Part shown: one piece after another, positions 1-29,934 of the stretch
Layout of the letters: each line of letters begins with the position of its first letter
Position numbering within the stretch: the first letter of the stretch is position 1
IMG/VR virus record: IMGVR_UViG_3300035698_018616
Strand: one strand, 5' to 3'
DNA: 29,934 nucleotides
DNA from: a virus
Program-made: the position numbers and the translations under genes
The notes under the pieces: model-generated
What the model was told of the DNA's origin: nothing
Databases searched by the model: none
Seen by the model: only the letters and a program-made list of their open reading frames with translations

Positions 1-28
1 AACACATAACAATATGAAGGAGAATTAA

Positions 29-1189
29 ATGTCATTAGAAGAATTGAAAGCTAATATACAAAAGAAAGCAAAAGGAACCCATGTATCAATACTTTCACAA
101 TCAGAAATAGCTACATCAACTGATAATATACCAACACCTGCTTATGATTTGAATCGTATACTTTCAGGTTCCTTATTTAGAGGTATACCAAATAGAACAT
201 TTACATTATTTGTAGGGCCAGAAGCTAGTGGGAAGTCAAGTATTATTTGTCTTTGTCTTGCTGAAGCTCAAAGAAAGGGATACACACCTATAATTATAGA
301 TACTGAAGGTTCGTGGAATGAATTATTTGTAAAAAGATGGGGAATGGACCCCGATAATATATTGTATATATACACCCCCTGGATAAGTGAAATTCAAGTT
401 ATACTCGGACAAATTATAGCCAGTGGTGATAAAAAAATAGCTTTAGCTTTAGATTCTATAGGTGCATTAGAAACATTAAAATTGGTTGATGATTCTTTAA
501 TTGGGGATGTAAAAGCAGATCAAGGTCAATTAGCTAAGAATATAAAGAGAGCAATGAAAATGCTTCAAAACATTGCTATAAATCAAGAATCTATAATTTT
601 TGGTGCAGGTCATTATTATGGAAATCCTAGTCAGTATGGATCAGCAGAAAAAATAGGTGGTGGATTTTATATGAGATTAGCACCACATATAATACTTTCA
701 TTAAAGAAATCGAAATTATTTGAAAATGGTGATAAAAAGAAAATTATAGGTAATGATGTAAAGGTAATAACTTTAAAGAATAAATTATACCCACCATTTC
801 AGGAAGCTACGTTAGAAATAGATTATCGTAATGGTATCAATTCATATGCTGGTATATTAGATTTAGCTATTAAAGCAGAATTAGCAGAGATAACCAGTCC
901 AGGACGGTATATAATTAATGGTCAAAAATATCATGGTGGTGTGGCAGCACAAGAAGGATTGAGAGAAGATAAAACAATATTAGATAAATTGGATAAATGG
1001 CTCGAAACAACGGGCTACTCAACAATAAACGAGAATATAGCCGAAGCTGAAAAAATATTAGTAAAAGAAATGGATAAAATAGAAGAAGAAATAGAGAAAC
1101 CCGTTGTGGCTAAAGAAAAACCAGTTGAGGCTAAAAAGAAGAAACCAAAGATAACGAGTAAACCAACAAAAGGTAAAGGGAAGAAATGA
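29..1189 (+). CDS. uvsX: UvsX/RecA-like recombinase (T4-like phage type)
   Basis: Walker A GPEASGKS, IIDTEGS, Walker B ALALDSIGAL, N-terminal TPAYDLNRILSGSLFRGIP typical of phage UvsX; RBS AAGGAG; Lys-rich C-terminal tail. Confidence 0.9.
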   Translation: MSLEELKANIQKKAKGTHVSILSQSEIATSTDNIPTPAYDLNRILSGSLFRGIPNRTFTLFVGPEASGKSSIICLCLAEAQRKGYTPIIIDTEGSWNELFVKRWGMDPDNILYIYTPWISEIQVILGQIIASGDKKIALALDSIGALETLKLVDDSLIGDVKADQGQLAKNIKRAMKMLQNIAINQESIIFGAGHYYGNPSQYGSAEKIGGGFYMRLAPHIILSLKKSKLFENGDKKKIIGNDVKVITLKNKLYPPFQEATLEIDYRNGINSYAGILDLAIKAELAEITSPGRYIINGQKYHGGVAAQEGLREDKTILDKLDKWLETTGYSTINENIAEAEKILVKEMDKIEEEIEKPVVAKEKPVEAKKKKPKITSKPTKGKGKK

Positions 1190-1395
1190 GCATAAGATGG
1201 AGATTAAATGGAGATATGATTTGTGCTGCGATGAGTAAGGCTGAACCTGATGATTGTTATATTAATGATAGATTGCATTATCAACTTTCGGTCATATCCA
1301 AATCCATTATTGCAGATATAGATCATGAGAATAATGGTTTATGGCATTGGGTTCATAATGAGGGTAAGAGATTAAGAGCAATTATAGAGAAATAG
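1186..1395 (+). CDS. small hypothetical phage protein (69 aa)
   Basis: ATGA overlap with the uvsX stop; no recognisable motif. Confidence 0.7.
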   Translation: MSIRWRLNGDMICAAMSKAEPDDCYINDRLHYQLSVISKSIIADIDHENNGLWHWVHNEGKRLRAIIEK

Positions 1396-1415
1396 TAGGA
1401 GGTGACTAATGAAAA

Positions 1416-1757
1416 ATGGATTTTTGCGTAAAGAATTGTGATCAAATGGAATTCGGAGACAATAATTTTCGGTGTAAGTACTATGATAAGAATTTAGAAT
1501 TCAACCATGGACTTGATAGTATAACCGTTTTAAGATGTAAGGAATGTATGGATGATAATGTAATAGGTAGCAACACCGATCAAGAGAAAGGAAGAAAACT
1601 GAAAAAATTGTTAGGATACATGGCTGATAGTTTTTATAGCCACAAGGATGAATTTGAAGATGCATTAACAGAAATGTATCGAATCATTCGGGACATGGAG
1701 AGCGAGGAGAAAGATGATGAAGAGGTCCGAATTCTCAAAACTAAAGAAGATAAATGA
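1416..1757 (+). CDS. hypothetical protein with Cys-rich N-terminus (possible Zn binding)
   Basis: CVKNC, C, and CKEC motifs; AGGAGG upstream. Confidence 0.7.
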   Translation: MDFCVKNCDQMEFGDNNFRCKYYDKNLEFNHGLDSITVLRCKECMDDNVIGSNTDQEKGRKLKKLLGYMADSFYSHKDEFEDALTEMYRIIRDMESEEKDDEEVRILKTKEDK

Positions 1758-1938
1758 TGATGATGGATTTTTCTCAAATAAATTAAAACTGGGTGAAAAG
1801 TTTTTGTATGGTACTGCTATGAAATCTCAAATAGAGCAAAAGGATATAGGAGATGATATTTCTTATTATATAGTAAGTGATATAACACAATCAGGTAATG
1901 TACTATATTCACCTGTAATGGATAAATTGGAGAAATAA
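1714..1938 (+). CDS. small hypothetical protein (74 aa)
   Basis: GAGGAG upstream; fills the gap in a co-oriented gene run. Confidence 0.65.
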   Translation: MMKRSEFSKLKKINDDDGFFSNKLKLGEKFLYGTAMKSQIEQKDIGDDISYYIVSDITQSGNVLYSPVMDKLEK

Positions 1939-1960
1939 TATAAAAGGGAGGTGGATTAAA

Positions 1961-2254
1961 ATGGCAAAAGAAGCGTTCGTGTATTCGTTCCAGTACGAAA
2001 TGAAAGAATCATCTTGGAGTGCTTTTATAGCAGCTTTTTCACAAGAGGAAGCAGTAGCTCAATTATATAAAGATACTCCGGGTAGGATTGAAAGGATAAC
2101 TAGTAACCAACAGCATTGTAAGTTAGATGCCGTATCGGATTCTTTAAGGAATGATATTACTATGCCGGAACAAACAAAGATTAATGAATTGTTGGCAGAA
2201 ATATCAGTATTGAAGAAAGCAAAGGATCTTAGAACTTTACCTAAGGCAAAGTAA
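1961..2254 (+). CDS. hypothetical protein (97 aa)
   Basis: Strong RBS GGGAGGTG; co-oriented. Confidence 0.75.
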   Translation: MAKEAFVYSFQYEMKESSWSAFIAAFSQEEAVAQLYKDTPGRIERITSNQQHCKLDAVSDSLRNDITMPEQTKINELLAEISVLKKAKDLRTLPKAK

Positions 2255-2257
2255 AAT

Positions 2258-3052
2258 ATGACAATAGGATTATATAATGCGGATAAGAGACTGTTAAAGT
2301 CCTTATCCGCAAAAATCAACATTATAGATCTTGATACTTCATTTCCTAAACTGAAGGGTTTGTTCATCGATTGGATTGACACTACAAACAGAAAGAAACC
2401 ATCCAAGAAATTTGCTCACCAAGCCGCTCTAATAAGTTACTATTCCAAAAAGAATATACCTATAATGATATATGATAGGCATATGTGTATAACCCAAAAG
2501 GAATTGAAGTGGCTGAAAAAGTTCTATGCTCACCTATTTGAACCTGCATTGAATAATAGAAAGGATTTTGAGTACTTACCTTACTGTATAGAACTGGATG
2601 ATAACAAACTATTGGATTATGAAGGTGGTAGAGAATATCATTTAGGTCACATAGGACTACAAACTGATTCCTTTGAGAAGTATTATGTTGGTCATCGAGA
2701 AAAGTTTCCGGATTCCAACTTTCATTACAAGGTTGAGAATTGGGAAGAAATACAATATATGGTAGCTATTGATAGTAAACATAATTACAGTATAGGTTAT
2801 TTGAATCAAAATGTTATTGATGCTTTGGAACATGGATGTATGGTGCTATGTCCTATAGAGCATAAATATTACAGTAATATGTTTTATGGTAATGTTGTAG
2901 GTGATATTAATTTTATTGATTACTGGATGAATATGAACCATGATATGAGGATTGCTTCTATAATGGGTGTATATGAGAATGTAAAAGAGAGATATCCAGA
3001 GTTTACCATAGGGCATTGGACTAAGAAAATAATAGAGGTGTTTGATAAATGA
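2258..3052 (+). CDS. divergent GT-B fold glycosyltransferase-like protein (possibly T4 beta-glucosyltransferase-like)
   Basis: C-terminal MVAIDSKHNYSIGYLNQNVIDALEHGCMVLCP resembles the GT-B donor-binding helix-strand (E/D-A-x-x-x-G-x-x-V-L); YHLGHIG matches the first strand of the C-domain. Confidence 0.45.
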   Translation: MTIGLYNADKRLLKSLSAKINIIDLDTSFPKLKGLFIDWIDTTNRKKPSKKFAHQAALISYYSKKNIPIMIYDRHMCITQKELKWLKKFYAHLFEPALNNRKDFEYLPYCIELDDNKLLDYEGGREYHLGHIGLQTDSFEKYYVGHREKFPDSNFHYKVENWEEIQYMVAIDSKHNYSIGYLNQNVIDALEHGCMVLCPIEHKYYSNMFYGNVVGDINFIDYWMNMNHDMRIASIMGVYENVKERYPEFTIGHWTKKIIEVFDK

Positions 3053-3372
3053 CCGATGTTGTAATGAGAAGACTTTTAGATACTGCTTCTGAGAGAATTG
3101 AAGTATTAAAAAGAATGACTGATGTACAATGTGAACATGGTAATTGGAATCATGATCCATATATGCACGGCATGGCGAATGCGATGATCTATGCTGTGGC
3201 TATAATGTGTAATTCTGAACCCGAATATCTTAATGCTCCTGATGTATGGTTAAAGGATGTTGATAGTGATGATGTAGAACCTATTGAGTCTCGTGAGGAA
3301 GTAGTGAGAGAAAGGGATTATAGAGGAATAAGTAATGAATGGATAAATATTCTGTTTGGAGAAGAATTATGA
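3049..3372 (+). CDS. hypothetical protein (107 aa) ending in a degenerate copy of the shared C-terminal tag
   Basis: ATGA overlaps at both ends; ends ...SNEWINILFGEEL*. Confidence 0.75.
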   Translation: MTDVVMRRLLDTASERIEVLKRMTDVQCEHGNWNHDPYMHGMANAMIYAVAIMCNSEPEYLNAPDVWLKDVDSDDVEPIESREEVVRERDYRGISNEWINILFGEEL

Positions 3373-3542
3373 ATGATATATCCCGTTATGAAAGATTGAC
3401 AAGGGATTTTTTAGCACCTTATCAAAAAGAATTATTAGAAGCTATGGCTCAAGGGATGATAATGACACCATCTTTCCTCGATATTCTTAAAAAATCGGAT
3501 GAATGGGAAGAAGTTAGTAAGTTATTTAAGGAAGAGCTATGA
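3369..3542 (+). CDS. 57-aa mini-protein with shared C-terminal tag
   Basis: Start moved to the ATG at 3369 (ATGA overlap, GGAGAAG RBS); ends KKSDEWEEVSKLFKEEL*. Confidence 0.75.
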   Translation: MNDISRYERLTRDFLAPYQKELLEAMAQGMIMTPSFLDILKKSDEWEEVSKLFKEEL

Positions 3543-3676
3543 AGACACTAAGAGGTAGAACCTATAAGGAGTATATATCTGATTGCTTTTATTGGAGTAT
3601 TTGGTGGACAGCCTTTCCATTAAGAAGACTATTTGAAGAGATTGAGTATTATGCTAAAGGAAAATTGAAGATATGA
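3539..3676 (+). CDS. 45-aa aromatic-rich small protein (not in ORF track)
   Basis: MKTLRGRTYKEYISDCFYWSIWWTAFPLRRLFEEIEYYAKGKLKI*; ATGA overlaps with both neighbours. Confidence 0.6.
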   Translation: MKTLRGRTYKEYISDCFYWSIWWTAFPLRRLFEEIEYYAKGKLKI

Positions 3677-4401
3677 AGATAATAAGACAAGATAAAGATT
3701 CAAAGGTGTTAGTGGTCACTCCTTTACTTCCAAATCATAAAATATCAAAGGATACCAAGAAAACTATTAAGAGGAATAAGATACCATTTACTTGGATTAC
3801 CTCCGAAGGTCATAACAACATCCCTGTCAATGTAGAATTAGGTTTAAATGACTATAGAAAGAAGTTCCCCAAGTACCTACCTTCCTATATACTACCTTTA
3901 GACCGTGATATCATCTTAGGTCGTAATATGATTGATAGAATGGTAGCTGTATTGGATATCTTGCCTGATGAAATTGCTTATACATATGCTAACTTTGAAT
4001 TTAAGGGTGCTATTGATAAGAAGTTTCCAGCGAAACCCTTTGATATTAATGCTCTTGTATTCAATAACTATATATCCTCTAATTCCCTTATAAAGATTAA
4101 GTACTTAGATGCTATAGGAGGATTTATAAAAGATAAAAAATATAAAAGGTTACTGGATTGGTGTTTGTGGCTAAAGTTCTATCAGCACGGTTACATAGGC
4201 ATGCCAACTCCGAATGCCAATTTTATAGCATTATCAACATCTAATGATATAAGTGCAGGTACTCAGGAAGACTTTGAACTAAAAAGGAAAAGAGTTTTAG
4301 AGGATTTCGTTAAGCCTATAATGGAGCAAGCAAAAAAAGAGGACTCTTCTCATAGTATTGATGATGTAGAGCCCCCTTTAGATAATGTGCTTACTTTTTA
4401 G
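3673..4401 (+). CDS. GT2 (GT-A fold) glycosyltransferase
   Basis: VLVVTPL first strand, DxD in ILPLDRD, YISSNSLIK, GGF...LLDWCLWLKF. Confidence 0.8.
   Translation: MKIIRQDKDSKVLVVTPLLPNHKISKDTKKTIKRNKIPFTWITSEGHNNIPVNVELGLNDYRKKFPKYLPSYILPLDRDIILGRNMIDRMVAVLDILPDEIAYTYANFEFKGAIDKKFPAKPFDINALVFNNYISSNSLIKIKYLDAIGGFIKDKKYKRLLDWCLWLKFYQHGYIGMPTPNANFIALSTSNDISAGTQEDFELKRKRVLEDFVKPIMEQAKKEDSSHSIDDVEPPLDNVLTF
4332..4379 (-). terminator. intrinsic terminator closing the long minus-strand cluster
   Basis: Minus-strand GGGGGCUCU...AGAGUCCUC stem (2 G-U pairs) with inner UCAU/AUGA pairing, followed by U7, just past the stop at 4391; it lies within the 3' end of the convergent GT2 gene. Confidence 0.6.
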
Positions 4402-4762
4402 ATTCTTTATCGTTAACCTTAGTAATAATATCTATAAGGTCTTTTTTTAAGACATCTTTCCATTCTTTACCTGTCTTAGATATTTGTTGTATAGTGTCAT
4501 ATGTTACATTATTAGCAACATACATACCGATCATGGTATCTCTTGATGGTATTAAAACAGCCACGAAAATAAATACAATACTTACTATCAATAGCAACCG
4601 TTTCTTTCCTTTTGACATTAATTCTTCTAATTCTAAAGATTTATATAGGAAGGAAAACCCATAAATAAAAATAGAAATTATACCTACCATCAAAAAAAGT
4701 GACATTATTGGATTTACTACTCCTAACAAATAAATCAACCAAGGGCTTACAATCGGGTCCAT
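4391..4762 (-). CDS. phage membrane protein, about 2 TM helices
   Basis: Two hydrophobic stretches; PIVSPWLIYL and LIPSRDTM pattern resembles common phage hypothetical membrane proteins; RBS GGGAGG. Confidence 0.75.
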   Translation of the reverse strand: MDPIVSPWLIYLLGVVNPIMSLFLMVGIISIFIYGFSFLYKSLELEELMSKGKKRLLLIVSIVFIFVAVLIPSRDTMIGMYVANNVTYDTIQQISKTGKEWKDVLKKDLIDIITKVNDKESKK

Positions 4763-4782
4763 AACATTTTACCTCCCTTTCT

Positions 4783-4920
4783 TTAATTAACAGTCCATAC
4801 CTCCGCTGGCAATTCTCCAGTATCCCAAACCGCTTCAGTGTCCCAGATTTCTTCCTCTCTTAATTCAGCTATCTGCTCTTCCGAATCACCATTAAAATCA
4901 AACAAATCATCAAATGACAT
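4783..4920 (-). CDS. 45-aa highly acidic peptide (not in ORF track)
   Basis: MSFDDLFDFNGDSEEQIAELREEEIWDTEAVWDTGELPAEVWTVN*; RBS AAGGAGGT; fills the gap between two minus-strand genes. Confidence 0.7.
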   Translation of the reverse strand: MSFDDLFDFNGDSEEQIAELREEEIWDTEAVWDTGELPAEVWTVN

Positions 4921-4924
4921 AACT

Positions 4925-5080
4925 CTACCTCCTTTCTACTTCGCCTTCGGTTATAAAATATACTTTGTTCCTATCATCCACATATATAGGAATCGGTATA
5001 GGTATGATACAACATCCACTATATGACAAACTAATCATTATCAAGATGATACTCAATATTCTCTTTAGCTTTGAAATCAT
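4925..5080 (-). CDS. putative small lipoprotein (51 aa)
   Basis: Start at MISKLKR after GAGGAG; basic n-region, hydrophobic h-region and lipobox-like SYSG-C, then a Pro-rich IPIPIP segment. Confidence 0.55.
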   Translation of the reverse strand: MISKLKRILSIILIMISLSYSGCCIIPIPIPIYVDDRNKVYFITEGEVERR

Positions 5081-5825
5081 ATATCTCCTCTGCAAGTTTT
5101 GTATCCACACTAACTTCTTGTACCCCTATTGTAGCACTATTTTTATCAAATGTAAAGCTATTTTCTTTTCCAATCATAGTAGCAATTTCCAGAACACTTG
5201 TTAATCTACCACTTCCTATTGGAACAGGTTGATTGGTAACTCTATCAGAATTCAATGCTAACCAAATTGCTTCACATATATCGTTTACATGGATAAAATC
5301 TCTTTTCTGTTTACCATCACCATTAATCACTAACTTCTCTCCTTTAGCTTTAGCATTTATGAATAGTGGTATGACAGAAGGTTTTTCCTCCCAATACTTA
5401 CCACCGTATACATTAGCAAATCTTAGTATGTGGTTTTTACCTTTGTAGAGGTTCAATCTTTTAGCTTCGATTTCACCCATGAATTTCGTCATTCCATAGA
5501 GTGATTCATATGGTGTTGGTGCAGCGCCAGAGGAAGCAAACACTAATGGTGTATCATATTTTTCTGCTTGCTGCATTATATAGAAAGTTGATGTTACATT
5601 AGTAGTTACAGCATCTTCTGGATCATCTCTACATTCACCTACACCAGCTACAGCAGCAAGATGTACCACAGCATCGTATCTCCATACATCATTTATGTCT
5701 AATACCCAATTATCATCCTTCTTGTCTATTATAGTATAGCCACAATCCTTTTCTTTTAAGTAATCAACCAGATTGCTACCTATATAACCCTTTCCACCTG
5801 TAATGAGAATTTCTTTTTTATACAT
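5031..5825 (-). CDS. NAD-dependent epimerase/dehydratase (extended SDR)
   Basis: ILITGGKGYIGS, VHLAA, FASS, YGMTK, RFANVYG, DGKQKRDFIHVND. Confidence 0.92.
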   Translation of the reverse strand: MYKKEILITGGKGYIGSNLVDYLKEKDCGYTIIDKKDDNWVLDINDVWRYDAVVHLAAVAGVGECRDDPEDAVTTNVTSTFYIMQQAEKYDTPLVFASSGAAPTPYESLYGMTKFMGEIEAKRLNLYKGKNHILRFANVYGGKYWEEKPSVIPLFINAKAKGEKLVINGDGKQKRDFIHVNDICEAIWLALNSDRVTNQPVPIGSGRLTSVLEIATMIGKENSFTFDKNSATIGVQEVSVDTKLAEEIYDFKAKENIEYHLDND

Positions 5826-6068
5826 AACATATTCCTCCTTTTAATTTTTGTGTCCGGCTAGGGGGGGTAAAAACCATAAGAATTATCACTTACTTTCACA
5901 ATTCTTTAATCTTTACAATACTTTCCTTCATTCTCACCCTTTCTATTACTATCATTACTTTTCTTTGATTTTAGTACTTTTCAAAAGCGGCGGTATTCTC
6001 TCCTTCTAATGTTTTCAACGCTTGAGTACTGGTTCGACCCCTATAAAGCGTAACAATTTTTTCACACA

Positions 6069-6443
6069 CTACTTCCTCCAATTATAAATTATATCAACCT
6101 CATCTTCATCGGGTTCTTCATATGTAGTTCCTTTCCACAACTTACCACCCTCTACATAAATTAAAATAGATTCTTCAAATAAACTTCTTGCCTCATTCCT
6201 CCATTCTCTTTTAGGGGAAATTAGAGATATAATGACAATGAAACCTTGTTTCTCTATTAATGATGCAAGTTTAGCAATAGTTAGAATATTTTTATGTCTT
6301 CCATCATCTGTAAAGCCAAAATCAATCATCCCTCTAAATTCATCACCATCTAATATTACAGAAGGTACGGATAATTCTTTTTGTAATCTATAAGCTAAGG
6401 TAGTCTTACCAGCATTTGCTTTCCCTGTTATCCAAAATACCAT
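6069..6443 (-). CDS. cysC: adenylylsulfate (APS) kinase-like protein, unusually short
   Basis: VFWITGKANAGKTT P-loop, LDGDEFR, GFTDDGRHKNI, SLISP, YEEP. Confidence 0.75.
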   Translation of the reverse strand: MVFWITGKANAGKTTLAYRLQKELSVPSVILDGDEFRGMIDFGFTDDGRHKNILTIAKLASLIEKQGFIVIISLISPKREWRNEARSLFEESILIYVEGGKLWKGTTYEEPDEDEVDIIYNWRK

Positions 6444-6447
6444 ATCT

Positions 6448-6921
6448 TTAAAAACTCCCTCTATATAATTTTACTGGATTACCTACTACTCTTATACCAT
6501 CAGGCACATCCTTAGTAACAACACTACCAGCCCCTATGAATGATTCTGCTCCTATAGTACATGGACTTATAATGGTAGCATTTGCTCCTATCATAGCACC
6601 CTTCTTGACCAATATCTTTTCTAATTTACTGTTACCATAAGGATTAGGACTTCTGACATTAGTGAATACAGCACTCGGTCCTATAAAAACATAATCTTCT
6701 AATGTTACACCCTCAAAGAGATGAACATTATTTTGTATCCTACATCCCTTACCTATTATGACATTAGGGCCTATCACACAATTTTGACCTATGTTACATA
6801 AATCACCTATAATGGTTCCTTCCATTATGTGACAGAAATGCCAAATTTTAGTATCTTTACCAATTATGACCCCATCATCCACATAGGAGGATTCATGTAC
6901 AAATGCTATTTTCTGATCCAA
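6448..6921 (-). CDS. wbpD: WbpD/WlbB-like sugar N-acetyltransferase (left-handed beta-helix)
   Basis: FVHESSYVDDGVIIGKDTKIWHFCHI, IQNNV, FIGPSAVFTNV, hexapeptide repeats, VGNP. Confidence 0.88.
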   Translation of the reverse strand: MDQKIAFVHESSYVDDGVIIGKDTKIWHFCHIMEGTIIGDLCNIGQNCVIGPNVIIGKGCRIQNNVHLFEGVTLEDYVFIGPSAVFTNVRSPNPYGNSKLEKILVKKGAMIGANATIISPCTIGAESFIGAGSVVTKDVPDGIRVVGNPVKLYRGSF

Positions 6922-7458
6922 AATCTACTTCTCCATCCACTATTATGAAACACATCATGTTTTAATGGTGTAAAAACTTTCATGGTTTCTTCTATATCTT
7001 CATAATTGATTTCCAAACCCCAATCATGACACCCTATTATATCACCACTATTTAAATAAGGGGCATAGATGTTCACCTCTCCCTTCTTATTTCCATTATC
7101 ACAATATAGAAATTTCTTCCTTTTGTCCTTGCATAGTTTAATGATATCGGCATCAGGTTTACTCAAGATATCCATAACTTTAAACATAACTTTACCTTTC
7201 AATTGTTTCCTTACATTATGAAAATACCTATCATCTATATCATAAGCTCTTATTTCAGCATTAGGACAGGTATCATTTAAAAACAGAGTCAAACCTCCGT
7301 ATTGGGAGCCAAACTCTATAATTAGTTCCGGGTTAAGATCTGTTAAAATTTCAGCTATTGTATTCATTGCTTGCCATTCATGACGAAGCCTGATACCCTT
7401 ATACCCTTATACCCTTATAATCAAACCCACCCATTTCCACCGGTTTAAATTTTTTCAT
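6906..7458 (-). pseudogene. CmcI/cephalosporin-hydroxylase-like SAM methyltransferase, frameshifted near its 5' end (6906-7367 remains open)
   Basis: PELIIEFGSQYGGLTLFL and GDIIGCHD motifs; MKKFKPVEMGGFDYKGI from the ATG at 7458 joins RLRHEWQAMNTIAEIL in frame if the 8-bp repeat has a single copy. Confidence 0.7.
7393..7419. repeat. 8-bp tandem repeat (ATACCCTT) x3 plus ATA
   Basis: ataccctt ataccctt ataccctt ata read directly. Confidence 0.95.
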
Positions 7459-8326
7459 ATTTCTTTCTCATCCTCCATACCAATTCTATAGAAGGTTTAG
7501 CATCTTCTATACCATACCCTCCTCCATTTAGTATATCACGATACACCTCAGTATGTAAATCAGCAAAAACCTTATCCATACGAATAAGTTCCTCATTTAC
7601 AGTAATTTCTCTAAATGCTCCTTCATGTCCTTCTGGTAGTAATCCACTATCAGTTGACAATAAAAAGTTAGCCTTGGCTCTATCCAGATAAACTGTTCCT
7701 TCTACTGTATGCTTGTCCATAGTATTGATTGCAAAACTCAATTGCTTTCCAAATATCCATATAAGCATATCAAATAGATGTATACCTATGTTAGTAAGTA
7801 TACCACCAGACTTTTTATTATTACCCTTCCAGGACCTATCATACCATGGACCTCTTGGAGTAATATAAGTGATGTTTACTCTACACATACCAGAGGGTAG
7901 GTTTTCCTTGAGTTTCAATAATTCCGGATGATACCTTAGTTGAAGTATATTGTATATCTTTTTACCTGTTTCTTTTTCTATCACCTGTAATTGTTCTATA
8001 TTTTTAGAAAAAAGGACTAAAGGTTTCTCACATATAACATCGGCACCTACCCTCATTCCTAATCTACAATGGGCATCATGTAAGTAATTAGGAGAACATA
8101 TACTTAAATAGTCTATGCCCTTACCTTCCCTTTTCAGCAATTCTAAATGACGGTCAAACCTTTCTATTTCAGTAAAAAACTCACATTCAGGAAAATAAGA
8201 ATCAAGTATACCCACTGAATCATGTGTATCCACAGCAGCTACAAGATTACCACCTATTTCTTTAATTGCTTTCATATGTCTTGGTGCTACATAACCGGCG
8301 GCACCCATCAATGCAAAATCAGTCAT
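7445..8326 (-). CDS. wbpB: WbpB/WlbA-like UDP-GlcNAcA 3-dehydrogenase (Gfo/Idh/MocA)
   Basis: FALMGAAGYVAPRHMKAIKE, DSVGILDSYFP, SICSPNYLHDAH, CEKPL, SGGILTNIGIHLFD. Confidence 0.92.
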   Translation of the reverse strand: MTDFALMGAAGYVAPRHMKAIKEIGGNLVAAVDTHDSVGILDSYFPECEFFTEIERFDRHLELLKREGKGIDYLSICSPNYLHDAHCRLGMRVGADVICEKPLVLFSKNIEQLQVIEKETGKKIYNILQLRYHPELLKLKENLPSGMCRVNITYITPRGPWYDRSWKGNNKKSGGILTNIGIHLFDMLIWIFGKQLSFAINTMDKHTVEGTVYLDRAKANFLLSTDSGLLPEGHEGAFREITVNEELIRMDKVFADLHTEVYRDILNGGGYGIEDAKPSIELVWRMRKKYEKI

Positions 8327-9065
8327 TTTCTCTCCTTTCTAACAACCATGCTTCAGTTGCTATTAATTGTAATTTCATTCTAATATCTTCTACAGTTTTT
8401 GGTTCAAAATCCTTATAATAGTCCCTAATTTCCTTTTCCCATAACTCCTTATAGCTTACAAAAGCCGGTGGAGAACTAACCAAAAAGTCAGGAATAATTT
8501 TATCATATGCATCTACTAACATCTTTTTCTTAGGTGGACTATAAAAAGGATAAGTTTCTTCAAAATCCAATCTCACAAAAGGAATTTCTAAATCCATTTC
8601 TAAATGATTATGAATGGTTTTATACGTGGATGTTACATACATTAATTGGATGGCCCATGCTTCTATATATCCTCTATTAGAGTATCCACCAAAATGTTCA
8701 TCCGATCCTTCACCTATATAAACAGTTTCCCTTCCATCCTTTTTTGCTTGTTTTGCTAACCAATAGGGCCAAATATTATATCTTGGTTGATTAAAAAATT
8801 TCATTACTTTATAAAGTCCCTCTACAAAATTATCAATTTCAACCTCTTTATGAATTGTACCATAATATTCAGATACTTGCTTAGCTTTTTTATGTTCATC
8901 ACCTTTAATTCCAAACTTAGCAGTATATGTATAGATAGGTTCTTTACATTTTTCTGATAAATGATGTAATACTATTGTTGAATCTACACCACCACTTATA
9001 TATACAGCAGGCTTTGGTTTTACAATTACCTTTTCTCCTATAAGCTCCCCAATTCTTTCCTTCAT
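8319..9065 (-). CDS. asparagine-synthetase-like ATP pyrophosphatase/amidoligase (synthetase domain only)
   Basis: PP-loop YISGGVDST and GEGSDEHFGGY; no N-terminal Ntn glutaminase domain. Confidence 0.82.
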   Translation of the reverse strand: MKERIGELIGEKVIVKPKPAVYISGGVDSTIVLHHLSEKCKEPIYTYTAKFGIKGDEHKKAKQVSEYYGTIHKEVEIDNFVEGLYKVMKFFNQPRYNIWPYWLAKQAKKDGRETVYIGEGSDEHFGGYSNRGYIEAWAIQLMYVTSTYKTIHNHLEMDLEIPFVRLDFEETYPFYSPPKKKMLVDAYDKIIPDFLVSSPPAFVSYKELWEKEIRDYYKDFEPKTVEDIRMKLQLIATEAWLLERREND

Positions 9066-9949
9066 ATTTTTCTACCTGATATAAACCATCCTGAATGCTC
9101 CCATCCTTCGGGTTGTAATACCTTAATATCATCTTTTATGTTATTATTCCCAAACCATGTAAGAATTTCCTCGAGTGTATGAAAAGTTACGATACTTGGA
9201 TGATACCAATCAACATTTACTAATGTAGATCCATCCAATCCCATATTATCATTATAGTAACACTTTAAGAAATGATTATAAATAAATTCTTGCATACCAT
9301 ATGTACCTTTCTTTATACCCAGCAAAGGGATATCTTCTTCTATAACAATACCCTCTTTAATTTTTTGTAATGATTTACCTAACTTTGATATGGATTCTGA
9401 AAAATCTAGACATTCATCAAAAGAAAGAAGTGTAGTATTGTTTCTTATATGTTCATCAGCTAAACTTCTTATCAAAGGTTTTTTACAATATATATAAACA
9501 CCAATCAATCCATTAGGTTTCAAGTGATAACAAAGTTTAGAAAAATATTTCTCAGTGTTTCCTGTATGATGTAATACCCCATTAGAAAAAATTATATCAA
9601 AAAATTCCTTATCAAACGGTAAACTACCAAGGTCTGCTTTAAGAACTATAACATTATTCATATGTTTAGTTCTTTCTTTAGCTATTTCTACACTATCAGA
9701 GATGTCTACGGCATATCTTGTAACATTTTCATTAATATTAAACAACTCCTCTGCCCATCCTACCCCACATCCAGCATCTAAACAATTCATTCCATCCTTA
9801 AAAATATCATATAAATCCTTCTCTTCATGAATACCAAATAAAGGAAGAAACTGTTCTAACACATCAGATTTAGAAGTTCCATAATTTTTACCTTCCTCAG
9901 TTAACCATTTCTCTCCGAAACTCTTACTTGTTTGTTCCTTATTTTTCAT
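9062..9949 (-). CDS. class I SAM-dependent methyltransferase
   Basis: CLDAGCGVG, AVDIS, LPF..EFFDIIFSNGVLHHT, LKPNG. Confidence 0.92.
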   Translation of the reverse strand: MKNKEQTSKSFGEKWLTEEGKNYGTSKSDVLEQFLPLFGIHEEKDLYDIFKDGMNCLDAGCGVGWAEELFNINENVTRYAVDISDSVEIAKERTKHMNNVIVLKADLGSLPFDKEFFDIIFSNGVLHHTGNTEKYFSKLCYHLKPNGLIGVYIYCKKPLIRSLADEHIRNNTTLLSFDECLDFSESISKLGKSLQKIKEGIVIEEDIPLLGIKKGTYGMQEFIYNHFLKCYYNDNMGLDGSTLVNVDWYHPSIVTFHTLEEILTWFGNNNIKDDIKVLQPEGWEHSGWFISGRKI

Positions 9950-10965
9950 AATCCCCCTGATAGATATTTCAATGGAAGATTTTCCTTAATCAACTCATTG
10001 AAATCATTATTTACACTTCTAAAATATTCATCCAATTCTGGTCTATGTTCCTTTAGTATATCCCAGTCAATATATGAGATTTTATCTAAACATTCTTTAA
10101 TAAGGTATCTCCAAGAAAATATCATCCTAATCTTTTCAAATAAAGTCAAATTAGGATATTTATTAGACCTGATTTCTTCGTTATCTCTTAAAAAATACTT
10201 ATCATTCCAATACTTTTCTTTATTTAGACATGATAGGAGTTCATTACCAGCAGGTATACTCTTTGGACCAAAAAAGTTTATAGGCCTATGAGCAGACCAA
10301 GGAAACAATTTATATCTTATTAACGATAATTTGATACCTAAAGCTGAATATCCTCTATTAGGCACCTTTTCTATCAATAACTCCCCAATCAAATCTTTAT
10401 CAACACCAATCACTTTAAATATGTCATATAGGACCCTTTCCTTATCATCCTTAAAGTTTTCAAAAAAGAAAATGAAAACATCTTCCTTATTATAATATTT
10501 ATATGTGGATTTAAGTAAATTAGTATAGTTTAAGTTGGTATAGTTTAAATCCTTCAAAAATTTATTAACAGTTTGATAATGATGTTCATGAATACACTCT
10601 CTATAACAGGATAGTAACCAATCTGTTTGATACCTAAAGAAAACGATAATCTTGGCATTTGGAAACAATAAGTGTATTAAAGAAATGCTTACATCCCAAT
10701 CTTCATATGCTTTGAATAAATTTCCTGAAAACATTTCCCTGGATATAACTAAGGTTCCGTCTGAATGTAAGTTTTCAATTCTTTCCTGTTCCTTTGAAAA
10801 TTTCTTAAATACATAAGGCTTATCAACATCATCAGCCTTCAAATAATCTACTGCATATTGTACTAACTTATCGGGATTATACACTATATCCAACTTAGGA
10901 AATATAAAATTCTGGAAATATTTTGTTCCAGTCTTATGTAATCCTATATGTATAAATGTTTTCAT
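9946..10965 (-). CDS. PAPS-dependent sulfotransferase-like protein
   Basis: 5'-PSB-like FIHIGLHKTGTKYFQ; VISRE; 3'-PB-like KIIVFFRYQTDWLLSCY; FFENF. Confidence 0.8.
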   Translation of the reverse strand: MKTFIHIGLHKTGTKYFQNFIFPKLDIVYNPDKLVQYAVDYLKADDVDKPYVFKKFSKEQERIENLHSDGTLVISREMFSGNLFKAYEDWDVSISLIHLLFPNAKIIVFFRYQTDWLLSCYRECIHEHHYQTVNKFLKDLNYTNLNYTNLLKSTYKYYNKEDVFIFFFENFKDDKERVLYDIFKVIGVDKDLIGELLIEKVPNRGYSALGIKLSLIRYKLFPWSAHRPINFFGPKSIPAGNELLSCLNKEKYWNDKYFLRDNEEIRSNKYPNLTLFEKIRMIFSWRYLIKECLDKISYIDWDILKEHRPELDEYFRSVNNDFNELIKENLPLKYLSGGL

Positions 10966-12137
10966 TCATTAACCTTCATTGGAAAACAATATTTCATATA
11001 AAAACTCATTGGTACAAGATTAGTCTTTGCTAAGAAATGAAACAATGGTTGTAAAATCTCAAATCTTCTTTTATACGTTGGAAAGTTTTGCCAAGGTATC
11101 GGAGGTTGATTCATCATAGTATTGTACAATTCATCGGATAAATTAAGACGTTTTTTAAATGTTGATATAGTATTCTCATTTATCAAAGGTGGTGTGTTAT
11201 ACTCTTTCCATGCTTCTTCACGACTCATTTTACCATTTCTAACAAGAGCAGAAAGAGTGTTATTTCTTAAATCCATGTTACATTTTTGGGGTAGATAAAC
11301 ACTATGGCAAAATTCTGTTATCACATTTTCTAAATGATGCCCCCCATAATCTTTCCATCCAAACTCTTTACTCAGAAAAACTTTTGCATCTTCTTTATTG
11401 TAATCTATATACCAATATGGTCGTATTTTTCTAATCCGTGAAACACAGGTCCACCACATAAATCTACTAAACGTCATTAGTGGAAATGTTTTCATTGGAA
11501 GTCTACCGAATCTTTTGTGAATTACCCTTACATACTTTCCATCAAAATAATTGTTGTTGAGTGGAGTAACACCTTCTTCAATAAATGAATGACCATCAAG
11601 AATATATTTCACATTGTATTTATGGGCTGCTCGGTATTGTACTTCTGCTAAACCTATATCTGATGATGCTTCAATTTCCCCTACACCTGAAAGAAAGAAT
11701 GCTCTGAAAATATCATTAATCTCATCAAGATCTGGAGTATAAGTATATAAATCCACATCTAATGCTTTATTTATTTTGTTTAGATTACTATAAGCAATAT
11801 CCGATCCCCATGAATTATCATATGTAGCTGCTAAAGGTCGTAACCCCCATTGTTTAACAAGATATAATAAATAAGACGAATCTGTACCACCGCTTACACC
11901 TACAACACAATCATACTTTTTACCCTTTCCTGCAACTTTCATATCATTAATAATTTTATCAAGTTCCTCTTTCCCTTTACCTGTACCTGTTCCATATTGA
12001 TCTTTTAATTTCTCCAATTGCTTACAACAACTACATACTCCTTCCTCATCAAAAGTTATTCCAGGAACTCGTTCATCATATATACATTTAGTACATATCT
12101 TAACACCAGCTTTGTTTATATCTTGATTTAATAGCAT
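10962..12137 (-). CDS. N-acetyl sugar amidotransferase (WbpG/WbuX family)
   Basis: CTKCIYD...CSCC N-terminus, YDCVVGVSGGTDSSY, GLRPLA, FGWKDYGGHHLE, LVRNGKMSREEA. Confidence 0.88.
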   Translation of the reverse strand: MLLNQDINKAGVKICTKCIYDERVPGITFDEEGVCSCCKQLEKLKDQYGTGTGKGKEELDKIINDMKVAGKGKKYDCVVGVSGGTDSSYLLYLVKQWGLRPLAATYDNSWGSDIAYSNLNKINKALDVDLYTYTPDLDEINDIFRAFFLSGVGEIEASSDIGLAEVQYRAAHKYNVKYILDGHSFIEEGVTPLNNNYFDGKYVRVIHKRFGRLPMKTFPLMTFSRFMWWTCVSRIRKIRPYWYIDYNKEDAKVFLSKEFGWKDYGGHHLENVITEFCHSVYLPQKCNMDLRNNTLSALVRNGKMSREEAWKEYNTPPLINENTISTFKKRLNLSDELYNTMMNQPPIPWQNFPTYKRRFEILQPLFHFLAKTNLVPMSFYMKYCFPMKVNE

Positions 12138-12148
12138 CAGTCCTCCTT

Positions 12149-13147
12149 CTAATGATCTGATTGTGCAACTTCTTTAACTGTGGAGTTTTTTCCCAAATTC
12201 ATTCTCCAATCTACTAATGTTCTAAGACCTTCTCTCAAAGAAGTCAGGTACTCAAAATTTAAATCTTTTTTAGCCAAAGAAGTATCACAAACTCTATTAG
12301 TAACAAATTCTTGTCCTACTTCTCTATATTCTATATCAAGATTAGAATTAGTTAGGTCTAACAACAATTCCACTACCTCTTTAATAGAAGTTTTTATTCC
12401 ACTACCTACGTTATAAAAACCAAATGGAATATCAGATTTTAAAGCATATATATTGGCTCTCGCTACATCCCTAACATCAATGAAATCAAATGATTGACAT
12501 CCATTTCCAAATACAATTGGACTTTTATCTGCAAGTATATTATCTATAGCTTTCATTATTACGGATGTATAGGCACCTTTGAAATCTTGTCTTGGTCCAT
12601 ATACATTCATATACCTTAGACCTACACCTTCAAGACCATATCTTCTATGAAATGCCTTAAACATATGTTCACCAGCTATTTTAGTTGCACCGTAAAAGGT
12701 CCAATTATTATAAGGGTGATCTTCTGTCATAGGTATCTCAACAGCATCCCCATAAACTGATGCCGAAGATGAATAAATTAGTCGTTCTATATTCTGATCA
12801 ACACAAGATTCTAACACATTAAAAGTTCCTCTGATATTAACATCAAAAGCCGACCTTGGATAATCCTGACATTGTAAAAGCCATAAAGCCGCTAAATGAA
12901 TTACTCCATCAGAATAATATATTGCTTTGTTTAATATGTCTGTTTGTATTATGTCCCCACCAATATCAAAAATAGAGCATCTATTTTTATCTTCAAGTGC
13001 TTCCTTTAAGTTTTCCTTAGTTCCTCTACAAAAATTATCATAGATTGTAACTTCCGATACATTCTCTTCTAATAGTAGATCAACCACATGAGAACCTATA
13101 AATCCAGCCCCACCAATTACTAATATTTTTTTATTCTTTAAATCCAA
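12149..13147 (-). CDS. NAD-dependent nucleotide-sugar epimerase/dehydratase
   Basis: ILVIGGAGFIGSH, YSSSASVYG, YGATK, RYMNVYGPRQD; probable TTG start at 13147 after GAGGAG. Confidence 0.92.
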   Translation of the reverse strand: MDLKNKKILVIGGAGFIGSHVVDLLLEENVSEVTIYDNFCRGTKENLKEALEDKNRCSIFDIGGDIIQTDILNKAIYYSDGVIHLAALWLLQCQDYPRSAFDVNIRGTFNVLESCVDQNIERLIYSSSASVYGDAVEIPMTEDHPYNNWTFYGATKIAGEHMFKAFHRRYGLEGVGLRYMNVYGPRQDFKGAYTSVIMKAIDNILADKSPIVFGNGCQSFDFIDVRDVARANIYALKSDIPFGFYNVGSGIKTSIKEVVELLLDLTNSNLDIEYREVGQEFVTNRVCDTSLAKKDLNFEYLTSLREGLRTLVDWRMNLGKNSTVKEVAQSDH

Positions 13148-13988
13148 TTTCTGACTCCTCAATTTCAATAAAACTATTATTCCCACATATGATAATATTA
13201 TTGTTTACTACTCTACCTGGAATTCCATAATATTTGATATCAGATAGCATTTTTGCTCTCCATATCATAACTTTCTCACCATTATGATAAAAATATGCTC
13301 CAGGATAAGGATGTGATTGTGCTCTTATGAAATTATAAACCTCTAAAGCTGATTTATTCCAATCTATAAGTCCATCATTAGGTGTTCTTTGTGTACAATA
13401 AGAAGCTTTACTATGGTCTTGTTCATATCCTGATATTTTATTATATAAAATACCTTTTATATTCTCTTTAATTTTAAGCATGGATTGTTCTTCTATAAAG
13501 GTAAGAATTTCTCCTATATAAATATCTGGAGATATATAAATTGTTCTTTGAGCATAGATAGGACCATCATCCATTCCTTCTGTAAATTGAAATAATGAAA
13601 ACCCAACATATTTTTCATTATTAATTATAGACCAAACTAATGGAGCACCCCCTCTATACTTCGGAAGTAAAGAATTATGAATACCTAATATTTTATAAGT
13701 ACTAACAATTTCAGCACTTATAAGCCAATACCATCCAACCACTAAACATAAATCGGGTTCTATATCTTTAATTATTTGTTCAGAAACTTGTCTATTCTCA
13801 CAAATCTCTATAGGTATATCATTCTCTTTACAATATGATTTTATATCCTTTAGTTTATTTCTACCATCGGATGAATCATCAATTGTTAGTACCTTAACAA
13901 GCTTTTCCGGTAAGGTTTCATGCAAAGCTTTGAGACATTTATAACCTATGTTTTTACTACCTAAAAATACGATTTTCTTCTTCATCAA
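13131..13988 (-). CDS. Fmt-like formyltransferase, probably nucleotide-sugar N-formyltransferase
   Basis: GIHNSLLPKYRGGAP, MDDGPI, DGLIDW, RAQSHPYPGA; lies between an aminotransferase and a dehydratase. Confidence 0.88.
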   Translation of the reverse strand: MMKKKIVFLGSKNIGYKCLKALHETLPEKLVKVLTIDDSSDGRNKLKDIKSYCKENDIPIEICENRQVSEQIIKDIEPDLCLVVGWYWLISAEIVSTYKILGIHNSLLPKYRGGAPLVWSIINNEKYVGFSLFQFTEGMDDGPIYAQRTIYISPDIYIGEILTFIEEQSMLKIKENIKGILYNKISGYEQDHSKASYCTQRTPNDGLIDWNKSALEVYNFIRAQSHPYPGAYFYHNGEKVMIWRAKMLSDIKYYGIPGRVVNNNIIICGNNSFIEIEESEIGFKE

Positions 13989-13992
13989 TATC

Positions 13993-15051
13993 TTATATAC
14001 TCCTTAAACACATATAAACCTCATCAATTTCCCTTTCTGTTAATTCATAGTATAATGGTAAAGCCAATGACCTGTTATACAAATAATATGAAATAGGACA
14101 ATTATTAGATGAATTATATACTGGTTGCGTATGAGAAGCGTATGTTCCTATTTGACAACCTATATCTTCCCCTCTTAATTTATTCATTAACTTATTTCTA
14201 TCAATACACTCATCAACTGTGGTTACATAACTTTGATATACATGATTACTATTTAAATATGGCTGTTCTATATAAGATATCTCTTTTAGTCTTTCATCCC
14301 ATAAGTTTGCTAAGTACCTTTTTTTAGAAGTAACCTTATCTATACTTTTTAGTTGAGTGACACCTACAGATGCAGTGATATCACTCATTTTATAATTATA
14401 TCCTAAATCATCAAAGATTAGACGACCATCTATTGAGGTGGTTCCAAAGGTTGATAATTTTCTTATTTTATCTGATATGGGATCACTATCAGTAATTGCC
14501 ATACCTCCTTCACCTGTGACTAAATTCTTTCTAGCATGAAATGAAAAACAAGCAATGTCACCTGATAATCTAAATTCAGAACTAAATGCACAAGCAGCAT
14601 CTTCAATAACAAATAAATTATATTTCCTAGCTATCTCACATATACTCTCCATATCGGCTAATTGACCAAATAAATGTACTGGAATAATAGCCTTTGTTTT
14701 ATCAGTAATTCTCTCCTCAATTAAATTAGGATTCATATTGTAGGTTTGAGGATCGACATCTATAAATACAGGTTTTGCTCCACAATATAATACTGAATGT
14801 CCTGTAGCTGGAAATGTATAATCAGCAACTAAAACCTCATCTCCTTTACCAACCCCTAAAGATAGTAACGCTAAATGTAATGCAGCAGTACAATTTGAAA
14901 GGGCTACTGCATTATTAACATTAAGAAGGTTGGAAACTTTATTCTCAAATTCTCTAACCTTTGGTCCATTAGAGACCCAGCCTGATTCTAATACTTTTGA
15001 AATTTCATCTATTTCTGTGCAATCAAAGTACGGTTTTGCTAAAGGAATCAT
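13993..15051 (-). CDS. DegT/DnrJ/EryC1/StrS PLP-dependent sugar aminotransferase
   Basis: SNCTAALHLAL, IPVHLFG, IEDAACA, FSFHARKNLVTGEGG, LGYNYKMSD; start at MIPLAKP. Confidence 0.94.
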   Translation of the reverse strand: MIPLAKPYFDCTEIDEISKVLESGWVSNGPKVREFENKVSNLLNVNNAVALSNCTAALHLALLSLGVGKGDEVLVADYTFPATGHSVLYCGAKPVFIDVDPQTYNMNPNLIEERITDKTKAIIPVHLFGQLADMESICEIARKYNLFVIEDAACAFSSEFRLSGDIACFSFHARKNLVTGEGGMAITDSDPISDKIRKLSTFGTTSIDGRLIFDDLGYNYKMSDITASVGVTQLKSIDKVTSKKRYLANLWDERLKEISYIEQPYLNSNHVYQSYVTTVDECIDRNKLMNKLRGEDIGCQIGTYASHTQPVYNSSNNCPISYYLYNRSLALPLYYELTEREIDEVYMCLRSI

Positions 15052-16051
15052 TTTTTTGTTTTTTATCCTCCAATACATTTTCTATGACTTCTATCATTAG
15101 TTCTAACTTATTATTAATACTGAAATTTTCCCTTGAGAATATCATTCCGTTTCTTCTAATATCATTGTAGTCATTAGGATTTTTAAGTACCATATTCACT
15201 TGTTTAAAAACATTTGCCTCAGTAATAGGTATATAATGAACATTGGGTTTAAATCCTAAATTAGTTAAATCTTTCGTGGTATCTGTGAGTAGTAATGAAC
15301 CAGCTGCGGTAATTTCAAACATCTTGGTGAGTGTGCTATTGAAAAATGGTGAAGGACCTAAACAACAAAAATATTTATTAAGCATTTTAGCATAACCATC
15401 AAACCATGCACTTTCTTTTACAATATTACCTTCAGCTTGTTCCATATTACGATATATATGTAATCTTAATGGGTATGCTTCCCCTACAGCTCCAGTAAAA
15501 AGACATTTCATTACAGGATTTTCATTAAACGGTAAATTAACATATCGTTCATGTGGTCCAAAAAAACTTGGTGACCATATCATTTGATCTTTATATTCAG
15601 GATATATTTCACCAAGTGCATCATACATACTTGTTATTGTTACATCTGACCTATTAAGAGCTTTACGAAACCATTCCTTTTTTTTATTTTCTACTGTTAT
15701 TTGATGTTCCCAATTACAATAATCATCACTATGTATATCCGATGATACACCCACAATCTTAATATTTTTAGGTGTATTTATTACACTTTCCCATAGTAAT
15801 TTTATAATATTACGTTTTGGAAATCCTTGTATTATGATAACATCAAAGTCTTTTAATTCGTCTACATTTATATCAAATCTAAAATCTATATCAAATCCAA
15901 AATAATCTGATAATTGTTTATATAACAAACTACGACCATCAACAGCTCCTTCACCACTAGATTTTATATGTTCACCTTCATTTTTTTCATATGGGGATAT
16001 TCCATGTCCCGCTAAAATTATTCCTTTGGCATTACCTTTATATCTTTCCAT
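15023..16051 (-). CDS. GT-B glycosyltransferase (CgeB/Glyco_trans_1_2-like)
   Basis: CLFTGAV..YPLR, TKMFEITAAGSLLLTD, GFKPNVHYI, IRRNG. Confidence 0.8.
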   Translation of the reverse strand: MERYKGNAKGIILAGHGISPYEKNEGEHIKSSGEGAVDGRSLLYKQLSDYFGFDIDFRFDINVDELKDFDVIIIQGFPKRNIIKLLWESVINTPKNIKIVGVSSDIHSDDYCNWEHQITVENKKKEWFRKALNRSDVTITSMYDALGEIYPEYKDQMIWSPSFFGPHERYVNLPFNENPVMKCLFTGAVGEAYPLRLHIYRNMEQAEGNIVKESAWFDGYAKMLNKYFCCLGPSPFFNSTLTKMFEITAAGSLLLTDTTKDLTNLGFKPNVHYIPITEANVFKQVNMVLKNPNDYNDIRRNGMIFSRENFSINNKLELMIEVIENVLEDKKQKNDSFSKTVL

Positions 16052-16242
16052 TATTTTATAATCTCCTTGTATAATTCCATATCCAATTTGTTAATATGTT
16101 CTATTTCTTTTCTTATATCATTACTTACAAGTTTCTTTTTGCCTCTCCTTAGAATTTTATAGGTTTCTGGTAAACCCAATTCAAATAATTTATTGAATTC
16201 CAAAAAACATTTATGGTAATTTTCTAATGTAATAAAAATTTC
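16051..16242 (-). pseudogene. C-terminal remnant of a sulfotransferase (Sulfotransfer_2/Gal-3-O-like)
   Basis: 63-codon open frame with no plausible 5' ATG, ending IRKEIEHINKLDMELYKEIIK* (N-x-x-D-x-E-L-Y); TAATG-coupled to the next gene. Confidence 0.5.
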
Positions 16243-16248
16243 TCATTT

Positions 16249-16290
16249 TCTTTTATCTTCTTTCTCCTATTTTCTTTCTCCTATTTTCTT
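16249..16290. repeat. 14-bp tandem repeat, 2 perfect copies plus 1 degenerate copy
   Basis: Minus strand AAGAAAATAGGAGA AAGAAAATAGGAGA AAGAAGATAAAAGA, spanning the acetyltransferase stop codon. Confidence 0.85.
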
Positions 16291-16662
16291 TGCTGGATTA
16301 CCCGCCCATATTTCAAATGCTGGGATATTTTTAGTTATTACACTACAAGCACCTATGATAGCACCTGCACCTATTGTTTCTACACCTATAATTAGAGACC
16401 TTACACCTATAAATACATCTCTTTCTATATGGAGTTCAACAGGTATAATTTTTTGAATTTTCCCTCTTCTACCCCTTGAATGGTTCCATTTATGTTGATG
16501 GGTAAGTATCATAGTTTCAGCACCTACTTCAGCGTATTCAGCTATATAAACATTACTTGCAAGGTCTATTCTAACATCTCTATGTATATGACATTTCTCA
16601 TCAGCAAATAATTCACCTTTAAATAATTTTTTGTGTGCATATGTAAGTGTAGGTATACCCAT
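16267..16662 (-). CDS. left-handed beta-helix O/N-acyltransferase
   Basis: ILTHQH, IERDVFIG, IGAGAIIGACSVITKNIP, WAGNPAKKI. Confidence 0.88.
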   Translation of the reverse strand: MGIPTLTYAHKKLFKGELFADEKCHIHRDVRIDLASNVYIAEYAEVGAETMILTHQHKWNHSRGRRGKIQKIIPVELHIERDVFIGVRSLIIGVETIGAGAIIGACSVITKNIPAFEIWAGNPAKKIGERK

Positions 16663-17297
16663 TATACTATACTCCTAATTGTTTGAAATACCTCAGCATA
16701 CTTCACTCCTATTTCACTACCCCTTATACTTGCTATAAGTTTAACAGTATTAGTTAAATCAGGTCTTTTAGCTAATTGACTCTTATAACATTCTATGGCT
16801 TCTATCTTCTTCTCTATATGTTCCTTTGTTAATGGTATATATGTGGTCATATTTGATTTACCCATACTATTCCATATATTCTCATATCCAAGTATAGTAG
16901 AGTGACGAAAGGCTCTTATACCTTCCTCACGTATAACCTTATGGTCTTGGTGTATATCATTACTATTAGGGAGTAATACTATATCAGGTTGTACACTTAA
17001 TTTAGATATTATCATAGCATCTAATATTTCTTGTCTATGAGAAGGAAAGGTTCTAACCTGAAACATTACTTTATATTGTATAGTACATGTACCAAGTTTT
17101 TCTTCTGCTTGTCTTTCTTCTATTCTGGTAGAAGTTATATCAAACTCCTCTGGTATTGATTCCTCTGCAAAAGAGAATATCATATTAAATACTTCATGGC
17201 CTTCATCTATAAACCTTGCTACAGTTTCACCACAACTTATCTCCATATCATCAGAATGTGGGGATAGAACTAATATTCTTTTAGAATTTTCCGTCAT
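16662..17297 (-). CDS. PIG-L/LmbE family de-N-acetylase
   Basis: LVLSPHSDD, DIHQDH, KKIEAIECYKSQ, YAEVF. Confidence 0.92.
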   Translation of the reverse strand: MTENSKRILVLSPHSDDMEISCGETVARFIDEGHEVFNMIFSFAEESIPEEFDITSTRIEERQAEEKLGTCTIQYKVMFQVRTFPSHRQEILDAMIISKLSVQPDIVLLPNSNDIHQDHKVIREEGIRAFRHSTILGYENIWNSMGKSNMTTYIPLTKEHIEKKIEAIECYKSQLAKRPDLTNTVKLIASIRGSEIGVKYAEVFQTIRSIV

Positions 17298-18120
17298 ATT
17301 GTTTTCCTTTTTCTGTTAATTGTAAACTGAGAGGGTCATTGGGGCTTACTTCCATAAAATTTGACATACGACCCATACCTTGAGGACCAATACCTTTACC
17401 GGCCCATGTATTAACAATTCTTCCTATATCTAATCCTATACCACCACAATCTTTCGTCCATATAGAATATCCTTTAGCTAAAAATCCACCGGCTATTAAG
17501 AATATATCTATATCATCAATCATCAATTTTATCTGATTTTTTACATCCTGATAAAGGTTATAGTGCCATATACCGCATGGTGGTATATTAAGTTTATCAT
17601 CTCTTGGGGATTCTTCTGGTATACTTATAACTTCACATCCTATTATATCACCTAATTCAGGAAAAGAAGTAATTAAGCATATCTTTTTATCCCTAATGAT
17701 GTTCCATAAGTTATATTCTCCTTCTATGAACAACAAATAACCTATATCAGGATTGACGAAATTGGTATTGGTTATACCTATCTCTTTATGCACTCTTTCC
17801 CATTCTCTGAATACACTTGTTGGTTTTATATTCTTATCAAAAAACTGTCCATCAGTAAACCAAGCACCAAGACAAGCAACATAATCAGACCTATTACAAG
17901 AATCTATCAACATCTTAACAACTTCCTTACCCTTTTCCGGTGGTATACCTTGCTCTATATTTTTTCGTTTAGACACGGTACCTATCATCATAGAGGAAAA
18001 TTCAGCATTACCCATCCTCATAATTGAAAAGGATTTATTATCATCTAAACATTCTTTAATATGAGTGTATATATGTGAAACTTTACATACTGTTGTACCT
18101 TCCATGTAATTATCTTCCAT
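17281..18120 (-). CDS. GT-D fold-like glycosyltransferase
   Basis: SFSIMRMGNAE (variant of S-x-x-R-x-G-D-G-E), DIFLIAGGFLAK, GGIGLDIG. Confidence 0.7.
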   Translation of the reverse strand: MEDNYMEGTTVCKVSHIYTHIKECLDDNKSFSIMRMGNAEFSSMMIGTVSKRKNIEQGIPPEKGKEVVKMLIDSCNRSDYVACLGAWFTDGQFFDKNIKPTSVFREWERVHKEIGITNTNFVNPDIGYLLFIEGEYNLWNIIRDKKICLITSFPELGDIIGCEVISIPEESPRDDKLNIPPCGIWHYNLYQDVKNQIKLMIDDIDIFLIAGGFLAKGYSIWTKDCGGIGLDIGRIVNTWAGKGIGPQGMGRMSNFMEVSPNDPLSLQLTEKGKQYDGKF

Positions 18121-18123
18121 TTA

Positions 18124-19263
18124 TTACCTCCATTTTATATCTGGCATTATAACTTTAGGATTTATGTTACTCCTATAAGGTTCAAGGTCCTTTAACATCC
18201 CTTCTATTTCTCTTTCCATATCAGTTGTAGGTTCATAGCCGAGATCGAATAGTTTTTGATGGTCTGGTTTATAGTAGTGGTTCTCCACTTCTGTCCTTGG
18301 ATTTGGTATATTGATGATTTCAGTACTATATCCAAGTTCCTGTGCTTTGCTCCATACCATATAAGCCAAGTCTTTCAATGTGTACACTTCCTCGAATTGA
18401 TTTAGAACTCTATATTCTCCTTCTTCTGGTGGATTATCTATAGCTAAGTTAAGACATTGCATTGAATCCTTTAGAGGTAGAAATCCTCTCTTTTGCCCAC
18501 CTGTACCATAGAGAGTAATAGGTTCTCTCGCTATTGCTTGGGAACAGAATCTATTGATGACAGTACCGAAGCATTGGTCATAATCAAAACGAGTATGTAG
18601 TCTTTCATCATTTTCCATTTCAGGTATTTTTGTTCCATATACTACACCTTGCATTATATCAGTTGATTTTAAATTCCATGTCTTACAGGCGAATTGAATA
18701 TTAGTGCTATCATGGACTTTAGTAGCATGATAAAAACTTCCTGGTTGTTTAGGAAATGGTAACATGGACTTCCTACCTTTATATTCTACTTCTATGGGGC
18801 CTTCAGGTATAGCAATGTTTGGAGTGCCATATTCTCCAAGAGTTCCGAGTTTTACCAAATGAGCATTCGGACAATGTTCTTTCATAGCATAGAGTATATT
18901 CAAAGTCCCTATTACATTATTATTGTGAGTATATACAGCCTTGGCATTATTCATCATGGAATAAGGTGCAGAAGGCATTTCAGCTAAATGGACTATAGTA
19001 TCTGGTTGGAAGTTTTTGATATCTCTAGAAATACTAGAATAATTCATAACATTTCCAAAAGTAAAGGTGCCACCAAATTTTCTAATAAGACCTTCTCTAT
19101 CTATCATACTTTTAATGGGTAATAAAGATTCTCCACCCACCTCTCTTACCCATCTCCTACGATCACCAGTATCAATACAGAATACTTCATATCCCTTAGA
19201 CAAAAGATAAAGTGATAGAGACCATCCTAAATATCCATCAGCACCTAAAATACATACACGCAT
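18124..19263 (-). CDS. sqdB: UDP-sulfoquinovose synthase (SqdB/SQD1/Agl3 family)
   Basis: GADGYLGW, HLAEMPSAPYSM, LVKLGTLGEYGTPN, PKQPGSFYHATKVHDS, QGVVYG, RFDYD..FGTVINRFC. Confidence 0.92.
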   Translation of the reverse strand: MRVCILGADGYLGWSLSLYLLSKGYEVFCIDTGDRRRWVREVGGESLLPIKSMIDREGLIRKFGGTFTFGNVMNYSSISRDIKNFQPDTIVHLAEMPSAPYSMMNNAKAVYTHNNNVIGTLNILYAMKEHCPNAHLVKLGTLGEYGTPNIAIPEGPIEVEYKGRKSMLPFPKQPGSFYHATKVHDSTNIQFACKTWNLKSTDIMQGVVYGTKIPEMENDERLHTRFDYDQCFGTVINRFCSQAIAREPITLYGTGGQKRGFLPLKDSMQCLNLAIDNPPEEGEYRVLNQFEEVYTLKDLAYMVWSKAQELGYSTEIINIPNPRTEVENHYYKPDHQKLFDLGYEPTTDMEREIEGMLKDLEPYRSNINPKVIMPDIKWR

Positions 19264-19454
19264 TACAACTCCTCCTTAAACAATTTATCTATATCATCCC
19301 AATCGGATTTTTTCCTATACCACATTTCAAATTCTGGTTTATTCTGCTCTTCCATCCACCAATCACATAAATATTCTTGTTTCCATTTATCTCCAAATAC
19401 AGGTACCATTTCTGATAAATCAACTTCTCTAATATAAACCCCCGGTGCTTTCAT
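19263..19454 (-). CDS. 63-aa mini-protein with tail-sheath-like N-terminal motif and shared C-terminal tag
   Basis: MKAPGVYIREVDLS ... RKKSDWDDIDKLFKEEL*; coupled to both neighbours. Confidence 0.75.
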   Translation of the reverse strand: MKAPGVYIREVDLSEMVPVFGDKWKQEYLCDWWMEEQNKPEFEMWYRKKSDWDDIDKLFKEEL

Positions 19455-19615
19455 CACAACTCCCCTTTTTGTACTGGCATAGTTATACCAGTCGCTAAGA
19501 TTTCATGTACTTCTGTAGGCTCAACCCAGAAAGTGGTATTATCACTGAATGTTATACTGACCTTCAGGGGGGAAATGGAATATTCTTTTATAGTCTTCCC
19601 TTTTAGATCATTCAT
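19454..19615 (-). CDS. 53-aa small protein (not in ORF track)
   Basis: MNDLKGKTIKEYSISPLKVSITFSDNTTFWVEPTEVHEILATGITMPVQKGEL*; ATGA and TGATG overlaps; AAGGAG RBS. Confidence 0.65.
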   Translation of the reverse strand: MNDLKGKTIKEYSISPLKVSITFSDNTTFWVEPTEVHEILATGITMPVQKGEL

Positions 19616-19848
19616 AATTTCTCCTTGAACATTTTATCCACTTCATCCCAATCTGAATTCCTCTTTTTTAGAGTTTTTTGACCCCATATAATAGCTCCAG
19701 GTTCTATAGATATTTCATTATTAGATGCTGGCTGAACCCACGTTATATCACCAGTATCACCAGTACCATCAGCATTTGTTATTGTCCAAGTAGTTGCTGC
19801 CGTTCCAGTATCATTTCCTGTCACGTATGCCGTTCCATCATATTCCAT
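19612..19848 (-). CDS. 78-aa Thr/Gly/Asp-rich mini-protein with shared C-terminal tag
   Basis: MEYDGTAYVTGNDTGTAATTWTITNADGTGDTGD... KKRNSDWDEVDKMFKEKL*; TAATG coupling at 19848. Confidence 0.75.
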   Translation of the reverse strand: MEYDGTAYVTGNDTGTAATTWTITNADGTGDTGDITWVQPASNNEISIEPGAIIWGQKTLKKRNSDWDEVDKMFKEKL

Positions 19849-20666
19849 TAAGTAACTCTCCACATATCAATCATAAAATCATCATTCCTTGGAGGGTTCC
19901 AATATACTTTTCCTGGTTTATATCCATTTAACCTCACAGATCCCCCTTCACCATGTTTTTGCCTTCCTAAATGCTTCATATAGTAACCATTATTTAATTG
20001 CATATATTCTTCCCTGGTTTTATTTCCACCAAATTCCTTTAAACAGCATAATCCATATCCAAGAAAGTAAGTTCCTGTATTCTCCATTACCCATTCAGGT
20101 CCTCTAACAAGGTCACCTTTCAGTATATCATTCATTCTCCAGTGTATATTCTTATCAAAGCTCTTCCAAAAAGGTTTAATATAGGATGCTCTCCATAAGG
20201 CGGGTGTAAATGCCCAATGAGGGTCAGTAACTAAAGGTACACCATCCCTTACTACTTGCTTCTTAGTAAAATAATTCCCTCTCTTCCATGATATGCGTCT
20301 CTTATGAAAAGCTATCTGGTTGATTCCAGGATGTTTGTCCATCAAGTCTACTAATGGGTTCAAATCTAAAGGTTTTATTAGTTCATAATCATCCTCAACA
20401 TTCAGTATATAAGGAGTATTGGTTTGTTCTAATAACCAAGTTAGTGATGGTCCTTGTCCTATAGGTGTTTGGTTAACTTTGGATACATCATATATACCAA
20501 CTTCATTTATATAATCAGTACATTGTTTTGACCATTCTTCATGTAAAGAATCTTCATGTATCAGCCATCGAAATCCTCCATCATATTTCAAGTTCTTCTG
20601 TAGTGCTTCTGTAGTAGTTTTAAGATAATCAGGTCTGGAAGCACTTGTCCTCATTATATCAATCAT
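19848..20666 (-). CDS. GT-A (GT2-like) glycosyltransferase, paralogue of 25744-26496
   Basis: RTSASRPDYL, IHED, PYILNVEDD, WAFTPALWR; start at MIDIMRT by comparison with the paralogue. Confidence 0.8.
   Translation of the reverse strand: MIDIMRTSASRPDYLKTTTEALQKNLKYDGGFRWLIHEDSLHEEWSKQCTDYINEVGIYDVSKVNQTPIGQGPSLTWLLEQTNTPYILNVEDDYELIKPLDLNPLVDLMDKHPGINQIAFHKRRISWKRGNYFTKKQVVRDGVPLVTDPHWAFTPALWRASYIKPFWKSFDKNIHWRMNDILKGDLVRGPEWVMENTGTYFLGYGLCCLKEFGGNKTREEYMQLNNGYYMKHLGRQKHGEGGSVRLNGYKPGKVYWNPPRNDDFMIDMWRVT
20203..20258. repeat. 56-bp perfect direct repeat, copy 1 (copy 2 at 26030-26085)
   Basis: ggtgtaaatgcccaatgagggtcagtaactaaaggtacaccatcccttactacttg is identical at both sites. Confidence 0.92.
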
Positions 20667-21711
20667 TATAGAACACCTGATCACTTGTTCTCATAAACCT
20701 TCTTCCTATAGGTATCTTATCCTGATAGGCCCTTACCTCATCATCGGTTATCTCATCAAGCATCATTTGAATAGCTAAATAAGGCTCACAAAAACCTTTA
20801 TCATATATGTAAGTACTTAGTCTTGGATTAACTTCTATCACTTTATCCCCTATGAACTGAACACCGTTACAATACTTCAATCCTAATTCCTTTGTTATCT
20901 TCTTACACATCTCAACATGGTAGGGAGAATCTACCAATACACCTTTAGAGCTTAGACCGTACTTGGATTCCTCTCTTATCTTTACTGTAACTAATAGAGC
21001 ATCACTATCTTCATTTGCTAATACCATGCAGTCGTATTCGGTCCCTTCTACAAATTCACACAGAAGTAGATCGGGTAATTGATTTTCGTTCTCAAATAGT
21101 TTTATGAAGGTATCCATACTTATATATGGCTTGAATGGCCTCTCTTTAAACAATATATCAATGTCATTCCTATTTTTATCTATTATACGAAACCCTCTTG
21201 AACCCTTACCTATATATGGTTTAAAGCATATCTTTTTACTTGGATATCCTAAATGGAAGGCTCCAGCTTCAAAATCATCAAGGTCATAAGGTGTAAAATA
21301 TTTGGGTATAGGTATATCAGCTTTCTTTAATTTTTCATACAACAAAAGTTTATCTTCAACATCTTTGATAACCTTGTAATCATTAACCATTAACCATTAA
21401 CTTACATCCATTTACAGATTTTATTTGTGGTTTCATAGCTGCTATCTTTGCTATTTCTAAACTTGATTCAGGTATTACAATATCAGGTTTCTCATTAAAT
21501 ATCACATCAAACAATTCTAATTTAAAATAACCATCTGATGCAGGAGGAACTTGATGGAACTTATCAACCATAAATCTACCACTTGCATTTTCATCCATAT
21601 CTGTACCTATAATTTCAATATCACGCTCTTTAAAATAGCCTTGAGTTGTTTGAATAGAGGTATAAAACCTGGTGTTCCACATGCAGTTATTAGTATTTTA
21701 AGATTCTTCAT
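20659..21711 (-). pseudogene. ATP-grasp ligase interrupted by two frameshifts
   Basis: Three frames join: MKNLKILITACGTPG... (21711), KERDIEIIGTDMD...VPPASD...KPDIVIP, and DKLLLY...KPYIGKGSRGFRII...EFVEGTEY...IEVNPR; breaks at 21632-21635 and at the 7-bp repeat 21381-21401. Confidence 0.82.
21381..21401. repeat. 7-bp tandem repeat (CATTAAC) x3
   Basis: cattaac cattaac cattaac read directly. Confidence 0.95.
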
Positions 21712-22192
21712 TGTTAATTAATTCCTCGATTCTTTTCCTTGATTCAGGATGCATTTTCATTTTACTACCATTCTTGTCATACCATTTTTTAACATTCGGA
21801 GTTCCTTGTGCTCTACCCGCACCACACCAATCACAATACATTTCTTTTATATATATCTCCGGTATCTTGAATATCTTAGTGCCACCTCCATCTTCTGGAA
21901 GTATCCACCACTGCCAATGATGCTTATTTCTTTTCTGATGAAGTAACCAAGCGTAGTCGAATTTACTATCACCTGTATCGGTTGGTTTATAATAACCCGT
22001 TTCATCTCTACCTTTATTGATATCGCTTTTCATTGTACCATAGAAGTAGTTCGCATAAGGGAACAACTCACTTGGGAGAAATTTACTCCAATCATGTATG
22101 ATACCTCTCCATACTATACCTTGTTTACAGCAGGCAAGGAAAACAAACCACTTATGCCTCAATAAGTAAGATAAATATTTAAGATGCTTCAT
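21698..22192 (-). CDS. DUF5662-like HD-type phage protein
   Basis: RHKWFV, GIIHDWSKFLPSE, AWLLHQKRNKHHWQWW, EMYCDWCGAGR. Confidence 0.75.
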   Translation of the reverse strand: MKHLKYLSYLLRHKWFVFLACCKQGIVWRGIIHDWSKFLPSELFPYANYFYGTMKSDINKGRDETGYYKPTDTGDSKFDYAWLLHQKRNKHHWQWWILPEDGGGTKIFKIPEIYIKEMYCDWCGAGRAQGTPNVKKWYDKNGSKMKMHPESRKRIEELINNEES

Positions 22193-22346
22193 TGCCCTCT
22201 CTTACTAGCTTTATACCGATATAATCAGCAGGCGTTAGTCCATTTTTATGAAACACATGGCTAATTTTATATGATTGAAGCCATTGTTTTTCAAATTCCG
22301 TTTCTGGTAATATCATTAAGCTATTGTTTATAATTTCAGTTTTCAT
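22179..22346 (-). CDS. 55-aa small protein (not in ORF track)
   Basis: MKTEIINNSLMILPETEFEKQWLQSYKISHVFHKNGLTPADYIGIKLVREGNEAS*; ATGA overlap; GAGG RBS. Confidence 0.65.
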   Translation of the reverse strand: MKTEIINNSLMILPETEFEKQWLQSYKISHVFHKNGLTPADYIGIKLVREGNEAS

Positions 22347-22519
22347 AGCTCTTCCTCAAATAATTTATTAATATCTCCCCACTCATCTTTTGGAGACCAT
22401 ACTATAACTCTATGAAGATAATCCAATAATATTTTTACATTCTTCCTATCTAATCGAGGATTCCAAATATCTTGTAATATTCTTCTTCTTACATCTGTTA
22501 AAGGAACCGTATCCTCCAT
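22343..22519 (-). CDS. 58-aa mini-protein with shared C-terminal tag (not in ORF track)
   Basis: MEDTVPLTDVRRRILQDIWNPRLDRKNVKILLDYLHRVIVWSPKDEWGDINKLFEEEL*; starts immediately after the upstream TGA. Confidence 0.72.
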   Translation of the reverse strand: MEDTVPLTDVRRRILQDIWNPRLDRKNVKILLDYLHRVIVWSPKDEWGDINKLFEEEL

Positions 22520-23443
22520 TCATATACCCCACTTCCTCACTATCTCTTTACCTTCTGACATATTACTTATATGATTATACAATTCTTTTATCCTTATCGT
22601 GTCTGTATGGCTTTTTAAGAACTCATTATAACCATTTTTACTTATTATATCACATTCATCCTTATTGTCAAGTATCCATTTTCCCTTTTCTGCTATATTA
22701 CTACAATCATCTCTATATTTAACCATACAATCTTCTGATAGAAAGTTATGATCAAAACCAGGACTTAGTAATGTAGAACCGGACGCCATAATTTCAAACA
22801 TTTTGGCATGCGGACTTCTTATACCAGAGTTACCTAACATTGTGTCTGTGAGCATTGCTCTATGTAGCCTTAAAAATGGAGCATATTTGATACCCCCAAT
22901 CTTACCACCATTGTTTATAAGGTTTTCTTGTTCTAATAATTCTATTGCTTTACTTCTTTGGGTATAAGAAGAGGAAGAAGTAGTTCCGGTGAACCCTACT
23001 TTAGGTATTTTCCATTTGGTGGGATAGAATTCTTTCTCGTCAGCTGAATAGGGAACCCACACAGAAGGAATGCCTATATGTTTTTGAAAGGACTCAATAT
23101 CGTATACCCCTCTTTGTATAACGATGTCAAACTGATTATTCTTATACCAATAGAATTTATTCCTTTCTACAATTTTCCTATAATCCACTGCTATCATTAC
23201 CTTCAGACAAGGAATATCCTTCAAGTAACCATCCAATACATCGCTATGAGCTAAGAGTAACATAGCATCAGGTTTGTAATCAGAGTATAATTCTTCAGCT
23301 GAATATATGATACCATCTTTGCTATAGGCTTTGACACCATAATAATCACATAAAGTATTGAGTTTATTGACAAATCCTATATTGATACGATAATTTATTT
23401 TAGTATCTGGATCATGTTCTGGTAATATGGATACTATTCTCAT
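22520..23443 (-). CDS. GT-B glycosyltransferase (CgeB-like)
   Basis: WVPYSAD, KVGFTG, YTQR, HAKMFEIMASGSTLLS, ISKNGY...HT. Confidence 0.82.
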   Translation of the reverse strand: MRIVSILPEHDPDTKINYRINIGFVNKLNTLCDYYGVKAYSKDGIIYSAEELYSDYKPDAMLLLAHSDVLDGYLKDIPCLKVMIAVDYRKIVERNKFYWYKNNQFDIVIQRGVYDIESFQKHIGIPSVWVPYSADEKEFYPTKWKIPKVGFTGTTSSSSYTQRSKAIELLEQENLINNGGKIGGIKYAPFLRLHRAMLTDTMLGNSGIRSPHAKMFEIMASGSTLLSPGFDHNFLSEDCMVKYRDDCSNIAEKGKWILDNKDECDIISKNGYNEFLKSHTDTIRIKELYNHISNMSEGKEIVRKWGI

Positions 23444-24753
23444 TTCTTAGTAATTTTCCATATACATCTTGGTGAACGTGTGCTATCTATACCTTGAAGG
23501 TTGTGCTTCCATCCTCTCTTTTCTATTTGAGCTATAATCTCTTTAACATGAGGGGTTTCTTCTCCTTGTGGGGCATTATTTGATTCAATATAGCATTCAT
23601 GCCATTTTAACCTTTCTAATACTTCAAACATCTTTTCCTTAATGTGTTTATAAAGACTAAGGGCAAATATAATATTGATAGGTCTTTTTGTTTGCTTGAA
23701 AAATGAATTAATGTATATAACCACATCATCAACCTTAGTTAAGTCCTTACACATATAGTTGATATTATACCCGTTATGTCTTGCCAAATCCCTTGCACAA
23801 TCTATATAATCAGCTTCATTATCAAGACCCATAACATGGCGAGCACCTCTTTTCCAACACTCACAAGCTACTGAACCAAGGTTACATCCTAAATCCAGTA
23901 TTGAATAATCATTTATCTCTTCCGGTATACCCATTACTTTCATTCTCTCATTAGTATTTCTTGCACCCACTACTTCTTCCCCATCAAGATAATATGACTG
24001 ATAATTTTCCTTCCTTTCCTTGTGAGGAAATTGCGTAAGTTTAGCAATCTTCTCCTTTAATTCTTCCATATCATTCTCCTTATATTCAATTTGCTTCCAT
24101 GAATCCTTCGGTAAATCCTTTAGTGTCATCATATCATAAAGTGAGCGTCGAATATCTATAATATACCCATCTATAACATTATCTTCCTTTCGCATATCTC
24201 CTTTAGCACTATCACTTATATTCAATAATGGTAATATGTGATTTGTAAACCTATCAGGTAATGGTATATCGGAACTATAATAACCATAATTACTGGGCTT
24301 TTCTGTAAAGGTGTAATGCCCAGTTTCATTTATCCCATAAGCATTTCTCATATAATAGCCAAAAACTCCTTTAGAATCACATACAGTTGTTCCAGGATAA
24401 AAATCTGACACCATATTCTTTACATAGAACATTCCCTTTATAGGTGGTGCAAGTACTAATTCAGCTAAACCCTTAAATATAAGATACTCATTCATAATGG
24501 ACTGCAATGATCTCTTATCCCAATATCTATTATTATCATTGAATGTTTTATCTTGTATTTCTTTTGCTTGTTCGCCCTTATCCCAATCACGAAATGATGT
24601 TATCTTACCATTATAGCTCCACGGTATTTTCATTTCGGGCTTTGGAATCCATATACTATGCTTACCTTTCACTATACTAAAAAACTCCCCGTCTATAGTT
24701 ATACCGTTTCCTTCTATTATCACCTCATTGTAGATCTTCTTGATTAACTTCAA
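23440..24753 (-). CDS. kinase-like domain fused to SAM methyltransferase (WbdD-like, reversed domain order)
   Basis: C-terminal ILDLGCNLG, VMGLD, IIFALSLYKH; N-terminal NEYLIFKGLAELVLAP, GYYM, GDMRKEDNV, YIID resemble a protein-kinase-like fold. Confidence 0.7.
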   Translation of the reverse strand: MKLIKKIYNEVIIEGNGITIDGEFFSIVKGKHSIWIPKPEMKIPWSYNGKITSFRDWDKGEQAKEIQDKTFNDNNRYWDKRSLQSIMNEYLIFKGLAELVLAPPIKGMFYVKNMVSDFYPGTTVCDSKGVFGYYMRNAYGINETGHYTFTEKPSNYGYYSSDIPLPDRFTNHILPLLNISDSAKGDMRKEDNVIDGYIIDIRRSLYDMMTLKDLPKDSWKQIEYKENDMEELKEKIAKLTQFPHKERKENYQSYYLDGEEVVGARNTNERMKVMGIPEEINDYSILDLGCNLGSVACECWKRGARHVMGLDNEADYIDCARDLARHNGYNINYMCKDLTKVDDVVIYINSFFKQTKRPINIIFALSLYKHIKEKMFEVLERLKWHECYIESNNAPQGEETPHVKEIIAQIEKRGWKHNLQGIDSTRSPRCIWKITKK

Positions 24754-24754
24754 T

Positions 24755-25726
24755 TTATATAGTCTCCTTTATATCCTTTTTGTATATAGGTAAAGTTTCT
24801 CCACCTTCAAAGTAATTCAATACACTCTGTACCCTTTCCTTTGTTGAATGATACTTCTGACAAAAATCAAATCCTTGTCTCCGTATCTTATCACCTTCTT
24901 TAGGTTCCTTTATAACATACTTATCATATTGCTCTTTTAAATGCTGAGCATTATCTCTCTTATAAGGAATATAATGCATTTCAGGTTCAAAAAATGTATC
25001 CATTGCTTCACATTGATCATGAAAATAAAGAGCACCTGCTCCACAATATTGAAAAGGTCTAACGTCCTGATAAAGAGGAATGTTTACACCCATCTGCATA
25101 CCAAGTACGGATTTAGCAGAAGATGAAAGTTCTGCTGTCTGAAAACGAGTATTACCTGTTTGTGGTGTTGGATAAACCTTTATATTGATAAGTCTTTTGA
25201 GTTGTTGTATAAACATTCTCCTTGGTCCATGATGAGTAGAAGAATCAAGATCACCTGTAAATGCCATATCACAATTATAACGTGGATCAGAATCAGCTAT
25301 ATCTTTTTGATAAAATGCCATATAAGGCCAATGTATAGTAGGTATCCTCCATATGTTAGAGAACTTTTGATAGTCACCGTGATTAACAAGCCCAAGGTCA
25401 ACCCACTGATCAATTGGTTTTGGATAACGGGGTATTTCTCGAGAGTCCCCCATGTGATACAATACCTTTGTTCCCATTCTTCTACGCATTTCACTAAGCA
25501 TTTGTAACACATCATGTCTCAATGGTCCAAAAATCATATGACAAAAAATAAAATCGGGCTTGAACCAATCTAATTCCAGTTTGATGTCATGCGTAGACCT
25601 ATTAACAAGTTGAACAGTTTTAGCCCAACATCCACAACGTATAGCTCCTTCGAGTGTGCCATATAGAAAGGCACTATAATAATTCTGTATATTACCAAGT
25701 ATAACAATTCTTTTCGGACGTAACAT
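24755..25726 (-). CDS. GT-B glycosyltransferase (CgeB-like)
   Basis: FKPDFIF, HMGD, DMAFTG, DVRPFQYCGAGALYF, FFEPEMHYIPY, IRRQG...HSTKERV. Confidence 0.82.
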   Translation of the reverse strand: MLRPKRIVILGNIQNYYSAFLYGTLEGAIRCGCWAKTVQLVNRSTHDIKLELDWFKPDFIFCHMIFGPLRHDVLQMLSEMRRRMGTKVLYHMGDSREIPRYPKPIDQWVDLGLVNHGDYQKFSNIWRIPTIHWPYMAFYQKDIADSDPRYNCDMAFTGDLDSSTHHGPRRMFIQQLKRLINIKVYPTPQTGNTRFQTAELSSSAKSVLGMQMGVNIPLYQDVRPFQYCGAGALYFHDQCEAMDTFFEPEMHYIPYKRDNAQHLKEQYDKYVIKEPKEGDKIRRQGFDFCQKYHSTKERVQSVLNYFEGGETLPIYKKDIKETI

Positions 25727-25743
25727 AATCCCTCCTCTTTATA

Positions 25744-26496
25744 TTACCCTTTATACCTTCCATGCCTGATAGAACCATCCCCAGTTCCTAAATGGAAGTG
25801 ATACCGTCCATCATCACAATTTAAAGCTTCTTCTTTTGTGAATCCATGATCTTTCATAAGCATATCAATATGTCTTATGCAACCTAACCAATAGGTCCCT
25901 GTGTTAGCAATTACCCAATCAGCATCTCTCATGCCTCTACCACCTTTTAATACCTCATTCATTTTCCAATGCACATTATCAGCAAAACTTACCCATTTAG
26001 GCTTCAAATAGCTTAACCTAAATAAAGAAGGTGTAAATGCCCAATGAGGGTCAGTAACTAAAGGTACACCATCCCTTACTACTTGTTTTTTAACGAAGCC
26101 TGGTTTCTCATGCATTATGGTTCTCTTATGAAATCCTATTTGGTTGATATCGGGATTATTATCCATCAAGTTACATAATGATTCTATATCAATTTCTTTT
26201 ATAGGGTCTTGGTCATCCTCCCAATTTAATACATAAGGTGTTTTGCATTTACCTAATAACCATCCGAGTGAAGCTCCTTGCCCTATAGGTGGATTATGTC
26301 TTTCTATTACACTGTATACACCACTCTCCTTAGCATATCTAATACATTCATCTGACCTTCCACCATCTATTTGATCTTCATGAACCATCCAACGAAAATT
26401 CACCGTTGGTTTTAAGAACTTTACCATTGACTCTGTTGATATCCTTAGATAATCAGGTCTAGATGCTGAAGTTCTCATTATATCTACATCTCTCAT
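25744..26496 (-). CDS. GT-A (GT2-like) glycosyltransferase, paralogue of 19848-20666
   Basis: RTSASRPDYL, VHED, PYVLNWEDD, WAFTPSLFR. Confidence 0.8.
   Translation of the reverse strand: MRDVDIMRTSASRPDYLRISTESMVKFLKPTVNFRWMVHEDQIDGGRSDECIRYAKESGVYSVIERHNPPIGQGASLGWLLGKCKTPYVLNWEDDQDPIKEIDIESLCNLMDNNPDINQIGFHKRTIMHEKPGFVKKQVVRDGVPLVTDPHWAFTPSLFRLSYLKPKWVSFADNVHWKMNEVLKGGRGMRDADWVIANTGTYWLGCIRHIDMLMKDHGFTKEEALNCDDGRYHFHLGTGDGSIRHGRYKG
26030..26085. repeat. 56-bp perfect direct repeat, copy 2
   Basis: Identical to 20203-20258. Confidence 0.92.
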
Positions 26497-26514
26497 AATT
26501 TTTTTCTCCTTTTA

Positions 26515-27579
26515 TTATTTCTTATATCTTATTGAATCTGGCATAGGAGGATTATTAGGATCGAAATTCTTAATTAATGGGTTAGTACAAGGTTTGGGAC
26601 CGGGTTCATAATCCATTTCTCCACCAAGACTTTTAGAAATAATTTTATGTATTACAGATTTTCTTTGGTCATATGGAAATCCATCATATTCTACTTTTAA
26701 GAAATTGAATAATTCTTCTGTAGTTAGACCAACACTAAAATATCCACCATACCAATCATTTATACTACCATCACTACCTCTTAAACTACCATATTTTGTG
26801 CAATTCTTAACAAATCCTAATGTTGCCGTAAAGTTTTCTCTTGTAACTCTAACAGTACTATAACCAAGGTGTAATGCATAACCATCCTTAAATACATTAT
26901 AATTACAGGTTTTAAATCCTTCTTTAAATAAACTATAACAATAAGGAGCTGATGCCCATCCAGCGTTACCGAATGTTGATATACCATGTTCTGTCCAACT
27001 TTTCATATCACATAAAATAAGACAAGAATTTGGAAATCCACCTGTAGTCTCAGCATTATATTTGTCCTTATAATATTCAAATCTACCTGTATGATTTATC
27101 ACTATACCATCTATTCTACCTGATGATTGTCCTACAGCAAGTATCTTTTCATCAAGGTCAAAACACGGTAACATATTAGGTATAAGGTTTACACCCTTTG
27201 GTAGTATATTGGTATCGGAATCCAGTATTAAAACATATCTGGTTTTAACATATTCAAGACCGGCACTTATAGCTATACCATGACCCAGACTTGTATTTTG
27301 TTCTGGATTTTTACCTCTTGATGTTTTATTATAATATCCTAATGATTTAGGTTTACCCCCTCTTACAACTGTTACATTTAAAGATTTGTCATTTTCGAGA
27401 CTATTTAAGTAATTTAATATATTTTCTTCATCAGAGCAATCATCTACTATTACTATATTAGCATACTGTTCCTTTGGTATATAAGCAATAGCTGATTCTA
27501 ATGCCAACCTAAAAATATTATAATTATTTCTCACTGTGTAAAGTAATGTTACATTTCCTGCCATTTTATTCTCCCCCAA
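26515..27579 (-). CDS. GT2 glycosyltransferase
   Basis: IVIVDDCS, GHGIAISAGL, YVLILDSDT, ALHLG. Confidence 0.85.
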   Translation of the reverse strand: MGENKMAGNVTLLYTVRNNYNIFRLALESAIAYIPKEQYANIVIVDDCSDEENILNYLNSLENDKSLNVTVVRGGKPKSLGYYNKTSRGKNPEQNTSLGHGIAISAGLEYVKTRYVLILDSDTNILPKGVNLIPNMLPCFDLDEKILAVGQSSGRIDGIVINHTGRFEYYKDKYNAETTGGFPNSCLILCDMKSWTEHGISTFGNAGWASAPYCYSLFKEGFKTCNYNVFKDGYALHLGYSTVRVTRENFTATLGFVKNCTKYGSLRGSDGSINDWYGGYFSVGLTTEELFNFLKVEYDGFPYDQRKSVIHKIISKSLGGEMDYEPGPKPCTNPLIKNFDPNNPPMPDSIRYKK

Positions 27580-28486
27580 TCATTTCCTTTATTTCTTCTT
27601 CTGTCATTTTTTGAGTATTGAGTGTACCATAAGGTTCGGTCAATCTGTTATTTTCCCTTTCTATATTAGATACTATAAAAAAATCCCAATCCAGTATAGT
27701 AGTAAAGGGTAGTTCTCTCTCAGATATTAGATCTTCTTCGAATTTTTCCACATGAGATCTAACACCTATAAGTTCCACATCATCGGATATACTTTTAGCT
27801 AACTCATATATATTAACAGTTTTCATGTCTCCTTTAACACCCGTCCATCCACCACCATGTAGATCACACATACCAATAGATTTATATATGAATTTTGCAG
27901 CATCCTCTAAAGAAAACATCATTCTATTCATCCTTTTATCAGTAACCCTCAAAGGTATACCACCCTCTTTCATTTTTTTCCATCTCGGTATTATAGAACT
28001 ACTACTATTGGCAACATTGGCAAATCTACAAGAGATGAATTTATTTCTATCAGTGTTTGCTTCCATAAAACATTTTTCTATTAAGAATTTTGTATTGCCA
28101 TAAACACTTTTAGACTTACATGCTTTGTCAGTGCTTATATTTATAGTTATAGGAACGTGAAACCATCTACTTGCTGAAATCACATTCAAGCTACCCAATA
28201 TGTTTATCTTACAGCCTTGTATAGGATGTTGTTCTATTACTTCTATATGCTTCATTGCAGCGGTATGAATTACTATATCTGGTTTCACTTTATCATAAAC
28301 ACTATATAAAGCACATTCATCTTCAATGGAGGCTGTGTAATTAGTAACTAAAGGAAATTCATCTTTTAATTCTGCTTGTAGTTTCTCCCCCCTACTGATA
28401 TTATAGAACTCATATAGGTCATAATATTTTTTAATGAAAGCCTTACCTATTGAACCAGAACCACCTGTTATCAACACTTTTTTCAT
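27566..28486 (-). CDS. UDP-GlcNAc 4,6-dehydratase-like protein (PseB/FlaA1/CapD family)
   Basis: VLITGGSGSIG, HTAAMKHI, ISTDKAC, YGNTK, CRFANVANSSSSIIP, VTDKRMNR. Confidence 0.9.
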   Translation of the reverse strand: MKKVLITGGSGSIGKAFIKKYYDLYEFYNISRGEKLQAELKDEFPLVTNYTASIEDECALYSVYDKVKPDIVIHTAAMKHIEVIEQHPIQGCKINILGSLNVISASRWFHVPITINISTDKACKSKSVYGNTKFLIEKCFMEANTDRNKFISCRFANVANSSSSIIPRWKKMKEGGIPLRVTDKRMNRMMFSLEDAAKFIYKSIGMCDLHGGGWTGVKGDMKTVNIYELAKSISDDVELIGVRSHVEKFEEDLISERELPFTTILDWDFFIVSNIERENNRLTEPYGTLNTQKMTEEEIKEMIGGE

Positions 28487-29934
28487 TTACCCAATACCTC
28501 CTTGAACATTTTTCTATAGTTTTCTGCTTGTATCTTCCATGTCCATTTTTCTTCTACTGTTTGTCTTGCTTTCCTTCCCATCTCCTGTACTACTTCTCTA
28601 TTGTTCTTCATCCAATTTAACCGTTCTATATATGATTTAACATTCCTTTCAACCATATACCCATTAATACCCTCATTTATGAATTCTGGTACATTACCTA
28701 TCTTATTACCCACAAAACATCTACCTGTTGATGTCGCTTCCAGTAATTGATTAGGAGTACCATCCATATCAGAAGCAATCATTATCATATCAACATCATG
28801 ATAGAAAGGTGGTATTTTCCCTGGTTTTATCACATTAGGGGAGTTAAATCTACATACTTGGGATTTCAATTTTACTTCCGCTTGTCTACAAGATTCTATA
28901 ACAAATTGTACATAACCCTTCCTCGTAGTATTTTTACCCACATAACCCACTGTAAATGGTTTAGTTATGTCTCTTTCTTTAAATGCAAAAAGGGTTTCAT
29001 CAACACCATTAGGTAAGTAATATACTTCACTATAATACTTTTCTAATTCCTTTTGTAGCAATACACTATTAGCATGATGAAATTTAGAACCATCCAACAT
29101 CTGTTTCCAATTACCCCTATAACTGGTATATGTATGTGATGTTACACCTATCAATTTTTGCTCAGCTGGTATATGAGAAAGGAAATGTGAAGCACCACAA
29201 TCAAATGTAAAATACAAGTCAAACTTTTCTTTCCTATCGAACTTATCTGTTGGGGATGATTGAAAATATCTTATAAATATATTGAAATCGTCACTTAACC
29301 ATTTCTTTATATTCTTAGCTTTAACATCCCATGCCCAGCCCCTTACATCTGAAAGTATTAGTATATCAGGTTTTCCATTTTTAGATCTTTCTCTTTTTAT
29401 TATTTTTGTTGGTTCTTCCTTCTGCTTTGGTTCTTCCTTCTTCTTCTTTTGCTTTTCCCTTCTTATTACTTCTAAATCTCTTAATGTGCCTTCATCTGGA
29501 CCATATTTTATTTTCCATTCTTCTGGAGACATATCCCTTTTCATATTATTCATATCCTTTTTAAGTAGTTCAGATTTAACTTTTAGAGATTCCCTTTTCT
29601 TTATAAGGTCCCTTTCCTCATCATCAATCTTTTCTAATTCTTTAGATATATCAATTATTCTCTTTTCAATTTCACCTTTATTTGAATATTCCGTTGATTT
29701 TCTATTATTTACTATATCCCACAACATTTTTCTATAGTTTTCTGCTTGTATCTTCCATGTCCAGCTTTCTAATACAGTTTTTCTTGCAATATTACCCATT
29801 TTTATCAGTTCATTTCTATGATCACGAAAGTATAGTATTTTTTCAGCATATTTATCAACATTCTTTTCAACGAGAAATCCATTAATACCATCTTGAATAA
29901 ACTCTGGCATATTACCAACTCTATTGGATATTAT
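28483..29934 (-). CDS. multi-domain (tandem) GT4 glycosyltransferase with charged/coiled-coil linker; 5' end outside the window
   Basis: Frame open to the window edge (IISNRVGNMPEF...); two copies of GN.PEFI..GINGF/Y.VE and WTWKIQAENYRKM; second domain has HANS, LPNGVD, VGYVG, DGTPNQLLEA. Confidence 0.88.
   Translation of the reverse strand: MISNRVGNMPEFIQDGINGFLVEKNVDKYAEKILYFRDHRNELIKMGNIARKTVLESWTWKIQAENYRKMLWDIVNNRKSTEYSNKGEIEKRIIDISKELEKIDDEERDLIKKRESLKVKSELLKKDMNNMKRDMSPEEWKIKYGPDEGTLRDLEVIRREKQKKKKEEPKQKEEPTKIIKRERSKNGKPDILILSDVRGWAWDVKAKNIKKWLSDDFNIFIRYFQSSPTDKFDRKEKFDLYFTFDCGASHFLSHIPAEQKLIGVTSHTYTSYRGNWKQMLDGSKFHHANSVLLQKELEKYYSEVYYLPNGVDETLFAFKERDITKPFTVGYVGKNTTRKGYVQFVIESCRQAEVKLKSQVCRFNSPNVIKPGKIPPFYHDVDMIMIASDMDGTPNQLLEATSTGRCFVGNKIGNVPEFINEGINGYMVERNVKSYIERLNWMKNNREVVQEMGRKARQTVEEKWTWKIQAENYRKMFKEVLGK
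28505..28545. repeat. 41-bp perfect direct repeat (other copy at 29723-29763)
   Basis: aacatttttctatagttttctgcttgtatcttccatgtcca is identical at both sites. Confidence 0.92.

Follow-up and report, generated by a model that had tools for sequence, protein, structure and literature searches.

A common C-terminal tail on small, diverse proteins of a T4-related phage lineage as a candidate docking peptide

Short terminal peptides common to otherwise different proteins are described in several systems. The tip of bacterial SSB is acidic with a hydrophobic end and is read by many replication and repair proteins, and encapsulin and T4 targeting peptides send cargo to a single protein shell. In phage T4, gp43, gp55 and gp33 bind the clamp through a common type of hydrophobic-acidic epitope, located at the C-terminus on flexible linkers that diverge; the tails of the three ligands scarcely differ and can replace each other (PMC2988020). 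Read from NC_000866, these proteins end in SLDFLFG, SLDFLYEAND and TLDFLL, respectively, and gp32 of T4 ends in DLDDLLNDL.

We analyzed a stretch of 29,934 nucleotides (the window) from an uncultured T4-related phage, in which small proteins end in a common tag, W-x-[DE]-[IV]-x-K-[LM]-F-x-E-[EK]-L-stop. Five such ORFs (A–E) had been reported in an earlier note on this DNA, and all were found. They are listed here with their neighbors.

3049..3372, plus strand: ORF A, 107 aa, weak form of the tag (W-I-N-I-L-F-G-E-E-L-stop)
3369..3542, plus strand: ORF B, 57 aa, strict tag (tag codons and stop at 3489-3542)
3539..3676, plus strand: 45-aa ORF; the final codons of ORF B contain its SD and ATG (ATGA overlap)
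18124..19263, minus strand: NAD-dependent epimerase/dehydratase gene, with its SD (AAGGAGG) and ATG in the last codons of ORF C
19263..19454, minus strand: ORF C, 63 aa, strict tag (tag codons and stop at 19263-19316)
19454..19615, minus strand: untagged 53-aa ORF between D and C, its start overlapping the stop of D
19612..19848, minus strand: ORF D, 78 aa, strict tag (tag codons and stop at 19612-19665)
22179..22346, minus strand: 55-aa ORF, its start overlapping the stop of E
22343..22519, minus strand: ORF E, 58 aa, strict tag (tag codons and stop at 22343-22396)

The ATG of ORF B overlaps the stop of A; a longer reading from 3339 gives 67 aa. When the 58.6-kb contig was translated in six frames, the strict motif was matched four times (B, C, D and E), against ~2e-7 matches expected by chance from residue frequencies. 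The short core [LM]F.E[EK]L had five matches, all five immediately 5' of a stop codon, where 0.03 were expected on the same basis. A looser tail, [LM]F-x(2-4)-stop, was present in 13 of 147 ORFs in 80.9 kb of this phage versus 2.0 expected (Poisson P ~2e-7). The earlier observation was borne out, and the excess over chance, together with the confinement to extreme C-termini of small proteins, shows that the tag is real. It also reaches further upstream, as [KR][KR]-x-S-D precedes the core motif. In every tag the stop follows [LM]F at a distance of 2–4 residues, and the segment before the tag is polar or of low complexity. With looser forms included, the carriers increase from five (strict to weak) to about 15, spread over more than 70 kb. 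When 1.84 billion proteins were searched exhaustively with a profile, only eight carriers were returned. Each is 58–90 aa long, ends in the tag and belongs to this phage lineage; this shows that the tag is restricted to one lineage of phages.

Conservation at the protein level, as had been argued earlier, was evident among the paralogous tags, in which identity at the three codon positions was 0.66, 0.86 and 0.55. In ORF D orthologues, the 17-residue tail had a dN/dS of 0.04 (dS 0.93), compared with 0.87 for the body; the tail is invariant in four orthologues, whereas the body evolves almost neutrally. This difference between tail and body at such a dS therefore rules out DNA-level constraint or recent gene conversion in ORF D. 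An almost unconstrained body would also fit a tail whose own presence, and not its payload, matters, which counts against the docking reading proposed below. The tag of ORF C is kept in four orthologues, with dN/dS of 0.35 for the tail and 0.61 for the body, and ORF E has orthologues in two relatives (L006 and P0011). All indels in the bodies of D and C are in frame, so that the tail is always produced. These data show that purifying selection is confined to the tail and does not extend to the body.

A shared docking tail on variable payloads is the most economical reading of this selection pattern. We suggest, with a probability of roughly 0.4, that the tag is a short linear motif particular to this lineage, namely a C-terminal docking peptide for one common putative partner. 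A basic/polar linker, [KR][KR]-x-S-D, would be followed by the acidic amphipathic segment W-x-[DE]-[IV]-x-K-[LM]-F-x-E-[EK]-L-COOH, in which W, I/V, L/M, F and the final L are predicted to fall on one helix face. Joined to small, unrelated and fast-evolving bodies, the tag would bring them to the shared partner in the infected cell. The docking-helix proposal of the earlier note is retained in this general form, but its clamp-tag and RiPP-follower versions found less support (see below).

AAGGAG or GAGGA, together with an ATGA or TAATG overlap, is present at the very end of the coding sequence in ORFs B–E. The final residues indeed double as the ribosome site of the next gene, as had been noticed previously, with the last four overlapping the SD and start. 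Thus, the tag might be a by-product of gene organization, reflecting either translational coupling or a recombination junction for shuffling cassettes, and a relative (L006) does have an extra strict copy (L006 6158-6337) in a tagged cassette located between the 53-aa ORF and C. However, the SD does not cover the W..[IV].K[LM]F part, which, as also claimed before, is not explained by the ribosome site. It had been considered that the motif might occur at background frequency among C-termini overlapping such sites. Among 32 coupled genes with an SD core in the last 18 nt, 27 have quite different end residues, and 8 of the 13 LF tails lack SD coupling. The final aliphatic residue is kept also in tails without coupling to a downstream gene; therefore, even the end of the tag is not purely an effect of the ribosome site. 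Third codon positions are the least conserved, and the dS of the tail points in the same direction. The by-product explanation is largely refuted and hardly tenable, and the SD and overlapping start encoded by the last four residues are a secondary use.

Selection that keeps the tail but not the body of ORF D, and the extreme C-terminal position on many short, fast-evolving and probably early proteins, could also be seen if the tail were a stability signal or degron through which a protease, of the host or of the phage, clears early mini-proteins at a set time. The known C-terminal degrons recognized by ClpXP, FtsH and Lon have a non-polar or basic character. The tail, in contrast, is acidic, 12–17 residues long and helical in pattern, unlike known degrons, and no protease gene is linked to it; we consider a degron very unlikely.

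With respect to the bodies, the N-termini had been described as unrelated. BLAST analysis of the bodies with tails removed agreed with this description, with two exceptions: a pair of paralogues located outside the window, and a short segment common to A and C (residues 61-79 of ORF A resemble the start of ORF C). The pair consists of two DLDELF proteins, which have three homologues in a relative, G001, where tail variants occur on homologous small proteins. In addition, ORF B, ORF E and the extra L006 protein are similar in length (57–59 aa) and look helical. It is therefore conceivable, albeit doubtful, that the tag is not for docking but is the best-conserved terminal helix of one highly diverged family of small paralogues, kept for folding or self-association. 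However, the bodies clearly differ: that of ORF D is Thr/Gly/Asp-rich and variable, among the looser carriers are a MORN-like repeat protein and an L7/L12-CTD-like protein (the latter in a relative), and an HD-domain protein has a weak form of the tag. Tail and body are also separated by low-complexity linkers (Pro/Gly- or acid-rich in the looser carriers), and a near-neutral body beside an invariant tail would be unusual for a folded core helix.

The carriers had been placed on both strands among glycosyltransferase genes. Only C, D and E, however, lie in a glycan-synthesis cluster, in which they keep a conserved order (ATP-grasp, 272-aa protein, D, 53-aa ORF, C, epimerase; the 53-aa ORF is conserved in all relatives, dN/dS 0.13-0.22); A and B follow a UvsX-like gene. 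Nor is the tag specific to such surroundings: three looser tails are found just upstream of the window between gp47-like and gp46-like genes, two directly after gp32 and four or five upstream of the ligase gene. The glycan cluster would be consistent with the earlier adaptor idea, i.e., an address label for the glycosylation machinery or for the virion (capsid, scaffold or sheath). The variable ORF D body could then be a glycan acceptor, and ORF C begins with a sheath-arm-like segment in most orthologues. However, this segment is absent from L007 and L010 and is modeled as disordered in a structure of low overall confidence (pLDDT 53), in which the ORF C tail forms a helix after a low-confidence linker. 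Most carriers are located among replication/recombination genes and lack a Ser/Thr-rich stretch, and the 110 kb of the phage covered here contain none of its structural genes; an address label of this kind is improbable in our view. The proposal of a RiPP-like follower found no clear support either, since the carriers are scattered and the neighboring ATP-grasp protein is PylC-like and within the sugar pathway. We saw no RRE-like domain; C, D and E are near ATP-grasp and glycosyltransferase genes, and A, B and about ten looser carriers are elsewhere.

The earlier note had also raised a clamp-binding tag. This phage encodes a clamp loader (gp44-like and gp62-like genes) followed by a 252-aa protein (L023 16753-17511) with a predicted PCNA/beta-clamp fold (AF2 pLDDT 90.6); its 50 best Foldseek matches are without exception PCNA or beta clamps. 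If the tag occupied the same clamp pocket as the polymerase tail, as in gp55 and gp33, the mini-proteins would ride on the clamp or compete for it. Indeed, [IV]-x-K-[LM]-F has the h-x-x-[LM]-aromatic spacing of T4 L-D-F-L-F/Y, gp55 of T4 also has four residues after the core, and gp55 tails of distant T4-like phages are diverse. On the other hand, the three T4 ligand tails hardly vary. Polymerase tails of the phage group (n=32, from relatives and not from this phage itself, one of them from the same sample as two relatives) follow h-x-x-F-F-x(0-4)-stop, although a few have L-F or I-F instead. Position 7 is F in 30 of these 32 and always L or M in the tags, whose additional conserved W, K and E-E-L are absent from polymerase tails. 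A PSSM built from these group relatives ranked the DNA methyltransferase of this phage, which itself has an h-x-x-F-F tail, first at 14.1 bits, whereas the tags scored 1–5 bits, which argues against the usual clamp pocket. Furthermore, eight to fifteen rivals for the polymerase site would be costly. A ligand of the strict T4 type is thus unlikely, and the tag was rejected as a polymerase-type epitope on the basis of these scores.

Similarly, the tag was rejected as an SSB/gp32 tip. The gp32 of this phage has the tail EELLKEL-x-N-L, and 30 gp32 tails in the phage group are nearly identical; when an HMM of these was run against 147 ORFs, only gp32 matched (17.1 bits), and no tagged ORF scored above 0 bits at its C-terminus.

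Returning to the docking peptide, the most likely candidate for its partner would be a hub of the replication/recombination apparatus, because two other tails of acidic-hydrophobic type are already in use at C-termini within the DNA machinery of the phage. Many tagged genes adjoin gp47/gp46, UvsX, gp32 and ligase genes, which is in favor of such a hub, whereas the location of three of the five carriers (C, D and E) in the glycan-synthesis cluster, with conserved synteny, counts against it. Candidates for the hub would be the sliding clamp, bound at a second site, and a reader protein for SSB-like tails; as the tags are unlike the polymerase-tail and gp32-tail profiles, either would need a separate site. 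The tag may then be a postcode of the lineage's own, a peptide of 12–17 residues distinct from F-F and SSB-type tails that recruits a changing set of 8–15 mini-proteins to one hub, with payloads swappable and free to evolve while the address is fixed. Such a network of the eukaryotic SLiM type in a phage is a tentative proposal.

Small phage ORFs without assigned function make up the bulk of viral dark matter and offer few handles, and a strongly selected common tail is such a handle: the partner of a single 17-residue peptide could at one stroke show where in the cell a dozen orphan proteins belong. If the proposal is true, phages, like eukaryotes, can build peptide-motif/hub networks with fast payload turnover, and the tag could serve as a portable recruitment peptide once the partner is identified. 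In addition, because the DNA methyltransferase of this phage has the F-F tail of the group polymerase, it may be tethered to the clamp, in a way that recalls DNMT1 and PCNA of eukaryotes; this would add to T4-type clamp biology.

Among known systems, RiPP leaders and followers resemble the tag in having a conserved segment beside a hypervariable one in very small products, and ORF D adjoins an ATP-grasp gene; they differ in that the tagged genes, taken together, do not cluster with a dedicated modifying enzyme and most bodies lack core-peptide character. Encapsulin cargo-loading peptides and the T4 capsid-targeting sequence likewise place one short terminal peptide on unrelated proteins, but have no sequence likeness to the tag, and the T4 sequence is N-terminal and cleaved off, whereas the tag is C-terminal. 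The clamp epitopes of T4 gp43, gp55 and gp33 (also the RB69 polymerase tail; PIP-box-like) are similar as short hydrophobic-acidic peptides at the extreme C-terminus of otherwise unrelated proteins, on a divergent flexible linker and with the same core spacing. However, the tag differs in sequence, is longer, has helical periodicity and an invariant W, K and final L, and occurs on 5–15 carriers, all tiny proteins, versus three in T4. The gp32/bacterial SSB tip shares an acidic stretch followed by L-[LF]-K-E...L-COOH and a conserved final aliphatic residue, and D-L-D-D-L-L-N-D-L of T4 gp32 is similar to D-L-D-E-L-F-x-x-x-L of two looser carriers. The hydrophobic register is different, and the SSB tail sits on the hub itself, whereas the tag sits on many small clients.

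Five ORFs in the window, read directly, end in the way the earlier note had described, and four of them carry the strict tag W-x-[DE]-[IV]-x-K-[LM]-F-x-E-[EK]-L-stop. These ORFs and their main landmarks are:

29-1189, UvsX-like recombinase
3049-3372 (+), ORF A, weak form of the tag
3369-3542 (+), ORF B, strict tag
5031-29934, large sugar-pathway cluster
19263-19454 (-), ORF C, strict tag
19612-19848 (-), ORF D, strict tag
22343-22519 (-), ORF E, strict tag

The window corresponds to positions 7153-37086 of a 58,652-bp viral contig (32% G+C). Six-frame translation of this contig gave four matches to the strict pattern and five to its core, [LM]F.E[EK]L, all five immediately before a stop codon, and the chance expectations were 2e-7 and 0.03, respectively. 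The conserved block extends further upstream than previously reported and begins with [KR][KR]-x-S-D. When IMG/VR was scanned, the strict pattern had no matches; a looser core had two chance matches, neither of them at an ORF end. Separately, the segment I-W-G-Q-K-T-L-K-K-R-x-S-D directly before the tag of D (window 19663-19704 (-)) recurs almost exactly, without the tag, near the end of a 163-aa ORF (record L012:3406-3897) of an unrelated IMG/VR phage of higher G+C.

The same phage is present on public metagenome contigs, the longest of which is 193,676 bp. Its DNA machinery is T4-related and includes gp47/SbcD-like and gp46/SbcC-like nucleases, a seg-like homing endonuclease, primase, ribonucleotide reductase, T4-type RNase H, gp44-like and gp62-like clamp-loader subunits, gp32, NAD-dependent ligase, Rnl2 and RtcB. 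Megablast of the window against phage records gave zero matches. No cultured phage is close, the UvsX-like recombinase being at most 30% identical to any protein in those records.

More copies of a looser tail, h-x-x-[LM]-F-x(2-4)-stop, occur in this phage beyond the window:

between the gp47-like and gp46-like genes, three looser tails
immediately after gp32, two looser tails ending L-P-D-[DN]-L-F-E-L-x
small-ORF block upstream of the ligase, four or five looser tails, two of which close with D-L-D-E-L-F and four further residues

The C-terminal ORF scan proposed earlier revealed a clear enrichment, as [LM]F-x(2-4)-stop ends 13 of the 147 ORFs in 80.9 kb versus 2.0 expected, and every one of the 13 encodes 58-155 aa. 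Tag-like ends of RNase H (K-L-M-E-L-Y) and ligase (D-D-L-M-G-I-L) were set aside, as they are conserved domain ends in all relatives. ORF G (155 aa; a linker plus the tail) sits between gp47 and gp46, the position of gp55 in cyanophages; it was rejected as gp55, having no PHROG match and no likeness by eye. LF-tailed proteins of ~195 aa near the clamp in relatives were also considered as gp55 and proved to be ThiF-family members.

It had been claimed that the N-termini of the tagged proteins are unrelated. This holds for most: BLAST with the tails removed found no similarity among 15 carriers, except between the two D-L-D-E-L-F proteins and in a 19-residue segment common to A (residues 61-79, window 3229-3285 (+)) and the start of C (19398-19454 (-); E 0.007). 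The latter segment is sheath-arm-like (A-P-[GD]-V-[YW]-[IL]-x-[ED]-V-D), is absent from some C orthologues and is modelled as disordered. Descent of all carriers from one diverged paralogue family is a less likely reading of the tags, the first in order of three such readings. The looser carriers include a MORN-like repeat protein and, in a relative, a 121-aa protein (L031:4118-4483 (-)) with a ribosomal L7/L12 C-terminal domain (Pfam E 2.7e-8) and the tail L-P-D-E-L-F-V-I-E. MORN-like repeat proteins of this phage (L023:12980-13384, L023:16305-16487 and L015:5846-6286) have a further C-terminal segment in common, L-[IV]-K-C-L-K-x-L-L-x-[CF]-L, which probably comes from paralogy.

A search of 1.84 billion representative proteins with the tail profile found eight proteins of 58-90 aa, and every one has the tag at its very C-terminus and belongs to this phage lineage. 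In the closest IMG/VR relative, whose clamp is 71% identical, the D-L-D-E-L-F homologues bear variants of the tail, and a more distant one (clamp 61% identical) has even looser forms. Pfam and PHROGs searches with the tagged proteins gave nothing informative, and the profile had no match among PDB sequences. On these comparisons, the carriers are mostly unrelated and the tag is restricted to this lineage.

Conservation of the tags at the protein level, also proposed earlier, was borne out by the identities of paralogous tags at the three codon positions (0.66/0.86/0.55). Four metagenomic orthologues of D (54-77% identity) gave a dN/dS of 0.04 for its 17-residue tail (dS 0.93) and 0.87 for its body, in which several indels were all in frame; for C the values were 0.35 (tail) and 0.61 (body). 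With dS this high and identity so low at third positions, neither recent gene conversion nor a DNA-level element can account for the pattern. Gene order (ATP-grasp, 272-aa protein, D, 53-aa ORF, C, epimerase) is kept in relatives, one of which has an additional tagged ORF without the W. The location of C, D and E within the glycan cluster, itself conserved, leaves room for the alternative that the tag would serve as an address for the virion or for glycosylation. In the window, the PylC-like ATP-grasp gene is divided into ORFs of 243 and 99 aa (20659-21390 and 21383-21682 (-)); in two relatives (L006 and L007) it is a single 347-aa gene. The split could come from a frameshift or an assembly error, or mark a pseudogene.

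In B, C, D and E, the final codons hold a Shine-Dalgarno (SD) sequence, as the earlier note observed of the ribosome site, together with the overlapping start of the next gene. SD sequences are used by 53% of the genes of this phage versus 9% background. Among 32 coupled genes with an SD embedded in the last 18 nt, 27 have quite different ends, and 8 of the 13 LF tails have no SD coupling but still end with the aliphatic residue retained. Therefore, the tag is not a by-product of ribosome-site overlap; an organisational by-product in general is the last in order of the less likely readings.

The clamp-loader genes were located on a 144-kb metagenome contig (JGI 3300025669 Ga0208904_1000031), followed just downstream by a 252-aa protein (L023 16753-17511) without a sequence match; polymerase, gp55 and gp33 were not found on this contig up to position 109,884. 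Modelled with 32 homologues, the 252-aa protein reached a pLDDT of 90.6, and its best 50 Foldseek matches were all PCNA or beta clamps. On this model, the phage encodes a sliding clamp. The polymerase C-termini of all 32 relatives compared, one of which was recovered from a sample that also yielded two relatives of this phage, have the form h-x-x-F-F-x(0-4), and 30 of them show F at the first aromatic position. When the 147 ORFs were searched with a PSSM built from these tails, the top rank (14.1 bits, unmatched by any null window) went to the following gene:

L002:1989-2843 (-) (G000 38988-39842), just past the window end, N6/N4 DNA methyltransferase (PF01555), tail I-N-S-F-F-N-stop

In the distant relative G002, a homologue (23% identity) has the end I-E-Y-F-F, and the phage methyltransferase is a candidate for clamp tethering. 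The tags scored only 1-5 bits on this PSSM from relatives' polymerases, which speaks against the usual clamp pocket as the target of the clamp-binding tag suggested earlier. On these results, F-F is the polymerase-type tail of the group and the tags form a class of their own.

Several other features were noted around these genes. A very acidic 45-aa ORF (window 4783-4920 (-)) begins with a clamp-peptide-like segment, M-S-F-D-D-L-F-D-F. In the relatives G002 and G004 (L080-L082), family-B DNA polymerase occupies two ORFs (about 520-590 and about 290 aa) separated by homing-endonuclease-like ORFs. Immediately downstream of the clamp (L023:17586-19521) are a protein of 91 aa ending V-A-G, another of 304 aa and a ThiF/E1-like protein (PF00899), which may form a ubiquitin-like activation module; a ThiF-like gene near the clamp is conserved in many relatives.

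The gp32 tip, read from L013:4692-5678 and 30 IMG/VR relatives (L166-L215), is nearly invariant in the group: [DE][DE]-L-L-[KA]-E-L-x-x-[LM]-stop, preceded by an acidic stretch that varies. In flavour (L-[LF]-K-E...L) the tags resemble it, yet an HMM built on 30 gp32 tips and run over the 147 ORFs matched only gp32 and none of the tags. The phage carries three distinct conserved acidic-hydrophobic C-terminal tails, two on known replication proteins and the third, the tag, on small fast-evolving proteins.

Most economically, the tag would be a docking peptide for a single partner. Its periodicity places W, I/V, L/M-F and L on one helical face, and a low-confidence AF2 model of C has a helix at residues 52-60 behind an uncertain linker. 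A degron is less likely, standing second in order between the paralogue family and the by-product. For a docking peptide, analogy and the position of many carriers would favour a hub of the replication/recombination apparatus as the partner. In T4, gp43, gp55 and gp33 have common hydrophobic-acidic C-terminal clamp-binding epitopes on divergent linkers (PMC2988020). Their tails in NC_000866 are S-L-D-F-L-F-G, S-L-D-F-L-Y-E-A-N-D and T-L-D-F-L-L, respectively, with the same spacing as in the tag, where four residues follow the core [IV]-x-K-[LM]-F, and the end of T4 gp32, D-L-D-D-L-L-N-D-L, resembles the gp32 tip of this phage group.

Follow-up and report, generated by a model that had tools for sequence, protein, structure and literature searches.

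The window analyzed here is a 29,934-nt stretch of a large, uncultured salt-lake phage (an IMG/VR record), which was detected in 24 salt-lake runs between 2017 and 2019 and belongs to a parent contig of 58.6 kb with a CheckV completeness of 24%. Between positions 5031 and 30729 all 34 ORFs lie on the minus strand and form a single tightly overlapping block of approximately 26 kb with approximately 28 predicted soluble enzymes, which bears out the one co-oriented cluster described in an earlier, sequence-only reading of the window. At most junctions neighboring ORFs share 1-26 nt or are spaced by <20 nt, and gaps of >60 nt occur only at 5825-6069, 7367-7445, and 16203-16267. On the parent contig this island in fact extends to 30729 (in window coordinates), past 29934, where the window ends. 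The sequence-only reading had allowed for a cellular contig or for export and priming genes just beyond the window. Instead, the genes that follow are a DruA-like gene, an N6-adenine DNA methylase, an unfamiliar ORF, a GIY-YIG endonuclease, and a primase, and the contig also encodes Mre11/Rad50, UvsX, a T4-type RNase H (T4 RNase H C-domain), RNR, and homing endonucleases (GIY-YIG, HNH). The contig is thus derived from a phage and not from a cell, and the GC content and skew of the island are those of its phage flanks. The island is located in the arm devoted to replication and nucleotide metabolism, and neither a structural gene nor a Ser/Thr-rich protein was found on the 58.6 kb (~24% of the genome).

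Features of the island and its 3' neighbor (positions in the window)
Position	Strand	Assignment	Evidence
4391..4762	-	123-aa protein, two hydrophobic helices, charged C-terminus, holin-like build	no Pfam family
5031..5825	-	short SDR sugar epimerase/reductase, 264 aa	PF01370 E 2e-35
6069..6443	-	short APS-kinase form, 124 aa, P-loop retained	PF01583 E 5e-22, profile positions 4-108 of 152
6448..6921	-	left-handed beta-helix N-acetyltransferase, NeuD/PglD/WbpD-like	Hexapep E 4e-28; TIGR03570 90.6 bits
6906..7367	-	CmcI/rhamnosyl O-methyltransferase-like methyltransferase	PF04989 26.9 bits (cut-off 23.2)
7445..8326	-	GFO/IDH/MocA sugar oxidoreductase	PF01408 + PF02894; UDP-GlcNAc 3-dehydrogenase model 1e-8
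8319..9065	-	asparagine-synthase-type PP-loop amidoligase domain, without glutaminase domain	PF00733 E 1e-20, profile positions 21-141 of 354
9062..9949	-	class I SAM methyltransferase	Methyltransf_31, _11, _25
9946..10965	-	PAPS-type sulfotransferase, divergent	PF00685 22.3 bits (cut-off 22)
10962..12137	-	WbuX-family N-acetyl-sugar amidotransferase (acetamidino group formation)	TIGR03573 227 bits (cut-off 203.2)
12149..13186	-	GalE/TviC-like UDP-sugar 4-epimerase	PF01370 E 1e-52; galE 159 bits; TviC 129 bits
13131..13988	-	sugar N-formyltransferase, ArnA/Fmt-like, both domains	PF00551 + PF02911; NF005414 173 bits
13993..15078	-	DegT/PseC/LegC-type sugar aminotransferase	PF01041 E 4e-103; PseC model 265 bits
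15023..16051	-	GT-B, CgeB-like type (Glyco_trans_1_2)	PF13524 29.5 bits (cut-off 25)
16267..16662	-	second hexapeptide acyltransferase	Hexapep E 2e-7; NeuD_NnaD 52.8 bits
16662..17297	-	PIG-L/LmbE-type de-N-acetylase	PF02585 E 2e-14
17281..18120	-	GT-D-like GT, weak call	PF22882 27.5 bits (cut-off 27)
18124..19263	-	UDP-sulfoquinovose synthase, SqdB/SQD1/Agl3 type	NF041015 511 bits, positions 1-379 of 384
19263..19863	-	three conserved mini-ORFs, 64 + 53 + 83 aa	no Pfam family
19848..20684	-	GT-A, phage-rich family, conserved R17..HED..EDD	structure and family searches
20659..21682	-	ATP-grasp ligase split over two overlapping ORFs	PF21360 + PF02655
21698..22192	-	DUF5662 protein	PF18907 E 9e-40
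22179..22519	-	two mini-ORFs, 55 + 58 aa	58-aa one has the shared C-terminal tag
22520..23443	-	GT-B (Glyco_trans_1_2)	PF13524 27 bits (cut-off 25)
23440..24753	-	protein-kinase-like-fold domain (residues 1-~250) and SAM methyltransferase fusion	AF2, VIA, Foldseek
24755..25726	-	GT-B (Glyco_trans_1_2), member of conserved core module	PF13524 E 9e-12
25744..26496	-	GT-A, paralogue of 19848-20684	paralogy and structure
26515..27579	-	GT2 (GT-A)	PF00535 38 bits
27566..28486	-	PseB/FnlA-like UDP-GlcNAc 4,6-dehydratase	PF02719 E 1e-50; PseB model 156 bits
28483..29934	-	double GT4 (GT-B), C-terminal 483 of 748 aa in window	gene continues to 30729

All of the chemistry assigned to the island is deduced from the families of its enzymes, several of which do not reach the equivalog cut-off. 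The donor-synthesis and tailoring labels proposed from the letters hold for SqdB, WbuX, the sulfotransferase, the APS kinase, and the three methyltransferases. SqdB is 56-60% identical to proteins annotated as UDP-sulfoquinovose synthase. The short SDR is matched in part by RmlD, GalE, and Fcl models, and by analogy the GFO/IDH/MocA oxidoreductase may be WbpB-like. The short APS kinase, which presumably supplies PAPS, has a 120-aa homologue (49% identity) in the distant relative L088. The sulfotransferase scores weakly, but contains GLHKTGTKY, which resembles a 5'-PSB motif, and R..D..S, which resembles a 3'-PB motif, and these motifs align with PDB 3rnl. No WbuX homologue was found in 50,697 GenBank phage records. 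The two ATP-grasp ORFs (99 aa, PylC-like N-domain, and 243 aa) are split identically in locus L087. For the kinase-like domain, modelled on a stand-alone homologue at 74% identity (AF2 pLDDT 88), all 50 of the top 50 VIA rows were kinase-like folds, at Z of just 5-6.5, and the top Foldseek match was a CotH kinase (E 0.19).

Pfam alone retrieved six glycosyltransferase (GT) genes with seven domains, and with the two GT-A paralogues the total reaches eight genes and nine domains (three GT-A genes, four GT-B genes, and one weak GT-D-like gene), which agrees with the roughly eight genes of three folds read from the sequence. The paralogues are modelled as GT-A (AF2 pLDDT 89), match SpsA, GnT-I, and ppGalNAc-T with a Foldseek probability of 1.0, and belong to a family in which PF00535 matches 10 of 51 members. 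The GT-D-like gene (NCBIfam 25 versus a cut-off of 75) is present at 92-95% identity in L084 and L085 and missing from L083. The double GT4 gene extends 795 nt beyond the window end, and its best named matches are EPS enzymes. Among the smaller genes, two of the three mini-ORFs at 19263-19863 terminate in the tag SDW[DN][DE][IV]DK[LM]FKE[EK]L; the 64-aa one has the N-terminus APGVYIREVDLS, the 83-aa one is Thr/Gly-rich, and their order and tags are kept in L083, L084, and L087. In the unrelated viral locus L041, a DUF5662 homologue is also the immediate upstream neighbor of sqdB.

The claims that the enzymes lack TM segments and that Wzx, an ABC exporter, and a phosphoglycosyl transferase (PGT) are absent were both sustained. 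A Kyte-Doolittle 19-mer scan of the island enzymes yielded single marginal peaks only (1.66-1.94), within known soluble folds, and no multi-TM ORF on the 58.6-kb contig. A six-frame search of the whole contig, flanks included, returned no match to Bac_transf, Glycos_transf_4, Polysacc_synt, or ABC2_membrane, and hence no PGT, WecA-type, Wzx, or ABC-2 gene, while controls for these families were positive in 10-14 of 14 genomes. The holin-like protein, last gene of the strand at the island's 3' end, reaches a Kyte-Doolittle score of 2.62 over two segments; its membership in the island is uncertain.

The island is strain-variable and differs in mosaic fashion between close relatives. In relatives from the same lake sqdB is 92% identical, but neighboring genes are swapped or just 47-58% identical, the GT-D-like gene is missing, and a 2-epimerase-like gene is present; loose ends at 16178 and 18730 were repeated in four runs. 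Two phage contigs that are otherwise unrelated, G001 and G002, share with the island a core module (GT-A, GT-B, and the kinase-like and methyltransferase fusion) at 41-47% identity, with 44-47% identity for the GT-B. The sugar cluster of G001 abuts a 929-aa protein with approximately 700 residues of poly-Ser, and two more poly-Ser proteins lie just after a tape-measure homologue, that is, in tail-tip positions. Poly-Ser proteins were found neither at G002 nor at 79 viral sqdB loci. In L088 a 734-aa gene containing sqdB is directly followed by a homologue of the double GT4.

In the pathway suggested by these gene families, SqdB would convert UDP-glucose and sulfite into UDP-sulfoquinovose, while an amino-deoxy-HexNAc may arise from the PseB-like dehydratase or the GFO oxidoreductase acting with the only DegT aminotransferase of the island and would be N-formylated, N-acetylated, or brought into the acetamidino form by WbuX. 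PIG-L would permit re-acylation of the amino sugar, and the GalE/TviC-like enzyme would act as epimerase. The eight GTs could build a branched hetero-oligosaccharide, to be O-sulfated by the sulfotransferase, for which the short APS kinase would supply PAPS, methylated by the three methyltransferases, and amide-ligated by the ATP-grasp enzyme and the AsnB-like domain. The kinase-like and methyltransferase fusion would possibly cap the chain, as an analogue of E. coli O9a WbdD, a kinase-methyltransferase chain terminator. Ser/Thr-rich or surface-exposed parts of virion proteins would serve as acceptor, giving an anionic glycan coat.

We tentatively read the island as a phage-owned, lipid-carrier-free cytoplasmic assembly line that decorates the phage's own particle proteins, a reading to which we give somewhat less than an even chance, and the same holds for virion proteins as the acceptor. 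Of the two acceptors in the sequence-only reading, virion proteins appear the likelier and DNA the weaker, and that the acceptor is cytoplasmic at all is something we only infer. Virus-made virion glycans have been proven in mycobacteriophages (Freeman 2023, as relayed in PMC12619734) and giant viruses (PMC9614988, PMC10117803). The core module beside poly-Ser tail-tip proteins in G001 favors a virion acceptor; against it count that this link comes from a single unrelated contig, that no structural gene or Ser/Thr-rich protein was found on the 58.6 kb, that the island sits among replication and nucleotide-metabolism genes while proven mycobacteriophage cassettes adjoin virion genes, that lipid-linked O-antigen and EPS pathways employ soluble GTs just as typically, and the EPS matches of the double GT4. 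O-antigen and EPS GTs are also soluble or peripheral, so a host priming enzyme, flippase, and ligase would be usable by the phage. The phage GTs might extend a lipid-linked primer from a host PGT, with a host flippase and ligase or exporter adding the product to LPS, capsule, S-layer, or wall polymers, which would block superinfection and prevent new virions from adhering to debris and infected cells. Such remodelling of the host envelope, which we regard as rather unlikely, is how the comparable islands of large cyanophages, with 15-24 genes and likewise polymorphic among relatives, are currently interpreted (PMC1079782, PMC7824862, PMC12801897). WbuX, the GFO/DegT/LbH trio, the TviC-like epimerase, and the EPS-type GT4 are classic O-antigen/EPS enzymes, and host takeover fits the position among early or replication-type genes; on the other hand, this contig and the two other contigs with the core module contain no priming, flipping, polymerising, or ligating gene, a foreign and heavily charged unit would have to be accepted by the host machinery, and the poly-Ser tail proteins of G001 point elsewhere. 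Moreover, we know of no demonstration of this function for any lytic phage.

It is improbable that some or all of the sugars, e.g., sulfoquinovose, are attached to hydroxymethylated bases in the phage genome as a defense against restriction and CRISPR. The island is co-oriented with, and directly after, the DruA-like gene and the DNA methylase, and a very divergent thymidylate-synthase-like gene 15 kb upstream retains the RS.D...PxN signature, so that it may act as a dUMP hydroxymethylase. Glycosylation of DNA is known for phage enzymes of the GT-A and GT-B folds that are akin to those of LPS and teichoic pathways (10.1101/2023.12.21.572611). Nevertheless, the thymidylate-synthase-like gene is outside the island, no TET/JBP was found by six-frame search, a C5-cytosine methylase is absent, and Pfam shows no DNA-type GT family. 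Known DNA glycans have, to our knowledge, 1-3 sugars (tri-saccharides at most), far below eight GT genes, ~20 tailoring enzymes, and extra negative charge, and for these reasons DNA is the weakest acceptor option. Very improbable, too, is a product other than a polymer, such as an SQDG-like sulfoglycolipid made by SqdB and GT4 that would spare phosphate for DNA synthesis, a glycosylated small molecule, or a secreted metabolite. Cellular SqdB is normally partnered by a GT4 sulfoquinovosyl transferase, which recalls the gene pair of L088, and viral sqdB is known as a stand-alone auxiliary gene (PMC7785012). However, eight GTs of three folds and amino-sugar pathways far exceed the needs of a lipid head group, and acyl/lipid enzymes and an aglycone pathway are absent.

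The island is a real and unusually rich feature, yet sugar islands as such are already known in large cyanophages, which carry comparable ones. The description of the pathway as far more elaborate than phage GT cassettes is apt for mycobacteriophages and overstated for cyanophages P-SSM2 (24 genes; PMC1079782) and S-SCSM2R (22 genes, 13 GTs; PMC12801897). Like the present island, those of P-SSM2, S-SCSM1, and S-SCSM2R belong to large lytic phages with T4-type replication genes, are polymorphic among related phages, and comprise tens of co-located SDR epimerases/dehydratases, aminotransferases, methyltransferases, and multi-family GTs. Unlike them, the present island comes from a salt lake, lies in one 26-kb operon-like block, and has sulfonate, sulfate ester, acetamidino, and N-formyl chemistry; SqdB and WbuX homologues were found in no GenBank phage, and megablast detected no sequence kinship to the cyanophage islands. 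In the virion O-glycosylation of mycobacteriophages Che8, Corndog, and Myrna (Freeman et al. 2023), soluble GTs encoded by the phage modify capsid and tail proteins in the cytoplasm, as we propose for the present island. Their cassettes, however, have 2-4 genes beside structural genes and their acceptors are C-terminal Ser/Thr tails, two features that were not found in the present 24% of the genome.

Giant-virus clusters (Mimivirus/Megavirinae fibrils, chlorovirus capsid glycans) are likewise clade-specific, soluble, virus-encoded pathways to rare bacterial-type amino sugars, with a 4,6-dehydratase, DegT-type aminotransferase, N-acyltransferases, methyltransferases, and multi-domain GTs, and with cytoplasmic assembly onto virion proteins, as proposed here. 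These are viruses of eukaryotes with experimentally shown glycans, for which the literature searched contained no report of sulfoquinovose. E. coli O9a WbdD is likened by architecture, as a protein-kinase-like domain and a SAM methyltransferase in one glycan-pathway polypeptide, but the domain order is opposite, WbdD works with an ABC exporter, absent from the present contig, and the present kinase fold is supported only at the Z given above. In cells, the serine-rich repeat adhesins Fap1 and GspB are glycosylated in the cytoplasm, with the GT-D enzyme dGT1 among the enzymes, and the Bacillus spore coat and crust (sps, cgeB) are a further cytoplasmic system. Although these systems are cellular, the present GT-D call is marginal, and the likeness is one of family and logic only, they combine, as is proposed for the island, several soluble GT-A, GT-B, and GT-D enzymes with a protein or particle acceptor and no lipid carrier. 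The families are partly shared, namely the CgeB-like PF13524 GTs and SpsA, which ranks among the top structural matches to the GT-A paralogues, and in G001 poly-Ser acceptor-like proteins adjoin the homologous module.

The glycan genes form a co-oriented, tightly packed cluster of 26 kb, hereafter the island, in which every one of the 34 ORFs is on the minus strand. Most of the junctions overlap by 1-26 nt or leave less than 20 nt between genes, and only three gaps exceed 60 nt. The window spans bases 7153-37086 of its parent, an IMG/VR viral contig of 58,652 bp with a CheckV completeness of 24%, which implies a genome of ~240 kb. The sequence-only reading had proposed both the tight cluster and a phage origin, and both were borne out: phage replication and endonuclease genes flank the island, and neither ribosomal nor other cellular housekeeping families were found among the ORFs scanned on the contig. 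Mre11/Rad50 homologues, a Seg-like endonuclease, and a RecA/UvsX protein are encoded upstream of the island. Beyond 30729, the same strand encodes a DruA-like protein, an N6-adenine DNA methylase, a GIY-YIG endonuclease, a primase, HNH endonucleases, a class II RNR, a divergent thymidylate-synthase-like (TS-like) protein, a SAM-lyase-like protein, and an RNase H with a T4 C-terminal domain. Terminase_6N was absent from the 58.6-kb contig, and the Sipho_tail, Phage_capsid, and Prophage_tail families had no match in G000 or in G001 and G002, two otherwise unrelated phage contigs. GC content (0.28-0.37) and negative GC skew in the island equal those of the phage genes on both sides, so the island belongs to this genome and is no recent acquisition. 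We reject recent capture of a host locus, both for this agreement and because relatives have the island within the same phage backbone. Promoter and terminator scans found fewer sites than in shuffles and thus say nothing on timing.

Some neighboring genes deserve mention in their own right. The gene for the DruA-like protein (PF14236, E 4e-22; phrog_19197) immediately precedes the island in one operon-like minus-strand run, a Druantia-family domain being an odd find in a phage. It is accompanied by the adenine DNA methylase, of CcrM/N6_N4 type, and the 443-aa protein upstream of the latter matches only unnamed viral clusters (Atlas). Four homing-endonuclease-like genes (two GIY-YIG/NUMOD3 and two HNH) are scattered among UvsX, primase, and RNR, and an N-formylglutamate amidohydrolase-like gene adjoins the class II RNR. 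At position 29150, one base distinguishes the window from the stored parent record.

Gene content was assigned with Pfam and NCBIfam, and nucleotide-sugar synthesis genes are present together with several glycosyltransferases (GTs) in this single co-oriented block. A candidate UDP-sulfoquinovose synthase (SqdB/SQD1/Agl3 type) matches NF041015 with 511.4 bits (equivalog cut-off 575) over positions 1-379 of 384, and shares 56-60% identity with proteins that carry this enzyme's name. The other nucleotide-sugar enzymes are a PseB/FnlA-like 4,6-dehydratase, one DegT/PseC-type aminotransferase, a GFO-type oxidoreductase, a GalE/TviC-like epimerase, and a short SDR. Acyl chemistry is represented by an ArnA/Fmt-like formyltransferase, two hexapeptide acyltransferases, and a PIG-L deacetylase. 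The amide genes comprise a WbuX N-acetyl-sugar amidotransferase (TIGR03573, 227 bits against a cut-off of 203.2, positions 1-342 of 344), an asparagine-synthase PP-loop domain lacking the glutaminase domain, and an ATP-grasp ligase split into two ORFs (a 99-aa N-domain and 243 aa, with an 8-nt overlap); the split is not a sequencing error, because the relative L087 has it too. The island also encodes a divergent sulfotransferase, in which GLHKTGTKY and R..D..S line up with the PAPS-binding motifs of PDB 3rnl, a 124-aa APS-kinase form, and three methyltransferases. A DUF5662 protein of the island, with no sequence match in PDB, has a 35%-identical homologue encoded immediately ahead of sqdB in an unrelated viral locus (L041), and this recurrent pairing suggests a role tied to sulfoquinovose synthesis. 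In a distant relative (L088), a 734-aa fusion protein includes the SqdB domain and is followed by a double-GT4 homologue, with a 120-aa APS-kinase form nearby.

About eight GT genes in three folds had been proposed from the sequence, and we counted eight genes with nine GT domains, the GT-D member being marginal (27.5 bits against a cut-off of 27). Pfam named GTs of the GT2, GT1-type, and GT-D-like families only. Two of the eight, proteins with no assigned family, are paralogues of each other and belong to a family of 285 representatives, in which 10 of 51 members have a GT2 match; the alignment of these 51 was too diverse for a locus scan. The AlphaFold model for this family (pLDDT 89) matched the GT-A enzymes SpsA, GnT-I, and ppGalNAc-T at probability 1.0, as well as GT2 proteins of cyanophages and giant viruses, and the R..HED..EDD motif of the paralogues also occurs in GnT-I-type enzymes. 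By this model, both are predicted GT-A enzymes. The N-terminal half of a 437-aa methyltransferase protein also exists as a stand-alone protein, and a 74%-identical stand-alone homologue (modelled at pLDDT 88) matched only protein-kinase-like folds, with Z of 5-6.5 in all 50 top rows; CotH kinase ranked first in Foldseek. The fold match is modest, and the conserved Lys and D..K..N...D residues would fit a kinase. A putative kinase joined to a methyltransferase in a glycan pathway recalls WbdD, the chain terminator of E. coli O9a.

The expectation that all enzymes are soluble also held: in the hydropathy scan their peaks were no more than single and marginal, and lay within soluble folds such as Rossmann and beta-helix. 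No credible ORF in the contig had more than two hydrophobic segments, and one small two-TM protein belongs to no known family. Likewise, no priming or export genes turned up beyond 29934. Six-frame profile searches of the 58.6-kb contig (~24% of the genome) matched neither initiating phosphoglycosyl transferases (PF02397, Bac_transf; PF00953, Glycos_transf_4) nor flippases and exporters (PF01943, Polysacc_synt; PF01061, ABC2_membrane). Controls for the four profiles were positive in 10-14 of 14 genomes (PF02397 in 10 and PF00953 in 13). Wzx/Wzy- or ABC-dependent O-antigen and capsule loci differ in this respect, since they hold the priming and export genes not found on this contig.

The whole window gave no megablast match among GenBank phages, SqdB and WbuX had no homologues there, and the PseB-like gene matched only eight records, none of them from cyanophages. 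Single-protein IMG/VR scans with UvsX and SqdB returned nothing; 79 IMG/VR loci carry sqdB, and none shares the island. An identical SqdB is encoded on a 193.7-kb contig, and close relatives were found on contigs of one salt-lake metagenome. The relative L083 retains the mini-ORFs and GT-A upstream of an sqdB with 92% identity; downstream of sqdB, the GT-D-like gene is absent, a 2-epimerase-like gene is present, and the common enzymes are only 36-58% identical. The stretch was present in 24 salt-lake runs from 2017-2019, with no RNA runs listed among them. Contigs from four runs cover it without differences, yet in all four there are loose ends at 16178 and 18730 (the latter inside sqdB), from which the contigs continue into unlike sequence. 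This suggests that both are recombination break points between co-occurring strains. In addition, the APS-kinase gene is replaced by 30 other letters in a low-depth variant contig from run X9. These gene swaps among relatives, shared loose ends, and the APS-kinase variant mark the island as a mosaic that changes fast, a trait typical of surface-glycan loci.

A contiguous trio of genes (GT-A, GT-B, and kinase-like plus methyltransferase) recurs at 41-47% identity in G001 and G002. In G001, a 929-aa protein with ~700 residues of serine repeats abuts a 13-kb sugar cluster, and two more poly-Ser proteins (737 and 860 aa) are encoded just after a tape-measure homologue, a gene position that places these two at the predicted tail tip. 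The poly-Ser tracts resemble, by analogy, the acceptors of serine-rich-repeat glycoproteins. The poly-Ser proteins had no PDB sequence match, and the 737-aa protein has no GenBank phage homologue and only two database relatives. No Ser/Thr-rich tracts were detected in G002, the 58.6-kb contig, or the 79 IMG/VR sqdB loci, nor was the island linked to structural genes within 58.6 kb. Each of the four relatives keeps the three mini-ORFs, without Pfam family, directly upstream of sqdB; two of them share a terminal acidic-hydrophobic tag, one is Thr/Gly-rich, and one begins APGVYIREVDLS, a start that we take to resemble sheath N-termini at the level of motif. A C-terminal tag (W.[DE][IV].K[LM]F.E[EK]L, or DLFVL upstream) is found on unrelated mini-proteins and retained in the relatives L083, L084, and L087. 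It probably docks on a general hub, since it is present both inside and outside the glycan island, and our guess likens it to clamp-binding tails.

Coordinates of the island and of features discussed in the text (L001 and L002, other stretches of the parent contig, L002 2286 being window-equivalent 30733; L101 and L102, stretches of G001)
Feature	Stretch	Coordinates	Strand
Island, 34 ORFs	window-equivalent	30729 down to 5031	-
Kinase-like+methyltransferase of trio	window	23440	-
GT-B of trio	window	24755	-
Predicted GT-A of trio	window	25744-26496	-
Predicted GT-A, paralogue	window	19848-20684	-
ATP-grasp ligase, two ORFs	window	20659-21682	-
DUF5662 protein	window	21698-22192	-
DUF5662 homologue	L041	9366-9800	
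Stretch of the APS-kinase variant	window	6034-6447	-
Two-TM protein	window	4391-4762	
SqdB-domain fusion	L088	4107-6311	
DruA-like protein and adenine DNA methylase	L002	2286-4243 (window-equivalent 30733-32690)	-
TS-like protein	L002	16867-17658	-
Homing-endonuclease-like gene	L001	5844-6728	
Homing-endonuclease-like genes	L002	5704-6519, 10578-11378, 15865-16863	
Tagged mini-proteins	window	3049-3372, 3339-3542	+
Tagged mini-proteins	window	19263-19457, 19612-19863, 22343-22519	-
Tagged mini-proteins	L001	2758-3054, 3491-3775	
Poly-Ser proteins (860, 737, 929 aa)	L101; L102	14934-19733; 12864-15653	

Glycosylation of virion proteins is the acceptor that fits best, because of the lipid-free build, the protein-type GT families, the association in G001, and the proven precedents of mycobacteriophages and giant viruses, and we favor it tentatively, somewhat short of calling it probable. 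Virus-encoded soluble GTs and donor pathways are present, as in virion glycosylation systems. Counting against it are the island's location amid replication genes and the restriction of the poly-Ser lead to one contig of a phage other than this one. Remodelling of the host envelope through host carriers, the published guess for equivalent cyanophage islands, would require only that these carriers accept the product; we regard it as possible but rather unlikely. Modification of DNA by the island sugars is decidedly improbable. In its favor, the island adjoins a DNA methylase, and the divergent TS-like gene lies 15 kb away. However, the contig had no TET/JBP match in six frames and no C5-methylase, Pfam named no DNA-type GT, and eight GTs are hard to square with reported DNA glycans of up to three sugars. 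The TS-like protein itself (263 aa, ~20 bits to PDB TS) is of uracil type because it retains the RS.D…PxN signature, and from its sequence could be a dUMP hydroxymethylase or other base-modifying enzyme. A sulfolipid or small-molecule product would account for sqdB plus a GT4 but leaves the rest of the island unexplained, and is very improbable.

Extended to a full mechanism, virion glycosylation would mean that the phage covers its particle in an anionic, mucin-like glycan specific to the strain, guided by mini-proteins, built in the cytoplasm, and swapped by cassette; taken whole, we consider this unlikely. Surface proteins, probably tail or sheath among them, would carry a glycan of sulfonate (sulfoquinovose), sulfate esters, and acetamidino/N-formyl amino sugars with methyl caps, possibly methyl-phosphate, assembled wholly in the cytoplasm and independently of a lipid carrier. 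The tagged mini-proteins of the island, one mimicking the N-terminal arm of the sheath, may act as adaptors that draw the enzymes to the assembling particle, and cassette swaps between co-occurring strains would yield phage 'serotypes'.

Were the glycan located on the virion, no other known phage-made particle glycan would be as elaborate, and it would be the first to contain sulfonated and sulfated sugars; this would bear on how brine phages escape aggregation, non-productive adsorption, grazing, or recognition by the host. Another gain would be a tractable model, namely the GT-A/GT-B/kinase-methyltransferase core module with the G001 poly-Ser tail proteins, for the 20-year-old question on the purpose of 'LPS' islands in big lytic phages. 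Whichever target it serves, the island offers soluble enzymes for rare nucleotide sugars in compact form.

Big lytic phages were already known to carry large sugar islands, beginning with the 24-gene island of P-SSM2 (PMC1079782); that of S-SCSM2R has 22 genes with 13 GTs (PMC12801897), and there is one report of a viral sqdB, standing alone as an auxiliary gene (PMC7785012). What is new here is the richness and predicted chemistry (sulfonate, sulfate, acetamidino, N-formyl, and kinase-methyltransferase within 26 kb and 34 ORFs), the clean showing that nearby genes encode no membrane step, the mosaicism at strain level, and the link of the core module to poly-Ser tail proteins elsewhere. It stands apart from the cyanophage islands in sequence, by megablast and in its SqdB and WbuX, which lack GenBank phage homologues. 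Like P-SSM2-type islands (PMC1079782, PMC7824862), it is a multi-gene epimerase/GT island accompanied by T4-type replication genes and polymorphic among relatives.

Follow-up and report, generated by a model that had tools for sequence, protein, structure and literature searches.

A tail-sheath-type N-terminal arm on a 63-residue protein encoded in a sugar-enzyme operon of a salt-lake T4-like phage

A small gene of an uncultured salt-lake T4-like phage, here called gene A, encodes a 63-residue mini-protein (P0001) whose N-terminus is, on the sequence comparisons described below, a genuine N-terminal linker of the contractile tail-sheath type. Nothing sheath-like follows this arm and the protein belongs to no Pfam or PHROG family, indicating that P0001 is not a sheath but carries the arm only. 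Our preferred, although tentative, explanation is that P0001 would mimic a sheath arm and dock on a sheath.

The window analysed here is the whole stretch of 29,934 nt, which corresponds to bases 7153-37086 of the 58.6-kb record IMGVR_UViG_3300035698_018616 (32% G+C; completeness ~24% according to CheckV). The record contains T4-type genes for gp47, gp46, UvsX and primase, as well as ribonucleotide reductase and homing endonucleases, and the best matches of its gp47 are T4-like cyanophages (~35% identity). Given the T4-type gp46, gp47, UvsX and primase, a contractile tail is expected for this phage; sheath, tube and clamp genes were not found within the 58.6-kb record, from which the tail module is absent. 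Its sole structural-looking gene is a fragment at the record start (L001:3-407), the C-terminal part of a tail-fibre-like protein with the motif D-V-Q-A-Y-D-A-D-L-T-T-I-A-G-L. A gp55 identity was considered for the 5'-open ORF at the record start, which proved tail-fibre-like instead, and for a 152-aa ORF after gp47, and was rejected in both cases. DNA of the record was found in at least 24 salt-lake metagenome runs from 2017-2019, and no RNA run is listed among the public runs with record DNA. Contigs from four salt-lake runs are identical across gene A, so they carry no population signal; P0001 is also encoded on a contig of 193,676 bp. A 361-aa phage protein at L002:886-1971 matches the Druantia DruA family (PF14236, 4e-22) and adjoins a DNA methylase.

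The features discussed below are as follows (window coordinates).
19263..19454, minus strand: gene A, ATG at 19454, encoding the 63-aa mini-protein P0001, plus stop codon
19389..19451, minus strand: sheath-type arm, codons 2-22 (K-A-P-G-V-Y-I-R-E-V-D-L-S-E-M-V-P-V-F-G-D), assigned from tblastn, hhalign and HMM shuffles
19341..19388, minus strand: Trp-rich helix 1, codons 23-38 (W-K-Q-E-Y-L..W-W-M-E-E-Q-N-K), predicted from conservation in four variants and a low-confidence AF2 helix
19266..19307, minus strand: shared tail, codons 50-63 (S-D-W-D-D-I-D-K-L-F-K-E-E-L), the end of helix 2 (residues 40-62)
19271..19277, minus strand: AAGGAGG, the Shine-Dalgarno sequence of the epimerase gene, inside the K-E-E codons of the tail
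18124..19263, minus strand: NAD-dependent sugar epimerase/dehydratase, 379 aa (Pfam PF01370, 2e-22), downstream of A and translationally coupled
19454..19615, minus strand: 53-aa ORF upstream of gene A, its stop overlapping the start of A by one base
19612..19863, minus strand: tagged ORF B, 83 aa, residues 54-76 resembling the sheath inner-domain segment G..LWGQKT....S.FDR[IV]
22343..22519, minus strand: tagged ORF C, 58 aa, residues 23-38 resembling the sheath helix F-D-R-I-N-V-R-R-L-F
3369..3542, plus strand: tagged ORF D, 57 aa from an ATG overlapping the stop of E, outside the glycan cluster, without sheath similarity
3049..3372, plus strand: tagged ORF E, 107 aa, with a weaker tail (N-E-W-I-N-I-L-F-G-E-E-L), without sheath similarity

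The ATG of gene A lies 5 nt downstream of a GGGGAG Shine-Dalgarno sequence, and the last A of its stop codon (TAA at 19263-19265) is the first base of the epimerase ATG. P0001 begins M-K-A-P-G-V-Y-I-R-E-V-D-L-S and ends S-D-W-D-D-I-D-K-L-F-K-E-E-L-stop. In a low-confidence AF2 model (pLDDT 56), residues 1-22 form a coil and residues 23-38 and 40-62 form helices; an unstructured arm ahead of two helices fits a donated strand. No sheath similarity was found beyond the arm, the HMM and hhalign matches being confined to residues 2-22. A Pfam search at E<=0.1 gave no family of any kind for P0001, T6SS_VipA included, neither Pfam nor PHROGs gave a family for A, B, C or D, and ESM Atlas contained no usable look-alike of P0001.

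When residues 1-23 of P0001 were compared by tblastn with 50,697 phage records, 12 matches were obtained, all of which lay at the N-termini of T4 gp18-type sheaths, in Thermus phage phiLo, Variovorax phage V45v66, Acidovorax phage ACP17 and the Campylobacter phage CP21/CP220 group. Nine are annotated as tail sheath, one falls in an unannotated record, and the two annotated otherwise occupy the same position as in Campylobacter-phage relatives; the V45v66 match, read from its DNA, is the start of a 655-aa gp18-like ORF. The E-values of the single matches ranged from 0.4 to 10. Ten reference sheaths were collected, of which nine were used in hhalign and six, comprising only sheaths that had not been found through A, in an HMM. 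In hhalign, residues 2-22 of the A family aligned with gp18 residues 4-24 (P=9.4e-5). In the six-sheath HMM, A residues 3-17 aligned with positions 6-20, that is, with the N-terminus of the HMM, and the real score was reached by 6 of 3000 shuffles. The same HMM test gave no signal for tagged ORFs D, E and F or for ten further small ORFs of the window, and the 53-aa ORF upstream of A has no sheath similarity. The motif [SA]-P-G-[VI]-x-[IV]-x-E-x-D-x-[ST] directly follows the initiator Met in P0001, as it does in sheaths. Over 19 arm positions, A shares 12 residues with phiLo and 12 with V45v66, and the variant from locus L004 shares 13 with phiLo, as compared with a median of 5/19 for sheath-to-sheath pairs, most of which fall below the 12-13 of A; by this measure, the arm of A is as close to real sheath arms as those are to one another. 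The first-pass annotation had recognised a sheath N-terminal arm on this 63-aa protein from its motif, and the 12/12 tblastn matches, the hhalign P value and the shuffles confirm that call.

These data also bear on the possibility that the resemblance of the arm is due to chance, as the weak single E-values and the missing Pfam and PHROGs matches might suggest. We consider chance exceedingly unlikely: all 12 matches fall in one gene family and at the same protein end, the hhalign P value is low, the shuffling and other-ORF controls were clean, and two further variants conserve the arm.

The likeness to sheath N-terminal linkers, such as those of T4 gp18, the R-type pyocin and phiCD508 gp55 (PF04984), extends over ~21 residues. 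Unlike sheaths (PF04984 / PF17482), A has no inner handshake domain, no outer domains and no C-terminal strand, and the inner-domain signature G..L[YW]G[DQ]KT....S.FDRINVRRLF is absent from P0001. Its 63 aa compare with 540-840 aa in the reference sheaths, and whereas these adjoin terminase and tube genes, A stands among sugar enzymes. A small sheath-related protein could also be the small subunit of a two-part sheath, in the manner of TssB/VipA, supplying the linker in trans to an arm-less large sheath protein. TssB is ~170 aa in length, is always paired with TssC and is encoded beside it. The architecture of A, a linker followed by helices, does recall TssB, the N-terminal linker of which connects sheath rings (PMC5797969). 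However, A is only a third of the size of TssB, has no TssB domain (no Pfam match, T6SS_VipA included) and is accompanied by no sheath-family gene in the 58.6-kb record; it lies far from tail genes, among sugar enzymes, its tail is common to unrelated mini-proteins, and one variant is without most of the arm. A two-part sheath is therefore highly improbable in our judgement.

The C-terminal end of P0001 had been described in the first-pass annotation as a shared tag, and this is also correct: the same tail is found on five ORFs of the window, namely A, B, C, D and, in a weaker form, E, with a sixth (F) in L004 and none elsewhere in the 58.6-kb record. P0001 conforms to the family pattern W-x-[DE]-[IV]-x-K-[LM]-F-x-E-[EK]-L-stop. 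Each of the five tagged ORFs of the window has a stop that overlaps the following start codon (as ATGA or TAATG), and in each the purine-rich [KE]-E-[EK] codons form the Shine-Dalgarno sequence of the next gene. The closing "[KE]E[EK]L-stop" is accordingly for the most part a coupling signal, which also explains why the untagged 53-aa ORF ends K-G-E-L. Further upstream in the tail, the residues of [SD]-[DE]-W-x-[DE]-[IV]-x-K-[LM]-F are kept while the third codon positions vary across the five copies, indicating that the W..[IV].K[LM]F part is selected at the protein level. A derivation of the tail from the sheath F-D-R-I-N-V-R-R-L-F helix was considered and dropped, the tail alone giving P=0.51 in hhalign; in an ungapped scan of the tail against sheaths, different sheath sites were chosen in different phages.

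In T4, gp43, gp55 and gp33 share one short hydrophobic-acidic C-terminal peptide, attached by a variable linker, that docks on the gp45 sliding clamp (PMC2988020). By analogy, the tail of A may be of the same general kind, an interchangeable C-terminal peptide on unrelated proteins; the likeness is a general one, and the tail of A is in part the ribosome-binding site of the next gene. Three more small ORFs, located before the window between gp47 and gp46, have other tails: that at L001:2758-3054 (98 aa, very acidic) ends E-I-E-D-L-F-V-L, that at L001:3491-3775, with MORN-like repeats, ends A-I-K-D-L-F-V-L, and that at L001:3051-3518 ends E-W-G-E-L-F-T-I-E. These hydrophobic-acidic ends may constitute a second class of shared docking peptide, reminiscent of the T4 clamp-binding ends.

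The coupling signal is central to the main rival of sheath docking. According to this explanation, P0001 would be a by-product of recombination, a leader ORF that delivers ribosomes to the overlapping epimerase start and whose arm has no binding role; illegitimate or microhomology shuffling would have put the start of a sheath gene (its ribosome-binding site and ~21 codons) before other fragments. We regard this as somewhat doubtful, although it accounts directly for the fact that all five tagged stops overlap the next start, with the last codons serving as Shine-Dalgarno sequence. A leader ORF, however, has no need of a conserved 63-residue product, and the protein-level selection on W..[IV].K[LM]F, whose third codon positions vary freely, also argues against it.

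The variants of gene A provide evidence on both sides of this question. The family comprises four variants among ~15 billion proteins: three real relatives, one of which is a 51-aa fragment of A, were recovered when the family profile was run against 1.84 billion cluster representatives, and a metagenome scan returned two loci with DNA, L004 and L005, in both of which the same epimerase again directly follows gene A. L004 and P0006 retain A-P-G-V-Y-I-[RK]-E-[VI]-D-[LI]-S, so that the arm is present in three of the four variants. P0006 (62 aa) has diverged most and has kept the arm and the tail best, with 10 of 12 arm residues identical and, in the middle, roughly half (by-eye counts). The arm thus ranks, with the tail, among the most strongly conserved parts in three of the four variants, the divergent P0006 included; this favours sheath docking and counts against a leader ORF. 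Trp-rich helix 1 is conserved in all four variants. The leader-ORF explanation is favoured, on the other hand, by the indels and replaced blocks that distinguish the variants in the middle of A, and by L005/P0005, which has lost most of the arm. There the arm reads A-P-R-V-Y-I-E-S-V-P-Y-S and the rest of the gene is kept; the changes that replaced residues 9-23 are tightly clustered, with near-identical sequence on either side. P-R-V-Y is also present in the real phiLo sheath; the arm loss in L005/P0005 is counted against sheath docking. PGVY, proposed earlier as a feature that homologues should keep, is therefore retained in L004 and P0006 and not in L005/P0005.

L004 also carries an extra tagged ORF of 59 aa (F, L004:1077-1256), located exactly between the 53-aa ORF and gene A and flanked by near-identical G-A-G-T-T-G-T-[GA]-A-T-G junctions. 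This insertion suggests gain or loss of a cassette by recombination at the coupling signal, and its position exactly between coupling junctions is a further point for the leader-ORF explanation. Shuffling cassettes in T4-type hyperplastic regions, the PeSL elements, were reportedly described by Arbiol et al. in 2010. Here too small ORFs come and go at conserved junctions, as with the extra ORF in L004; however, a PeSL junction consists of a promoter and a stem-loop, whereas the junction here consists of a coding tail, a Shine-Dalgarno sequence and an overlapping start.

Searches for more distant relatives were negative within their scope. In a collection of 5.8 billion clusters, no longer protein had three 5-residue words in common with A, a longer-protein search with the B alignment found nothing, and scans of viral contigs with P0001, UvsX, the alignment of the 278-aa family described below and the back-translated tail pattern found no relatives. 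A repetitive 493-aa protein, P0007, was rejected as a spurious family match. The product of gene A is restricted to this phage lineage.

Two other tagged ORFs also contain segments that resemble sheaths. Residues 54-76 of B (G-A-I-I-W-G-Q-K-T-L-K-K-R-N-S-D-W-D-E-V-D) align over 23 residues, without gaps, with gp18 530-552, the region of the most conserved inner-domain segment of sheaths (hhalign P=0.0016), and the aligned stretch reaches into the first half of the tail. With B as the tblastn query, 15 of 15 matches were in sheath genes of Campylobacter phages, which amount effectively to one or two independent matches; the real score was reached by 3 of 3000 shuffles with nine sheaths and by 420 of 3000 with six. 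The N-terminal half of B is Thr/Gly-rich and faintly matches the C-terminal end of phrog_36697, a long protein family with no assigned function (E=0.04). C has L-D-R-K-N-V-K-I-L-L-D-Y-L just ahead of its tail, and 10-11 of 3000 shuffles reached its real score with both HMMs; this segment is also loosely like the tail itself and may be an internal repeat of it. Taken together, these alignments are suggestive of pieces of sheath genes in several tagged ORFs, in B and more weakly in C. Being internal, the segments of B and C could not serve as arms; they suggest debris scattered from sheath genes, a point for the leader-ORF explanation. It could alternatively be imagined that the tagged mini-proteins form a toolkit of sheath-derived peptides on a common docking helix and act on contractile sheaths, with A bringing the N-terminal arm and B and C bringing inner-domain segments; such a set might cap, time or poison sheath polymerisation, either in the tail of this phage or in rival myophages, tailocins or T6SS. 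We know of no phage-encoded sheath regulator of this kind, and we consider the toolkit improbable.

The genomic setting of A is that of a sugar-enzyme operon and not of a tail module; its neighbours are the epimerase, small ORFs and glycosyltransferase-like genes, and it is translationally coupled at both ends, which is counted against sheath docking. A perfect sigma-70 consensus promoter (TTGACA, 16 nt, TG-TATAAT) lies at 22644-22671 on the minus strand, inside the 3' end of a 307-aa gene and just upstream of tagged ORF C, and the host polymerase may use it to transcribe the genes from C through A to the epimerase early on. For the T4 late promoter TATAAATA, no enrichment was found. A sigma-70-type promoter upstream in the operon, together with late promoters that are not enriched, is likewise counted against sheath docking. 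Within the same region, the middle of the 53-aa ORF (19501-19591) has a copy of 86% identity (13 differences in 91 nt) on other contigs, the flanks of which are unlike this phage and the depth of which is up to ~6-fold higher in the same salt-lake runs; it appears to be a short module in common with another, more abundant genome. Two paralogues of 278 aa (19848-20684, minus strand) and 250 aa (25744-26496, minus strand) are 53% identical to each other; neither belongs to a Pfam or PHROG family, and IMG/VR contains no relatives of them. Tagged ORF B directly follows the 278-aa paralogue.

The first-pass annotation had proposed, as one of two readings, that P0001 is an adaptor tethering glycosylation enzymes to the tail sheath. 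This proposal found no support in the distribution of the tail. D and E, the latter of which matches phrog_23796 (8e-7), adjoin uvsX outside the glycan cluster, indicating that the tail is not specific to glycosylation. Nor does the tag itself furnish a link to the enzymes, since part of it serves as the ribosome-binding site of the next gene and overlaps the start of that gene, and no partner of the tail was identified.

In contractile tails, the sheath N-terminal linker is part of the mesh that ties subunits together and works as a hinge (PMC11948020, PMC5797969). A complex model with a sheath, as the first-pass annotation had suggested, was obtained with T4 gp18 as a distant stand-in, using gp18 residues 21-659, which lack the gp18 arm. 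A with this partner scored 0.59 (runs of 0.59, 0.63 and 0.49), against 0.00 for the best control, a result that constitutes weak support. Of 80 solved complexes, 58 passed the mark for the complex score, as did 2 of 110 mismatched pairs, and at 0.60 or under the passing cases were just 7 of the 80 solved complexes and both of the passing mismatches. At least 39% of contacts agreed between runs, and the pLDDT of the partner was at least 47. The pass may stem from the model's memory of solved sheath polymers, and we therefore read it as predicted likeness rather than binding.

A docking arm might also serve as a decoy or inhibitor that poisons sheath polymerisation of co-infecting myophages, tailocins or T6SS, or that soaks up a host defence protein recognising sheath N-termini. 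The first-pass annotation had offered a decoy as its alternative, and we consider it unlikely. In its favour, the arm is near the consensus of several distant sheath clades and not of one, the distant T4 sheath gave the weak predicted docking described above, and the possible promoter upstream is of an early, host type. On the other side, no report of a defence system that senses sheath arms was found, such a decoy would also poison the sheath of its own phage unless the arm site there differs, and the family is confined to one phage lineage. The decoy, the two-part sheath and chance are all less likely than a docking mimic and than the leader ORF.

We thus return to the docking mimic as a possible and, to us, preferable account, without attaching great confidence to it. 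P0001 would be built of three pieces: a free, flexible copy of the arm, the source of which was probably the 5' end of a sheath gene; the Trp-rich helix; and an acidic amphipathic helix with the shared tail. In a closed sheath, neighbouring subunits fill the arm acceptor sites, and free sites are consequently present only on monomers or terminal rings, which is a point against docking. The arm of A would add a beta-strand to the inner domain of a sheath subunit, at the usual place of the neighbour's arm. P0001 would in this way cap or occupy the handshake site on a contractile sheath, most simply that of this phage itself, and would thereby regulate polymerisation or place its C-terminal helix, with whatever binds it, on the tail.

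To our knowledge, sheath arms are known only within sheath proteins or TssB, and a free-standing 63-residue protein with a sheath arm would be a natural arm peptide. If P0001 binds, it would offer a handle on the start, capping or blocking of sheath polymerisation and might serve as a template in designing peptides against contractile injection systems. Should P0001 not bind, the locus would still be an example of how structural-gene pieces and reusable C-terminal junction cassettes are combined into new phage ORFs.
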